Made by a program: the position numbers and the translations under genes. The notes below the pieces were generated by a model. The model was given only the letters and a program-made list of their open reading frames with translations, was not told the DNA's origin and did no database searches. 64,000 nt of DNA from Epithemia pelagica (taxonomy: Eukaryota > Protista > Bacillariophyta): NCBI GenBank assembly GCA_946965045.2, contig OX337240.1, positions 2,976,001-3,040,000 of the forward strand, in the 5' to 3' direction. Numbering within the stretch: position 1 is the stretch's first letter; each line of letters starts with the position of its first letter. Positions 1 through 64,000 of the stretch are shown one piece after another.

Positions 1-21
1 TTAGGCCATCTGATTGTTCGA

Positions 22-903
22 GTGCTGGAGAAACCATGCCGCAGAGGGAAAGTACGAGTCATGGAAGAATTCACACTCGAGAATGGAGAAGAAATCAAAT
101 TGCTTCGACGAGGTGACGTTTTGGTTCAAGTTATTGACGACGGTGTCGGCATGACGCAAGAACAAGTCCGAAACGTATTCAAAGATGGAACACAATATAA
201 CTCGAACAAGTTACAAGCAGGAGGAGGGAGTGGACTTGGCTTGAATATCGCCAAGGGTATTGCCGTTGAACATCGTGGACAACTCACCTGCAATTCAGAA
301 GGAATCGGTAAAGGGGCGACCTTTACCTTGTCTCTTCCACACTACGAGGAGCAGAAAGTTGTGGTTGATCCTAGCAAGAATGACAAGGTCGGAAAGCAGA
401 AACAGATTCCAGGCAATCCTATGGGTAACTCGCGATCCACCCAAAGTGAAACTGAAGAATGCGAAGATTCGTGTGAAATCCCTCAATTCCGAATCCTGGT
501 GGTGGATGATTCAGCGACCAACCGGAAGCTCTGTATGCGATTGCTTTCCCGACATGGACACATCTGCGACGGCGCCATGGACGGTCAAGAAGGTGTAGAC
601 CGGGCACTGGAAGCTATGGATCAAGGGCACCCGTACGATTGCATCTTGTTGGACTACGAAATGCCTCGTATGAATGGCCCCAGTGCTTGCCAAGCCATGC
701 GTGAGCGTGGCTGTGATAGCTACATTGTTGGTGTCACAGGCAATGTCATGTCGGAAGATGTTGCTCATTTTAGATCCTGTGGAGCCAATTGGGTTTTACC
801 GAAGCCTTTTCAACTCGAAGCTTTGGAGCAACGGTGGGTGGAGTCCGGTCTCACACCTCACAACACTCCCAATGATATTCACAAAACTGTCCATGAGCAT
901 TAG
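22..903 (+). CDS. Hybrid histidine kinase, C-terminal part (HATPase_c + receiver); 5' end probably outside the window
   Basis: G1 box VIDDGVGM, GGSGLGL, G2 SEGIGKGATF; receiver ILVVDDS...DCILLDYEMP...LPKPF. Confidence 0.9.
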   Translation: MLEKPCRRGKVRVMEEFTLENGEEIKLLRRGDVLVQVIDDGVGMTQEQVRNVFKDGTQYNSNKLQAGGGSGLGLNIAKGIAVEHRGQLTCNSEGIGKGATFTLSLPHYEEQKVVVDPSKNDKVGKQKQIPGNPMGNSRSTQSETEECEDSCEIPQFRILVVDDSATNRKLCMRLLSRHGHICDGAMDGQEGVDRALEAMDQGHPYDCILLDYEMPRMNGPSACQAMRERGCDSYIVGVTGNVMSEDVAHFRSCGANWVLPKPFQLEALEQRWVESGLTPHNTPNDIHKTVHEH

Positions 904-2943
904 AATCGACACGAAGAACCTGCGAAACCTTCCATGGATGTTCAAGGGATATCTAATTCTCAGGTCGCATGGTGACTCCAAACTCAGTTTCTGGAGAATC
1001 AAAGTCTTCTTGAATGGAACCTTGTGACGAAAGCAAGTTCAACTTATGCCCCAGAAGGCCTTGCGCTTAGGGCTATCAAACTTAGGCACTCAGATTTTTA
1101 GCGTAGTTTCTAAAGAAGTTTAGGTGAAACTTAGGTTTTGAAGTTTAGGTAATTTAGGTAGCTCTGAAAAATGGCTACTTCCCTCAACTACACGGAAGAT
1201 CACTGGACGTTGACACCAACAACCAACATTCACAGACAGGCATTCAATTTATAGGCTAAATATTTAAAGGACCACCCGAAACTTCGGTAGGGCAAAAGCA
1301 GCAACATGAAACTTTGGATAAACTTAGGTACCGAAGTTTAGGACAAGAAACTTCGACGATGAAACTTGATACCTATACTTGCGCTTTGCGACTGTTGAAA
1401 CACACGATGGCCAAAGGATGGATACGTTTGTCAAACGAGGCAAGCCGCTCGTTAGACCATACCGTTGTTCCATTTTCGAGAGTAAAATTGAAGATCTGAT
1501 TGGTTTACATTTTTCTTCCAGTAACATGGAAACACGTTGTCGACCGTTGTGGTTAGTCCACACTGTCATACAACCTACATGTCCTAGCATCAACAAAATG
1601 ATGTAATATTAGAAAGATAGATGGAACCAGTGACCAATAGGAGCAGTTTTAACAAGCCCTAGTAATGAATGGTTGCGCAAGAGAATGATAAGGTGTCAAT
1701 AGTAAATCAGCTTTCCATCCGCCTGTCTTAGGTGACCTTTCCAGGACAAACTCCCCGCAAAACGTAAGAAGTTGTCAATATGAGCTGGGAAATATGATCT
1801 TTTCTTTTTAAGAAACCCCGAACCTGACCAGGACTGTTACCTGTTATGTTTCCGTTCATTGAATCACCATGGACTCCACGGAAGAACTAAAATTCCTGCC
1901 TGTGCATCCTAGATCCTAGCTGATACAAATAATAGAAGCATCCGAGATCCGAGATCCGAGATCTAGGCATCAAAACATGCATGGACACGAACATTACGGC
2001 TGTCGAACTCGTAGTCATCACCGGTGGAGAGTGGAGAGTGGAGATTGACAGTCGAGAGCAGCGAGCTTGTAGATTGTAGATCTAATGACTTCGCCCTACA
2101 TTCTACACCAAAATGACTGATAATACTTGGTAATTCGAGCTGGTGGCGAGTGGCGAACCTTCCTGTTCTTGTTCGAAAAAGACCAATGCTGTCCATTTTT
2201 TGTCTGCTCACCTTGAATTCTGTGGTGGATTTGGGATGTCGTCTCTTTAATATTGTCCTATCCTTTGTCATTTGTCATGTAACAGCCTCAGGATCTGTTC
2301 GTCGCCGTTCCTGGCTCACTGAATACTGAATGACTTCGATAACAAGAAGTGTTATCGGTTATCGGTTATCGGTTGTCCGTTATCGTTGATATTGACAACT
2401 GAGGAAGTATTCTGAAATAATAATCTTGTTACTTGTTACTTCGATTTTTGGTTCATTTTTCATTTTCCCTTTTTCCCGATAAAATAATTGTGGAGACAAA
2501 GAAAAAATATTACTATGGTGCCGGAATGTGGAATGCACAACATGATCCTGATGATGATGTGTCAATTGAGCTTTCTTCCCGTTCTGTCTGTAGGTACAGT
2601 CACTGGTTAGCCTGGGTACCGAGCGGTACTTCGAGATAGACTTTTCATTTAATATCTTTTTCATAAACGGATCGTATCGAACATCGGAACTCGGAACATG
2701 AAACAGCAACCCCCCAGGGGCGACCAAAACGAACAAAAAATCAGCCGGGAGCCTCATTTTTTCAGAAGACCGACTAACAAATTCTTCTCAAGCCAATGAA
2801 GGAAGTTGGATTGGGAAATTGCTCTCTTCTTCCTATTAGAAAAATACAAACGTTGTGGCCATCCTCATAGCGCTTTTCTCATAATTTGATCTCTGGACTA
2901 CCTGGTCCTTGGTATTATCATTGCATTATCACACTTTGCGAAT

Positions 2944-4371
2944 ATGTCGCATGCGGATGATTCTCGTGGCGAGAGGTTAATCGCATCACCTCTTTCTGAC
3001 CATGGTGATGACCCCCCGTCTTCGTTGGTGGAATCTACAGGTTCTTCCCAACAGCATGTTGTTGTCGAGATTGTTCAGAGGCCCAAGAGGCCCCTCTCTG
3101 CCTATAATTTATTCTTTCAAGATGAACGTCAAAAGTTACTGGCCGAGCTTCCGGTCCGCCCCGAAGGCGTCCCGCTCCGTCGTGGACATGGTAAGATTGG
3201 ATTTTCGGCAATGGCCAAGACGATTGCCGCTCGGTGGAAGGCAATTGATGGGGCTGGCAAGGAAAAGTATCAAGCGTTGGCCCAGCACGAAAAAGCTCGT
3301 TACAAGACCAATCTTAGCAACTGGAAGAGGCTTTTGAGAAAGAACCCCGAGAAGAAAGCGATTCACTCGTCCGCCACCAAGAAACAAGAAGAACGCTTGT
3401 CGCTGCCAGTTGTTGTCCCTTCCTCTTCCCTGGCACCGATCAGATTGCGAGAAGAAAATGGGGGTATTATCAATAGCCATCGACGAGCATCCTTGCCACT
3501 CATGCCTCTCCCAGCACCGGAAAATGATAACAAGAAAACGATTGTAGAAGATGTATCCACAAGCCTTGGATTGGATCCGGAAACTACAAGCTTTGTATAT
3601 CGTCTTGCCACAAACAATGAAGCTCACTCTGATACAGGAGGGCTAATGGGCTTTAGCACAACTCCACCGAGCGGAGGCAATGTTGTACGACCTTTTGCAC
3701 AAGTCAACAGGCCCTCACCCATTTCCATGGAGAGCGACCAAACTATTACGACCTTCGACTCAGTTTCTTCGGACTCCATGACCAGAATGTTTCCACCGGC
3801 CAATGCTTGTACGCAATCCTGTTCGAGTCCGTTATATCCTGTCCATCAAGACATTGCTACCACCACTGGTGTTGCACCAATGACTCTACAAGGAATTGCT
3901 CGCTCGTTGCCCGTACCCTTTTCTCAGGGTCTACAGCAGTACCAGGAGAGGACTAACAGGGACAATCTTGTGAGTGTGAACCACTCACATTCTTCTTCAT
4001 TTTCAAGGTGTTCTGGTCATGGAGAGCTAGGGAAAGGCGGCGATTTTCAGCCGTTGTCGGCTTTTCCATCTCAAGCGGGACTGGTGACAAACGACGACAT
4101 GATCCAAAATGACGAAGGAGCAGGATTATTCCTACCTTATACGCCAGCGTTCATTTCCCCAACAACAAGAGAACATCTCATGGTGGAGGAAAACAAGAAT
4201 GGTGTGATTGGTCAATGTTCGACTTCTTGTAGTGACGACCACCATGACAGGAGGACCGCGAAAATGTTTTCGTTCCAAAAAGGCCAAGACAATCGGCATG
4301 CACTCATGACAAAAATGGGCAGCGAGACATGGAACAATTTTGTCAATCTGTTTTGTCCGGACAAATATTGA
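2944..4371 (+). CDS. HMG-box transcription factor
   Basis: RPKRPLSAYNLFFQDER...GFSAMAKTIAARWKAID...KYQALAQHEKARY; long low-complexity tail. Confidence 0.9.
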   Translation: MSHADDSRGERLIASPLSDHGDDPPSSLVESTGSSQQHVVVEIVQRPKRPLSAYNLFFQDERQKLLAELPVRPEGVPLRRGHGKIGFSAMAKTIAARWKAIDGAGKEKYQALAQHEKARYKTNLSNWKRLLRKNPEKKAIHSSATKKQEERLSLPVVVPSSSLAPIRLREENGGIINSHRRASLPLMPLPAPENDNKKTIVEDVSTSLGLDPETTSFVYRLATNNEAHSDTGGLMGFSTTPPSGGNVVRPFAQVNRPSPISMESDQTITTFDSVSSDSMTRMFPPANACTQSCSSPLYPVHQDIATTTGVAPMTLQGIARSLPVPFSQGLQQYQERTNRDNLVSVNHSHSSSFSRCSGHGELGKGGDFQPLSAFPSQAGLVTNDDMIQNDEGAGLFLPYTPAFISPTTREHLMVEENKNGVIGQCSTSCSDDHHDRRTAKMFSFQKGQDNRHALMTKMGSETWNNFVNLFCPDKY

Positions 4372-4804
4372 TCGTTGCCCCATCCCCCACTCATGTTTTG
4401 TCCAAATCTGTATTCAAGTCTTGCTGAGGAAAATTTGTTTCATCCCATGGTTCTTTTGATCAATGATACATAGTTAACCATCTCTAATTCTCATTCTTTC
4501 CGTCAATGAGGATCGTTTCCGAACACAAACAGAAAAGCATCGCCTTGTTCGTTGTTTGTGTTCTAATTTGAAGCAACGCTAGTTTGAGTCGCAACTAAGC
4601 CACTTGACAAAAGCAAGTCTAGTCATGACACCGGTCGCCTGGAGCTGGATCACTACTCCTGGATCGGACGCTGGTTCAGGTGATATTGAATATGTAATAT
4701 GTACCGATGGGCTGCCATCCACCCTTCTTCCATTCGTGTTGCACTATCGACATTAGATATCGTGTGGTTGCGACCTGTCCCCTGTCGCAGAAATACCATA
4801 TACT

Positions 4805-6011
4805 ATGGCCTTTAGTCATAGCTCAGAGTTCACGATGCAAGAACAAGCACAACAATCGGGCTTTGTCTTTTTGGACAAGACAGCAGTATGGAATGAAGAG
4901 GACTGGCCTCCTCTTGTCGGAGGAGGGCTATATGATCATGCTTTGGTCGTGCTGGATCATCCCGATAACAACAACAACGAACCAAGCAGCAAACGGTCGT
5001 TGTGTTGGGAGGAAAGCAAGGCAATAGTGCCACCAATTCCGTTATGTTGTTGAATTTAGCAGAACCAAACAAGCGTTGGAGACACGGGACGTACATGAAT
5101 AAGGGACGTTATGGACATGCGGCTGTTGTGTGTAATGGAGGTGTCTACGTAATTGGAGGAACCGATGGAAGTTCCACGTTCGATTGTATCGAACGGATGG
5201 ACGTTAATGGTTTGCAGCGGCAATCGTCCCTACTAAGAAGGAAGCTCTATTGGACGACCTTGGATTGTCGATTGTCAACCGGTCGAGAGGGGTTTTGTGC
5301 GGCTGCGGTTCACAATCGATACATTGTGATCATGGGTGGACTGCGTGTGGGGCAAAGGCACCTGCAAATGCGGGGGCGAAGATCGGTGGAAATTCTGGAT
5401 ACCAGAAACCATACTGTCACAGTGGGGCCAAGAATCAACGTTCCTCGTCATTCGACACCGCATATTTGTGGTGGGAGGCTACAGCGATCACCCCCTTCTC
5501 TCTCTCGATACAGGAGGAGGTCTCGGTCCACTCAGATCACTCCGCAAAGGTGGCAAGAAATATCGCACAAAACAATGTTACGACGTTCATTCGGTCGAGT
5601 ATTTGGATTTTCCGAATCCTTGTGGCATTGAAGAATCCGAATCCTTGTGGCATTGAAGAGGAGACTGCTGCCTCTACAGTCATTTCCTCCTTGTCCCCAT
5701 GGACGATACACTCCGATTTGTCACTTTCCATAGAACGAATGATAGCAGTGGGATCCTGTCTGGTCCCACCCTTTCAAGGGCCCCGATATTGCTGTAGTTT
5801 GGTGACTCTGGCGGATCGAATTGCAATGATTGGTGGATCCGACAATCCTTCCTGTGCGACATTATCCGTAGTGGACAAGCATACCTGGTGCTTTCGGCGA
5901 CTACTCAATGAACCGCAGTCGAACCGATTGTATCATTCTCTGAACGAATTGTCGGGGAAGCGAGAGGATGACAATGGTACCTGCCAGGAGAAAGGCAAGG
6001 ATGAAACTTGA
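4805..6011 (+). pseudogene. Kelch-repeat protein, frameshifted
   Basis: Kelch motifs (GRYGHAAVVCNGGVYVIGG, YIVIMGG, IFVVGG, IAMIGG) spread over ORFs 4805-5053, 5002-5631 and 5250-6011; a 25-bp tandem duplication at 5611-5659 shifts the frame. Confidence 0.75.
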
Positions 6012-7868
6012 AATGCGCAACATGTTTCACGTATCTCCTACTACAATGGCGAGACTATAGAATAATCATTTGGCTCTCAAACAACAGTTGTCTTGTTCTC
6101 TGCATCGAACTGCAACCTATTGTGATATCCTTGTAGTAGAAACTGTGATATGGCGTGAGCAGGACAATGTCGTCCTCCGCAAGCTCGCGGTGCGGTACAG
6201 CACCATTCGTGGGTGCCTGATGACAATGGTACCATTTCTCTCTGGTGGCGTGGTGTTGAATCGATTGGATCATCTCTTGCTATGGAACAGGTCGTCATGG
6301 ATTCTTCCAACTAATACACGGAACAATGGTTCCATGCGGAACGGAGGACGAGCGTTTGCAGGATGCATTCCGACAGGAATGGTGTGCCAAGGACGTGTGC
6401 TTAAGTCCCAATCCTCCATCACACATCGCCCCCGACTGTGTTGCCCTCCAGTCATTTGGTAAGAGACTCCACAGTCGCCCTCCAGGTACCCACACTGTCT
6501 CCAGCATTATGACGAATCCAACACGTTGGGCCCCTGTGGAGTTCGACACACACCATCCAGTCATTTGTGATACTGCATCACCAGTTCGACATCAGTGGTT
6601 ACCAAGCAGAACTGCGGGTGCCTTCCAAGTTCCTACTCCACCACCAACAGTTCAAAGACATATGAATTGTGCATGTCCTAGTATCGACACACCACACACA
6701 AGGCTTGGCTAATGGCTATGCGAACAACTCCATTCAAAGCAGAAAGGAAACCGGTGCACGTGCAAGAGAGCTCGAGGTAGGTCGATTCTTGAATGGGTGT
6801 GCGTGATTGCGACAGTGCGGCTGCCATTCGTGTCACCATCACACTCCTCTCGTATATAGTGTGGTACATGTCCTCCTTGCAAGGTTCGTCGTGCCACCAC
6901 CCATCACCCACCATTCGTGCGGCTGCTCTCACACACACACTGCGCCATTGGATGGATGGATCCATCCAATCGAGAGAGGACTCTACCAACCAATCATGCG
7001 TGCACGACGCCATCTCTACCCCCCGAAGAACGGACGGATCGAGAGCAGTGTTTGCCCCAGAGCCGAACCGAACCGAACCGAACCGAACTGCTCAGTTTCG
7101 TTTCGTCTTGTACCAGAGGCCTTTGTGGTGGTTGGTTGGGACACGAATATCTAGCACTCCCCATGACACAGCGCTATTGGATTTGCTCGAGTTTTGGATC
7201 CACGGGCGAGAGAGCGCGGTTCCACATGACACGACAGTTTCGACATCCCAACCCATTGCCAATATTGTAGGACTTTTTTGGGGTGTGCACCGTTTGGATC
7301 GATCCGTGACACTTTTTAGGATGGTATGATGGAACCAGCCACTTTTGCAACTGTGCCGACACGTGTGTGGTGGTTCGTTCTCGAGTGTTGGTGGTCGCAT
7401 CGTGTCGTTGTCTGGGTGGTACAACCCACCCCCAAGAGTCGTAGTAGAGGCTTGTGATTCGTTTTTTCACGGACGACGGTTGCGAATGGTTGTCATGGAT
7501 CCTCTCCCAACAACCGAACAAGAGAGACGAGATCCCACATCACCACGGTGTGTGTGTGGTCCATTGGCTCGCTCGGAGAGGTCCAGCCGTTGGTTGTCGT
7601 CGTCGTCGTCCTTGGTTGTGGTCCGGCAAGTTTCCTCTTGTCCTCGAGTCTTTTTTGCGCGGTTGTCCCAAACAATTGCGAGTATTCATCCCTGTGGTCC
7701 TCTCTCGTCGTTTGTTTGTTTTGCCATTGCCCAGAGGAAAAGATCCCGAAGCCAACGATCCCCTGAGGCCGTGTCACGGAGTCTATGTGCGATGCAACGT
7801 ACTACTGACAGACAGTCCTGCGGCGCCCGCCGGACGGATGGACCGGCAGACTCTCTGTCTGTGTCGCA

Positions 7869-10745
7869 ATGCTCACCATCACCATGACCATTGACCATGA
7901 CAGTGTGACAATCCACACAACCGCAACCGCAAACCGAGACCCAAAGAAGAGAACGACGCATTCCATTGTTGCCAGTGTTGAATCCTTTCTCTTTCTTATT
8001 TCTCCAAAGCACAGCTGGCGCCCTCGGACTCTCTCTCTGGTGTGTGTCAACACACACGCACACACAAAAAGCGAGAGACACATGGTTGGTGTGACCAACA
8101 CAAGGACACGAGAGAGAGAGCGAACGAGACAAGGAACCATGAAGGACGAGGACGAGGAACACCCCATGGTCACCTTGTCCCAACTCTTGTACGGTTCGCG
8201 ACATGAAGAAGAAGAACAACCGCAGGAAGAAGAAGAACATGAAGAAACTGCCACAAAGGAGGATCGACTAGAAAAGAACCAAGAGAATCTGGAACAAGAC
8301 GACGACGCAGAAGAAGAACGGGCTCGTCACGAAGCTGCCTTTTGGTCGTCGTTGTCTCCCAATACTACGAATGACGACCACACACCCCATACGGCCGCCT
8401 ATATCCAATGGTTGCAAGAACAGCTGGTTCCATCCCACTCCACCACAACTGCCGAAAATGCCACTCCCATTGTGAACTTGGCCGACTTGCGCAAAACGGC
8501 CTCGTCCTTGGGCTTGCCCGAAGGTCGATCTCGCGCCGTCGCTTGGCGTGTCTTGACGGGCTATTTGCCCGTGGCTACCAGCGAATGGGCGGCGGCACTC
8601 GTCGAGCAACGACTGGCCTATCACGAAACCTGTCACCGCTGGTTTACCGGTGGCGATTGGACCCGAGGCTACCGACTCAGTGCCAAGGGTGGACGACGAC
8701 GACGACGATCCACCACAAATGACAACAACGACGAGGAACCACCACTCGCCCAGGAACAAGAAACGGAAGAATTGCAAATCAATACCGATCACGACTATCA
8801 ATCCTTTTCGGTGTCCGTCTTGCCCAAACCCAATTCGCCTACAGAAAAGGATGCCACGACGGGAGGAGTGACCATTCCTTCCACCGCCAAGGACGACACG
8901 AACAAAACGAGCAACGACACCAACAACGACATTCCCTGGAAGGAGATTCGACACGTGTGGACGGTGGAACGGGGCAAGGATTGGCACATTTTGCAATCCT
9001 TGCAACACTCGCGCAATGCCCTCCAATGGCCCAAACGAAACCGACCAGTACCACAACAAGAAACACAGCACCAGCAACCAGAACAACAACAACAACAACA
9101 AGATCCTGCACTGGCTACCAACACCAAGGAGAAGAAACCGGAACAGGATACCGTCTCGCAACCAACACAAGAACAAGAACAAGAACAAAAAGAAGAAGAA
9201 CAACCTGAACCCACAATGCCAGCATCAACACCAGAACCATCTTCTCCTTCTTCCTCCTTGTCGGTTGCCGAATTTTGTCACGCCCTTCAATTGTTGGATG
9301 AAATTCACAAGGATGTCATTCGTACCCATGCCGACTTGTCCTTCTTTTTGCATCCCCATGAACACGTGGGACAACGACGACAAGCGGCCTTGGAACGTAT
9401 TTTGTTTGTCTGGAGTTGGCACCACGACGGCTGTTATGTGCAAGGCATGAATGAATTGGTGGCCGTCCTCTATCATGTTCTGTGTCATGATGATCATGAG
9501 GAATCGGACGGCACTCCACATGATTCCTCGTCATATGATTGGTCCAGTCAAGCCGAAGCCGATACCCATGCCTTGCTGTCCCGACTCTTGGATCCCACGC
9601 ATGGCGTCGGGTCCATGTATTTGGCCGATTGGTCTCTGCAACAGCAACAACAACAACAACAAGAATCTCAACCACAGGAACAAGCTGCCAATCAAGCCAA
9701 CGACCCAACGACAACTACGCCCACCAAGAAGGAATCCACCACTACAACATCATCCTCTCAGACAGTGTCGCCCACCACCCTCTTGATGTCGACACCCTCG
9801 CCCTCATTTGCTTCTACGACTACTACGACTTCCAGTCCTACCGCTGCCGTTGGCAGCGGCGGCATTCGCCAACGATTGACCGCCTTGCAAGACTTGTTGG
9901 CCTTGCACGATCCGGCCTTGTCGGAACACTTGCACGAATTGGGTGTGACGGATGCGAGTTTGTATGCCGTCCGCTGGTTTACCACGCTGCTCAGTCGAGA
10001 ATTTCTCTTGCCCGATACCATTCGGTTGTGGGATGCCATGTTGGCCAGTACCCACAAAGATAATTTTTTGCGACATGTCTGTCTCACGCTCCTTCTCAAT
10101 GTCCGCACCGCAGTCTTGCAGACAGCCACGGACTTTGGCACGGCCTTGCAACTCTTGCAACACTATCCACCCCTGACGGCCACGACCTGTGGCAGTATGG
10201 ATGCCTTGTTGCAATCCAGTCGCAGTCTGTATTGGTACGAGACGCAAATTACCATGGCCTGTCACAAGGCCCACATTACCCCCTACGAAGCACTCTTGGC
10301 CTTGCCCCCACCGCCCCGCATTCAAGACAGTTTGATCATGGCCTTTGGATTTGCCCAAGGTATCGTTCCTCAATCCACGGCAACGTCCAAGTCCAATTCG
10401 TCCAAATGGGGCATGCAATCGGCTCGGACCTGGTATCAACGCAACATGGCGGGATTGTTTCGCAGTGGCAGTAGTACTCTCAGTGCGACGGAGGAGGATG
10501 GATCGGCGTCGTCTGCGGTGGCGGTGGCGGTGGCGGAGGAACCAAACGTGAACGAGAGTGACGAAACCCAACCGAAGAGGGAAGAGGAAACCTTTGATTC
10601 GGACGATGATGACATCTATATGCAAGCCATTCTCAATACCACAACTCCTACCGATACGACCGATCGTACAACAACAACTTCTACTGCTACCAATCCTTTG
10701 GTCAACACGGACTTGGCGTCCGCGTTGCAGGGACTGGAAGATTGA
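7869..10745 (+). CDS. TBC-domain Rab GTPase-activating protein (TBC1D13-like); true start possibly about 8139
   Basis: RAVAWRVLTGYLP, IHKDVIRTH (R finger), YVQGMNE (Q finger), EADT, RWFTTLLSREF, TIRLWD. Confidence 0.9.
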   Translation: MLTITMTIDHDSVTIHTTATANRDPKKRTTHSIVASVESFLFLISPKHSWRPRTLSLVCVNTHAHTKSERHMVGVTNTRTRERERTRQGTMKDEDEEHPMVTLSQLLYGSRHEEEEQPQEEEEHEETATKEDRLEKNQENLEQDDDAEEERARHEAAFWSSLSPNTTNDDHTPHTAAYIQWLQEQLVPSHSTTTAENATPIVNLADLRKTASSLGLPEGRSRAVAWRVLTGYLPVATSEWAAALVEQRLAYHETCHRWFTGGDWTRGYRLSAKGGRRRRRSTTNDNNDEEPPLAQEQETEELQINTDHDYQSFSVSVLPKPNSPTEKDATTGGVTIPSTAKDDTNKTSNDTNNDIPWKEIRHVWTVERGKDWHILQSLQHSRNALQWPKRNRPVPQQETQHQQPEQQQQQQDPALATNTKEKKPEQDTVSQPTQEQEQEQKEEEQPEPTMPASTPEPSSPSSSLSVAEFCHALQLLDEIHKDVIRTHADLSFFLHPHEHVGQRRQAALERILFVWSWHHDGCYVQGMNELVAVLYHVLCHDDHEESDGTPHDSSSYDWSSQAEADTHALLSRLLDPTHGVGSMYLADWSLQQQQQQQQESQPQEQAANQANDPTTTTPTKKESTTTTSSSQTVSPTTLLMSTPSPSFASTTTTTSSPTAAVGSGGIRQRLTALQDLLALHDPALSEHLHELGVTDASLYAVRWFTTLLSREFLLPDTIRLWDAMLASTHKDNFLRHVCLTLLLNVRTAVLQTATDFGTALQLLQHYPPLTATTCGSMDALLQSSRSLYWYETQITMACHKAHITPYEALLALPPPPRIQDSLIMAFGFAQGIVPQSTATSKSNSSKWGMQSARTWYQRNMAGLFRSGSSTLSATEEDGSASSAVAVAVAEEPNVNESDETQPKREEETFDSDDDDIYMQAILNTTTPTDTTDRTTTTSTATNPLVNTDLASALQGLED

Positions 10746-11426
10746 CGGCATGATACAATATAGCGCTATATGGTTCCGAATGTTGCCTGTACACAACCGT
10801 GGATCCAAGAGGGTTTGATCGTTCTCACTACCTCACTCGTAACTAGCTAGGATATTGGAGTAAAGGTTATAGAGTCAGGATGATCCAAAGGAGAATAAAG
10901 CCTCAATTTTGTCGGATTGTCTCGTAATACTTGGTGTCTCCAAAATGGTTAGGTAGGAGTATTCGAGGAGTACAGATAACTAGGGTAGCTCTGGACCCAC
11001 CAGTACGGACGAACCCACACCAAAGAAGGAGGAGGAAACCTTTGATTCGGACGATGATGATATTTATATGCAAGCCATTCTCAATACCACAACTCCTACT
11101 GACACTACGACGGAAACCACCACTACCAATCCTTTGGTCAACACTGACTTGGCGTCCGCGTTGCAGGGACTGGAAGATTGACGGCATGATACAATATAGC
11201 GCTATATGGTTCCGAATGTTGCCTGTACACAACCGTGGATCCAAGAGGGTTTGATCGTTCTCACTACCTCGCTCGTAACTAGCTAGGATATAGGAGTAAA
11301 GGTTATAGAGTCAGGATGATCCAAAGGAGAATAAAGCCTCAATTTTGTCGGATTGCTCGTAATACTTGGTGTCTCCAAAATGGTTAGGTAGGAGTGTTCG
11401 AGGAGTACAGATAACTAGGGTAGCTC
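10584..11426 (+). repeat. Tandem duplication of the TBC 3' end and downstream flank (about 10584-10991 and 11032-11426)
   Basis: Both copies encode EETFDSDDDDIYMQAILN...LASALQGLED* followed by near-identical downstream sequence. Confidence 0.9.
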
Positions 11427-11507
11427 GGGAGTCAAAAATGGTACTAGTAGAGCTAGGGGCTTTTTTTTCCGAAACACAAAACGGAACATCTCTACCATAG
11501 ACTTGCT

Positions 11508-12530
11508 TCAGCAGGGATGCTGGCCCGGACCTCGAAAGATGCTCAAAAAGAGATCCAAGGACTTTTGTTGCTTCAAGGTTTGGGCTAGACTGTCCACATC
11601 TGGTTCTCGGAGAGACCACCAGGGTTGTTCCTCTTGTTCTTGAAGGGATCGACCATTGATGGTACTAGAAGTAGTAGCACAACGAGACTGGTGGTCTTGA
11701 GGTTGACGATTCCTCGTACACGAGAAGGAGGATTTGGAATAGGAATCTTGCAGTGGTTGATGCTTGGGACCAAGAGGATTGGGACCTAGCAAAAGATCTT
11801 CCTGGCCACAGTTGTGGACAATGTGTTTTGGGGAAGAAAAGCGTGGTGAATCGTTCGCTGTTGACAAAGGTGATCCTGGCCCTTGCCGATGAAGGCTCAT
11901 GGTACAGGGGCTAACGCAAGACACTCTTGGCGTCATTGGTGGAGATACCCATTCGGTCTGACTGCATCCATTTGGCTGGGGCAAGTCCAACTTGAAAGGC
12001 TCCAGTGAAGTGTCCCTTGGGGAGATTGTTTTATCTACCATGACTGGATGAAAGCCGGTAGAGGGCTTGGAAATGGGGCTCTTGGAAGTATATTCTTGAG
12101 GCTGCTGGCACTTGGATCCTTCCTTTATGACGGCATCCCAGGGTGGCGATGATACTGAGGACGACATGGATTGTCGTACCATTTGATTTCTCCAATCAGC
12201 CTCCAGCTTACGACGACGTAGCTTTTGCTGCCGTGCGTAGCGTTCAAACTTGATCTTGGTCTCGGCATCCAATTGACTCCACTGGGATGCGACATGGCGT
12301 GTCATTTCTGGAATTTCATGAATTTTTCGGTCTCCCTTTCGGCTGGAACGTTCCCTCTTGGACTTGTGGTTGCTAGTCTTCTTGTCATTGGTGCTGATGA
12401 GTGACCCTTGGTTAGCCATGGTAGACGACAAGGGCATGGCACGGTTGCCACTCATCCTGCTCAAAGGGACTTTGTCCTGATGGTCTGGTTGCGAACCAAT
12501 GGGTCGAGAATTACAAGGCTGAATTTGCAT
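11508..12530 (-). CDS. Divergent HMG-box-like protein
   Basis: EMTRHVASQWSQLDAETKIKFERYARQQK matches HMG helices 2-3; first-helix motif not recognisable. Confidence 0.6.
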   Translation of the reverse strand: MQIQPCNSRPIGSQPDHQDKVPLSRMSGNRAMPLSSTMANQGSLISTNDKKTSNHKSKRERSSRKGDRKIHEIPEMTRHVASQWSQLDAETKIKFERYARQQKLRRRKLEADWRNQMVRQSMSSSVSSPPWDAVIKEGSKCQQPQEYTSKSPISKPSTGFHPVMVDKTISPRDTSLEPFKLDLPQPNGCSQTEWVSPPMTPRVSCVSPCTMSLHRQGPGSPLSTANDSPRFSSPKHIVHNCGQEDLLLGPNPLGPKHQPLQDSYSKSSFSCTRNRQPQDHQSRCATTSSTINGRSLQEQEEQPWWSLREPDVDSLAQTLKQQKSLDLFLSIFRGPGQHPC

Positions 12531-14323
12531 TGTCGAGAAAACTCTTTAGGTTTGATACACAAAAGGGAAGGTTGATGCAGATCACGCTTTGATTTCTATT
12601 TGGATTAGTTTGTGTTTTGTGACCTGAAATGGTGAAGGGGATGGAAGCAAAACATCTCGAACGACGACATGTCTTTACAACATAATATAACATTCATTAT
12701 AGTGTTATTGGGCATGCGATGTAGCCACAAGCCCCCCAAACGACCTCCATAGCTTCATGCATACTACTTTGCTACCTGGTCCCCCAGAATACGACTGAAC
12801 CGAGTCATTTTCGATGGACTCAAATGACCAGGATCATGCTCACCTACAGTCTATTATAGACTTGCCAACTTCCAAAAGAGATGCCACCAGACAAATCGAA
12901 CCTGCACAGGCAGCAATGAACGGTCATGATTGTTTCGTCTGTGGATCAGAATTTGAGGCAGGGGCACCATGCGATGATGGAAGAACGGATGCTTTCTTCT
13001 TTGACTTGACCCATCTTATTGAAACACCGTCAGAAGACGACTAGAGGTATCCATAGTTCGACCGAAGACAATCCGAATGAATGCCTTCCGTGTCGGCTTG
13101 ACCAATTCATTTAAAGGGGACAAGCGAAGCGGTGGTCGTGGCTAACAGAACACCTTATACCGTATACCGTATCCGAAGCGTCCAAAGGTTCTGGACTGTA
13201 CTCGAGCCACAGAGGAACACAGCTGCCGGGTCATCCGTCATCGCTGTCTAATTACTAATTACAAGCTTGCTCCTAGACGCGTCTAAGAAGGTACGGTTAT
13301 ACTAGTATCTAAAATAAAAGTTTTAGACAGAAAGCCTTAACCCTTTCGTAGCGCCACCAAGAATTCATCTCGCAATGAACCAAGAGGTAACTCCGCCTAA
13401 GGTATCTTTTTGCATGCTAAGAGATTAGAGAATGCAAGAACAATAGCATCCTTACCATCCAATAACTCTGGCATCAAGCATGGTATCAGATGTGATGCTG
13501 GATTCTCCTCCCGTATGGCATCCCACTAGTGACCAGAGCTGCAAATGACACCAACGACAACACTGTATGAGGATATTATGAGGTTCTTTCATCTTATTCT
13601 GAGTCACTCCAAAGCCTCTAGAAGAGAGCCAGGAAGACGGATTCTCTTCCTATAGATTGTGTTATGGTAGCTTATGCTCGCTTCTTATACTCATCCTGTT
13701 AGCATAGCGAGATGTTTAGGGTTAGGGTGATTGCTTCGCCGTAAGAGAGCTTTTAGACAATGTTTTAGACATTCTATACGTCTAAACGTGGTATTGGATT
13801 TCTATTAGACACCAAATATTAAATTTTTGGCCGTCTAAGCGGTCACACGTCACACTGGTCAAATCGTCGAATGTTTGGTGGACCAGTCACCGTCACCAGT
13901 CATCGTGACTATTGCCCCACCGAACGTAGCTAGCGCTCTGGGTGTGATGACACTGCGTCGTTCGTTCCCTTCGGTACGATGCGTTTGCGGTACCCGGACT
14001 CTGTCCCGCCACGACTCCACGTAAACATGACTCGATAGGTCCCTAGTTGAATCTTTGACACCGACGTTCGCAGAATTCAGTCCGTCCTTGTCCCGTGTGC
14101 AGATGGCTTCTCTGGCCATCGCTCACTTTCCTAGCCTAATTCCTAAAGATCATAATTTTACGTCCTACCATTATACATGGGTATGGCACTCTTCAGATTC
14201 CTCAACGCCCTTGTTTTTCCTTCTTCACCATAACACGCCTCCGGCGGCCAACGTTTGTGCAATTCCTTTTGCCCGTCCTTTGATTCCTTTCCTTTCCTTT
14301 TCTCAACATTGCATCTCTCCATC

Positions 14324-15610
14324 ATGGCAGACAACACCAATGGGTTCATCACCCTTGTCGATGCACTCCGCTTCCAACGTCGCGTTGATGAGGCTCTGTC
14401 CTCCGATTCCTTTTCTGCTCTCAAGCTCAAAGATGACGACGACAAGTACTACGCCAACCTCCTCCCATTTCGGGAGTCGACGGATGAAGACCCTCGAGAT
14501 CTCTTCCTTTGGGTCCTCCACTTCGTGGACAAGATCCGCATCTCCGGTCATCCGGATCCCTTCGCCGCTTGTTGCGAGTATTTCCCTCGCTCGGTCACCA
14601 GCGCTATCGCCGATCCCTTTCTCGAAGCCTACAACGGTTTGCCTCCAGGCACCAATCTCGATGAAGCCTGCTTCCAAGGTTTGATTGCTGCGGTTTTTGC
14701 TCCCCTTGTCCTTGTCAGTGAAGTTAGTGCTTTCCGCACCTTCCTTCTTTCTGGGCCTCAAAAGCCCTCAGACATGACAGTGGACTCGCATCTGCAGTCC
14801 CTTCGCAAGTTTTCCAACCTCAGCTCTGACGCTGCGATCGTCCCTCTTACAGAAGACAAAATCAAACAAGCCTTCTACCAAGGCTCGCCCACTACGTGGC
14901 GCACAGAGTTCCAACAAGCCAATCCCTTGGTGCCGGACATTGTCAATCACTTTGACACGGCTGCTCTCTTGCAAGCAATGCGCGGATACCTGCGCGCCTC
15001 CAAGCAAAAGGCCCTACAACGTGAGCAACAGCAAAATCGTTCGCAGTCTCGTCAAGACCGCTCTCGTCCTCGCGACTCCAACAACAGCGGCAATCGCGAT
15101 CGTCGCGTGCGCTCTCGCCAGTCTCGCAGTGGACTCCGCGGTGGCAATCGTGATTCTTCACGTGGCGGAAATCGCCGTGGCGGCTCCGACCGTACCGACT
15201 CCTCCGGAGACACTCGTGGCGCCTCCGATGGCAACAACAACTCCGATCCTTGTCCGTATCGGACCACGATGGATTCTCATCGCAACCATTCTTGGGCTGA
15301 TTGCATTTATAATCCTACGGGTTGCAATTTTAATCAAAGCCTTTTCGACGTCATGGTCCAGCGCTCCAACCGTTCTACCGGTGGCAATGCCGGAAGCAAT
15401 CCCCCTCAAGGTGGTTCCAATAGCAATAACAACCCGTGTGGTGGCTCTTCCGCTCCTCTGCGTTCCACTTGGGGCTCTCGTCCTTGCCGGCAATGGATGG
15501 AATGCCGTTCCTGCCAATCCTCCTACCGTAGCTCCTCCTCCAGGATGCGTTCCTACCATTCCTGTCGATGCCGAGGGACTCCAGCAGTGGAGCGATCTTC
15601 GCAATCCTGA
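14324..15610 (+). CDS. gag: Gypsy gag-like ORF (3' part likely frameshifted)
   Basis: First long ORF after the 5' LTR; R/S/G-rich region and C-x-H...H-x-W-x-x-C knuckle-like motif; positional inference. Confidence 0.7.
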   Translation: MADNTNGFITLVDALRFQRRVDEALSSDSFSALKLKDDDDKYYANLLPFRESTDEDPRDLFLWVLHFVDKIRISGHPDPFAACCEYFPRSVTSAIADPFLEAYNGLPPGTNLDEACFQGLIAAVFAPLVLVSEVSAFRTFLLSGPQKPSDMTVDSHLQSLRKFSNLSSDAAIVPLTEDKIKQAFYQGSPTTWRTEFQQANPLVPDIVNHFDTAALLQAMRGYLRASKQKALQREQQQNRSQSRQDRSRPRDSNNSGNRDRRVRSRQSRSGLRGGNRDSSRGGNRRGGSDRTDSSGDTRGASDGNNNSDPCPYRTTMDSHRNHSWADCIYNPTGCNFNQSLFDVMVQRSNRSTGGNAGSNPPQGGSNSNNNPCGGSSAPLRSTWGSRPCRQWMECRSCQSSYRSSSSRMRSYHSCRCRGTPAVERSSQS

Positions 15611-15963
15611 AAAGACGGTCCCCGCAATGTCAGATCCAAACTGGCCCGCCAACGGCTATGCCAGCAGCGCAATCCATCCCGATGCACCCATCAACGAGGT
15701 CATCGACCAGTTCAACAAAATTTATGGACGCGGCATGGACATTGGCCACATCTACGACCTGTCCACCCAAGGAGGTCTCGCTGCTTACTCCCGCGTCTCT
15801 ATGTCGTGATGACGCTTTTATAAGAAAGGTGATTGATCCCAATAACGGTTACTTGGATAACCTAGAGTCTTATGATGAGTTCTACTCCCAATTTCCTTCA
15901 TCTAGTGATGTTCATTCGTAAGATTCGCCTTCTCGGCCTGAATGCGTTCCACTCACCATCGTC

Positions 15964-18900
15964 ATGGCTCGCCATATTGGCGGTGTTGAGAATACGCTTC
16001 CCTTGCGTGCCCCGCTCGATTCAGGCGCTGACAAGACAATTCTTCATTCACGCTGCCTTCAACCGGGCATGATACCGCGGTCTACCGACCGTTCCGTGAA
16101 CACGACCATGGGAACTCGTTCCGGTGTGTCCGAAATTCTCCTGGAAGACATTGTTCTCCCAGAGTTCTCACGAACCAAACACGTAACCTATCCCTTATGG
16201 GTCGACATCTATGATGCTCCCAACAGTCGCTATGATATCATCATCGGTCGCGATTTGCTTCGCCGTCTGGGCGTCCTTCTTGATTTCGATCGTGGGATCT
16301 CCTCGTGGGACTCCATTGAAGTCGCCATGCGCGACCGCGATTCATTCGCGACTGAACACGAGTTCGTCTCCCATTTCATCGATCTCCTCGCAGATGATGA
16401 CGTCCTCGGTGACGATTACCTGCTCGATTCAAATTACAAACAGGCAGATCTCGATGAGCTTCTCGCTCACCAGACTCATCTGACGCCCTCACAACAACAA
16501 GATCTTCTTGGTGTGTGGCTGAAATGCGGGCGCATCTTTGATGGCGTCCTGCGTGCCTATCCAGACAAAGAGCTGCATCTCGATCTCATGCCCGATGCCA
16601 AACCGGCTCATCATCGTCATTATGCGGTCCCTCGCAATATCCATGACACCTTTAAAAAGGAATTGTTTCGGTTTGTCGATATCGGCATTCTCGAACGAGT
16701 TGGTTCCACTGAGTGGGCCGCTCCTCATTTCGCCATTCCTAAAAAGATGGACAAATCCAAATGATCTCGGACTTTCGTTCGCTTAATGCACAAATGTATC
16801 GCCGCGTCTATCCCTTTCCAAGGATCGAAGATATCCTTCGACGACGCAAAGGCTACAAGTATTTCACAAAACTTGACATCTCTATGTGTTTTCACACTTT
16901 CAAACTCGACGAGTTTTCCAGCAATCTTTGCGTTATCACTACGCCTTTTGGCAAGTTTTGCTATCGTCGTCTCCCTATGGGAGTCAAGCAATCCCCAGAC
17001 TTCTGTCAGGAGCTCATGGAAGAAGTCCTCGCTGACTTTCGCGATCACGTCGAAGTCTACATCGACAATATCGGCGTCTTTTCCGACAGTTGGGAAGAAC
17101 ATATCGAGATTCTCAACAAAGTCCTTCAACGTCTTCAAGACAAGAACTTTTCAATCACTCCTCACAAATGTGAATGGGCCGTGCAGGAAACCGACTTCCT
17201 TGGCCATTGGCTCACGCCTACAGGTCTACGACCATGGAAGAAAAAGATTTCCGCGATTCTGGTTTTATCGCCTCCTCGCACCATGAAAGAACTACGTTCC
17301 TTCATTGGCATGGTTAATTTCTATCGCCACATGTATCCTCAGCGATCCCATCACTTAGCTCCGCTAACAGCCTTGACCGGCAAGAAGACCTTTGAATGGT
17401 CCCCGCAATGTCAGAAAGCCTTTGAAAACGTCAAAGCCATGCTTGCGCATGATGCGTTCATCCGCTATCCCGATCACAACATTCCTTTCCACGTCTATGT
17501 GGACGCGTCTGACTATCAGCTCGGCGCTGTTATCATGCAGGAAAACATCCCTGTCGCGTATTTCTCACGCAAGCTCAACCCTGCTCAGCGGAATTACACC
17601 ACTATGGAAAAGGAGTTACTCTCCATCGTCGAAACCCTCAAGGAGTTCCGCTCCCTGTTGCTTGGCTGTGCCGCCTTGCACATTCATACCGATGACAAAA
17701 ATCTCACCTATGCCACTCTCAACTCCCAACGAGTCCTTCGTTGGCGTCTCTTTCTCGAAGAATACGATCCCATCTTTCATTATGTTCCTGGCCAGGATAA
17801 CGTCATCGCCGACGCGTTGTCGCGTCTCCCTCTTTCAGAAGAGGAGGAGAAGAGTGTCCCTTCCAAGGTCCCTTAAACGCGGTCCCTCGTCTGGACCACG
17901 ATCCCTTTTCGATCATAGCGGCAAACACTCCGTGTTTCAGGTTCCTCGTGCGCCTAATGATGACCCCCGCTTAGCGTCTCGTGACGCGGATTCTCATGAA
18001 TCCCCTATTTTCATGGACGAAGAGTTGATCGATGTGTATCTTAATCATCCCGCCATTACGGCCAACCAACCCCTACCGGTTGACTATGCTACGATATTTC
18101 AGCATCAACAAAACGATGCCGCCTTAATGGCGTTGGTCCAATCCAAACCTGACTATGCAACCCTTTCCTACGGAAAACCCACAACACAACCTTGTCTGTT
18201 ATCGACAATCGGTTAATGCCCTCTGGCGCATTCGCATTCGTGACTCGCTTCTCGCGCATACAGTCAACTGGTATCATCTCGTGCTTAACCACGCTGGTTC
18301 CACGCGACTCCGCGATACTATCGCCATGCACATGACGCATCCCCAATTGGGACTCTACTGCGATCAAGCTGTTTCCAGCTGTCCGACCTGTCAACGGTCG
18401 AAGGTTGTTCATCGACATTACGGAGAATTGCCTCCTCGTGAGGTCCGTGGTAATCCCTGGTCCGACATTGCCGTCGATCTTATCGGCCCCTGGACAGTCA
18501 AAGTCCATGGCAAGGCCCTGACCTTTCAGGCTCTGACGGTCATTGACACTGTCACCAATTTTTGCGAGATCATCCGCATATACAATAAAACCGCTCGACA
18601 TGGTGGTCTCCAACTCAAGAATTCATGGCTTTCACGCTATCCTCGCCCGGTTCGTTGCCTTTTCGATCAAGGCGGCGAGTTCATCGGCCATGCGTTTACG
18701 CAAGTGCTTCGCAATCATGGCGTCAAGCCAGTGCCCCTAACGGCCAAAAATCCACAATCCAATGCCCTATGTGAACGTCTTCATCTGACGATTGGCAATT
18801 CTTTACGCGCTATCGTTAACTACGAGCCGCCGCAAAACATTAATCAGGCCGCTCTCATGGTCGACACTGCTCTGCAAACCGCTGCATACTCTGCACGCAC

Positions 18901-19246
18901 TGCCATTCACGGCAGCCTCAAACATTCTCCCGGCAGTCTTGCGTTCCACCGCGACATGCTGTTCGACATACCCATCCTTGCGGACATGGAATTGATTCGT
19001 CAAAAGCGACAAATCATCGTTGACAAACGAGCTCGACTCGCAAATCGCTCTCGCGTCTTGAATGACTACAAGATTGGAGACCGCGTGCTCATCCGCGCTA
19101 CCAATCCGGACAAATTGGCACTTCGTACCAGTCCCAATCCTTTCACTATCACGCGTGTCCATTCCAATGGCACCGTGACCATTCAACGTGGTCCCCACGT
19201 CACCGAGCGCATCAATATTCGGCGTCTCATCCCTTACCGTGTGTGA
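15964..19246 (+). pseudogene. pol: Gypsy pol (protease, RT, RNase H, integrase) broken into three ORFs
   Basis: LDSGA protease; RLPMG and YIDN (expected YIDD) in RT; VDASDYQLG and RNYTTMEKE in RNase H; HAG...CPTC, IAVDLIG, DQGGEF, ERLH in integrase; ORFs 15964-16764, 16761-17876, 18155-19246. Confidence 0.95.
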
Positions 19247-19693
19247 CATGGGTTTTACTGCCGTTGGCCTCTGGCCCTCAAGCTTTCCCATGGCCCGCTC
19301 GAACTTCCTAGGTCCGACCAGGGAGAGGTAGAGTGCGGTACCCGGACTCTGTCCCGCCACGACTCCACGTAAACATGACTCGATAGGTTCCTAGTTGAAT
19401 CTTTGACACCGATGTTTGCAGAATTCAGTCCGTCCTTGTCCCGTGTGCAGATGGCTTCTCTGGCCATCGCTCACTTTCCTAGCCTAATTCCTAAAGATCA
19501 TAATTTTACGTCCTACCATTATACATGGGTATGGCAGCGTTCGCTCCTATTTCGTATCTTTATTCCACGATTAGTGTAAAGATTACCCATTACTCTCTAG
19601 CCACGCAAATACTCTCTAAAGCTCACAATTTTCGAAAACACACACATCTCACCAACCTTTTGGATATATTTCACAAACGAGTCCAAGTCAGTC

Positions 19694-20164
19694 ATGTTGT
19701 CCAACATTGCGTTCCGTCTCCCCCTTGCCCTTGCTTTTGCCCTTGCCATGTTTGCCTCGGCTGACACCGAGACAATGACGGTCTACTTCAAGGCTACGGA
19801 TGCCTTTGCCAGTGTGATTGTGCTCGACCCGAATGCCACTTTTCCAAGCGCTGGAGATCGGCTCGCAGCCAACTTTCCCATCTACAAGGATACGGCATTC
19901 GCCCAGCCTATTGGATCGAACATTGGCGTCTGTACGGATGGCACTCTGTATTGCACCGAAGGTTTCTCCATCAGCACAGGAACCAGCATGCCCCTTACAG
20001 GCGACGTGGAAGCGGTTGGTTCCGGTAACCTCTTTGGTACCACAGCGTTGAAGATTGTTGCTGGAACGGGAGACTTTGAGGACGAAATTGGGACCGTCAC
20101 TATTTCTGCGTTCAACACTTCGACCACTTCGGGCTTTCAAGCTGTCATTGAGCTCGACGACTAA
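19694..20164 (+). CDS. Small secreted protein, allene-oxide-cyclase/dirigent-like barrel (tentative)
   Basis: Signal peptide (LPLALAFALAMFASA); GD-x(n)-IG-x-x-x-GVC...YC...GSG...IVAGTGDF...GTV pattern recalls the AOC/dirigent fold. Confidence 0.55.
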   Translation: MLSNIAFRLPLALAFALAMFASADTETMTVYFKATDAFASVIVLDPNATFPSAGDRLAANFPIYKDTAFAQPIGSNIGVCTDGTLYCTEGFSISTGTSMPLTGDVEAVGSGNLFGTTALKIVAGTGDFEDEIGTVTISAFNTSTTSGFQAVIELDD

Positions 20165-20605
20165 GTAAAATAGAAAAGAACTCCTCCTTAAAATAAATAA
20201 GGTTACAAGCAGACGTTCTAATGAATTCTTAGAGCATTCGAAATGTTTGATGTGCTTGTTGTTTGATGCATCCCAAAGGGTCGAGATCTATTCTTCTCAC
20301 TCCAGCTGCATTGGTCCATACAAAGAAGAAGAGAGGAAAACAGTTGGATACGTCTCGTATCCAAGATTCTATACATCTCATCGATCATCGATGGATCCTG
20401 GGATCTTTGAAATCTGTCTTATCTCTGCATATTGAAAATTGGGAGAGGGTCTTGCCCCCAATGACGTGCACTAGCGCTCGGGAGTTTTGTGGTGCAGGGA
20501 AAAATCCGTAAGGAGATATCGATCTTTTTCGGCTGGGTATCTTGTATCTTTTCTGGGTTGACGACAAAGAAATCTTTGGTTCAAGGGCGACTTGAGTAAA
20601 TCCCG

Positions 20606-21983
20606 TGTTGGCCGGGGACGTACAAAATGCATCATACCTCAATGCACCAACAAAAGAGCAAACTTATAACACGGCGAGACTAGAATTTGGTCCCGAAAAC
20701 GTTGGTCGACCTGCACTGATTGTTCGTGCCCTATATGGTCTGAAGAGTTCTGCTGCCCGTTGGCGTGATCATATTGCCGCAACGCTTCGTGAAATGAAGT
20801 TCAAAAGTTGCTTGACTGACCCTGATGTCTGGCTTCGACCTCAAGTCCGACCATCTGATGGCTTCCAATACTATGAGTACGTACTTGTCTACATAGACGA
20901 CATACTCTGTGTCAGTCATGCTCCGCGATCGATCATGTTGATCTGGAAAAACGGTATACAATCAAACCCGAGAGTATTAAAGACCCAGACGAATACTTGG
21001 GATCTGAGATTCGACACTATATCATACCAGGTACTGACGATCCTGAGAACAAACCCCGATGGGCCATGTCCTCCGACAAATATGTTAAACGTGCCATATC
21101 TGAAATTGAGACCGAACTATCTAAAGTTGGCCAAAAGCTACAGACACGAGTCTCAACTCCGCTTGCCACTGGGTATCGTCCTGAGATCGACTCATCTCCT
21201 GAATTGGACCCACGACGTGCAAATTACTATCAGGGTCTAATTGGTATCCTTCGTTGGGTGGTGGAACTTGGTCGCATCGATATCATTGTTGCCGTATCAC
21301 AACTGTCCCGATATCTAGCCATGCCACGTGAAGGACACCTCGAACAAGCCTTGCATATTTTTGCATACCTAAAAGCGCATGGACGTTCCACCCTAGTGTT
21401 CGACGACACAACTCCGACCTTCGACGAGGATCGCTTCTTCCAGGCAGACTGGTCTGAATACTACCCTGACGCTAGTGACCCTTTGCCGCCCAATATGCCA
21501 CCACCTCGTGGACGGGCTGCTACGACAACTTGTTTTGTTGATGCCGATCACGCTGGTTGTCTTGCTACGCGTCACTCACAAACTGGTATTCTTATGTTCT
21601 TACAACGAGCACCTTTCTTGTGGTATTCCAAACGACAGAGTACTGTTGAGACATCAACATTCGGCTCTGAATTTGTTGCAATGAAGACTGCCATCGAACA
21701 GATAGAGGGTTTCCGTTAAAAATTGAGAATGATGGGCATTCCACTTGATGGTGAAACCAACGTGTTCTGTGATAATGAATCTGTGTTCAAGAGTGCAACC
21801 ATGCCTGAGGTGACTCTGAAGAAGAAACACAATGCGATTGCTTACCATCGCTTACGTGAGGCGCAAGCCGCCAACATCGTGCGTATCGCCTGGGAAGAAG
21901 GCGAAACCAATCTTGCGGACCTGCTGACAAAATCGTTACCAGGCCCCCGATTGCGATTTCTAGCACAACGTGTTTTGTGGTGA
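20606..21983 (+). mobile_element. Ty1/copia (CoDi-like) RT-RNase H fragment, degraded
   Basis: GDVQNAY, RALYGLKSS, YIDDIL, WVVELGRIDI, DADHAG, TVETSTFGSEF, ADLLTK; frameshift near 21000 and stop at about 21717. Confidence 0.92.
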
Positions 21984-22255
21984 TGACATGATCGAATTCA
22001 TTGTCCTCACACCCCTCTTTTATTTTCCGAATAGACACCCCTCTTAATTGAGAAAAAATAGTCCTGATGGACCGGCCTCTGCTGAAACAAGTCGTGGGCG
22101 ACCTAGTCGAAATGCTTCGCGGGGACTGAGTAAATCCCGCCAACAGGTCGCATATTGGCGGATATATGGTCGCATATTGGCGAATATGCATCGCCTACAT
22201 ATGCTGCTCTAGTCATAATTTTGGTCTAGCCACTTGTTGCACGGTGTCCACTCTC

Positions 22256-22397
22256 TAAGAAAACTGTGCCGTGTCCATACGTTGCACAGTCATCGTTTCC
22301 AAAGCTCCAATAACAAAAAAGAGTGATCTAAACTTAGGAGTGCATTAATCTACTCCCCATCTGTTAACCACGTACCACCTACGGACGGTATTTTTCA
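22256..22397 (-). repeat. 3' LTR of the copia element
   Basis: Identical to 50686-50827; starts TGAAAAATACC on minus, right after the PPT. Confidence 0.92.
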
Positions 22398-22535
22398 GTC
22401 CCCTCAAACAAATACCGGAGTAATCTGGAGTTTGTTTGTTACCGTGTAGGGTGTGAGCGTATTCGGACTACCCTTGTCCGGGAAACCTTAGGACCCTCAG
22501 AAAACCTCTCGAAAAACGAGGAAAGGGCTCACAAT

Positions 22536-23073
22536 TTAGGTATTGTGGTTGTCAGCAATGTCCCAAAGGACCAAACTGAGCAAATGATTCCGCTTCTGAC
22601 CTCCTGGAATCACTTTGGTTGCAATGTCGGCTGGATTGTTCTGCGTTGGGATGTGGGTGGTAAGAATCTCACCCATGGCCACTGATTCGCGAACGGCATG
22701 ATAACAAATCGAATTGGATTTCTTCTTCAGTTGTGATTCGGGTCGTTGGGTGTTGTGGATCACGGACATGTTGTCTCCGTAGACGAGTGATGGTCCACTG
22801 ATTGGCACACCCATCATACGTAGCTTGTATCGTAACCCGCGAATTGCTTCCATACCTGTCTTCAATGCAACGAACTCGGCACCAAACACTGAAGTTTCAA
22901 TCGTCGCTTGTCGCTTTGTGTACCATGCGATTGGGGCCATGTTCAGGAAGATGAAATACCCAGTCCTAGAGCGCCTGACTTGCTTGTCACCGGCATGATC
23001 CGAGTCAACAAACAGTCGCAAGTCCACATCCTTCCCACGCGGCTGAGGCATTTTCGGAGGTATGGCCTCATTA
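22536..23073 (-). pseudogene. pol: Copia RNase H, cut off from RT by the insertion
   Basis: EAIPPKMPQPRGK, FVDSDHAGD, QATIETSVFGAEF, YGDNMSV, NPADIATK. Confidence 0.93.
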
Positions 23074-23419
23074 CGTCTAAGGGCAGCGTCACGCGCCCCC
23101 AAAACGCACACCCCATACGCGCCGTCGGCATGCGCCATTTTTCGTACCCGGTTTTTTTATACGGATTTACACCATTTTGACTAATCCCCCCCCACCATCA
23201 CGCACATACAACATCATACACATTCACGGCGACCCTATCTTCCACGCACGCACACTCCCATCTTCCACGCACAGAGAACTTACCTTCTAAGCACACTGAC
23301 CTTGCCCTCCACGTCCAAAACACTCTGAACACAAAGTACCAACCTCATCGGAACAAGGCATCTATACACCCTCTCCACAGGTGCAATAACACAAGGGCAA
23401 ACCCCCAATCTCTCCTATC

Positions 23420-23630
23420 CCATTCTCCAATGACACCAGCGGAAGCCACTCACCTTTTGCATCCCATGCTCCGAAAGCACCAGCGGAAGCCACACACCAT
23501 TAGCATCCCATGCTCCAAAAGCACTGGCAGAAGCCACCCACCTTTTGCATCTCAGGCACCGAAAGCACCGGCAGAAGCCACCCACCTTTTGCATCTCAGA
23601 CTCCAAAAGCACCAGCAGAAGCCACACACT
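23420..23630. repeat. Imperfect tandem repeats near the left end of the giant element
   Basis: Recurring GCACCAGCGGAAGCCAC and CACCTTTTGCATC units. Confidence 0.7.
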
Positions 23631-23714
23631 TATGGTAACTCATTTCACAACACAATCGATACCATCCACAGAAGAATGTGAAAACATGCACAGAAGCTAA
23701 TGAAGAGATACTAT

Positions 23715-26042
23715 TTAAAAAAACCAGAGTCCGTGCTTCCTCCGCTTTTTCTGCTGCGGTTGATCTTGATCAGCACTGTCCACATATCCCATCCTCTCCC
23801 GATGTTTCTTAAGAAGATTCTCCATGAACACATTTTGTCTCTGAAACAGTCCATCAACTGATACATATTCTCGATCATCCCTCACCTTCTGCTGCAATTC
23901 ATCAAGACGATCAAGGCCAATATCACTCATACCACGTCCCTTTTTGTTTGCACAACCTGAATACTTGTATTGTTCTACTCCATCTGTATCAATGTCCTCA
24001 TTAATTTGGTGCGCTTGACACCAAGCAGGGTCTTCTTTGTACAACTTTTGTTTGAACTCTTGTCTGCTCCTCAGAGCCCATGCATCCCATGAATCTTCAA
24101 GAGCCAAGAGAATGAAAGCTTCATCACTCGTAGTAAACTTACTCATCGCTTCCTTCCATATTGCTTGCTTTTGTGCTTCTGGTGTATTAGCTGTAATATC
24201 TTGATTAATGATATCTCTCACCATTCCATCTCCATAAACCGACCCCCCAAATACTTCAAACATGAAAACATAAGCATCATTGTCTCCATTCACTCCTCTC
24301 ATTTGCATCATCTCTTCAAGACTTGGCATAGGACCTAGATTTTCATCGTCAACCAATAACTTAGGGAATTGTCGCCGAACAATTCCACCACCATGTGTTC
24401 TCCATAGATTTAACGAGAAATGTTCTGCCAGGCAGGAAGGCTCAGGTTAGAGCAAAACTTTCCACAAGAATGAGAACAAGATAGCACCAAGACAGTACCA
24501 ACTTACTCATGAACCTGAACCTTAGCGATTGTAGAACATTTGATCTCTTGCGTCTGAATTCTTTCCTCAAATGGGGGGAATACCTTTCCCACCACTTTGC
24601 CTTAGCCACATCACCAATAATCTTTTCTCGTTCGAAATACGCCTTGAAGTGATCCTTCCCCAAATGCCATAATCCATTATCATCTGCATCACAATCATCG
24701 GCAAGTGAGAAATACTTCACGTACCTCCAAGCAACATCAGGCACAAAAGTCTGGAACTCATCCGTACGACAAGCTAAGGGTAGATCCTTGTATTTGCTCC
24801 TGCTCTTTCTTTGCTGTTCTCTCTTTCTTTCCCTCTTGTATTCTCTCCTTCTTTCCCTCTCACCAGACGTTGCATTAGCCCCAGAACTCTGACCATCACT
24901 AGTACCATAGATAGATGATGCAACCATTGAGCTATCGCCTCCGACTTCCATGGCTACAAGAGATGATGACGACCAAGAGAGATCAGAAAGTGAGGAAACA
25001 TCATCCATCCAGAAGTCCACATCTTTTTCGATTGTACATTTCCAAACCCACATCAACCCAGATTAGAGTTCCACTCTAACCAGTCAATACCGATAGGGCA
25101 CAAACAAAACAAAGGAAGTACACCTTACTTACAAACGCGACTGACTCCTCCGCCACCACCACCACCACCACCCATAACCTCTTCCATAATATTTTCAACA
25201 TCTTGGTGCGACATTACAGTCACACCACCATTGTCATTAGCTGCGCACTCAATATTATTTGTATCCATATGGTGATGTGTTTGCTGTGGTTGGTGAACAC
25301 CAGCGCCTCCTTGCATCAGAACGCCCCCATTGGGTGGGTATGGGACAGACATCATCTGCTGTTGTGGGTATCCTTGATGCACCATAATACCAGTTCCTTG
25401 TTGTGGATAAATCGTAGATGATGGGGCCGCCGGGAAATGATGATGTTGTTGCCCCCCAAGAGGAGCTTGGGAATAATTGAACTGTGTATGGACCTGATGT
25501 TGTTGTTGCCTTTGAGGAAGAAATGACAACACCGATGGATTTGGTTGCTGGTGAGGATAAGGATGGGTATGATTCGGATATGGAGCAACTCCATTCGCAT
25601 TATAAGGAACTCGCTGACCATGGTCGACTCCATTCATAACAGCAGTATTGTGTTCGGATTCCATAGGTGCTCCTGTATTAGTAACACCACGGGTTCCTGT
25701 ACAGCTCATGGTACTACCTTGGTCCTGGGATTCGTTGGATGAAGCTCCCCGTCCTCCTTTTTCCTGAAATATTACCTGACTCTTTTCAGATACGGATCCT
25801 GAATCCTCTTGGTTACGGTCATCATTGCTATTCTTCTTGTTGACATCTCTGATCGTTATTTCTTCGTCGTCTGTTTCATCATCGGTACTGCTTTCTCCAG
25901 CATCTTTGCCACCAGATAAACCATGGAACGCTGAATTCTTACTGTTTTGGTTGTCCTTTTTATCTTGCTTTGGATCACCACAGCGTTGGCTTCCTTGTTT
26001 TCTATTCTTGGTCCCCTGGTTTGTTTCAGAAGGGGGCGACAT
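23715..26042 (-). CDS. Transposon companion gene, multi-exon, function unknown
   Basis: In-frame GT-AG intron 24425-24506 (GTAAGT donor, CTAAC branch site) joins ORFs 24442-25056 and 23715-24356; motif TTSDEAFILLALEDSW...KYSG...GMS..GLDRLDEL; link to ORF 25125-26042 is unresolved. Confidence 0.6.
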
Positions 26043-26476
26043 GACAAAAAGAGTATACCTGATATAAGAAGTGTTGACAATGCAATGAGTTTTGGGTGCA
26101 ACAAGAGGAGAATGTTATGCCAATCCGTTTTCATTGAGGTCTTACCTTTCGACCATCAAATTTCAAAAGTCGAGCCGTTTGTTCCGAGTACACCCGGTTT
26201 TTTTTGAATTGAACCAAATCGTCAGGCGACAATTATACATTCAAACGACCAATGCCACATGGGCATTTGTGTTCGTTCCGATCCCATGTACCGATAGACT
26301 CATAGTTTATGTAGAATAGTATGGGTGGATGGGCGGGGGGGTGGGGGTAAACCATATCCATCCACAACCAATGAAAAAGCGAGCCGGGCGACCATAAAAT
26401 CGAAACCATTCGTGTCAGTCGTCACATTAGCAATGATTCTCATTCCACAAAGACTAAGGACCACAAAACCAATGCC

Positions 26477-29400
26477 ATGGGCCGTCCTTGTAAACCAAGG
26501 TATTTAAGAAATAAACCTTCCGTCATCAAAGATCAATGGGTAGGCGAAGATCCAAATGCGAGTACAGGTGGTTCCATTCTTCCATGTCGTAAATGTAGAA
26601 ATTGTCATGTATTATTCCACGTCTCCGGGATCTTCCAACATGAAAGGGTTTGTAGCACCAAAAGAGAAAACGGCACTTTGGTCTCACATGCATTGGAGCA
26701 CGAATCGTCAATGATATGCCACGAAACTGCTGGTGTCGAGAACAATACCTCTCATGATAAAGATCAGGGAAATCATTTAGAAAATGGAGGAACCGATGAT
26801 AGTGCTGTAGGGATTTCAGAAAATGGAGGAACCGACAATGGTGCTGTAGGGATTTCCTGGGCGGACGATCGAGAAGATGAGGAAAGAGAGGATCTGCAAC
26901 CCACTACACAAAAACAACCCATCGTGAGACAGCCATGTCGGAATAGTACAAATATTGCTCATTCCTTGCTGTCATCTGAGAATGAGGAAGAATCAGATGA
27001 GGACCAAGAAGAGGGACCACCAGCAGATCATGATGATGGGCTCCAACAAACTGTCGATGACAATGAGGATGTCCAAGGCAAAGGTTCATCCAGTGATGAC
27101 CATGTTATCGATGAAAACTCAAAAGACAATCCTTTGGAATTTCCAGTGTATCTTGAACAAAATGGTCTCCGATTTTCCGAAGATGACAAGGCTTTATTGA
27201 GGTTGGCCATACTCCTCCGGAATGCTGGGTGTCCAAAGTTCATGTTCGATGCCATTTTGGCATGGATTGATTATACTAACGAGTGTTGTGGCTCACGTTT
27301 TTTCAATAAAAAACATCCACGGCGAAAGGGATTCATGGCGAAATTTGAAAAAAGAGGTTTCGATTTCCCCAAACCAAAGATTGTCACCGTCCCAATGGAA
27401 GTTACAACCAAAAAGGATATAATCGTTCCAGACAGTGAGAAGTCCGTTGATACCGTTATATTTGATTTTGTGCATCAACTTCGACGTGTCTTGCAAGATC
27501 CTGAAGCCACTTCCAAGGATAAAACAATATTATGTGATGACGACCCGTATCGCCCTTATACACCGAATAAATGTCTCGAAAACATACAAGATGGCCATGT
27601 TTTCCAACGTACCGTACGGAAATACAGACATGACAACGATACTTTCGTTGTTGGTTTATTGTCTTATATGGATAAGACACACGCGAAAGGGGATGGTCGC
27701 TTTAATGCGGAACCAGTTGTTATGGTACCTTCATTTTTGACGATGTCTGAAATGCGAAAACCGAATAGACAAATCATTTTAGGGTTGATCACAGATATGG
27801 AACGGAAGTCATCTGCGGCCAAATACATCTTGGATAGGGGGTCCCCCTGTCGGAATTATCATGCACAGCTCTCGCGAATACACCAAGCTCTTTTGAAGAT
27901 ACAGAATCGAGGTGGATTGTGGATGCGATTACGGATCCATGGGATCGAGAAGGTGGTGAGATTAGTATTACCTGTGATCATGATAAAGGGAGATGCGAAG
28001 TCACAAGATAACATCGCAGGAAGATATGCATCTCATCATCAAAGTGTTGGCCGGCTTGTTTGGCAGTGTGATTGCACACCTCGGGAGTCTAGATACCCAT
28101 GGTCCACATGCAACTACCTCTTCAAAAACCCTATCCATTTCAGAAGCCTCCGTGTGCTTGGTTTAGATAAACCATCAGGAAACCCAATAGTTATCGATTC
28201 TGGACAACCCGGTATAGATGATCCGAGAGAGGATCCTTGGAGAGAACCTGTGAACAATTCCAAGAAAATTTTACATCAGATTGGACAATACCCAGTGAAC
28301 AACATCTACAACCATTTGTATTTGGGTGAGGGTGTTAATAAAACACATGGGATTTTTACCGCGGCATGTTGTGATGTATTACATACTTTGAAATCGGGGA
28401 TCATGAAATATATCATGACTGATTTCTTTGCTCTGATGACAATGAGAGAAAAAGCCATGTTTGATTTCTTGTACAGCTCTTTCTTCCGAGCCAACCGGCA
28501 GTCGGTATTCTCTTATTCTTCTAGTTGGGGGTACCCCAGAACATCCTTCTCTGCAGGTATCAGTAATGTTACAAAGGTAACAGCCAATGAATGGGTTGGT
28601 ATTATGTTTGTCTCAGCCGCTTTGTGTGTTTCTGTTCGTGGTCATCTTATTTTCGCTTCAACTATGGCGGAGAAATGGAAAAAAGTAGTTGCAGAGTGGA
28701 AACAATGGTGCAAAGAAGAAGAAGAGAGACGAAAGAAAAAGGAAGAAGAGAAAGAACGGAAGAGAAAGAAAAATGAATTAGAAAAAAAAAAGAAAAAACG
28801 ACTACGAATGGGCGCTGGACAAAACAACGTATCCTCTACCAACAATAAACGTCAACGACAATCGAAAAAAAACCCGGTTGTACACCACAGTATTGCTGAT
28901 GCTTCATCCGATTCGGATGAGAATGACTCACCTGTGGATGATAGTAACGAAGAAATAACCACAAATATCAACGACAATCTGCCCGTTCATGTACAGGAAA
29001 ATGAAGATTACCAATATTGTGAACCTGACATTGAGGTACAGGTTACGAGTGAAACAGTATTCGACGATGACCCTGTGGCATATGCATCGATCTGGGATGA
29101 AGGTGAGCGGGAACCATATCTGGATTTCCTCTTCCTGCTTGAGACAATACTCTGTTTCAACAGCTGGACAAGGATGGATAGATTTTGGGATAGCGACCCA
29201 CGTTCTCCTGCCGCGAAGGAAACAGCGCGACGATCAGTTGAATCTGTCAAGATAATGATGGATGGTATACGGCGGTATGCACCACAATTGGATAAAAAAG
29301 GGAAACTGATGTGCAATGGTTGGATGATCCCAAAATACCACAACTTGGTACATATAGTTCGACAGGTGTCCAATTTTGGCCCAGTTAAAATATCCGACAC

Positions 29401-30607
29401 TGAATCAGAGGAGAGTAACCACAAAGAAATTGTCAAACTGAATGCCAAAACAGTACAAAAGCGGGGTAAGGGTGTCTTCGACAGTCAACTTGGTGATAAC
29501 ATATGGCAGATGCAGGCATGGGATCTGCTCTGTAAAGCATCAGGGATCAAACAAGATGACGTGGAGCTACTAAAAAATGGTCAATCTCCAACCATTGTGG
29601 CAAGGAAAAAAAGAAGTCAAGTGTATCATAGTCATGAGAATGATGACGAGGACGATGAAGAAGATAGATGTAAATTCAAGGGGCGAGGGACAACAATACA
29701 AATCCAATTGGTCAGATCTGGACAGACAGAGAGCCCCGTGGTCAAGTGTACTTACAAGTATATTTCGAAAACAAATACCGGTATGATCCTCCCAAAAGTA
29801 ATCCTTGACTTCCTGGTGAAACATGCAAGTGCCATCTTCACACAAATGAATATTATACAACAGAATGACACAAGTGATTACATCATGATCCATGGGTGTA
29901 CAGAGGTCAAATTCAGGGATGAAAACATAGGTGGTATCCGATGTCATCCTAATTACCAAAGTGAGGGTCCTTGGAGAGACTGGGTGAAAGCATGGATCCC
30001 ACGACACCAGCGAACACCATTCACTGACACTGCAACAGGTAATCAGGGAACAGACAATATCTTGGTACTCTGTCAGGTTTTATGCTTCATACGCAGACCA
30101 TGGGAACAACGGGAAAGTGCTGGTCACATGCAAGAACAGGGAAATGATGCTCGTACATCAAGAATCCACCAAGAAAAACCGAGAGATGTCACACATGCTT
30201 TATTACGAACCACTTATCGTCGTAGTGACAAGGATAAAGAGAAGTCCTCCGTCCTTTTCATTCGATGGAGCAAGGCCTTTACCCGGAATTCCCGTGTTCC
30301 CGATCTTGTATTGGTTCCTATCACCAATATAGTTGAATTGGTAGGAGTGATCGATGAAAACCCGGAAATGATCCAACACCGAGATAAGGTACCGGAATAC
30401 CTGCATTCTGATGCGGAAAGAGAAATATTGCTTGAATATACTCGGAATCACAGGAACTATTCCGATATTGTATGGGAGGTACTTCCTGCCAGTAAATGGG
30501 CCAATGAGTTCAATGACTCAGCAAGTGATTCGTTGAGAGCAAGATATACATCATCATCAGATCCTTCACAAACAACAACAACAGATCGTAACACTGCTGG
30601 ATCATGA
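26477..30607 (+). CDS. Plavaka/CMC(EnSpm)-like transposase, 1376 aa
   Basis: YMDKTH, IKGDAKSQD...GRY..H...CDC, CDVLHTLKSGI, PKYHNLVH...FG...DTESEESNHK, C-terminal HP...GPWRDWV; N-terminal C2H-type finger (CRNC...HERVC). Confidence 0.8.
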   Translation: MGRPCKPRYLRNKPSVIKDQWVGEDPNASTGGSILPCRKCRNCHVLFHVSGIFQHERVCSTKRENGTLVSHALEHESSMICHETAGVENNTSHDKDQGNHLENGGTDDSAVGISENGGTDNGAVGISWADDREDEEREDLQPTTQKQPIVRQPCRNSTNIAHSLLSSENEEESDEDQEEGPPADHDDGLQQTVDDNEDVQGKGSSSDDHVIDENSKDNPLEFPVYLEQNGLRFSEDDKALLRLAILLRNAGCPKFMFDAILAWIDYTNECCGSRFFNKKHPRRKGFMAKFEKRGFDFPKPKIVTVPMEVTTKKDIIVPDSEKSVDTVIFDFVHQLRRVLQDPEATSKDKTILCDDDPYRPYTPNKCLENIQDGHVFQRTVRKYRHDNDTFVVGLLSYMDKTHAKGDGRFNAEPVVMVPSFLTMSEMRKPNRQIILGLITDMERKSSAAKYILDRGSPCRNYHAQLSRIHQALLKIQNRGGLWMRLRIHGIEKVVRLVLPVIMIKGDAKSQDNIAGRYASHHQSVGRLVWQCDCTPRESRYPWSTCNYLFKNPIHFRSLRVLGLDKPSGNPIVIDSGQPGIDDPREDPWREPVNNSKKILHQIGQYPVNNIYNHLYLGEGVNKTHGIFTAACCDVLHTLKSGIMKYIMTDFFALMTMREKAMFDFLYSSFFRANRQSVFSYSSSWGYPRTSFSAGISNVTKVTANEWVGIMFVSAALCVSVRGHLIFASTMAEKWKKVVAEWKQWCKEEEERRKKKEEEKERKRKKNELEKKKKKRLRMGAGQNNVSSTNNKRQRQSKKNPVVHHSIADASSDSDENDSPVDDSNEEITTNINDNLPVHVQENEDYQYCEPDIEVQVTSETVFDDDPVAYASIWDEGEREPYLDFLFLLETILCFNSWTRMDRFWDSDPRSPAAKETARRSVESVKIMMDGIRRYAPQLDKKGKLMCNGWMIPKYHNLVHIVRQVSNFGPVKISDTESEESNHKEIVKLNAKTVQKRGKGVFDSQLGDNIWQMQAWDLLCKASGIKQDDVELLKNGQSPTIVARKKRSQVYHSHENDDEDDEEDRCKFKGRGTTIQIQLVRSGQTESPVVKCTYKYISKTNTGMILPKVILDFLVKHASAIFTQMNIIQQNDTSDYIMIHGCTEVKFRDENIGGIRCHPNYQSEGPWRDWVKAWIPRHQRTPFTDTATGNQGTDNILVLCQVLCFIRRPWEQRESAGHMQEQGNDARTSRIHQEKPRDVTHALLRTTYRRSDKDKEKSSVLFIRWSKAFTRNSRVPDLVLVPITNIVELVGVIDENPEMIQHRDKVPEYLHSDAEREILLEYTRNHRNYSDIVWEVLPASKWANEFNDSASDSLRARYTSSSDPSQTTTTDRNTAGS

Positions 30608-31003
30608 AGGTGTCAGTGAAAGTCGTTCTGTATAACCAATAAGGGGGTGGGTGGGGGTGGGGTGGAGGGTGTGTTTCCAACCACCAACAAAGGTCATAGG
30701 GGATGTCCGAGTGGTATCCGTAATATTTATTTCAGAGAAGTGGTCCCAATAATATACTCCCCAACATGTCGGAGTGGTACTCCGTTTATTAAAAAGAGTG
30801 ACACGTGATGAGGGATAGTACGAGATAGATGTCCATGTGGTATCCACAAACGGCAGCCGACCCATTATTCTTCATAAAAAAACAAACACATCTTAGTAGA
30901 AGTCTCGTCTCTTCTTTTTCTTGAATGTGATAGGTTCATTCTGTTTGATCATCAAGTAATCATTTTTACACAAGCGGTGAGATAAAACTCTCTGGCTTAC
31001 GCA

Positions 31004-32275
31004 ATGTTGAGCAATCCATACAAAAAACCACGCACCATGACGAACCCATACAACAAACGCCGAAAACCACAAAGTACCAAACCACAAAACAAGGGGGTAC
31101 TTAGTGAAAGCCGTGGAAACAATCTTCATCCAGAAGAAACCCAGTTCCAAAATGACGGCGACATCACATTTCTCGAGGATTTATTTCAATTGAGAGAAGA
31201 GAAATTCCAGAAAGAGAATAAAGGACATCACAAAAATAACAACAGCAACCACGTCGGCGAATTGGTACCACGAGTAGTAGATGACAGCTCTCCTGAACCA
31301 GGTATATCCGTCGAAGGGCATCACGAGAAAACAGAGCAGCCAAAGAAAACAGAGACTCCTGGTAACGTTGTTGTACCACCATCCATTCCCGATACAACTA
31401 TCGTTCCTCATACTAATCCCAAGAAAACGGTCATTCGCAATCCATATGCGGTCAAAAGCCGTATCATTGACCCCTCTGTGGTCACTGCGAAATTTAAGAC
31501 AATACCATTGGCTCCAGAATCACCAAGTTATTCTGATCGAGTTGGTGACCGAGATGCAGACTTTCACCCTGAAGTGGTTAAGTTCACCAGACTTGCCAAC
31601 GAGGTATTGGGTTCTACAGAGAATATAGCAGATGCCATTTGTCCAGTTTGTTTGTTTCAAGATAACCCAACAACCGATCGGTATTTAACAGGAAAATTCT
31701 GGCATCCTTTTGGTACTACTCACCGGTGCCGTGACCATTGTTACGGTTGTGGGGTACATTGTGATGTATGCGAAACAGGTGGCAATGAATACAAATGCCG
31801 GCAATGCATTTTCGACCACGATGGGAAACTCCATGATAAACTTGTGGATCGCACATGTACTTATATTCCAATCGTATGTAAGGGTTGCCTCCGACCATGC
31901 AATTCAAATGGAGAATGTGTCAGTATTCGGGTCTGTTGGAAGTCCAACAATAAATATTTCATATGGCGTTTCTGTATGATCGTTCGAAGAGCCTTACTCT
32001 TGAATCAATACAGGCCTGACTTGACTTCTGGGGTGGGAGGGATACCCCGATACACACAGGTAGTCATAGTCAAAGCAGTTCAACAGATGTACAAGGACCT
32101 CCGGTACCCCAATGAATCATCACAATTCTCTAGCCCCTTCATACACATGGGAACAGAGGTCGAGTGGACAAAATGGTTGGTATCAACCTGCTTCGGTCCC
32201 TTTTTCAATTACATGGTGTTATTCCGATACTGTTTCCAAGCCATCATGAACCTCAAAGAGAATACCGCGACTTAA
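31004..32275 (+). CDS. Cys-rich hypothetical cargo protein 1
   Basis: 423-aa ORF with CPVC, CYGC, CRQC, CKGC; C-terminal half similar to 35589-36464. Confidence 0.7.
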   Translation: MLSNPYKKPRTMTNPYNKRRKPQSTKPQNKGVLSESRGNNLHPEETQFQNDGDITFLEDLFQLREEKFQKENKGHHKNNNSNHVGELVPRVVDDSSPEPGISVEGHHEKTEQPKKTETPGNVVVPPSIPDTTIVPHTNPKKTVIRNPYAVKSRIIDPSVVTAKFKTIPLAPESPSYSDRVGDRDADFHPEVVKFTRLANEVLGSTENIADAICPVCLFQDNPTTDRYLTGKFWHPFGTTHRCRDHCYGCGVHCDVCETGGNEYKCRQCIFDHDGKLHDKLVDRTCTYIPIVCKGCLRPCNSNGECVSIRVCWKSNNKYFIWRFCMIVRRALLLNQYRPDLTSGVGGIPRYTQVVIVKAVQQMYKDLRYPNESSQFSSPFIHMGTEVEWTKWLVSTCFGPFFNYMVLFRYCFQAIMNLKENTAT

Positions 32276-32281
32276 ATTAAA

Positions 32282-35200
32282 CAGACTTCGACGACCCAAA
32301 CTTCCATGGACATGGAGCAAAAACACCCTTCTATAACTTGAATCGCTCCAAATATTGGTAGAGACACTTGGGGTATCATAGGTATGGACGTCAATGGCTC
32401 TGAACTCGTGTATCACGGACCAAAAGTCTTGTTGTAGACCATACCAGTGTCACATTGTCGATGTCCCAAACTTCCATGGACATGGAGCAAAGACACCCTT
32501 CTATAACTTGAATCGCTCCAAATATTGGTAGAGACACTTGGGGTATCATAGGTATGGATGTCATAGGCTCTGAACTCGTGTATCGCGGACCAAAAGTCTT
32601 GTTGTAGACCATACCAGTGTCGCGTTGTAAATGTACCAAACTTCCATGGACATGGAGCAAAGACACCCTTCTATAACTTGAATCGCTCCAAATATTGGTA
32701 AAGACACTTGGGGTATCATAGGCATGGACGTCATAGGCTCTGAACTCGTCTATCGCGGACCAAAAGTCTTGTTGTAGACCATACCGGTCTTGCGTTGTCG
32801 ATGTCCCAAACTTCCATGGACATGGAGCAAAGACACCCTTCTATAACTTGAATCGCTCCAAATTTCGCTAGAGACACTTGGGGCATCATAGGTATGGATA
32901 TCATAGGCTCTGAACTCGTCTATCACGGACCAAAAGTCTTGTTGTAGACCATACCGGTGTTGTGTTGTCAATGTCCCAAACTTCCATGGACATGGAGCAA
33001 AGACACCCTTCTATAACTTGAATCGCTCGAAATATTGGTAGAGACACTTGGGGTATCATAGGTATGGACGTTAATGGCTCTGAACTCGTGTATCGCGGAC
33101 CAAAAGTCTTGTTGTAGACCATACCAGTGTCGCGTTGTCGATGTCCCAAACTTCCATGGACATGGAGCAAAGACACCCTTCTATAACTTGAATCGCTCCA
33201 AATATTGGTAGAGACACTTGGGGTATCATAGGCATGGACGTCATAGGCTCTGAACTCGTCTATCGCGGACCAAAAGTCTTGTTGTAGACCATACCGGTAT
33301 TGCGTTGTCGTTGTACAAAATTACCATGGACATGGAGCAAAGACACCCTTCTATAACTTGAATCACTCCAAATTTCGGTAGAGGCACTTGGTGTATCATA
33401 GCAATGGACGTCATAGACTCTGAACTCGTGTATCACAGACCAAAAGTCTTGTTGTAGACCATACCAGTGTCGCGTTGTCGATGTCCCAAACTTCCGTGGA
33501 CATGGAGCAAAGACACCCTTCTATAACTTGAATCGCTCCAAATTTCGCTAGAGACACTTGGGGCATCATAGGTATGGATATCATAGGCTCTGAACTCGTC
33601 TATCACGGACCAAAAGTCTTGTTGTAGACCATACCAGTGTCGCGTTGTCGATGTCCCAAACTTCCATGGACATGGAGCAAAGACACCCTTCTATCACTTA
33701 AATCGCTCCAAATATTGATAGAGACACTTGGGGTATCATAGGTATGGATATCATAGGCTCTGAACTCGTCTATCACGGACCAAAAGTCTTGTTGTAGACC
33801 ATATCAGTGTGGCGTTGTCGTTGTACCGAATTACCATGGACATGGAGCAAAGACACCCTTCTATAACTTGAATCACTCCAAATTTCGGTAGAGTCACTTG
33901 GTGTATCATAGCAATGGACGTCATAGGCTCTGAACGCGTGTATCGCAGACCAAAAGTCTTGTTGTAGACCATACCAGTGTCGCGTTGTCGATGTCCCAAA
34001 CTTCCGTGGACATGGAGCAAAGACACCCTTCTATCACTTAAATCGCTCCAATTATTGGTAGAGACACTTGGGGTATCATAGGCATGGATGTCATAGGCTC
34101 TGAACTCGTGTATCACAGACCAAAAGTCTTGTTATAGACCATACCGGTGTCGTGTCGTCGATGTCCCAAACTTCCATGGACATGGAGCAAAGACACCCTT
34201 CTATCACTTAAATCGCTCCAAATATTGGTAGAGACACTTGGGGTATCACAGGCATGGATATCATAGGCTCTGAACTCGTCTATCGCAGACCAACAGTCTT
34301 GTTGTAGACCATACCGGTGACGTGTTGTCGATGTCCCAAACTTCCATGGACATGGAGCAAAGACACCCTTCTATAACTTGAATCGCTCCAAATATTGGTA
34401 AAGACACTTGGGGTATCATAGGCATGGACGTCATAGGCTCTGAACTCGTCTATCGCGGACCAAAAGTCTCGTTGTAGACCATACCAGTGTAGTGTTGTCA
34501 ATGTCCCAAACTTCCATGGACATGGAGCAAAGACACCCTTCTATAACTTGAATCCCTCCAAATTTCGGTAGAGACACTTGGGGTATTATAGGAATGGACG
34601 TCATAGGCTCTGAACGCGTGTACCATGGACCAAAAGTCTTGTAGTAGACCATACTGGTGTGGTGTTGCCGTTGTACCAAACTTCCATAGACATGGAGCAA
34701 AGTCACCCTTCTATAACTTGAATCGCACCAAATTTCAATAGAGACACTTGGGGTATCATAGGAATGGATGTCATAGTCTTTGATCTCGTCTATCACGGAC
34801 CAAAAGTCTCGTTGTAGGCCATACCAGTATCGCGTTTCCGTTGTCTCAACCTTCCATGAGGGGTATGGAGCAACAACACCCTTCTATGACTTGAAGCGCT
34901 CCAAAATTCGGTACAGACACTTGCGGTATCATAGGCATGGACGTCATAGGCGCTGAACTCGTCTATCATTGACGTAAATTATTGTTGTAGACCACACCGG
35001 TGCGGTGTTGTCGTCGTCCCAATCTTCCATAGACTTTTTGGAACAAAGACATTTTTCTTTTCATCTAATCGACCCAGGTCTTGGTACATATCCTCGGGAC
35101 ATCATAGCCATGTGTACCATAGGCTCTGATCTCATGTGCCGTCAAGACAAAGGCTTGCAATAGATTAGATCGGTTTGGTGTTGTCGTCGTGCCAAAATTG

Positions 35201-35450
35201 TATGGACATGGAGCAAAGAGATCCTTCTCTTCATGGAATCGGTCCAGATTTTGGAAGAGACCCATAGTGTCTCATTTTTATGGATACCATAGGATCTGAT
35301 CTCGTGATCTGTGACGAGAAAGGCTTGCAATAGACCATACCGATATAGCGTTGGCCTTGACATCGTCCAAAAATTTCGTACGCTCATTTCATCCTCCATT
35401 GATTCGTATGACAAAGCAAACAAGACTCGGAAATTCTTAGCGTTATTTGA
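32282..35450. repeat. 170-bp tandem satellite, about 16 conserved plus 2-3 degenerate units
   Basis: CTTCCATGGACATGGAGCAA (or a variant) recurs at 32301, 32471, 32641 ... 34851, exactly every 170 bp. Confidence 0.97.
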
Positions 35451-35588
35451 ATTTTTCCCCATAAAAACGATAAGAATTGAGAGATAGTCAGGATCAGTTG
35501 TTTTCTCTGAAGTACATCTTCTTCCAACCGCAAACAGAAATCCTCATACCATTGCTCTTCAAGAAGACCGTTCGATATCGTATAAAAG

Positions 35589-36464
35589 ATGGAAGACTCG
35601 TCTTGGTTGAATACTGTTGCAATATGGAATCTCATCTCGAATACAAGATTTGATGTTGAAACTTCGTTTTGTCTTCGTAGCAGCGATAGGAATGTTGTTC
35701 TCACTGAAGATGTTGCAGCGGCAGCCGAAGGAATCAAAAACGAATTCAAGGATCTTGTAGACAAGATTATTAATCACGAGGGACGACTTGATGTGATTTC
35801 CATTATGAATGGTAATCAAGAGGGATATACAGAAGAGCACCAGTGTCAGATGGGCACATGGGCAGACAGACCGGAATTCCTTGACGGACCCTTCATCTGG
35901 AAACAAAACTTCCTCGAGACATGTCTTGTTTGCGGTAAATTCACCTGTAATCAACGGGCAACAATATACACATGCAAACATTGTTTCCGTCCTTTACAAG
36001 TACCTGGGTCGTCTTCATCTTGTGATACCACTTGTGCAAAGACTCCCTGTACTTCATCCATGAACATGTCCTTCGTATGGGAGTTCTGTATGACTTTAAG
36101 AGAGGCATTCCAAGCGTGGTTAGACTTTCACAAGTTTGGAAAAAACAGAAAGATTCCCTTTTTTGAATATATCCCAGCCGAAACTTGTGGCATCTTGACA
36201 AAAACGGTCGGTAAAGTATGGAGAGAAAAATTGGAGCCTTATTACGACGAGGATACCAAGTGGCGTAGTCCATCTCATTTCATTCACACCGAGAAACAAT
36301 GGGCATTGTGGCTGATTTCTTCACCACCTGGTTGCTCTTTTCGCAACTATATGCCTATTTTTACTGCATGTTATCACATAACACAGGAAAATCCAAAGAA
36401 ACACGCTGCTGGTGTACCACACCAGAGTGCTCGTAAGAAACAAAAGACGTGGAATGCTCCTTGA
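35589..36464 (+). CDS. Cys-rich hypothetical cargo protein 2 (paralogue of 31004-32275)
   Basis: CLVC, CKHC; WEFCMTLR and WALWLISS...FRNYM align with WRFCMIVR and WTKWLVST...FFNYM. Confidence 0.7.
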   Translation: MEDSSWLNTVAIWNLISNTRFDVETSFCLRSSDRNVVLTEDVAAAAEGIKNEFKDLVDKIINHEGRLDVISIMNGNQEGYTEEHQCQMGTWADRPEFLDGPFIWKQNFLETCLVCGKFTCNQRATIYTCKHCFRPLQVPGSSSSCDTTCAKTPCTSSMNMSFVWEFCMTLREAFQAWLDFHKFGKNRKIPFFEYIPAETCGILTKTVGKVWREKLEPYYDEDTKWRSPSHFIHTEKQWALWLISSPPGCSFRNYMPIFTACYHITQENPKKHAAGVPHQSARKKQKTWNAP

Positions 36465-36503
36465 ATTTGTTTTTCCTTGGTGATGAATGCATCCAGAAAG
36501 AAT

Positions 36504-38492
36504 TTATAATGTTCCGCTACGAATGCCTTGAACCGTTTTGGTTATACCATGATCCTCTCTTGTTTCGTTGACAGTTGCATTCATAGACCTGGAACTTACT
36601 GCCCAAAACCAACTAATAGTGTCGTTCTTCATGTTCCCATCTGTATGTTGTCTTTGTGTGTGTATTGACGTTCCATGCCGGATCACACGTCCATCCCATA
36701 GAACCGAAACCCCATGAAATAGTTGTATGCAAAGACCATGGTATGTAGTACCATCATACTCCACAAGAATATTCAGCAAAACAAAGAACCAATTTTGGGA
36801 GTCACCTGGGATTGTCTCTGTCCAGATTGCGAATGAAACAGAACCATCGTGAACATCATAGTGTGTCGTGTTCATGAGGTTCAAACTCAGGGTAATGGCT
36901 GAGGTCATACCTCCGACTCTTCCTCCGAATTCACTAGGCATTTCTTCGCCAGCTGAATCTTCTAGATACCGGAATGTTGGAATCACCCCAGGATATTCGC
37001 GTTCACAGAACCTTTTTGCCGCTGTACTTATTTTCGGCAGTATCATCGATAATGTCTTGTCCTTTGTAAATAATTTCTCGGAAACGAAAGTAGAACCGTT
37101 TCCTCTTGCCGCAGTATTACCAACAGTAGTCATAGATCCTAAGTCTCCCTTATTACATCTGGCATTGGCCGCCTTTCTCAGAGACCCAGTACGTGTAAAT
37201 TCCCTTGCTCTGTGGTGTAATAGGTCCAACAATGTCTGGTCTTTCCGTAACAGGGATGTCACTCGAATGTAACTAAGTGACTCTGGTCTCCCATCATTTC
37301 GGCGTGTCCGAACAATGAAAGTAATGTTTCCCCGAATACGATGGTCGTATACCAGTGGCCTTGGGTGTGTACCGGACGACATTTGCAACCATAGGTTTCG
37401 ATGCAAAGCACCACTAACATATCTCCGACTCCCTTTCTTATCTGAGTCATTCCTGTTTATAATCAGCCTTGTTCGATATTGTTCCCGTGACATGTGATGT
37501 GTCATCGACTGTTTATTCCCTGGCTTTTCGATCTTTCCCTTGTCATCGAGGTACACGTCAGGAGGTAAAAGTGGGCTCCCATCCTCCACATCGGACCATT
37601 GGTAACATTCCTTCACAGTTTTGTCATTATTAGTAAGATGTTCACCCCAATCTAGACTCCAACAACGATGAATTTTTTTCAAGAATGCATTACTTGCAGG
37701 TTGGCCATCTTTGTGTCGCAGACGTAACCAAGACAACGGTAGTGGGACTGATGACGATGTGATGTTGGACGACCTTGATAGTTCTTGAAATTGACGCACA
37801 CATGTATAAAAAACCCCAGCCAAAGGGAAGAGGATAATGATATCTCTGAAGAGGTGATCATTTTGGTCAAGACATAAATTTTTGTTAGTCCGAATCATCA
37901 TGACAGGATCTTCGAATATAGAGGACGACACATGTGTTGTCTTTTTCCTGATTTCTCTATATCTTGTCCTCGACAAGGTACATTCCAATATGAATGCATT
38001 GTGGATCGTTTTAGTTACAAGACCCACCGGGATTTGAGTTACAATCATAGGACAACATTCTGGTATAATGTTCGAATGACTGACAACGTCATCTCTTGTC
38101 TCCACAACATCATCCATAGCCTTGTTGTATATTTCTGGGATACGTGCAAAGACACTCGGGATATCTTTCATATCGACCTTCCGTTGTATCATCTCTTTTT
38201 CGAACGACAAACCAAAACAATCTTGATCGTCGTAACTTCCAAAGCAACGCTGCAGTAGATGCGATAGCATCCTTATTCGATCGATGTCCTTGTCCAAGAC
38301 AAAATAGCACATTCTTTCGTGTGCACTTTCGTTCCGATGCGACATGGCGACTACTGTTTCACTTATACGTTGCGTTTTCTTCTTTTCGTACTTGGCATAG
38401 GTTTCCTGTGTACATGTGAGTCTCGAAATCGTCTGATCCGATGCCATATCTTCGAAAGTGGGACGAATATGTTTCTTCTTTATGGATGTCAC
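36504..38492 (-). CDS. TET/JBP-like Fe(II)-dependent dioxygenase (putative nucleic-acid base modifier)
   Basis: C-terminal DSBH-like region: NTTHYDVHD (HxD, 36855-36863)...IQLFHGVSVLWDG...IRHGTS (distal His, 36675-36677). Confidence 0.7.
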   Translation of the reverse strand: MTSIKKKHIRPTFEDMASDQTISRLTCTQETYAKYEKKKTQRISETVVAMSHRNESAHERMCYFVLDKDIDRIRMLSHLLQRCFGSYDDQDCFGLSFEKEMIQRKVDMKDIPSVFARIPEIYNKAMDDVVETRDDVVSHSNIIPECCPMIVTQIPVGLVTKTIHNAFILECTLSRTRYREIRKKTTHVSSSIFEDPVMMIRTNKNLCLDQNDHLFRDIIILFPLAGVFYTCVRQFQELSRSSNITSSSVPLPLSWLRLRHKDGQPASNAFLKKIHRCWSLDWGEHLTNNDKTVKECYQWSDVEDGSPLLPPDVYLDDKGKIEKPGNKQSMTHHMSREQYRTRLIINRNDSDKKGSRRYVSGALHRNLWLQMSSGTHPRPLVYDHRIRGNITFIVRTRRNDGRPESLSYIRVTSLLRKDQTLLDLLHHRAREFTRTGSLRKAANARCNKGDLGSMTTVGNTAARGNGSTFVSEKLFTKDKTLSMILPKISTAAKRFCEREYPGVIPTFRYLEDSAGEEMPSEFGGRVGGMTSAITLSLNLMNTTHYDVHDGSVSFAIWTETIPGDSQNWFFVLLNILVEYDGTTYHGLCIQLFHGVSVLWDGRVIRHGTSIHTQRQHTDGNMKNDTISWFWAVSSRSMNATVNETREDHGITKTVQGIRSGTL

Positions 38493-38680
38493 CTCCGCTC
38501 TAGGATGTGTGCTTGTCGTTTCCGAACTTCTTGTAGTACAAAGACATAGTTAGTACGCGGATAGAAATGCCAAATACCTGAAACTAGAATGTCTCTTCTT
38601 TTGATCGAGAGTACTAATAATATAGATCAGACTTGCCTTTTCGCTTCTGTGTTACTGATCGTGACAGTAGAAGATTCAGT

Positions 38681-41536
38681 TCAGTCTCTCCTATTCTTCT
38701 CCTTTTGTTGTTTTTTACTCATGAAACGGAGAGTTTCCAACGGTACACGACCCCATGCTGTCTCTGGAAATACAGGGACCGGTCTGTAGAGACCACGATG
38801 TTCCTCTTTTGACACGCCAACTTCTTCAACTGAACCATCATGTGCATTGGTGTACGTAATCGAAGCAATATCTCCGTTGCACAAAGGGCAACTCTCGTTC
38901 ATTTCAGGAGGTGTCGATTTCTGTTTCCCCATAGGAACTTGTTTTTCGGTGGTAAGGACATGACCAAGACACACCCGACAAAACTTGTGCCCGCATCTCT
39001 CGATCCGACAGTCGTTAGGACGCTGTCCATGGCATATGGCACAATATTGTTCGGAGTCTTCATCATATTCGTCTAGGACGATTGTCTTGTCTTTCTTCGC
39101 GATTAATTCTGTCTCATGTAGATCGTGTGGTATTATCTCAGCATGCATATGACCGCATATGGAACAAAATCGATTCTTCACCGAATTCCGGATGAAAGTA
39201 CATGTTGGACAATGATAATGAGGACAGTTGGAGGTTTCTTGCCTTGTCCAACTCACGATAGAAGAGGTCCGACTTCTATCTAGATCCTTTTTAAGCAATG
39301 AAGTCCCACAAGTGGAACAGAGTGCCTCTTTCTGATCTTCATCGTTCAATGTTCGTACCAGATCCAAAAATCGCCGATCTTCGTGAAGTCGTTCGAGCGC
39401 CTTGTCCGCTTCTGTAATCTCTTGTATCACTTTAATGTCCTCGAATCGTTCATCGTCGGAATCCAGCATATCTTCCATTACCTCCCCTCGATCTTTCCCT
39501 TCCATTATAAACCGGCGACTGCGTTTGATCCTTGGACGATTATCGTCATTAACGTCCTTGAAACATACACGCAGAGTCGAATCACGTTTCGCTTTATTGA
39601 TAGCCGTACTCACGATATGATTGCAGGCCTTGTGACATTCTCGCCTACACGATGGCAATTCTTGAGCCCATTTCCCCATCATCTGATCACAGGACATATT
39701 AGGGGACGCCTTTGACAGGATCTCGTCGATCACACATATGATTGATACTTGGGGAAGCGTACACGCACTTGGTGCCACCGGATTCGGATACTTCTTATAA
39801 ATGAATCTCCAGTCACATCCAACGAGCTCTTCCTTTATATCAACGCTCAAGAATGATTGGATTTTCTTTTCGTCGTCCAATAGCCTTAGTTTCCGTAGAC
39901 ATCGAATCACTGTAGGCCTCCACGAGCGAATATCCCTTGTCGATAATGGATCGAATATCAACACTTCTCTTTGGTGTGCTTGTAAGAGGAATAAGACGGG
40001 ATCAAAAGCTTCATACTTGGTAGTGACGACGACCAATGTAGTATCGGAAGATGACGAACTCAAATCCATTGCAGTCGTTGTGTCCATTCTCAGACTATCT
40101 TCGTCGATTTGCTCAAAGCAAACGGACTTGTTGTGCCATTTATGAACCACCAGCACAAGCATCGACCTGAATATGAGGGGAGGGATCCCCTTAAACTCAG
40201 TCGTCTCTTGAGTATTCGTCCGTAGCAAAAGGTTTCGTCTGTACTGGCGATGTGGGACAAAAAGGACGTCCATTTTCCCATTGTCATGTTGTAGAGAACC
40301 ATTCTTGTTGGTACAGCAAGCACAGGTAAAGACAAATCGTAAAACAACTTCATGGATGCTTCCCTTACGTCTAACGGCACTTTCTTTACAGAGATCCCAA
40401 GCTTCATTGATCGCTGACATCGACTGTTTGAGGGACCAGTTAGCCATATGAATCAAACGGTCGTTAGTGAAAGATGCAAGGTCGTCTGATGGACCAGGTT
40501 TATTCTTGAGAGGAGGTGGTTTCTTTGGTATTCCTTTAGGTTTGTCGCTACCGTGGTCAACATGTGATTTACTTTCCAACAGACCCACCTTTGATTGAGA
40601 GGAAGATTTTTTTGTCGTCGCTTGTTTTCCTTTTTGTGGTTTCTTTTTCAATGCAAGAGTATCAAAAATGGAACTCCGATCCTCCTCAGTCCCTGACAGA
40701 GACTGAGATGGTGATTTGCTCTCGTTATTTGAAACAGTGAAAATGGTAGAACTTGTTGCACCATCACATCTACTGTCTGACGCTCGTTTACGGCGTTTCC
40801 TGTCTTGAGATCGTTGTTCATGTCGCCCCTTCTGATACTCCTTCGTCTTTGTAGCGTATTCCCGTTCCATTGTCTGGTAATATGAAATTAGAACCGCCAA
40901 ATTGGAATAGTCGTTCGCGGGATACTTAGCAGCTCTTGGTATGTCAAAATAAGGACGAAACCAGCAATCAGGAAGTGTAAGGGCTAATGCTTTTTCAACA
41001 TCGACTCCTTCCATTTCATAGGAGTCAGATTCCAATACCCGATAGACAGCTGCCATATGTTGAACGCTCCAAACCATTTCTCGGACTGCTATTGTTCTGT
41101 CTTTCCAAAACTTCGATCTATCAGACGTCATGTAGTCCAATATTTTTGCAGCCACGACATTAAGCCGTCTCTCCATCGAATACGAGTTGAGGACAATATC
41201 AGCGAGCATAGGATGGGCTCCAAGAAACACCTTGAGGGATCGAGTAAAGCTTGCGCTCGACTTTGATCTTGTCGTTGACGGGAATTCCTTGTCCCACAGA
41301 CGAAGTGCGTCTCCATATAGAGTTTGTTCGAATAGGTCGATTTCTGGTGAAATAAAACTACCAGCTCCGTCACTCTTGTTTCCCTCTTGTTGTTCTTCAA
41401 TCGTCTCTACAAGTCTCAGTATCTTCGGGAAACAAACAGCAGCATGCGAGGCGATATCACTGAAAATACTTGATCCACAGCGCAAGAGGGATACGAATAT
41501 GGTTTCACCTCTTATGTAGTGGAGAAATCTGTCCAA
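38681..41536 (-). CDS. Large cargo protein with two C-terminal RING-like fingers
   Basis: CSTC...CPHYHCPTC...CSICG and CAIC...CGHKFCRVC...CPLC; basic/Ser-rich linker. Confidence 0.75.
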   Translation of the reverse strand: MDRFLHYIRGETIFVSLLRCGSSIFSDIASHAAVCFPKILRLVETIEEQQEGNKSDGAGSFISPEIDLFEQTLYGDALRLWDKEFPSTTRSKSSASFTRSLKVFLGAHPMLADIVLNSYSMERRLNVVAAKILDYMTSDRSKFWKDRTIAVREMVWSVQHMAAVYRVLESDSYEMEGVDVEKALALTLPDCWFRPYFDIPRAAKYPANDYSNLAVLISYYQTMEREYATKTKEYQKGRHEQRSQDRKRRKRASDSRCDGATSSTIFTVSNNESKSPSQSLSGTEEDRSSIFDTLALKKKPQKGKQATTKKSSSQSKVGLLESKSHVDHGSDKPKGIPKKPPPLKNKPGPSDDLASFTNDRLIHMANWSLKQSMSAINEAWDLCKESAVRRKGSIHEVVLRFVFTCACCTNKNGSLQHDNGKMDVLFVPHRQYRRNLLLRTNTQETTEFKGIPPLIFRSMLVLVVHKWHNKSVCFEQIDEDSLRMDTTTAMDLSSSSSDTTLVVVTTKYEAFDPVLFLLQAHQREVLIFDPLSTRDIRSWRPTVIRCLRKLRLLDDEKKIQSFLSVDIKEELVGCDWRFIYKKYPNPVAPSACTLPQVSIICVIDEILSKASPNMSCDQMMGKWAQELPSCRRECHKACNHIVSTAINKAKRDSTLRVCFKDVNDDNRPRIKRSRRFIMEGKDRGEVMEDMLDSDDERFEDIKVIQEITEADKALERLHEDRRFLDLVRTLNDEDQKEALCSTCGTSLLKKDLDRSRTSSIVSWTRQETSNCPHYHCPTCTFIRNSVKNRFCSICGHMHAEIIPHDLHETELIAKKDKTIVLDEYDEDSEQYCAICHGQRPNDCRIERCGHKFCRVCLGHVLTTEKQVPMGKQKSTPPEMNESCPLCNGDIASITYTNAHDGSVEEVGVSKEEHRGLYRPVPVFPETAWGRVPLETLRFMSKKQQKEKNRRD

Positions 41537-41759
41537 TTATCAGTGTTGGAATAAACAGAACGATACCACTCGATTGTATATTCATAACATATCAAGTCTG
41601 GGAAATATCGATCGGAATCTTCTACCGAATCAGCCATATTAACGTGCGATTCAATCAGCTTGAGGAAGAAACGAGGAGAAATTTTCTTTCGATGCAGGGT
41701 TCCGATGCAACTTGATACTACCGTTTCTCAAGCTTGCGTGATGGAAACCCTGGAGGGTC

Positions 41760-43170
41760 TTGGTCGATAGGGATGGAGGAGTGAGGGATATGGGTGTACC
41801 AACTTGATGTCTCGGTCCTTCCAGTCAAGAATCAGTAGCAAATACAACAATCCAATAGGGTCTTGGTCGATAGAGATAGAAGATAGAAGTATGGGGGCAC
41901 AACAACTTGGTGTCTCGGCCCTTCAACAGAACCACCAATCAAGATATAGCAATCCAATGGGGTCTTCTTGGTCGATGTAGATGAAGGAGGGATGGAGAGG
42001 GGTGCACCAACTTGGTGTCTCGGCCCTTGTTCCAATAGGGAAGGAGTAGCAACACAGCAATCCAACAAGGTCTTGGTCGATGGTGATGGAGGAGTGAAAA
42101 TTGGGTGCACCAACTTGGTGTCTTGATCCTTGTTCCAATCGAGAAGGAGTAGCAACACAGCAATCCAACAGGGTCTTGGTCGATGGAAATGGAGGGGTGA
42201 AGGAAATGGGTGCACCAACTTGGTGTCTCGGCCCTTATTTCAATCGGGAAGGAGTAGTAACACGGCAATCCAACACGGTCTTGGTCGATGGAGATGGAGG
42301 GGTGAAGGAAATGGGTGCACCAACTTGGTGTCTCAGCCCTTGTTCCAATCGGGAAGGAGTAGCAACACGGCAATCCAACACGGTCTTGGTCGATGGAGAT
42401 GGAGGGGTGAAGGAAATGGGTGCACCAACTTGGTGTCTCAGCCCTTGTTCCAATCGGGAAGGAGTAGCAACACAGCAATCCAACGGGGTCTTGGTCGATG
42501 GAAATGGAGGGGTGAAGGAAATGGGTGCACCAACTTGGTGTCTCAGCCCTTGTTCCAATCAAGAAGGAGTAGCAACACAGCAATCCAACGGGGTCTTGGT
42601 CGATGGAAATGGAGGGGTGAAGGAAATGGGTGCACCAACTTGGTGTCTCAGCCCTTGTTCCAATCGGGAAGGAGTAGCAACACAGCAATCCAATAGGGTC
42701 TTGGTTGATGGAAATGGAGGGGTGAGGGAAATGGGTGCACCAACTTGGTGTCTCGGCCCTTGTTCCAATTGAGAAGGAGTAGCAACACAGCAATCCAACA
42801 GGGTCTTGGTCGATGGAGATGGAGGGGTGAAGGAAGAGGGTGCACCAACTTGGTGTCTCAGCCCTTGTTCCAATCGGGAATGAGTAGCAACACAGCAATC
42901 CAACAGGGTCTTGGTTGATGGAAATGGAGGGGTGAAGGAAATGGGTGCACCAACTTGGTGTCTTGGCCCTTGTTCCAATCAAGAAGGAGTAGCAACACAG
43001 CAATCCAACAGGGTCTTGGTCGATGGAAATGGAGGGGTGAAGGAAATGGGTGCACCAACTTGGTGTCTCAGCCCTTGTTCCAATCAAGAAGGAGTAGCAA
43101 CACAGCAATCCAACGGGGTCTTGGTCGATGGAAATGGAGGGGTGAAGGAAATGGGTGCACCAACTTGGTG
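41760..43170. repeat. 105-bp tandem array, about 14 units
   Basis: TGCACCAACTTGGTGTCT recurs at 42211, 42316, 42421 ... 43156; degenerate units from about 41790. Confidence 0.97.
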
Positions 43171-43172
43171 TC

Positions 43173-43908
43173 TTTTGCCCTTTGTTCAATAGAATCCTCA
43201 CCAATCCGACCGTTCAGATCGTTGAAAATGGTCTTCTGGGATAATAGGAGGGAAGAAGCAGCGGCAATCCAGCAATCCAACCAGTTTTGGTCGATGGAAA
43301 TTGATGGGAGAATGAAATGGGTGCACCAACTTGGTGTCTTCGCCCTTTTTCAAACAGAACCACCAATCCAGTCGTTCAGAGCGTTGAAAATTGTCTTGTG
43401 GGATGATAGGAGGGAAGAAATAGTTGCCAAACAGCGATCACATGGTTGGGTTTTCATGGAAACAGAAGAAAATGATTAGTGGGCATATAGGAAAACGACA
43501 AAACGAACTCTCACTGTTGTCTTGTCGACTTGGCTTACCTTTTTGCCCTTTGTTCAATAGAATCCTCACCAATCCGACCGTTCAGATCGTTGAAAATGGT
43601 CTTCTGGGATAATAGGAGGGAAGAAGCAGCGGCAATCCAGCAATCCAACCAGTTTTGGTCGATGGAAATTGATGGGAGAATGAAATGGGTGCACCAACTT
43701 GGTGTCTTCGCCCTTTTTCAAACAGAACCACCAATCCAGTCGTTCAGAGCGTTGAAAATTGTCTTGTGGGATGATAGGAGGGAAGAAATAGTTGCCAAAC
43801 AGCGATCACATGGTTGGGTTTTCATGGAAACAGAAGAAAATGATTAGTGGGCATATAGGAAAACGACAAAACGAACTCTCACTGTTGTCTTGTCGACTTG
43901 GCTTACCT
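43173..43908. repeat. Exact 368-bp tandem duplication
   Basis: 43173-43540 matches 43541-43908 by eye. Confidence 0.9.
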
Positions 43909-43964
43909 AGCACCTTTCCAATTTGAAAAAGGAAATGATTCTCTTTGTGTTCGCCTGTTTGTTG

Positions 43965-44030
43965 TAGCTGTTGTTGTTGTTGTTGCTGTTGTGTTGTTGT
44001 TGTTGTTGTTGTTGTTGTTGCTGCTGCTGT
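43965..44030. repeat. (GTT)n/(GCT)n microsatellite
   Basis: Runs of TGT/TGC triplets. Confidence 0.9.
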
Positions 44031-44328
44031 GTGTTTTTTGGGGCGTTGGGGGTTGGTGTGAGTTGGATGAGGCACTCTATGACACTATCGTCAAAAAGTG
44101 ATCACAAAAGTGGGAGAGTATATCTTTTGTGTGGTTGTTGTGTGAGGAAAATCTAATTTTCAGCGTTCTTCTGTGATTTTGTGTCCATTGTTCTTCGTAT
44201 GTCACTGTGACGTGATTTGGTGGTGGAGGAGAAATTTGTGGGTCGCTTTTGGAGTTTACGTGCGACTGGAATACTAGGTGTTATATGTGTAGCTAGTAGC
44301 TAGGTATCTAGGCAAAGGTTAGGCTCTG

Positions 44329-44512
44329 TGCACGCGATTCCACATACAATAAACATGCTCACGCGGGTGTCAACACGTTTCACGCGTTGTCTACACGTTT
44401 CACGCGCATTCACGCGCAATCTGGAGCGCCACGCGCTTCGTACGCGCCAAATGCGCGTGATCCGTGTTCTGGGGGTGCTGCACGCGCCTATTGGGCGTGT
44501 GTCACGCGCCTG
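44329..44512. repeat. Subterminal CACGCG motif cluster of the giant element
   Basis: About 9 CACGCG/CGCGTG motifs in about 180 bp; also TCACGCGCC at about 23089 near the left TIR. Confidence 0.8.
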
Positions 44513-44559
44513 TTGGTGGAATTCCAGTCACTTATCTTCAAAAAACCTCCTTAGACGTA

Positions 44560-47500
44560 ACATCTCCGTAGAACTCAGCTCAATCACATTCTTCCTTGAA
44601 TGCGCGCATATCCACATCGGGATAGGTCGGATCGAATGCCATTCTCGCATTATGCTTCCTCTTTAGGTAGGCAAAGAGATGAAAGATGGCAGTAAGGTGA
44701 CCCTCCCTTGGACTCGCAGTTTGAGACGCCAACAACGAGACCTCTGTCATGATGTCGACACGGCCTAGTTCCACCATCCATCGTAATACCCCAGTTTGTG
44801 ACTGGTAGAAGTTACGGCCTTTGTCGTCAAGCGTTTCTGTCGTGTCCATAACTGGGTCATAATCCAAGGGAAAAGGGTTCGCCGCGCGTTTCGTCAATTT
44901 CAATCCGTCGTACTCGGTTTCCAGATATGCCTCCACGTTGGCCACTGCTTCTTGGACATACTTGCTCGAACTTTTGCACCAACATTTAACCCCATTGGGC
45001 AATGTCATTTGACGAAGTTTCGCGCCAAGGTACATGTCCGGGTCACCTATGGATCCAGGCTTCATAGGGAAATAGTAGTCCAGTTCCTTGAGAAGTGACG
45101 TCGAATCGTGGGATATAGCTAGAACATCGTCGACATACAGCAAAACATAGGCATAGTATTTGTGCCCATCATCCGGTCGCGTCATCGGCTTCATCCATAG
45201 ATCTCGATCCGCACCTTGGCACGCCTCGTACCCAAGCGTCCGCATGCATGCCGCAAGATGGTTGCGGAAACTCGCACCAGCACTCTTCAAACCATATAAT
45301 GCACGGACAATATAAGCCCTCTTTCCGGCGTCCGAACCGAATTCTGGGCCCAACACGGTCCATATCTTCTCGGTGTTTGGTGCCGTCAGGTATGCGTTCT
45401 TGATATCCGATGATTTAACTTCCAAATCGTTAAGTGCCGCAAGTGTCAACGCGATTCGTACACTTTCTCTTGACACCACACTGGCATATGTGAGTGTCGC
45501 TGGAGCTTCTCGCCTGCGACAAAACGAGCTTTACGTCGAAAATCCTCCATCTTCACATCGAACACCATATGGCATCGAATCTCTTGGTAAGTCGGAAGAG
45601 GGGTCTCGTCATCTGCGAGGAGTTTGAATGCCACTCTCACGGCTTCAATCTCCTTTTCGATTGCCTTCCGCCACAGGTCGTTTCCATTCTTACGATCCAG
45701 CTCGTAGGCTTCTGCGACAGTCTTCGGAATCTCGATACCAAACTTGTGCGTTCGTTTATGGTACCGAGTGTTCTTGAGAGCCGAAAGGATCCGATCCCTC
45801 CGACGAAGAAACTTCTTGACCCACCAATTAAACGCTGGTTCATGGTCAATCTCTTTGGCAACGGCATATTCAGCCACCTCAATCGGATTCGATTCCTTGA
45901 GGCCAGCCAGTCTCTCCCACGTCGTCGTTCCGTCCTTCCATTGGCAGCAGAGTTGCCATCCTTTGGTCGTCTTGCGCTGGTGTCGTCGTCCCTTTACCAC
46001 GACGTATTGGTCCGACGTCGCCACTGCGTCTTTCGACTTCCGGTGGTCGACAATGCAATCCAACAACACGACATATTCAGCCACCTCAATCGGATTCGAT
46101 TCCTTGAGGCCAGCCAGTCTCTCCCACGTCGTCGTTCCGTCCTTCCATTGGCAGCAGAGTTGCCATCCTTTGGTCGTCTTGCGCTGGTGTCGTCGTCCCT
46201 TTACCACGACGTATTGGTCCGACGTCGCCACTGCGTCTTTCGACTTCCGGTGGTCGACAATGCAATCCAACAACACGAACTGGTTCCCATCGACGTCGCA
46301 TTGGGAGTACATATTTTCGGCAATCACGTTTGCCGCGTATTCAGAGACCTCGCCGTCGGGGAACTCAACAACATACATCCTTGTATCAAGAATTGGATTC
46401 TGATGAGCGGTCCCCTGGAGCTTGCCATCGCCGTCCTTCGATCGTCGCTTCACCTTGCCCGTGACCATTTCACTCCCTTTCGGCAACAAGACATCCGCAC
46501 CGACGTAGTTGTCGAATGTATCGGGTGTAATGTCGTCAACATCTGGAGTTTCCTTCGGTCTAGGATCATCATCATCCTCATAGGGCTCATACGTAGGCGT
46601 TTCAATGTCAACTAGACCATCGTATTCATCGGCCTTAGCCGACTTGCCTAGCTTTTCCTTCACGGTAGCATCATATTCCGCTTGCTTCCGGAGGACGTTC
46701 TCGTCACGCAATTCATCCGCGTTCAAATGTCGGTACGTCGACCGAACCTTGATCATTCCCGACTCAGCTAGGATCTTCGCGGCTTGAGCTGGTCCCATAT
46801 CGGTAGCTGGACCTAGGTACCGTCCTAGCTTTTCCTTATCCTCAGGGTAGCTTGCCGCCAAATCAAAGTAGTACACCCAATCGTACCAACCATATCCAGC
46901 CAGTAGGGAGATGTCGTAGGTTTCGCCTTTCATGATTGTCTCTGGGACTTGTCCCGCCAGCTCGAAATTACTATTGCATGTTGCCGAGCGCACAAGGGCA
47001 TACCATTCGAGACAATGGTCCCACAGGACCTTAGGCGATCTTGTTGCCACCATGTGTCGTCCAGTTCCTCTCTTGAGTTCGCAAATAGCTCCTTCAGCGG
47101 CATTTGACTATGGTGTGTATGGTTCTAGTTGCTTGACGTGGCACCCTGCCTCTCTTGCTTTCTTCCTAAACTTCCCTTTCACTTGTTCGTTAGCTGCGTC
47201 CATGACGAGTTCGGTTGGCCTTCCTTCCCGTTGAAACAGCAAGGACAATGCTTCATGGGCTTCCGACTTCGTTGTCATTGGGTATGCTCTTGTCCACCCC
47301 GATCTAGACGTGAACACCTGAGCACATGTATTACCCAACCTAGACTTCGTTTCGGAGAACATAGTGTCGGTAAACAAGGCATGAGGTAGCACCTTGTACC
47401 GATGGTAGCGGTCGTTGGTCGTAAACCGCTTTGTACCGATGGTAGCGGTCGTTGGTCGTAAACCGCTTCGTCAAAGGGTTGAGAGTAGTTCGAATGCCTC

Positions 47501-48266
47501 GTTGGGTTGTAACTCGGATCGTGTTGGCTGCCTTCTCTAGCCCACATCCCCATCTCTTTGCTAGGGTGCTAGCGTCGATAGCACTACCAGACGGTAGCGT
47601 TTTGGTCACAGCCAGCACTGACTCGCGGGATTGAATAGCCATGGTGATGTCATCTTCCGGACGTGCATCGAAATCAAAATCGCCATAGTAATCCAACGGT
47701 CCCCTTGCACGTACGGTAGATATAAGTATGTCGTCCGAATCACGCATAGAAGACTCGCGAGCAGCATAAGTGTCATCTTGAGGATCCCAAATCGGGTCGG
47801 GGCTGGTCAAGTCAAAATGGCGGCATGTGTCAAGTTCTTGTTGGGAAGGTTTACGCGTGGGGAAGTAGGAGGTTACGCCATGCAAGTCCATTGGGATTAC
47901 CAACTCCTCATCGGCGTCATCATCTCGTAACACCATCGCATGCGTCCGTACATCGGGATTATCAGCCAAGAATTTCGGTGTCTCCGAAAGCTTGACGTCA
48001 TTCAACCAAAGCTGCATGGGGCATAACAGATTATGATTTAACGATGGTATATAAATGGCTTGATGAATCGTGAGAATGATGACCTCCCCTGAGGGGCAAT
48101 CATAGGCAATAGCAGCACTAGCTGTCTTGCAACCGCCATGCACGACTCCTTGCGATGAATCATAACCCCGTACGTCCACCGCCCGACCGTAATCCTGTAC
48201 AATCAAAACCGACTTCCCAACCACACATGTGTCCGCATGACTATCCAACTCGGTGCGACATTCCAT
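44560..48266 (-). pseudogene. pol: Copia pol (protease, integrase, RT), disrupted
   Basis: ELDSHADTC; LFTDT, LVMDAA, EGAIRELK; DIKNAYL, RALYGLKS, LYVDDVL; stops, frameshifts, a 207-bp in-frame duplication (45865-46278) and a 37-bp duplication (47394-47467). Confidence 0.93.
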
Positions 48267-48323
48267 GTCATCGGAACGAACAAGTGCACCAACCCTGGCC
48301 GTTCGAAGTGATAAGGCATGGCC

Positions 48324-49835
48324 TCAGTTCCGCTTCTTTTGTCTGGTAAGCGCCAGGTTGTCCCGATTGGATTCGTCACTCTTCCTCTTGGCAGGTGGTT
48401 TAGCGTCCGAGTCACTGTCTGATTCGGAAAAGGCATTCTCAGGAGGCGGTTCCAGCACAACCTTTGCCAGAGCCGCAATATTTCGACGAAACTTCTTGGA
48501 CATAATCTTGGTGGTCTTGTCTTTCTTATCCTTGCCTTCGCCACGGGCCGCCCGCATTTCCTTGAGTTTCTTCTTCGCAGCATTCGAGAGTTTCCTGTAT
48601 TCGTCAATCTTGTAGTACCGGTCCTCGACGTGGTCACTTTTTCCCTTTCCCCCGTTCGGTTTCTTGTTGCCGTCCCCTTTTGTCCCGATTGCCGACACCT
48701 GCGATTGATTCGTCGTAGGGCGTTGCGCTAGGAAATCCTTGAATAAGGACACAGCCCTAGTGAAGTCCGTCTGGAGGGCGTCGTCTGACATGATCCTCGT
48801 CTTCACGGCCTGGAACATGTCCGTCTTGATCCCATCCATTAGGTGGCGGACCTTGGACCGTTCATCCAGTCCGGTATGGACGCCCTGTTGACGCAACCCC
48901 TCGAGAATAGCATGTTGGTTGACATGAATACGGCAATATTTCTCGAAATTGAACCGTTTCTGTTCGCCATTGTACGTAGTATTCATCAACTTCCGCTCGG
49001 CCTCATTCGCAAGGTTGTTTGCGTTGTTGGGCCCCAAATAGTGATCGAATAGGGCTCGGTAGGCGGCACGCCCGTCCCGGTTGCGGCGCGCTTTCCTGAT
49101 GTAGGTCGCACAATCAAGTTTCTCGCACATGACGGACAGACGAAGCCAAACCTTCGTGCGATCCTGGAGATACTGACGCGTGTGTGCATCGGCCACAGTA
49201 TTGCCAATGCGGTGACGCGCACGAGCAATCATCTCCGCTTCCTCCGACTCATAACCTCCAGGTGGAGCCACTCCCGCAAACTCTTCGTCATGGATGACGT
49301 AGGCAAGCGGAATACCGGTGCAACCACGACATTCGGCAAAATATTCTTTAATTAATTCGATGTTCCGCGGCCAATCCTTCGCATCAAGTTCTGGCGCCTC
49401 CGGATCTTCGTGAGTCGCCTCATAATCCTTCAGATCCTTCATCGCACGGATGTTGGCAAGAGTCAACGCGTCGGGCATCGCAGGACAATCGACGCGGATG
49501 CGGTATCGAATGAAGTAACAGGCCAACTTGAGGTTTGTCTCAGCCACGATCGACACCTCATTGCCTGGATTCGGAACCGGAGCGTGTGGAGCACCCCCAT
49601 CCACAACAGCTGCAGCCGGCTGGACTCCTCCAGGGCGACGGACCGTCTTGCACAAGATAGAAACCCCTTCATCGTCCAAGTCGCGCAACGAATCGATGGA
49701 GTCGAGTCCCTGGCGGTCCACGAGGTAGTGAGCCGCAGAGTTCGAAAACTGGAGGCGGATGAAAGCCTGGCGCATAGCAGCAGGAGTAGCCATGATGGAA
49801 CAGAGGTAACCGAGGGAGAAAACTTGACGCAACAA
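48324..49835 (-). CDS. gag: Copia gag (intact ORF, 503 aa)
   Basis: CoDi-type gag motifs RDGRAAYRALFDHYLG, YNGEQKRFNFEKY, KVRHLMDGIK; first ORF after the 5' LTR. Confidence 0.85.
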   Translation of the reverse strand: MLRQVFSLGYLCSIMATPAAMRQAFIRLQFSNSAAHYLVDRQGLDSIDSLRDLDDEGVSILCKTVRRPGGVQPAAAVVDGGAPHAPVPNPGNEVSIVAETNLKLACYFIRYRIRVDCPAMPDALTLANIRAMKDLKDYEATHEDPEAPELDAKDWPRNIELIKEYFAECRGCTGIPLAYVIHDEEFAGVAPPGGYESEEAEMIARARHRIGNTVADAHTRQYLQDRTKVWLRLSVMCEKLDCATYIRKARRNRDGRAAYRALFDHYLGPNNANNLANEAERKLMNTTYNGEQKRFNFEKYCRIHVNQHAILEGLRQQGVHTGLDERSKVRHLMDGIKTDMFQAVKTRIMSDDALQTDFTRAVSLFKDFLAQRPTTNQSQVSAIGTKGDGNKKPNGGKGKSDHVEDRYYKIDEYRKLSNAAKKKLKEMRAARGEGKDKKDKTTKIMSKKFRRNIAALAKVVLEPPPENAFSESDSDSDAKPPAKRKSDESNRDNLALTRQKKRN

Positions 49836-50685
49836 TCAAACTCGAACTTTCCTTGAAAAGTGATCTCTCCGAGTGGCAAAACAAGTGGATGAGGAAATCA
49901 AAATGCCGTAGAAACATTACGGTAGCCTACAAGGATTCGGATCTCGCTTCGGTTGCAATCTTGCCAACCGTAACGGGACCGTACCCACATGAGCTTTGGC
50001 CGAAAGGGCCATTGCTCGCACTCCATGAATTTTCCCTCCAACTGATGAGTCTCCAGCCACTCTAGGCTGGTTTCCCATCCATTCATCCTAAGTAGTTGCG
50101 TCCACTTAGGTCGAAAGGACAAAAGGGATAACAAAACATAAAATGTGAGACCAGTCTGACCAGCGAATGCACACACACTGTACTTATTCTAAAATTTTTG
50201 GCACTGTGGGCCAGACAGTAGGTCCCATGCGTTGGAGAAAACTGAACGGAGCACCATTTGTTCCTATGCCCTTAAGCCGACGGCGGTCCGAATCATCCCA
50301 GGAATCTTCCCCGGACATTTTCTTAAGGTTAGTGTAGACGAAACACATATAACCCATCAGATTCCAACCGTCGCGACGAATTCCGCAACCATGGCGGAGC
50401 GAATTCACTGGGGTGGAACCAGTTGGGTGAGCCGTCGCTCATCCCATCATTGCACCTTAATTGTGCATCGCAATCGGTAGCGCCATTCCATGTAGCGTAC
50501 CGATGACAAGGGCCTGCTCACGTCCACTCACGTGCGCAATAGTGGTCACACTTGTCCACTTCGGTCAATTGGGTAAGGATCGACCAGTCACAGCCACGAG
50601 GGCCTGCCAGGCATAGGAAACCTGTTGTAGGTACCATCCGACTCCATTCGGATGGTTCAATGCTTGCTATTTGGGTCTGATAAAC

Positions 50686-50827
50686 TAAGAAAACTGTGCC
50701 GTGTCCATACGTTGCACAGTCATCGTTTCCAAAGCTCCAATAACAAAAAAGAGTGATCTAAACTTAGGAGTGCATTAATCTACTCCCCATCTGTTAACCA
50801 CGTACCACCTACGGACGGTATTTTTCA
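50686..50827 (-). repeat. 5' LTR of the copia element
   Basis: Identical to 22256-22397; lies upstream of gag on minus. Confidence 0.92.
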
Positions 50828-51039
50828 TCTCCACACCAGCTGCTGGGACTCATGGATCGCACATAGACTTGTGGACGGACGGACCGACGGACGAAAGATG
50901 TTTTGTCACACAACACACAACTGCTATGTTATGCTATACACCTCTTTCATTTTGGTTCGGGTAGTAGAGGGAGAGAGAGCGTGGTACTCATCCTATGTTA
51001 GAGTAGTATGCCGAGACGGACGGTTCCTGGTGCGTTGTA

Positions 51040-51401
51040 TGAAACAACAAAGAGACAGATGAGCAAAAGGTCTACGAATAAACTTCTACAAGTAAGTTTG
51101 TGGTGGTTTCGAATGCACATGGTTCTCTCTTTGTTGGTTTCTCTTGGTGTGGTGCACATGCGTCGGATGGAACAACAAAGAGACAGATGAGCAAAAGGTC
51201 TACTAATATACCTCTACAAGTAAGTTTGTGGTGGTTTCGAATGCACATGGTTCTCTCTTTGTTGGTTTCTCTTGGTGTGGTGCACATGCGTCGTATGGGA
51301 CAACAAAGAGACAGATGAGCAAAAGGTCTACGAATAAACCTCTACAAGTAAGTTTGTGGTGCTTTCGAATGCACATGGTTCTCTCTTTGTTGGTTTCTCT
51401 T
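51040..51401. repeat. 128-bp tandem repeat, about 2.8 units
   Basis: ACAACAAAGAGACAGATGAGCAAAAGG at about 51044, 51172 and 51300. Confidence 0.9.
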
Positions 51402-51845
51402 GATGCGATCCCCCAAGGGATCCAACATCCAAAAACAAGCAGGGTGGATTTCAAGACGTTTGTATAGTGGCATCGCCAGGCCACCCATGCATCCGCAGTG
51501 TCGTCTCATTGTTGGTGTCATGGTGCCCAAGCAGCAGCAGCAACAATGAAAGTAAAAAAGGTGGAGGCTGGACTGTTGGTCCTTTCGGTGGGGATCCGGC
51601 CAAAGCAATCCTCACTCACTCACTCACCCGAACCCGCAACAGCATCATGTTGTGAAGTTCCATTATATGTACAACAACCACAACAACGTCTTCCTTCCCC
51701 AACTCCTGTTGCGGACAACCAGCAAGACCTGCCATGACTCTACTGGCTTTTCGGATAGGTATCCTATGCCATGCCAGCGACACGACCATGGCATCCAAAG
51801 ATTCTCCTCACTCGCCATCACATCGATCACACCTCTTGTGTATCT

Positions 51846-52005
51846 ATGTTCCACCGGCCGTGGCGGCCGTGCTTGTTCGTGATTTGCCAACCTTGGCCTC
51901 ATGGGGTGTCATCTCCATTGTAGCGACGTTACTCGTGACTGTGGCTTTGTGGATTGTGGTCATTCTCCTCCATTCTAGCATCGACCGACGCAACGAATAA
52001 CACAA
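51846..52005 (+). pseudogene. Remnant of the amino-acid transporter C-terminus (inverted copy)
   Basis: PPAVAAVLVRDLPTLAS...LLVTVA...SIDRRNE matches the end of 58507-60501 with an internal deletion. Confidence 0.8.
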
Positions 52006-52029
52006 GAGTCCAAACCACATGGAGGACTC

Positions 52030-52868
52030 TATCCTGCGCGATTCCGTTCGCATCCCAAAAAGCCATGGAGGGATCACGAGGAGGAAGAAGACGAAAACTC
52101 GAAACGAGGTGGATTCTCCAGCAATAAATGCCACCGATCCAGGACGGGATCCAAAAACGTGCGATCCTCGTCGAGTCGTTGCTAAACGGCACCACCAGGA
52201 GAAGGGTCCACAAAGTAGGAGGGTTGTCCATAAAATTCATTGACCGTGCCAAATTCCGACAGCCAGTGGGACAAGACTCGAAACTTGTCCTGGACGGGCC
52301 AACCCTGCATCATTGAATTCCGGATCAAGGACGCCACGGAAGGAACCACACGGATCGTCCAAAACCTCTGTTCCAAGGCCTGGTTCCAAAGAGCCGGGTC
52401 CTCCCACACAAGGTCTGCATCCAGACCTCCTCGACGGCTGTCACACCAGTGGGAGGCACGAGGATGAGGCAAGACACAATATTGCAGTTCCTCCTGTTTG
52501 GATGGATATTGGATCGACGCCAAGGTAGGCCCATCAAAGTAGGAGAGTGATGAACTTGTTCCACTGACAGTGGGCAATCCTCGTTGAGCCCACCGTACAT
52601 CCACCAGAGCCGGTTCCTGAAAGAACTCGGCAAAGGTTTGCCGATTCTTGAAGGCTATTCGAAATTCCCATTGACCCATGAATTGACCATGACCGCCATC
52701 GTAGGTTCTCATACCGACCATGCCATGGTCTTGCAAGATTTCTTCGTATCGAAACAACAACAAATCGGTCGCATCGGGTCGATGGTGAGGCGTTTGTTGG
52801 TTGTTTTGACATGGCGCGCATGTATATATGCCTGCTGTGTGCCCGCCTTGGAGCAGCAGCAGTCGCAT
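52030..52868 (-). pseudogene. Hypothetical gene copy A (premature TAG at 52182)
   Basis: High similarity to 58015-58532; TAG where copy B has TCG, and homology continues beyond it. Confidence 0.65.
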
Positions 52869-52871
52869 ATC

Positions 52872-52873
<2 letters not shown>

Positions 52874-52911
<38 letters not shown>

Positions 52912-53760
52912 GAGAGAGAGGGAGGGAGGAGCAGCAGTAGAGATGTGTTTCTTCAGAGAGAGAGAGAGAGTCATCACCGGACAAACCAAACAGAGGAACC
53001 AGATACAACGGATGGACGACATTCTATGGCTCGCAAAACCATGCGTTCTATTACACACCATGTCGGTGTCTCTCTTGAAACCCGACACACACACTACCGT
53101 AACAGGAACGCGAAGCGGCGAAGCGAACCATCTCGTCGTGACGTGGTTCGCAAAACCATGCCTTGCGCACACCCCAAAAAAAAAGACTTGGAGGAACCAG
53201 CAAAATGCAGTGCATAATAGTATATACGTCTGGTGTGATTGGTGGACGCCTTGGAGGAGCAGCAGTAGAAAGAATATGTTCATTGAGAGAGAATCAAACA
53301 ACGAGGAACCAGACACAATACCGTGAGGAACGCGAAGCGAACCATCTCGTGATGTATAATGTAATTCGCAAAACCATTTTTTCGAAACAACCAAAAAAAA
53401 AACAATGCGGCGCATGTGCATGTATGCCTTTGAGCAGCAGTTTAGAGATTGTCATCCCAAGAGAGAATCATCCCTGGATGAAACCAAAAAGAGGGACCAT
53501 ACATCACAACAACTCAAGGAACGCGAAGCGAACCATCTCGTCATATGGTTCGCTAAAACCTGCGCTCCACCCACCCAACAAAACAGTTGCAACAAGCCAT
53601 GCGGCGCATGTCGGCACACCTTGGAGGAGCAGTATTATAGATGTTCATCCAGGGAGAATCCAGTTTCAGAAAGAGGACCAGATACAACAATGGATGGAAC
53701 GCGAAGCGAACCATCTCGTCAAAACATCACACCATGTCGCTCTCACAAAAAAAGGCAAAC
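52874..53760. repeat. (AG)n tract followed by degenerate repeats of about 200 bp
   Basis: GCGAAGCGAACCATCTCGT recurs at about 53118, 53333, 53523 and 53701. Confidence 0.65.
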
Positions 53761-54094
53761 GAGATTGCAAGACACGGTGAAACGAAAGAATCAAGAAATT
53801 TGGCTAACAGAGGGACGAATCATTGCGAAAGAACGGAGCGGTGAATGGCAACTAAGAGATTGGAAGATACTGAAACGAACGAACGAACGCACGAAATTTG
53901 GCAAACGGAGGGACTAACAGCGAAAAAACGGCGCGGCGAATAGCCACTTAGAGATATTGGAAGACAACGAAAAAAAAAAGAAATTTGGCAAACGGAGGGA
54001 CGAATCATTGCGAAAGAACGGAGGGACGAATAGCAAATCTGTGGAACACGAGAAGCAAACTTGGACGGCAAAACGACGACATTGACACATACAC

Positions 54095-55969
54095 ATGGCG
54101 CATTGGACGAGAAAACGTCTCTTTCCGAGTTGGCGGTGGTGTTGGAAAGGCCTCGCACTGATTGTGGTGGCGAGCTACTCCGGTTCGTGTTCCACATTCG
54201 CCAATCCATGGAATGGTACCAGAGTACGGGGCCACAGCCCCGAAACGGTTCATCCGTTGCGGGGTTTGCGACGAGCCAAGAAAGGGCACGACAAGAAAGG
54301 ATCCAGCAAGAAGGCTTCTACGGTACGTACCTTTATCATCCTCCAAAGAATCCTGCTTCTACTCTGTATGTTCTCACCTGTTGTTTTCTTTGTGGCATAT
54401 TGTAAGCCGCCTGAGGTAGTAGAGCAAGTACCGGGAAAGGACGTATGCCACGTTTCACCGAATGAAACAGCCGTTTTCTATACCAAAACAATCGCAGAGA
54501 CTCAAGTCGAGGCTTATCTCCAAGAGGGTGGTTTGCTTGGCGAATGCAGCAACCACTGTGACGTACTCTGCGATGATGGGAACATGTGCACTCGAGATCA
54601 TGTTCCAGGATACGATTGCGAAGCTTCGGGGTGCCCACTCACTCGCCCTACAATGGATTGCGACGATCAAAACGATTGGACGGTGGACTCCTGTGACGAT
54701 AGCGTCGGCTGTGTACATGAGTGTACATCTCTTCCGCGTTTGTGCTCGTTGGCGCAACCATCAGCTTCGTCGAGAACTTCTTTAAAGGCAGAACCTTGCG
54801 CCTTTGCTCTATCCGCACCCCAAGACGAAGAAATCAATGCCCGGCGCCAGCTCATCAAAGATTTGGTTTCGCGGTCAAATGGGCGTTATACCGTTGAAAT
54901 GATTCTTTCGAACCAACTCAACCGCAAAAGCAACCCGGGTATCAGTGCAATGCACACTGTTCGTATGACAACTCACGCCGTATCGGGATTCCGGTTTAAT
55001 AGTGGTGACGAGAAGGTCAGCTACTGGTATCCTCAGGGCATCTCGGGTACATGGGATGCTACCATGGATAGACGCGTTGGATGCAACGGCATGACGCGTG
55101 AAGCAATGCTTGTGAGCTGGTACCACAAGACTTCCGGCAGGCCGACCAAGGGTGCTCGTGTCTCCCTCATGGACACAACCTATCCTGAAAGTGTTCGTTA
55201 TCGTCACATGTTGCTGGTTGAGCCATACAACGACACAGAGACCGGGCCAAATTACCGCCCAGTGTGGAGCGAAAAAGACAACGACGAGGACAATGCCCTT
55301 CATGCTGGCGGGATTGTGTGGTGGGGGGATCTCTTGTACGTGGCCGATACGTACGGGGGCCTCCGAGTCTTTGATTTGGCTTCGATCATGCGTATTCACG
55401 ACTCGGATAAATCCGAGATCGGCGTCTCTGGAAAAGGCTTCAGTGCACATGGTTATAAGTTCATTGTACCCGAGATTGCACGGTACAAGCTAGACGAGGC
55501 ATCGTGTCCAGTGAGATTCAGCTTCGTTTCACTTGACCGCTCAAGCGACCCACCCGCGCTCGTTACTGGAGAGTACAAGGAAGACAGCCTGGACGGGCGC
55601 ATCTTGGTGTGGTCGCTAGATCCTGCGACTGGCTTCATCGACGTTCCCACATCTGGACCCATTCGCCCGGAAGCCACATACGTTGGAGGACATTCAAAGA
55701 TGCAAGGTGCCACCCGTTATGACGGCTTGTTTTATATATCCTCGTCGAGACAGAATGGAAAATTCGGTACTCTCTACAGGACGAACCTCGGCCATGTTTC
55801 GAGTACCGACACTGAGTGGGTATATGGGGCCGAAGACCTTTACATAACACGAGGCAAGCATTTGATCTGGACCGTGGCGGAGCACCCTGGCTATCGCGAC
55901 GTCCTTGGAATCCCCATGTCTGGAATTCCTAAAACGTTGCCTTGTGGTGATGCAAAAAAATGCAGATGA
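54095..55969 (+). CDS. Secreted protein with Cys-rich CDD..CT.D repeats and a bacterial-type beta-propeller-like domain
   Basis: Signal-like N-terminus; CDDGNMCTRD and CDDQNDWTVDSC...GC; WYPQGI, RYRHMLLVEP, HAGGIVW, YVADT..GLRVFD, MQGA, GAEDL; possible intron from GTACGT at about 54324. Confidence 0.75.
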   Translation: MAHWTRKRLFPSWRWCWKGLALIVVASYSGSCSTFANPWNGTRVRGHSPETVHPLRGLRRAKKGHDKKGSSKKASTVRTFIILQRILLLLCMFSPVVFFVAYCKPPEVVEQVPGKDVCHVSPNETAVFYTKTIAETQVEAYLQEGGLLGECSNHCDVLCDDGNMCTRDHVPGYDCEASGCPLTRPTMDCDDQNDWTVDSCDDSVGCVHECTSLPRLCSLAQPSASSRTSLKAEPCAFALSAPQDEEINARRQLIKDLVSRSNGRYTVEMILSNQLNRKSNPGISAMHTVRMTTHAVSGFRFNSGDEKVSYWYPQGISGTWDATMDRRVGCNGMTREAMLVSWYHKTSGRPTKGARVSLMDTTYPESVRYRHMLLVEPYNDTETGPNYRPVWSEKDNDEDNALHAGGIVWWGDLLYVADTYGGLRVFDLASIMRIHDSDKSEIGVSGKGFSAHGYKFIVPEIARYKLDEASCPVRFSFVSLDRSSDPPALVTGEYKEDSLDGRILVWSLDPATGFIDVPTSGPIRPEATYVGGHSKMQGATRYDGLFYISSSRQNGKFGTLYRTNLGHVSSTDTEWVYGAEDLYITRGKHLIWTVAEHPGYRDVLGIPMSGIPKTLPCGDAKKCR

Positions 55970-57191
55970 AAAACACAAACACGAAAAGGTTTCCGCGTTA
56001 TTTGGGCTTTCTTCACCTTCCGAGGCTGAAGTTAAGGAAAATCGGGAGCTAATTGAAGCCTTGGTTGACAAATCTTCGGGCAAAGTGTCTCTGGAAGACG
56101 TGTTTAAAGACCTTAACAGAGCTGGCCAGAAAGGGGTCAGCAACTTTACCGCTGAACACTTCAATGGATTATCAATGAAGGGTTTCCGAATCGATGATCA
56201 AGACCTAAATGATGAACGATGGTATCCACAGGGTATCACTGGCACGTCGGATGCAACTGACGATGGAAACTTGCTCGGCGGACGAGAGGCTATGGTCATC
56301 AGCTCGTACGACAAAAAGGGCATGGGCGCCCGCATTACACTGATAGACACGACCGATCTCACACACATTATGTATCGACACCTGCTTCTAGTCGAGCCGA
56401 CAGGAACTGTACAAAATCCGACTTTCACGGAGGAAACAGAAATTAATAAAGGAAAAGAAGTGCCCTTTCATGCCGGAGGAATTGTCTGGATAGGAAACTA
56501 TATCTACGCAGCCAGTGTTGTCGAAAGAAAAGGTGGCGAGAAAAACGGTATTGGTATGCGTGTCTTTGACCTTGCCTCCATAATGAAAGTGAACGATACA
56601 ATTGGAGTTAGCATGACGGACATTGGTGTGAATCAAACGCACTTTAGTGCCATGGGCTTCAAATACATTGTGCCTGAGGTTGCACGCTTTGAACTTGTTG
56701 ACAGGTCGTGTGATTTTAAGTTGAATTGTTTGGCCCTCGACCGCTCATCGGACCCACCTGCGCTTGTGGCTGCGGAGTATAAAGAAAAAGACAAAGGCCG
56801 TGTTGCTATTTGGGACATCCAGCCAGCTGCCGATGGGTTCATCAAGCTTCCTTCTGGTGAGTTCTGGCCCAGCGGTGCATGGGTAACCGGGGAGAATAAC
56901 ACGCAAGGCGCCGTCAGGTACAAGGGGAATATTTATATTTCTACATCATCCCAGCATCGACCGCAAGACGAACCCAAAATATGGATAGCCGCCACCGGAA
57001 AAAATAAATCCTATGGAGTACTCTATCGGTTCACCCCCTGTGCGGAGGAACGAAATGTTGAATACAATTGGCATCTTGGAGCCGAAGATCTCTACGTCGA
57101 TCGCCGGAGGGAAATGTTCTGGACCCCAGGGGAATGGCCGGGTTATCGCGAAGTCATTGGGATGCCTGTCCCTGAGACGCTTGTCGTGTAG
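55905..57191 (+). CDS. Second copy of the same domain; may be the frameshifted C-terminal half of the previous gene
   Basis: WYPQGIT, YRHLLLVEP, HAGGIVW, GMRVFDL, LDRSSDPPALV, TQGA, GAEDL; no own signal peptide; overlaps the upstream ORF by 65 bp. Confidence 0.75.
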   Translation: MESPCLEFLKRCLVVMQKNADEKHKHEKVSALFGLSSPSEAEVKENRELIEALVDKSSGKVSLEDVFKDLNRAGQKGVSNFTAEHFNGLSMKGFRIDDQDLNDERWYPQGITGTSDATDDGNLLGGREAMVISSYDKKGMGARITLIDTTDLTHIMYRHLLLVEPTGTVQNPTFTEETEINKGKEVPFHAGGIVWIGNYIYAASVVERKGGEKNGIGMRVFDLASIMKVNDTIGVSMTDIGVNQTHFSAMGFKYIVPEVARFELVDRSCDFKLNCLALDRSSDPPALVAAEYKEKDKGRVAIWDIQPAADGFIKLPSGEFWPSGAWVTGENNTQGAVRYKGNIYISTSSQHRPQDEPKIWIAATGKNKSYGVLYRFTPCAEERNVEYNWHLGAEDLYVDRRREMFWTPGEWPGYREVIGMPVPETLVV

Positions 57192-57949
57192 GGTGGTGGT
57201 GCTGTGCCTCAGGAGAAGAGGATGCGGAAATTCACTGTTCTGCAAGATCTCCGAGCCCACAACAAACCTCCCACATCTGCATATTAACACGGACTGTCTC
57301 TTCTCAGCTAAGAGCGAGGCGACGGCTCGTTTATATATTCGATCGAATGGAACCGACTGTCTGCAGCTTGTCAGGTTCCAGTGGACAAAACACATTTCGT
57401 TTTCGAGATACATGTAGCGTTTTAGAAAACTTCATACGATCAACTTTATGTTTTCACTCAGCGTTGGGCTCATTCATAGCAACCCTTTTGAACAACACCT
57501 ACTGAACCATAACAGAGCGACTCAAGGATTCCATTCATCGACTTGCGATCTTGTAACAGCAGCCGTCGTCGCCACCGAGTTATCCAACGCGCCAACATCG
57601 GCAAACCATCATTCGAGTCGGAGCAGTTGTGGTGGATCGTTCCAGCGCAAACAACCACAATATAGTACGGCAGCCAGTGGATTGTGGATTGCCTCGTCGT
57701 CCTTTCCAAAGGGCTTGGCGCGATGGACCACGCGCATGTCTCGGTGACCTGTCACAGCAGCATCGCCCCACCTCCAAAAAAAGGAGCAACGCCCCACACT
57801 TCCAACAAGAACAGCATTGTCATGATGAGTCGGTCCAGCGCCAAGCAACCACAAGAACAGCCTCAAGAACATCAACGACAGCCAAGCACATGGACCATAA
57901 TGTCGGCGCAACAGCATCCCCTGCCAAAATGAGTAAAGTGATGCTACTC

Positions 57950-58532
57950 CCCCCAGTGCAAAAGTCGTCATTCCATCCCCTGCTCTTGTGGATGTACAGT
58001 GGACCCAACGATGATTGCCCTCTGTCAGTGGAACAAGTTCATCACTGGCCTACTATGATGGACCCACCATGCAGTCGATCCAACATCCATCCAAAAAGGA
58101 TGAGCTGCAATATTGTGTCTTACCTCATCCTCGAGCCTCCCACTGGTGTGACAGCCGTCGAGGAGGTTTGGATCCAGACCTTGTGTGGGAGGACTCGGCT
58201 CTTTGGAACCAGGCTTTGGAACAGAGGTTTTGGACGATCCACGTGGTTCCTTTAGTGGCGTCCTTGATCCGGAATTCCATGATCCAGGGTGGACCCAGTT
58301 TCGAGTCTTGACCCACTGGATGTCGAAATTTGGCACGGTCAACGAATTATATGGACAACCCTCTTACTTTGTTGACCCTTCTGGTGGTGCCGTGTCGCAA
58401 CGACTCGACGAGGATGAGAATAAATTTCCTGTAGAGTTTTCCCCTCTTACTGGTTATCTCTCTTCGGATGCGCACGGATGGAGTCCACCACGTTTGGACT
58501 CATGTGTTATTCGTTGCGTCGGTCCATGCTAA
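57950..58532 (+). pseudogene. Hypothetical gene copy B (frameshift near 58290)
   Basis: SGTSSSLAYYDGPT...HPRASHWCDSRRGGLD...; continues in another frame as FRVLTHW...QPSYFVDP. Confidence 0.65.
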
Positions 58533-60812
58533 ATTGGACGAGAATGGCCACAATCAACACAGCCACCGTCACGAGTAACGTCCATGCAATGGTTGTCAAG
58601 ATAATCGTCCCATCAAACCAACCACTGTCATTTGGGTTTGCAGGTTCCAACGGGTCATTTTTATCCAACAGCAGGTCACTGCTGGGATTCTGCAATCCGA
58701 CATCACCTTTGGAATGGGTGGCGGTCGTTTGTTGGGATTCTTTGAGCTTTTGTTTTTGTCGTTGGACGGCCAAATACAAGAGGGATGGAGCCGCCGTATA
58801 ACTGAGCATGGTAAAAATGACACCCAATGAGGCCAAGGTTGGTAAATCACGAACGAGCAAGGCGGCCACGGCCGGTGGAATACTGGCCAGCAAGCGAAAC
58901 CGAATTCGTGGTCGTTGAAACACAAAGGAAGCAAGGCAATCCCAAACACGGTGCACCAAGCCTCGTTCTTCTTGTTGTTGGGTCCTGGGGTGCTCCTCAT
59001 CGGACAAGTCATTTGTCGAAGGCGGTTGGGTAACGCTATTGATGTTGTTGTTGCTAGCGACATGGTTGGGAGGTGTGACACAAAAGGCATGATGCAAAAT
59101 ATCGCCCAACGACAAGGCCAACAAGGGAAAGACGGCCAAACCATCCAAGGCGGCAAAGAGAACGACAAAGTTGCCGACGGGACTTGATGATGCCGTCCGA
59201 ACTCGAACCGTCCCTTGGTAGTCGGCCCAATTCAAATTGCTACTTGATTCGGTATAGTCGGGCCCGAAATAGGTGGATTGCAGCCAACTCAATGTCAAAT
59301 TGGATCCCCAAATAAACAAGACGGCCGCGACAAGGGTTCCTCGGGGAAACGTAAACTGTGTTGAATCTGATGATGAGGATGAGGATTCTGCCTCGGGTTG
59401 ACCTTCATCTATCAGGGATCTTGGTTCGGCTACGTTGGAACTGCCGGATACAGATTCGATTGGCAACGGCATTGCCCCATTCGGTGTCGTCTCCTCCTGC
59501 GTAGGAGACGGTGAAGATTCGGTGGTCCCGGTTGTTGTCGTCTTGGTTGTCGTCGTCAAGTAAAGAATGTGTGGCACACAAAATTGAAAGGCGGTCGAAA
59601 AGACTGCCAATTCCACGACGGTCAAAAGATGGGACCACTCCCACCCGAGCGACTCGTGTGATTGGGTCGGTCGACCTTCTATGATGTCGTCATTGTCGTC
59701 ACCGTCGTTTGGAATGGCAAAGAGTGTTTGTTGCGGATTCGCATGGGCATGCATCAAGGTGACAATCATGACGGTCACCATGACCATGCGGGTGGCCAAA
59801 AAGGCGAGTTGCAAGATCAATTGATCCAACAAGTTGGTACACGACAAGGGAATGGCCACCACCATGAAACAGAGAATGTAAATTTGATAATCGTCGAGTG
59901 TTGCATCGTTGTCATCGGATCGGAGTGGAAATTCTTGCGCCATGGCTTGTCCAAAGACACTGCAAAACGCCCAGGCAATGGCATACAAATCACACGCCAG
60001 AGTGGCAGTAAAGAACCATCCAGCCGTTCGACCCAAGACGAGTTTGGTCAAGGTAGACAATTCATAGTGGGACGGCGATTCGTCGATGTTATTGTCGTGG
60101 TCGTCCGTGAGTGGTACAGTGGAAGGGGCGTGAGTGGATGAACCATTCGTGTCGTTGCGTTCCTCTTCTTCGTTATCGTCCACAAGAATGGGACAAGTGT
60201 TTGTCGTGTCTTGGTGATGCAATGGTGTGTTTGTAGCGTCCGTTGGAAGCAAGTGTTGCGGCGGTTGAGATGGTTGGTGATTGTCGTTGGTAATAGTACT
60301 GGTTGTGGTTTGGGAGCGATGCAGATAGCGACAGGTTTCCAACACAAAGAGTGCCGTCACATAGGCTTGTCCACAGACCAAGGTCAAGACCATGGTGCCC
60401 AACCAAGCACCGGCTTGGGCAAAGCCTAGTATTAGTTCCAGTATAGTCATAAAAACGACCCAGTAGTAGCAACGTCCAGGAAAGAATCCATGAGACACCA
60501 TATTCGTCGACTATTTTCGCCAGGAACCAGTCACATTGGTACAAAAATCAAACATAAAATACGTATGTACGTACCATAGGGCAGCAAGAGATAGCCGGCA
60601 CCGACATAATTGACGACCAAGGCAATGGCCAAGGGTTGCGACACCAAAGCACGACGACGAGGGGGAGAAGGCTTGGGAGACAATGACAAGGAGGGTAGAG
60701 TGGCTCCGTTGGCATCCGTAGCAGCAGCAGCATCATATTCATCATTCTGGGTGGTCCGAGTTGTTCCCTCGTGGTGGTAAAGGTAGTTGTTGTTTGTGGT
60801 TTCGGTCGCCAT
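58507..60812 (-). CDS. Amino acid transporter (AAAP/Aa_trans-like), two exons
   Basis: VVNYVGAGYLLLPY|GFAQAG joined by a GT-AG intron at about 60426-60577; many TM segments; STAFQFCVP, DGLAVFPL. Confidence 0.85.
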
Positions 60813-61724
60813 GGTAATTTTTTGGTCGACTGGATCGAAACAAGGCTTTGGCTCGTTCTTGTCGTTGTTCTTGTTAACCAGAATCACGTTTGCAGCGCAA
60901 GTAGAGAATCCTCGTCGTCTTTTACTACTCGGTAGGAACAATCATGCTCGTTGTCCTCAAGTCTTGGAAACCGCTCAGGCACTCTGTCGCGTTGCTGCGC
61001 CCTTTTGTCTTTGAGTTTCGAACGTCGTCCACGAAAAAAAAACTGTGACTCTTTGTGTGTGGCCGGTCGTCTGTGTTGACCTTTGGTTGGTCCGGTTGGC
61101 TTGTCTTTTTTTTTCTCCACGGACTCGGGCTCTCTCTCGGTTTCTTTGTTTCTGCCGGTGTCTGGTTGGTGGAGAGAGTGAGAAGTCGCCATGGTCGGCC
61201 ACGTGGAGCTCTCCTTCGGGAGAATCGCATGAGTAGTCGGCCTAGCCGAGTCACAAGAAAGTCAAACACGAGCGAATCGCAGGGCATAGTCCTAGCCGAA
61301 TCACGCGAAAATCTCATTGCATATGGCATAGTCAACCTATCCGAATCACAAAAATGTCCATACACGAGAGAATCGCAGACCTAAAGCCGAAATAACCGAT
61401 GTCCAACACGGGAAGATCTACTCAATAGACTAGACCGGAGTAGCCGCGAAAGTGGAGTCTAAGTGAAACAGTGACAGGTTATGAAATATATTAGGAGTAT
61501 ATAGAATACATACACAATCATGTAAGTTCAAGCAGTGCTCCCCCATTCGCCTCTCTGCTCTTCTTGTGTCTAATAGAAGAGCACCTACTGGAAGACTAGT
61601 TCAACCTTGTCGTTCTGTCGTTGGGATGGCCTTTGTCGCGTTTGAGATGGTGGTTGCCACGCCCGTTGTCTTGTTGGCCGTGCTGGTCGTGTTCGTTGTA
61701 GAGAAACCAAACAAGAATGGGTTG

Positions 61725-62900
61725 TTACTTGGCGTTGCGATTCCAAAATGATTCATTCTTTGGAAAGCCGGAGGAGGAACCACGTAACGTGTCTTCGTCT
61801 TCTGCGTCGTCGTCTTGATGTGCTTGAGAAGAGGAGGAGGACGAAAAGAGGGTCATAAAAAGATGCAAGGATTTGCGTTCCGTCAATTGGTCGGCCAAGA
61901 CATGCAACTGAGACCACAAGGACGGCGACGAGGATGGCGACGATGATCGTGGTGACGACGTCCCAGAAATGGTGCTGGACCGTGTGGTGGTGCTTCTCCC
62001 AACGGGCGGCGACGATTGTGCCGCGCTGGCGGCTGCTTCGGGTCCCACCACTCTGGAGGAGGAGGAGGAGGAGGAATTGGAACACTGTGAGAAATGATGG
62101 CCTGTAGCAGCACCGCAGTGCGTGGAGCCATGCGGTTCCTCTTGTTGCGGTTCTGGTTGTCGACAGTGTTGGGACAAGAGCATCAATTTCTTATTTTGTG
62201 CCTTGAGGCGTCGCTGCTTCTTTTTGGTGTATGCCACGGCTCGCTTCCACTCGGCCATTCGTTTCAGGTACATGGCCTTTTCCTGATTCGCCAGTTCTTG
62301 TAGTTCCGCCTTGGATTCGGGATCAATCACATTCCATTTGGCTGCAATCGTTTTGGCCATTTCGGCAAACCCAAGGGAAGCGGGGGATGACGAGGTCGTC
62401 GCGTGGACATTGGTTTGTGGACCATGACTGCCGTGTTCCTCTTGTGCCACCAGTAGTCGTTGCCGTTCTTGTTGAAAAAACAAATTGTAGGCGGACAAGG
62501 GGCGCTTGGGTTTCTCCAAAACGACCATGCTGTTGCTACCGTGATATTCTTCGTAATTCGGCTGCAAACGGGGAGGCAAAGGACCACAAAGATGGATTGA
62601 GAATGACCATGTTGAGATAACATTCGTACCAACGACAACAACAAGCAACAACAACGACAACGACAGCAGCAACGACAACAACAACGGCGCCAAACCGTCC
62701 CTCCCATGACTTACAGTGTTGGTAACCATCGACTGTCGTAACTGTGGCACTGCTCTTCCCAAAGCCCAAAGCCCTTTGTCCTTTGTATTCTCTTTTGCGT
62801 GTAGATCTACTCTCTTGTTTCCGTTCCACGCCGAAGGGCAACCGCAGATTATGCTCAAAAAATATGAGAACCGTCGTTCGCATAACGACTCGCTCTTCAC
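61725..62900 (-). CDS. HMG-box transcription factor (true start probably downstream of 62900)
   Basis: KPKRPLSAYNLFFQQER...GFAEMAKTIAAKWNVID...ELANQEKAMY. Confidence 0.88.
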   Translation of the reverse strand: MKSESLCERRFSYFLSIICGCPSAWNGNKRVDLHAKENTKDKGLWALGRAVPQLRQSMVTNTVSHGRDGLAPLLLSLLLSLSLLLLVVVVGTNVISTWSFSIHLCGPLPPRLQPNYEEYHGSNSMVVLEKPKRPLSAYNLFFQQERQRLLVAQEEHGSHGPQTNVHATTSSSPASLGFAEMAKTIAAKWNVIDPESKAELQELANQEKAMYLKRMAEWKRAVAYTKKKQRRLKAQNKKLMLLSQHCRQPEPQQEEPHGSTHCGAATGHHFSQCSNSSSSSSSRVVGPEAAASAAQSSPPVGRSTTTRSSTISGTSSPRSSSPSSSPSLWSQLHVLADQLTERKSLHLFMTLFSSSSSSQAHQDDDAEDEDTLRGSSSGFPKNESFWNRNAK

Positions 62901-62946
62901 TTGCTCCTTGCTCCCGCAAACCGCAAACCCTCAGCCAATAATTTAA

Positions 62947-63651
62947 CCCTTTCAGCCCGGCACTTTTTTTGGCCCGGTCACTGACAAATTTGTCACCAAA
63001 AATACATAACAAAATTGCAATCCAGTTAACAAAATGCCACGTGAGTTATGACCAACAACTCGTGATTCAAAAAATGATGACAATATCGTCATTTTCCAAA
63101 CTTGGTATCACAAGATCAATGATCACTTTCAAACGAAGAGGAGGTGAGTCCTGGGCGAACACTCCCTATAGATTAGGCATACGTGGAGTGACGTGGATTG
63201 ATATACCCAAAGAGTATTTTGACTTTTTTGTTAGGTAGTTTGTGCGGTCACTCAAAAAGTGAAATGACTGACATATTTGTCAAAAATAAGACTGGTCTGT
63301 TCAAAGGGAAGGATCAAATTGTATGTGTCGGATTCGAGATAAGCCCATAGATCGAATCGTCTTTCAGCGCTCTTTCGATTGAGCCTGTATATGTCTTGCG
63401 AAATTTAGATATACATCGTTGAATATTTGGTTAAAGTTTGCCCAACGAAACTCTAGTACTGAAAACCCTAATGGGGTTTGTGTGGCACAGGTGTAAGAAG
63501 ACTACGTGAGTCTCGCGTGTGAATGACCTTAGGGGTACGAGCCGCGCGCAACCATAAAACTTTGGAGCGCGATATCTCGAGAGAAGGATTTTTGAAAAAT
63601 CCTTCCGTTTGAACAGACCAGTCTTAAATTTGACTTGCCGGGCTGAAAGGG
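62947..63651. mobile_element. piggyBac-type MITE (705 bp, non-autonomous)
   Basis: 16-bp TIR CCCTTTCAGCCCGGCA (62947-62962, 63636-63651); TTAA at 62943-62946 and 63652-63655; no long ORF. Confidence 0.92.
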
Positions 63652-64000
63652 TTAAGCTGCGTGATTGGTCTGCGTGTTCCTTGGACTGTTCTTTTCATTC
63701 TTGGCTGGTCTGACGTTGCAGTTTCGCTTGTTCCATCGGAGCAGTTCCAGTCACAGATGGATACCGAATATGATTGATATAGAGATCTTTCTTTGCGACC
63801 GTCTGCGACCACTTTAGGTAGAGCAATCGCACAAGATCCGCCGACATCTATCTATTTAGCTACCTAAACTCGGGGATTGACTCCTCCTCTAGAGGAGTAG
63901 TAGAGTCAATACTCCTACGAGTAGGGCTAGTAGTGATTTCGTCCAGCAGTTCCATGGGATGCTGCGTCACGTAATCCGATGAAAGAATGAAACCAAGGAA

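Follow-up and report, generated by a model that had tools for sequence, protein, structure and literature searches.

The window, that is, the whole 64,000-nt stretch of DNA that was analyzed, comes from a diatom and very probably contains a giant DNA transposon that is nearly intact, moved recently, and belongs to the Plavaka lineage within the CMC/CMCT group of cut-and-paste elements. The element spans 21,484 bp (23074–44557), is bounded by inverted ends with TA on both sides, and carries a gene for a predicted TET/JBP-fold dioxygenase (Table 1). The named homologues of a neighboring RabGAP gene are all from diatoms, which identifies the host as a diatom. We analyzed the ends of the element, its other copies, and its genes to evaluate an earlier note on this DNA, which had described a self-mobile Plavaka/CMC-like cargo transposon with a TET/JBP-like enzyme.

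Table 1. Features of the element and its host retrotransposon (positions in the window).
Feature	Position	Strand	Basis
Host copia LTR retrotransposon, 3' part (LTR about 22255–22397, pol end)	22256–23071	-	Rejoined frame, haplotype comparison
Left TSD copy (TA)	23072–23073	.	Terminal sequence and rejoined site
Left TIR, CGTCTAAGG	23074–23082	+	End sequence; recurs in other copies
Left subterminal region, motifs CACGCGCC, ACGCGCC, ATGCGCC	23083–23140	.	Motif scan
44-bp tandem repeat, 4.8 copies	23417–23629	.	Repeat scan
Companion gene, three ORF segments (25125–26042, 24442–25056, 23715–24356)	23715–26042	-	ORF list
DDE transposase, 1,376 aa, intact ORF	26477–30607	+	Homology, DDE triad
Cys-rich protein 1 (423 aa)	31004–32275	+	ORF
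170-bp tandem array, 16.1 copies	32288–35034	.	Repeat scan
Cys-rich protein 2 (291 aa)	35589–36464	+	ORF, paralogy with Cys-rich protein 1
Predicted TET/JBP-fold Fe(II) dioxygenase, 647 aa from ATG (ORF to 38492)	36504–38447	-	AlphaFold2 model, Foldseek
RING-finger protein gene, ATG at 41637	38681–41637	-	ORFs in other copies
105-bp tandem array (210/315 bp also score), 13.6 copies	41754–43173	.	Repeat scan
368-bp exact tandem duplication	43173–43908	.	100% matches
Right subterminal cluster, about 10 (T)CACGCG(C) motifs	44340–44510	.	Motif positions
Right TIR, CCTTAGACG on + strand	44549–44557	-	Reverse complement of CGTCTAAGG
Right TSD copy (TA)	44558–44559	.	Terminal sequence and rejoined site
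Host copia LTR retrotransposon, 5' part (pol/gag; LTR 50685–50827)	44560–50827	-	LTR comparison

The element has exact ends and recently entered a copia retrotransposon

Both ends could be located exactly, in agreement with the 9-bp terminal inverted repeat (TIR) and TA duplication described earlier. The inverted match between them extends for 9 bp and no longer. Three occurrences of TACGTCTAAGG with at most one mismatch were found in the window against 0.38 expected, and both exact matches are the two ends of the element. The alignment with a second copy starts at 23072, the 20-nt left end is identical at three further loci (L002, L012, and L013), and the right end is identical at four (L003, L009, L010, and L011). 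Apart from a single occurrence, all GCGCG/CGCGC pentamers in the 21.5 kb fall within the two subterminal regions.

Removal of the block together with one TA restores a single continuous minus-strand frame (...AEFYGDVNEAIPPKMPQPRGK...) of copia pol, as the earlier note had read it, and a diverged copia paralogue at 21042–21938 aligns gap-free across the rejoined junction. Five codons upstream of the junction, the host copia contains an in-frame stop where the paralogue has W, indicating that this copy is slightly damaged. The two LTRs of the host copia are identical (143/143), and the other haplotype lacks the entire interval 22256–50827, comprising the host copia and the element nested within it; hence, the insertion is recent.

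Ends, gene order, and cargo recur in other copies

Two more complete copies with identical ends are present in the assembly, one of 22.1 kb on ctg1362l (flanks TA/TA) and one of 24.2 kb on ctg1180l (flanks AA/AA). At least three complete copies therefore have their ends and gene order in common, supporting the view that the block is one mobile unit. A relative of 12.8 kb in the same genome (L001) has the ends CATCTAAGG..CCTTAGATG and flanks TG/TG. Because the flanks are TA/TA, TA/TA, and AA/AA in the copies and TG/TG in this relative, the target-site duplication (TSD) is 2 bp of variable sequence with no preference for TA: the TA duplication proposed earlier is correct for this insertion, but TA specificity is not.

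Proteins of the family are encoded on about 20 contigs, with at least three 1,376-aa transposase ORFs. Coding identity between the compared copies is 98–99.7%; the flanks differ from copy to copy, and the two halves of the 2-bp TSD match in each. The genome-wide comparison that the earlier note had proposed for the ends and the cargo genes thus yielded copies with the same TIR and gene order, and the cargo accompanies the transposase in all examined copies. Every examined copy has at least one broken gene (RING here, transposase or dioxygenase elsewhere), and some of these breaks could be assembly indels. An assembly artefact or a stack of independently inserted elements is suggested only by the large size of the block and its long tandem arrays, and is extremely improbable given that near-identical copies recur on several contigs in different flanks with matching TSDs, and that excision restores the host reading frame.

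The transposase probably belongs to the Plavaka lineage

As part of the best explanation, we assign the transposase with good confidence to the Plavaka lineage of the CMC/CMCT DDE group, on the basis of transitive homology, its DDE triad, and the 2-bp TSD. The search with the Pfam Plavaka profile (PF18759) suggested in the earlier note gave no hit at E up to 10 to the window transposase, whole or in pieces, and the support from this profile is transitive. The window transposase is homologous to P0003 (BLASTP E 6e-36), which scores 47.7 bits on PF18759 (cutoff 26.3), and matches the L008 transposase (tblastn E 2e-46), which is also PF18759-positive. Residues D399, D506, and E979 and the motif H955-x3-H959 are invariant among seven diverged relatives (20–52% identity). 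The C(2)C motif is canonical in five of these seven, while in the window family the first Cys is replaced and C531-x-C533 is present. Between copies, transposase dN/dS is 0.17–0.24. For Plavaka, TSDs of 2 or 2–3 bp have been reported (PMC12730594), in line with the 2 bp seen here. Reported termini are TGT..ACA for PlavakaA, CATCA..TGATG for PlavakaB, and CA..TG for most CMCT elements (PMC12730594); those of the window family (CGTCT..AGACG) resemble none of these, and those of L001 (CATCT..AGATG) are near PlavakaB.

Placement of the transposase in an undescribed CMC/CMCT lineage of its own, with Plavaka as its sister group, would fit the lack of a Pfam Plavaka hit in the window protein itself, the identity of only 20–26% to Pfam-positive relatives, the termini that differ from PlavakaA and PlavakaB, and the altered C(2)C motif. 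We consider this unlikely: an unbroken chain of significant similarity, spanning more than 900 residues and taking in the C-terminal R-x-HPNY region, connects the window protein with Pfam-positive Plavaka proteins; the element has a 2-bp TSD; and the CATCT end of L001 is one base off the CATCA of PlavakaB. Homology to Pfam-positive proteins, the D-D-E triad, and the short TSD thus sustain a Plavaka/CMC-like transposase.

The cargo includes a predicted TET/JBP-fold dioxygenase

The AlphaFold2 model of the dioxygenase (pLDDT 81.7, pTM 0.84) is closest to TET/JBP structures. Foldseek ranks 1–25 in the PDB are all TET2, CMD1, CcTet, or NgTET1 (E 1e-10 to 7e-6; CMD1, 2e-9), FTO and AlkB rank after these, and the best named viral hits are JBP1/TET oxygenases. 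The dioxygenase did not hit Tet_JBP (PF12851) at E up to 10, and Pfam gave no hit for it or for 60 homologues; searches of PDB sequences with the protein and with its family profile likewise found no match. The HxD...H iron triad is kept, with H544 and D546 in 61/61 sequences and H606 in 58/59. Together, the predicted fold and the triad uphold the TET/JBP-like identity given to this gene earlier. Toward the N-terminus, a further stretch of some 250 residues is conserved and lies outside the assigned domains.

D549 and R445 are each conserved in 59/61 sequences, the latter 99 residues upstream of H544. By sequence spacing, these residues are compatible with CMD1 D350 and with CMD1 R244/TET2 R1261, respectively; in CMD1, D350 lies three residues after HxD and reads cytosine N4 (PMC7854593). 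The aromatic residue at F629 is kept (F, W, or Y in 52/59). Six residues before it, N623 is Asn in 43/59 sequences, where motif spacing places the Arg that binds the 2-oxoglutarate (2OG) C5-carboxylate in canonical TETs, and no conserved Arg follows the distal His within residues 607–640 of the 59 family members. Because Asn stands in the place of the Arg of the R-x5-aromatic motif, ordinary 2OG-dependent chemistry is not assured on sequence grounds.

The structure of the element may be as described and its dioxygenase nonetheless do something other than simple 2OG-dependent oxidation of 5-methylcytosine. It might use another co-substrate or form another product, in the manner of CMD1 with vitamin C, or its target might be thymine, 6mA, or RNA. 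The missing Arg is consistent with this, as is the presence among the best structural matches of CMD1, an algal TET homologue that cannot use 2OG since that Arg is not deployed (PMC7854593); moreover, 6mA is an additional substrate of CcTet, and thymine of NgTET1. However, the Asn was assigned from the spacing N623-x5-F629 and not by structural superposition, and other conserved basic residues (R602, R605, and K/R590) might bind 2OG. Conservation of the HxDxxD Asp, the cytosine-N4 reader in CMD1, favors a cytosine substrate. We consider such non-standard chemistry rather unlikely. A bolder proposal, which we consider doubtful, is that Asn for the 2OG Arg marks a large TET-like clade with a CMD1-like alternative co-substrate and a non-canonical base product. 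Giant Plavaka elements of marine protists would then employ this enzyme and a RING ligase to label or shield the DNA of the element itself.

The dioxygenase family has 567 representatives at E <= 0.001, with no informative names or Pfam hits among those looked up. In five environmental contigs (L007, L008, L019, L021, and L022), a relative of the dioxygenase gene is convergent to a Plavaka-like transposase gene, with the pair at 22–30% protein identity. The cargo-transposase linkage claimed earlier therefore holds in five unrelated metagenome contigs as well as in the copies. Between copies, dioxygenase dN/dS is about 0.1 (0.09–0.13), the lowest among the genes of the element, and the dioxygenase evolves under purifying selection. 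The copy pairs behind this and the other dN/dS values share ancestry and are hence non-independent.

These results also bear on whether the dioxygenase and its fellow cargo genes were captured from the host and ride along as passengers that do nothing for the element. The L001 relative has no dioxygenase gene yet has intact ends and a TSD, indicating that the dioxygenase is not required for mobility, and the ctg1299l copy combines a broken dioxygenase with an intact transposase. Nevertheless, the low dN/dS, the recurrence of the gene pair in diverged environmental contigs, and a search for named cellular homologues that found none make the passenger explanation very improbable.

Companion, Cys-rich, and RING genes and tandem repeats

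The gene order given in the earlier note stands, with the amendments that the companion gene is split into three ORF segments, a frameshift interrupts the RING gene in this copy, and a single cluster matches RING models. The companion segments are probably three exons. Copies L002, L012, and L013 keep this three-part structure, as does the diverged element L001, and in-frame GT-AG joins provide candidate splice sites. The companion product has no match in Pfam or the PDB, and to our knowledge no similarity to the TnpA of CACTA elements has been detected; dN/dS is 0–0.26 for segments 2 and 3. Cys-rich protein 1, for which a Pfam search gave no hit, is a paralogue of Cys-rich protein 2 (BLASTP E 2e-12) and has a homologue in L001 (41% identical). 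Cys-rich protein 2 shows dN/dS of 0.13–0.14 between copies.

In the window copy, the RING gene has a frameshift near 41512 with a 951-aa ORF downstream of it; the ORF is intact in L009 and L010 (1,003–1,007 aa). Of the two RINGs proposed earlier, one Cys/His cluster (residues 818–891) matches RING models below Pfam cutoffs and PDB RING E3s weakly (E 0.04), while the second has no RING match. A diverged module (L004) keeps the order RING then TET. The 170-bp array, whose unit contains short palindromes, is longer in the ctg1362l copy and absent from L001, which has a 20-bp repeat (4.4 copies, TGCGCA core) at the left subterminal position.

Proposed function and significance

In our model, the transposase would bind both inverted ends, as well as the CACGCG-type repeats of the subterminal regions, through an N-terminal C-x2-C...H zinc finger, perhaps helped by the companion or Cys-rich proteins, excise the whole 21.5 kb, and reinsert it with a 2-bp stagger. 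The dioxygenase may oxidize or otherwise modify 5-methylcytosine on the element's own DNA. Methylation in diatoms is restricted to transposable elements (PMC12344493), and such modification would counter the CpG methylation that diatoms aim at transposons and keep the element expressible. The proposed role is anti-silencing through 5-methylcytosine oxidation. The RING-finger protein might serve as a ubiquitin-ligase-like partner, and each of the two long tandem arrays may offer a platform for binding.

These results extend to diatoms a transposon strategy, carriage of an element's own epigenetic modifier, for which the earlier descriptions come from fungi and red algae. Diatoms are major marine primary producers whose methylation lies mainly on transposons, and the same epigenetic-modifier strategy is found there. 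Among the listed papers that mention Plavaka, none deals with diatoms, and a search on diatom JBP and transposons returned no title on the subject. The earlier note's claim of no diatom precedent thus holds for the literature searched, although fungal TET-Plavaka elements with defined ends and red-algal giants have been published since 2014. Exact ends, family proteins on about 20 contigs, near-identity of the compared copies, a haplotype-specific insertion, and a dioxygenase-less relative in the same genome provide a test system in which TET-like relief of methylation silencing is directly testable. The analysis also exposes a large, Pfam-invisible TET-fold family with an unusual cofactor pocket. 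For diatom genetics, an element able to move over 20 kb by cut and paste has practical interest.

Comparison with known systems

EnSpm/CACTA elements (general background and PMC12730594) share with the diatom element a CMC-type DDE transposase, a second gene (in CACTA elements, that for TnpA), clustered subterminal repeats, and a short TSD, but have CACTA ends and a 3-bp TSD. VANDAL (Mutator) elements carry the anti-silencing protein VANC, as mentioned in bioRxiv 10.1101/2025.02.11.637652. The likeness is conceptual, a transposon-borne factor that lowers methylation of its own copies, and is an analogy only: the transposase superfamily and the protein are unrelated, and VANC is not an enzyme of the TET/JBP fold.

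Among the solved TETs, human TET2, Chlamydomonas CMD1, Coprinopsis CcTet, and Naegleria NgTET1 share the HxD...H triad with the diatom enzyme. An Asp at +3 after HxD, an Arg located some 100 residues before it, and the aromatic residue of the last core strand appear to correspond as well, as judged by sequence spacing (PMC7854593). They differ in that sequence similarity is undetectable and the diatom enzyme has Asn for the Arg of the R-x5-aromatic motif.

Giant Plavaka elements with accessory genes are described in the red algae Bostrychia and Chondrus (bioRxiv 10.1101/2025.02.11.637652). Like the diatom element, they are large (17–19-kb class), carry multiple accessory genes, one of them for a putative 2OG-type oxygenase, have tandem arrays beside these genes, and have a proposed anti-silencing/self-modification role. 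Their cargo is PAG1, PAG2 (with DNA methylase and SET domains), and PAG3 (which combines a ParB-like part with an oxygenase); models for DNA methylase (PF01555), SET (PF00856), and ParB gave no hit among the eight ORFs of the diatom element. PAG3 best matches a phytanoyl-CoA-type dioxygenase with weak E, whereas the diatom oxygenase is clearly closest to TET. The two cargoes are compared here at the level of published descriptions.

The closest counterparts are fungal. TET/JBP genes in fungal Plavaka elements were reported by Iyer et al. 2014, as cited in Kojima 2025 (PMC12730594), and the latter describes TET-carrying PlavakaB elements with defined ends in Agaricus bisporus and Gymnopus confluens. 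Both these and the diatom element combine a Plavaka-lineage DDE transposase with H(3-4)H, short inverted ends, a 2-bp (or 2–3-bp) TSD, and an internal TET/JBP-fold dioxygenase that is detectable by structure and not by sequence profile. The diatom counterpart proposed in the earlier note is thus supported. The fungal enzymes are of the PE type with the hallmark HxE (PMC12730594), whereas the diatom family has HxD with D546 invariant, and PlavakaB termini (CATCA..TGATG) differ from CGTCT..AGACG. The element described here is further distinguished by its diatom host, its size of 21.5 kb, its four further genes, and its two kilobase-scale tandem arrays.

Boundaries and copy number of the element

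The block earlier described as a transposon with a 9-bp terminal inverted repeat (TIR) is enclosed by the left TIR, CGTCTAAGG, and its exact reverse complement, 21,484 bp in all. The inverted match between the element ends stops after 9 bp, and TA lies directly outside both TIRs. Searching the window with the 11-mer formed by TIR and TA, we found exact matches only at the two element ends; allowing at most one mismatch gave 3 matches against 0.38 expected. As had been proposed, in silico removal of the block and one TA rejoins the host copia pol in a single minus-strand frame (...AEFYGDVNEAIPPKMPQPRGK...), and the window's own diverged copia paralogue aligns without a gap over the rejoined junction. 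The pol frame has one in-frame stop 5 codons upstream of the junction, near 44580, where the paralogue has Trp. The order of genes and repeats also agrees with the original description. Coordinates are collected in the table.

Features of the window and its element
Feature	Position	Strand	Observation
HMG-box protein gene	2944-4371	+	Flanks the region
RabGAP-TBC gene	7869-10745		
Ty3/gypsy element	13986-19536		203-bp LTRs (13986-14188, 19334-19536); RT/RNase H ORF 16761-17876; in both haplotypes
Copia pol fragment	20605-21938	+	Split by a frameshift in the window; intact 458-aa ORF in the other haplotype (L006:2203-3579)
Diverged copia paralogue	21042-21938		Used to check the junction
Left TIR	23074-23082		
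Dioxygenase gene	36504-38447	-	
RING gene	38681-41637	-	
105-bp array	41754-43204		Period divisible by three, open in several frames; 421-aa minus-strand ORF, with a 420-aa gene called at the same place in L010, a stretch with a further copy or end
Tandem duplication	43173-43908		Perfect, 368 bp; presumably very recent and specific to the window copy or lineage
Right TIR	44549-44557		
HMG-box protein gene	61725-62900	-	Flanks the region

A transposase homologue search identified, elsewhere in ENA assembly ERZ21939226, a contig that encodes a 99% identical transposase. About 20 contigs encode proteins at least 90% identical to those of the element, with three 1,376-aa transposase ORFs among the members listed. 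The second copy (ctg1362l, 22,097 bp, TA/TA flanks) lies in DNA unrelated to that around the window element; its similarity to the window spans precisely 23072 to 44559, with all genes retained in the same order. A third copy, of about 24.2 kb on ctg1180l, has AA/AA flanks, and unpaired single ends from further contigs adjoin CG, CA, and TG. Coding identity between copies is 98.4–99.7%, the main difference being array length. All examined copies carry at least one disrupted gene, and assembly indels may lie behind some of these disruptions. The element is a single mobile unit present in many copies: other copies share its ends and gene order within different flanks, and the cargo travels with the transposase in all copies examined.

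Neither TA-specific insertion nor an 11-bp repeat without duplication is compatible with the AA, CG, CA, and TG found beside other copies and ends. Because the flanks vary among copies and single ends (TA, AA, CG, CA, TG), the element duplicates 2 bp of target without a set sequence, and the inverted repeat proper comprises 9 bp. The TA duplication originally reported therefore holds for the window copy but is not general.

Age of the insertion

On ctg1362l lies a 98% identical counterpart of the RabGAP gene beside the element; this contig is collinear with window positions 4775-22255 at about 97.7% identity and resumes directly at 50828. The other haplotype is thus without 22256-50827, comprising the 7.1-kb host copia and the nested element. 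The element insertion is recent and haplotype-specific. Since the host copia LTRs are identical (143/143) and the copia is absent from the other haplotype, the host copia outside 23074-44559 must also have inserted very recently and is likewise polymorphic. The missing segment gives the order of events as haplotype divergence, then copia, then the 21.5-kb element. To the right of the insertion (52784-63104), identity to the other haplotype is only about 90–92%, compared with about 97.7% on the left, and the comparison there shows a local inverted duplicate (57979-58592). Every named homologue of the RabGAP protein comes from a diatom (Epithemia, Entomoneis, Cyclotella, Thalassiosira, Cylindrotheca, Seminavis, Mayamaea, and Amphora), consistent with the diatom host.

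Placement of the transposase

The 1,376-aa transposase has no match in Pfam, either whole or as sub-domains, and sequence and profile searches of the PDB returned nothing meaningful. It is, however, homologous over more than 900 residues (BLASTP E 6e-36) to a protein, P0003, that scores above the Pfam Plavaka threshold; a second Pfam-positive homologue is encoded in a JGI metagenome contig. In an alignment of seven relatives (20–52% identity), D399, D506, and E979 are invariant, as are H955-x3-H959 and a C-terminal R-x-HP motif. C(2)C and H(3-4)H are the paired hallmarks of the CMC/Transib group (PMC12730594); the C(2)C motif is present in 5 of the 7 relatives, and its first Cys has been lost in the window family. 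An AlphaFold2 model of the core, built on the 7-sequence alignment, was of low confidence (pLDDT 46, pTM 0.30) and was not used. Beyond this genome, homologue searches with the transposase and the dioxygenase returned only unnamed environmental proteins, for which cluster look-ups gave only the uninformative name "hypothetical protein" and no accessions.

Judged by pairwise and profile similarity, the Plavaka lineage appears to be the best-supported placement. The earlier note's Plavaka/CMC assignment is thus upheld by homology to Pfam-positive Plavaka proteins, although not by a Pfam match of the transposase itself. Plavaka duplications are reported as 2 bp or 2–3 bp, and termini as TGT..ACA or CATCA..TGATG; the 2-bp duplication of our element agrees with this, but its termini do not. 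A sister element in the same genome (12,762 bp, L001:6896-19657; transposase 57% identical) has ends CATCTAAGG..CCTTAGATG and TG/TG flanks, and its terminus is close to that of PlavakaB.

A TET/JBP-like dioxygenase

The 647-aa dioxygenase has no match in Pfam and none in the PDB by sequence or profile. A search of 1.8 billion cluster representatives gave 567 relatives with E <= 0.001, and no Pfam domain was found in about 60 homologues scanned. An AlphaFold2 model built on a 61-sequence alignment of relatives was confident (pLDDT 81.7, pTM 0.84). When this model was compared to the PDB with Foldseek, places 1–25 were taken by TET2, CMD1, CcTet, and NgTET1 (E 1e-10 to 7e-6), with FTO and AlkB ranking below TET-type structures; the best named matches in a viral library were JBP1/TET oxygenases.

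Residue comparisons with CMD1, TET2, and NgTET1 (after PMC7854593) point to a retained metal site. H544 and D546 (both 61/61) are likely the HxD of the iron triad and H606 (58/59) its distal His. D549 (59/61) likely sits where CMD1 has its Asp for reading cytosine N4, and R445 (59/61) has the spacing of CMD1 R244 and TET2 R1261. F629 (F, W, or Y in 52/59) is the likely base-stacking aromatic of the R-x5-aromatic motif, while N623 (Asn in 43/59) likely stands at the position of that motif's Arg. Judging by motif spacing, the conserved Arg after the distal His appears to be absent from the family. The fungal transposon TET/JBP class (PE type) is marked by HxE (PMC12730594), whereas this family keeps HxD, which rules out that assignment. 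The fold matches and the HxD...H pattern bear out the TET/JBP-like reading, and the relatives may represent a distinct TET-like clade missed by profiles, with an altered cofactor motif. Some environmental relatives are much longer fusions with the TET-like domain C-terminal or central (P0106 and P0188-P0191, about 1,720–1,756 aa; P0080, 1,228 aa).

Selection on the cargo and its linkage to the transposase

Between copies, dN/dS was 0.09–0.13 for the dioxygenase, 0.13–0.14 for Cys-2, 0.17–0.24 for the transposase, 0–0.30 for Cys-1, and 0.26–0.37 for RING. Companion segments 2 and 3 gave 0–0.26 (not computable where dS = 0), and the low-complexity segment 1 gave about 1.5. The copies paired here share ancestry and their values are not independent of one another, but they point in a consistent direction.

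L004, a third and diverged module of this genome, encodes a 47% identical dioxygenase, and its genes still follow one another as RING, dioxygenase, and Cys. Its layout (L004:5050-12862) runs from RING ORFs through the dioxygenase and a copia insertion to the Cys genes, and the 953-aa protein called there seems to extend beyond the dioxygenase domain. In the sister element L001 the companion, transposase, Cys-1, and Cys-2 genes are all present, as is a RING-like N-terminus, but there is neither a dioxygenase gene nor a 170-bp array. In five environmental contigs (L007, L008, L019, L021, L022), a dioxygenase relative is convergent to a Plavaka-like transposase gene, the same orientation as in the window element, indicating that this partnership is old and widespread. 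Outside this genome, none of the other cargo genes was encountered. A metagenome scan with a 14-sequence dioxygenase alignment returned only 11 short contigs.

Accessory genes and subterminal repeats

Pfam gave nothing useful for all eight element ORFs besides weak RING matches. Of the double RING previously described, one RING-type finger (residues 818–891) is weakly supported, while the second is a Cys/His cluster upstream. In the window copy a frameshift disrupts the RING gene past about codon 41; the gene is intact in two further stretches (L009, L010). Cys-1 and Cys-2 are paralogues; comparison of Cys-1 and the companion to PDB sequences yielded nothing meaningful. The companion is split into three ORF segments, and the recurrence of this structure in all copies and in L001 speaks for introns and against decay; many in-frame GT-AG combinations are possible.

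CACGCG-type motifs cluster at both element ends (about 10 in the last 220 bp, 3–4 in the first 60 bp), and all but one of the element's GCGCG/CGCGC pentamers fall within the subterminal regions. Comparable TGCGCA repeats occur close to either end of L001. These motifs are candidate protein-binding sites and may also be CpG methylation targets. The 170-bp array unit contains short palindromes, and an Rfam search of the window found nothing.

Discussion

Our observations suggest a Plavaka-lineage cut-and-paste element whose predicted dioxygenase would act on modified DNA bases, most likely 5mC. In diatoms, methylation falls mainly on transposons (PMC12344493), and the same role has been proposed for fungal TET-carrying transposons (PMC12730594). 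L001 provides a natural "minus-TET" comparator in the same genome. Among the papers listed for Plavaka there was no diatom case, and a literature search combining diatom, JBP, and transposon returned no title on the subject. Red-algal giant Plavaka elements also carry accessory genes and adjacent tandem arrays (bioRxiv 10.1101/2025.02.11.637652), but their cassette differs from that of the diatom element. The latter is set apart from known elements by a new host lineage, a separate TET-like clade that profiles miss and whose cofactor motif is altered, different termini, and a larger and different cargo.

Follow-up and report, generated by a model that had tools for sequence, protein, structure and literature searches.

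A 21.5-kb DNA transposon of the diatom Epithemia pelagica carries, as an accessory gene, a predicted TET-fold dioxygenase without the last-strand arginine

Genetic organization of the locus

The window analyzed here, a stretch of 64,000 nt from Epithemia pelagica (GCA_946965045.2, contig OX337240.1, positions 2,976,001–3,040,000), contains a multi-copy DNA transposon of 21.5 kb with inverted ends, of which a TET-like gene is an accessory gene (Table 1). The element is inserted in a Copia pol ORF: piecewise comparison with locus L003 revealed that the flanking ORFs, at 44580–45479 and 22536–23138, follow one another within a single Copia pol. The sequences bordering the copies all differ and include Copia, Kelch genes and others; the two copies with both junctions known showed no consistent direct repeat that could represent a target-site duplication. 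At 90% identity or more, we found at least 23 copies of the TET-like gene and at least 26 of the 1376-aa ORF, and the gene order is preserved in a paralogous locus at 37–50% identity.

Table 1. Features of the element and of its TET-fold gene (positions in the window)
Feature	Position	Strand	Basis or remarks
Whole element, ~21.5 kb, inside Copia pol ORF	23073..44558	.	Common ends across copies
Left terminal inverted repeat	23073..23082	+	Copies L007, L008 and L011 begin matching here, with unrelated flanks
Three ORFs (213, 204 and 305 aa), left end of element	23715..26042	-	Present in L007 and L008
1376-aa ORF, putative transposase	26477..30607	+	pN/pS 0.25
423-aa ORF, conserved in element	31004..32275	+	L002, 36% identity, same order; pN/pS 0.34
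Tandem array, 170-bp unit, ~16 copies	32288..35034	.	Repeat analysis
291-aa ORF, convergent with TET gene	35589..36464	+	Related to C-terminal part of 423-aa ORF
Predicted TET-fold dioxygenase ORF	36504..38492	-	662 aa from GTG; probably 647 aa from ATG at 38447
Predicted double-stranded beta-helix core, aa 532–630, strands I to VIII	36603..36899	-	Model secondary structure
Last strand, N623–S633, without Arg	36594..36626	-	Arg+Lys at most 5/93 per column, 623–632
H606, distal iron-binding His, in W-D-G-R-x-I-R-H-(C/G)-T-S	36675..36677	-	93/95
W557, first His +13, strand III	36822..36824	-	W 85/97, aromatic 94/97
D549, first His +5	36846..36848	-	96/98 conserved
Iron-binding HxD, H544-Y545-D546	36855..36863	-	Alignment A2
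R445, candidate counterpart of the TET N-terminal Arg	37158..37160	-	R 89/92
RING-finger protein ORF, directly upstream of TET gene, same strand	38681..41536	-	C3HC4 RING, aa 831–891
Tandem array, 105-bp unit, ~13.6 copies	41754..43173	.	Repeat analysis
Right terminal inverted repeat	44549..44558	+	Copies L001 and L006 cease matching here, with unrelated flanks

The association of the TET-like gene with the RING ORF and with the putative transposase extends beyond this copy, since the paralogous loci L002 and L003, which are divergent, likewise have a RING ORF upstream of their TET-like gene, and the 1376-aa ORF and the TET-like gene share contigs in at least 12 cases. Likewise, in Fragilaria crotonensis a relative of the 1376-aa ORF (24–30% identity) adjoins a TET-like gene. 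The 1376-aa ORF had no match in Pfam (E values up to 10) or in PDB, and none was found with a profile built from four sequences or in a Pfam scan of its relatives; a likeness to CACTA/Plavaka-type DDE transposases consists of a pattern recognized by eye (D...D...CxC...H-x3-H...E), and we do not claim it. As to the remaining ORFs, the 291-aa product has a weak zinc-finger match, and the three ORFs at the left end differ too little between copies for selection to be estimated. The number of units in the 170-bp array varies between element copies.

The dioxygenase ORF and its family

The GTG start of the 662-aa ORF is an artefact of the ORF lister, which applied the bacterial code, and the form starting at the ATG is the one called in the source assembly; residue numbers given here are those of the longer ORF. 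A Pfam search with the ORF at E values up to 1 gave no match, including to PF12851 (Tet_JBP) and PF20515, and neither did a PDB sequence search with the ORF alone. Profiles built from 98 relatives and from 40 short, core-only relatives did not match any TET among the PDB sequences; their sole matches there were 2S albumins, which we judged to be due to chance.

The family was uncovered by an exhaustive HMMER search, whereas a word-indexed protein search gave few relatives. At E values up to 0.001 it numbers at least 567 cluster representatives, all without annotation, and its best-conserved stretch is the beta-helix core. Those members bearing an organism name are all from F. crotonensis, and some relatives are fused to DEAD/DEAH helicases or adjoin them. 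Below the cut-off, PF20515 (Tet-like) was matched by one of the 98 relatives (E = 1.4e-3) and by one helicase fusion (E = 2.6e-4).

Structural modeling points very strongly to the ORF product being a TET/JBP-fold dioxygenase that would use Fe(II) and act on nucleic-acid bases. The AlphaFold model of aa 150–662, built with relatives, reached a pLDDT of 90.6 and a pTM of 0.92, while a model of aa 430–662 from the single sequence was unusable (pLDDT 38.7). When the former was used for a fold search of PDB, ranks 1 to 24 were all occupied by TET2, CMD1, CcTet or NgTET1 structures (E values from 9e-11 to 3e-6), and the viral matches that bear names were JBP1/TET oxygenase domains. The best match was TET2 (E = 9e-11) and not CMD1 (E = 2e-9), and the match to NgTET1 had a TM-score of 0.55 when normalised by target length. 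An identity as AlkB/FTO or as a prolyl hydroxylase was discarded, these ranking below every TET structure in the same search. An earlier note on this DNA, made from the letters alone, had proposed a TET/JBP-like dioxygenase; this identity is borne out by the fold ranking, ahead of FTO and AlkB, and the prediction, compared with TET2, NgTET1 and CMD1, returned a TET-family fold in which the double-stranded beta-helix is present.

Conservation of the iron ligands and of the base-reading position

The iron triad was examined in an alignment of 98 relatives with identities down to 23% (alignment A2). H544 and D546 were each present in 97/98 sequences and H606 in 93/95 and, because they are near-invariant, the HxD and distal His motifs are not chance occurrences. 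The HYD motif was thus located exactly by the earlier note, and its distal His, in IRHGTS, is H606. The preceding strand, H-G-V-S-V-L-W-D-G-R-V-I-R-H-G-T-S, does contain the W-D-G that had been reported, with a spacing of G-x4-W-D-G and not G-x3-W-D-G. Around the distal His there is also conservation of R602 (81/94) and R605 (85/95), as well as of T608 at distal-His+2 (84/95), and S536, at His-8, is Ser or Thr in 98/98 sequences.

Residues were mapped to CMD1, TET2 and CcTet by their spacing from the iron ligands and by the order of the model strands. The residue at His+5 binds N4 of 5-methylcytosine (5mC) in the known enzymes (Asn1387 in TET2, Asp234 in NgTET1 and Asp350 in CMD1; PMC7854593), and D549, mapped by spacing alone, is the putative cytosine-N4 reader here. 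Additionally, TET enzymes have an N-terminal Arg (R1261 in TET2, R224 in NgTET1 and R244 in CMD1) that contacts the proximal carboxylate and is stacked against the base. R445 is a candidate for its counterpart, being situated 99 residues N-terminal of the first His, with an equivalent distance of 101 in CMD1 (PMC7854593).

The last strand and the co-substrate pocket

The four solved TETs have the motif R-x5-[F/Y]-x-[H/R] in the last strand (R1896/Y1902/H1904 in TET2, R289/F295/H297 in NgTET1, R410/F416/R418 in CMD1 and R385/F391/R393 in CcTet). Its Arg, a hallmark of TET/JBP enzymes that opens the strand and in TET2, NgTET1 and CcTet holds the distal carboxylate of 2-oxoglutarate, is missing from the whole family described here. 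The last strand reads NDTISWFWAVS, as previously noted, and corresponds to N623-x5-F629-x-A631, with a family consensus of N-(H)-V-(Y/F)-G-x-F-(F/W)-A-A. From H606 to position 632 no column exceeds 18% Arg plus Lys in two independent alignments; R635, which the earlier note did not mention, is two residues past the NDTISWFWAVS string, is Arg or Lys in 54/91 sequences and lies where the model's C-terminal helix begins.

The Chlamydomonas enzyme CMD1 had been brought forward as a precedent for a TET without canonical 2-oxoglutarate binding, and this needs correction in that Arg410 is present in its sequence: this Arg points away from the pocket, and its site is taken by Trp358, which blocks 2-oxoglutarate (PMC7854593). 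W557, at His+13 on a strand of the model, maps to Trp358 by its spacing; the corresponding residue in 2-oxoglutarate users is Leu339 in CcTet and Val in TET2. Two more residues have CMD1 spacing, S536 with Thr337 (His-8) and F570 with Phe371 (His+26). Ascorbate is contacted in CMD1 by His249, Ser335, Thr337, Thr399 and Ser414; here S536 and T608 fit the spacing of these contacts, and the position of His249 is occupied by D450.

Because the last-strand Arg is absent family-wide and a Trp is found at the spacing of CMD1 Trp358, 2-oxoglutarate is probably not bound in the canonical manner. Use of a non-canonical co-substrate would go a step further, and we give it somewhat less than an even chance. 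The leading specific model is that the enzyme would, in the manner of CMD1, employ ascorbate or else some other small co-substrate; nevertheless, CMD1 keeps the Arg in its sequence, and the two pockets are therefore not alike.

Proposed function and alternative explanations

Between element copies, CpG transitions are, per site, 6–11 times commoner than other transitions, and this hypermutability shows the element to carry 5mC. We propose that the product would be an Fe(II) dioxygenase acting on 5mC flipped out of DNA, with ascorbate or another small co-substrate possibly serving in place of canonically bound 2-oxoglutarate, and that it would change or erase CpG methylation of the element, and perhaps of other sites, with the element as the beneficiary. 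For the non-canonical chemistry, the substrate and the counter-silencing role proposed in the earlier note, the evidence is circumstantial and consists of the place of the gene in a multi-copy transposon, the strong purifying selection on it and the CpG hypermutability of the copies. The most likely substrate would be 5mC because the Asp that reads N4 in NgTET1 and CMD1 has a counterpart here at identical spacing, although we consider the chances that 5mC in DNA is in fact the substrate to be evenly balanced. The explanation as a whole, a TET-fold enzyme carried by a transposon and acting on 5mC through a non-canonical pocket, is to us about as probable as all others together. A broader version is unlikely: that this diatom family has abandoned 2-oxoglutarate and converts 5mC, with ascorbate or another co-substrate, into an undescribed or 5gmC-like base, by which giant transposons, together with a RING ligase, would escape CpG silencing.

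The foremost alternative is that of an ordinary 2-oxoglutarate-dependent TET, oxidizing 5mC to 5hmC, 5fC and 5caC, whose distal carboxylate would be held by a residue from elsewhere. TET2 being the best fold match agrees with this, as do the Thr at distal-His+2 common to TET2 and the two sub-threshold matches of relatives to PF20515. Several near-invariant Arg also lie outside the last strand, and CcTet has an extra Arg, Arg321, that joins in binding 2-oxoglutarate. The near-invariant basic or His residues R602, R605, R356, R257, K/R590, H593 and H624 could, any of them, reach the pocket and hold 2-oxoglutarate; R602, R605, K/R590, H593, H624 or an N-terminal Arg would be examples of residues to do so in this alternative. 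However, R602 and R605 precede the distal His, which from general enzyme topology would place them near the open mouth of the barrel, on the side of the substrate, and not at its base; K/R590 is conserved in just 65% of sequences and is Gln in the window copy; and position 624 is His in half of the family and Asp in this subfamily, where it would repel a carboxylate. Likewise, the bulky Trp at His+13 stands where 2-oxoglutarate users carry Leu or Val, and we consider an ordinary TET doubtful.

Distinctly less probable is the same fold acting on another substrate, be it thymine (JBP-like, yielding 5hmU), N6-methyladenine as in CcTet, or RNA. In kinetoplastids and dinoflagellates, T is a substrate of TET/JBP enzymes (PMC11572971), CcTet acts on 6mA, and the helicase fusions and neighbors could point to transactions with RNA or other nucleic acids. 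Conversely, position His+5 is Asp in 96/98 relatives, and Asp there disfavors O4 of thymine (PMC7854593), whereas CcTet requires Gly at this position for 6mA to enter; the CpG hypermutability, moreover, places 5mC on the element itself.

It is very improbable that the gene is a catalytically dead, structural or DNA-binding remnant, or a decaying passenger. Among the copies listed at 90% identity or more, about half fall short of full length, one of the five copies compared has one stop, and in the window copy a near-invariant position of the core bears one private substitution, which may impair this particular copy. Against decay of the gene as such, the triad is kept in 95–99% of the 98 relatives, and the five copies differ at 29 synonymous and 12 non-synonymous sites, with a pN/pS of 0.12, the lowest of the element. 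We give equally little credence to a host gene family sitting in repeated DNA, as many relatives on short contigs and the helicase, in place of a relative of the 1376-aa ORF, beside the Fragilaria gene at locus L009 might suggest, for every copy examined in this genome is within the same 21.5-kb unit, with sharp ends and inverted termini, and the flanks are unrelated between copies.

Significance

Diatoms are of great ecological weight, and in them 5mC marks transposons. To our knowledge, CMD1 is so far the sole TET homolog for which ascorbate as the co-substrate and the attachment of carbon to 5mC have been demonstrated. A large family without the 2-oxoglutarate Arg, and with a Trp at the spacing of Trp358, would be a natural place to seek new DNA bases. 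Our literature searches found no reports of TET/JBP, TET activity or TET-carrying transposons for diatoms, nor TET/JBP reports for stramenopiles. TET-carrying transposons are already known from fungi; the element described here takes the association between a transposon and a putative methylation-editing enzyme past that group and adds to it a constant partner, the RING protein.

Comparison with known systems

With CMD1 from Chlamydomonas reinhardtii, which transfers a glyceryl group to 5mC (PDB 7CY4–7CY8), the family shares the TET fold and, by spacing, the HxD...H ligands, the Asp at His+5, the Trp at His+13, the Ser/Thr at His-8, the Phe at His+26, the Thr at distal-His+2 and an Arg some 100 residues N-terminal of HxD. 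The two differ in the last-strand Arg, present in CMD1 as Arg410 and wholly lost here, and in His249 of CMD1, whose spacing is not matched by an equivalent residue here; no sequence similarity is detectable between CMD1 and this family, whose proteins are larger, transposon-borne and adjoin a RING gene. TET2, NgTET1 and CcTet are among the best fold matches and have in common with the family the iron triad and, as mapped by spacing, the residue reading cytosine N4, but they carry R-x5-[F/Y]-x-[H/R] where N-x5-F-x-A is found here, and the 2-oxoglutarate pockets of TET2 and CcTet have Val or Leu at the position that, by spacing, is Trp in this family.

DNA transposons of fungi carrying TET/JBP genes were reportedly described by Iyer et al. 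in 2014. As in the element described here, fungal TET/JBP transposons have a TET-fold gene within a multi-copy DNA transposon with inverted ends (Kojima, 2025; PMC12730594). Their PE type, like this family, is recognizable by structure alone, although it has HxE and not HxD (PMC12730594). In contrast to the fungal elements, the one from E. pelagica resides in a diatom, is far larger (21.5 kb), and contains several accessory ORFs and long tandem arrays, its transposase being putative.

The giant Plavaka elements of red algae are DNA transposons of 17–19 kb that also carry several accessory genes, including a 2OG-oxygenase-like gene with tandem arrays next to it (bioRxiv 10.1101/2025.02.11.637652). 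Nevertheless, their oxygenase was likened to PDB 2OPW and not to TET, it is accompanied by a methylase/SET protein and a ParB-like domain instead of a RING protein, and the termini of the diatom element are not of the CACTA type.

The TET-like gene and its family

The ORF that an earlier note had described as encoding a TET/JBP-like dioxygenase was confirmed by an ORF listing, and its first ATG, at 38447, yields 647 aa, the same product as in the gene calls of the source assembly (residue numbers here follow the 662-aa form with a GTG start). The gene is intact in the window, and at one near-invariant position of the core it carries a substitution private to this copy. The HYD motif (H544-Y-D546) and the distal histidine (H606, within W-D-G-R-V-I-R-H-G-T-S) are also as described, as is the absence of Arg from the last strand (N623–S633), with an Arg, R635, two residues after it; only the spacing before the distal histidine had been misread, being G-x4-W-D-G instead of G-x3-W-D-G.

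Feature coordinates in and around the element (window positions)
Feature	Position	Strand	Remark
HMG-box genes	2944–4371, 61725–62900		look like host genes
RabGAP-TBC gene	7869–10745		looks like a host gene
Gypsy-type retrotransposon	15964–19246		left of element; ORFs matching RVT_1, RNase H, rve
Copia flanks	22536–23138, 44580–47053
Inverted 9-bp perfect cores	23074–23082, 44549–44557
44-bp-unit array	23417–23629
423-aa ORF	31004–32275
170-bp-unit array	32288–35034		~16 units
291-aa ORF	35589–36464		paralogous to the C-terminal part of the 423-aa product
TET-like ORF	36504–38492	-	bacterial code, GTG start
HYD motif	36855–36863	-
RING-finger ORF		-	951 aa; after the TET-like gene
105-bp-unit array	41754–43173
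Listed 421-aa ORF	41939–43204		probably a mere reading of the 105-bp array, no gene
368-bp-unit array	43173–43908

The ORF alone had no Pfam match at E up to 1 and no match among PDB sequences, and a word-indexed protein search retrieved no more than three relatives, each of them from the source assembly. An exhaustive HMMER search enlarged the family to 567 cluster representatives (E up to 0.001; 318 of them at E up to 1e-10) and delimited a conserved core at aa 440–640. Residues 150–662 were aligned with 97 relatives (21–46% identity; alignment A2), where the iron ligands are kept in 97/98 (H544), 97/98 (D546) and 93/95 (H606) sequences; other conserved columns are W568 (94/97), G594 (95/96), G601 (94/95) and R605 (85/95), besides the tabulated pocket residues. 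A single member of the 98 had contact with Pfam, a weak one (PF20515, Tet-like, E 0.0014), and this Pfam family was also weakly matched by one helicase-fused relative (E 2.6e-4). Profiles built from the family alignments retrieved no TET among PDB sequences.

Predicted fold

With A2 as input, AlphaFold produced a confident single-unit model (pLDDT 90.6, pTM 0.92), for which ranks 1–24 of a PDB fold search were exclusively human TET2, CMD1, CcTet and NgTET1 (best E 8.8e-11, 2e-9, 1.5e-7 and 2e-6, respectively; TM 0.55 for NgTET1, normalised by target length). Because TETs come first and FTO and AlkB rank after them, from E 6e-6, another 2-oxoglutarate oxygenase family is ruled out as the best structural match, and the TET/JBP-like identity had been rightly proposed. 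The named top matches in a viral model library were JBP1/TET oxygenase domains. As modelled, the product is a TET/JBP-fold protein out of reach of sequence profiles.

Loss of the last-strand arginine

The four solved TETs share the last-strand motif R-x5-[F/Y]-x-[H/R] (R1896, Y1902 and H1904 in TET2; R289, F295 and H297 in NgTET1; R410, F416 and R418 in CMD1; R385, F391 and R393 in CcTet), whose Arg binds the distal carboxylate of 2-oxoglutarate and whose aromatic residue stacks below the flipped base (PMC7854593; PMC11040006). The last strand of our model spans aa 625–630, with the family pattern N623-(H)-V-(Y/F)-G-x-F629-(F/W)-A-A; it can be placed in three registers, and the Arg position is non-basic in each. 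Arg and Lys together occur in at most 5/93 sequences in every column from 623 to 632 and, in both of two alignments, do not exceed 18% per column between H606 and position 632. Given this scarcity of basic residues, the loss of the Arg, originally noticed in one ORF, is a feature of the whole family. The parallel then drawn with CMD1 needs correction, since CMD1 retains the Arg in its sequence, but turned out of the pocket, where Trp358 takes its place and clashes with 2-oxoglutarate (PMC7854593). Past the last strand there are basic residues at R635 (R/K in 54/91) and K633 (32/94), for which DNA contact would be the likelier role because Arg418 and Lys420, in the same place in CMD1, contact DNA.

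Predicted co-substrate and base pocket

The spacing flanking HxD is conserved in TET2, CcTet and CMD1, where Phe1377, Arg321 and Gln340, respectively, all lie at His-5, while His+13 is Val in TET2, Leu339 in CcTet and Trp358 in CMD1 (PMC7854593; PMC11040006). We mapped the family pocket onto these enzymes by spacing from HxD and strand order only.

Pocket residues of the family and their equivalents by spacing
Residue	Position	Kept in A2	Equivalent
R445	99 residues before first His	89/92	CMD1 Arg244, at 101 residues
D450	R445+5	conserved in consensus	CMD1 His249, not matched
S536	His-8	Ser/Thr 98/98	CMD1 Thr337, essential for ascorbate binding
N541	His-3	94/98	CcTet Thr323
D549	His+5	96/98	TET2 Asn1387, NgTET1 Asp234, CMD1 Asp350 (cytosine N4 readers)
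W557	His+13	85/97	CMD1 Trp358
F570	His+26	85/98	CMD1 Phe371
T608	distal His+2	84/95	CMD1 Thr399; Thr in TET2 too

The mapping suggests a co-substrate pocket that is polar and aromatic and, lacking a basic anchor, would be closer to that of CMD1 than to those of 2-oxoglutarate users. Cytosine, not thymine, is likewise suggested as the base read by the family; the 6mA-accepting CcTet has Gly331 at the place of D549 (PMC11040006). Because only spacing and strand order were used, it is possible that an Arg from elsewhere is spatially equivalent to the one lost. The near-invariant candidates are R602, R605, R356 and R257, and weaker ones are K/R590, H593 and H624; from general enzyme topology, R602 and R605, immediately preceding the distal His, would be placed at the barrel's open, substrate end instead of its base.

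The transposon and its cargo

On the basis of 100% identity with loci L004 and L005, the window corresponds to contig ctg1347l of ENA assembly ERZ21939226. The left end of the element is defined by three copies from the same assembly (L007, L008 and L011), which start matching the window at 23073, and the right end by two others (L001 and L006), whose matches stop at 44557/44558; flanks are unrelated between copies (Copia, Kelch genes and others). The inverted termini are 9–10 bp long, and the base adjoining the perfect core co-varies at both ends (A...T in the window, G...C in another copy). No consistent target-site duplication was read from the two copies whose junctions are both known. In the window, the element interrupts the pol ORF of a Copia-type retrotransposon (RVT_2), whose pieces at 44580–45479 and 22536–23138 follow on from each other when aligned one at a time with a Copia in the divergent locus L003. 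Clusters at 90% identity contain 23 TET-like sequences and 26 of the 1376-aa ORF, from the same dozen contigs; of the 15 TET-like members listed, six reach full length (647 or 662 aa), the other nine being shorter.

In window direction, the 21.5-kb element carries three small ORFs (-), the 1376-aa ORF, the 423-aa ORF, the 170-bp array (of variable copy number among element copies), the 291-aa ORF, the TET-like gene, the RING ORF and the 105-bp array. Pfam, PDB and profile searches assigned no transposase family to the 1376-aa ORF, a putative transposase on linkage alone, and a weak zinc-finger match aside there is no recognisable domain in the 291-aa or 423-aa ORFs. The paralogous locus L002 (37–50% protein identity) preserves the order of RING and TET-like genes, followed by the 423-aa and 1376-aa ORFs, convergent, and L003 retains the order RING then TET-like; the divergent paralogues of L002 and L003 each continue once in a second frame, which may reflect a frameshift or an intron. 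In Fragilaria crotonensis, the one species named among the sources of relatives, one TET-like gene faces, in convergent orientation, a relative of the 1376-aa ORF (24–30% identity) and another adjoins a gene for a 1279-aa DEAD-box helicase (L009:5890–9729), while two metagenomic relatives (P0124 and P0110) have DEAD/DEAH and Helicase_C domains fused to the TET-like domain. A second divergent TET-like paralogue (L001:1–1095; 33% identity to aa 246–633) lies ~3.2 kb beyond the terminus of the L001 element copy, so different TET-like subfamilies occur side by side.

Selection and methylation footprint

Among five copies, the TET coding sequence varies at 29 distinct synonymous and 12 distinct non-synonymous sites (ratio 0.12), with one stop in one of the five. 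Ratios are 0.25, 0.34 and 0.38 for the 1376-aa, 423-aa and 291-aa ORFs, and ~0.39 (pairwise) for the RING ORF; by this measure, constraint within the element is strongest on the dioxygenase, which has the lowest ratio. Comparison of window positions 23073–32280 and 35400–41700 with L001, L006, L007 and L008 revealed between-copy transitions at 2.3–5.1% per CpG site versus 0.3–0.8% elsewhere, a 6–11-fold excess; CpG observed/expected within the element is 0.65–0.99. Since such an excess is the usual footprint of 5mC deamination, it is consistent with the element having been CpG-methylated in the past.

Comparison with known systems

The finding that this transposon carries a TET-fold dioxygenase is real; the chemistry, substrate and role proposed for the enzyme are inferred. 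Literature searches of incomplete coverage turned up neither TET-like enzymes nor TET-carrying transposons described from diatoms. Fungi harbor TET/JBP genes within DNA transposons of several superfamilies, and one fungal group, the PE type, was detected only through structure comparison (PMC12730594). The giant Plavaka transposons of red algae have a 2OG-oxygenase-like accessory gene beside tandem arrays (bioRxiv 10.1101/2025.02.11.637652); the present element likewise has tandem arrays, and the red-algal oxygenase-like gene is a different one. The element adds to the known TET-carrying transposons a protein family that carries no annotation, from which the canonical 2-oxoglutarate Arg has been lost and which appears to resemble CMD1 at one key position of the pocket.
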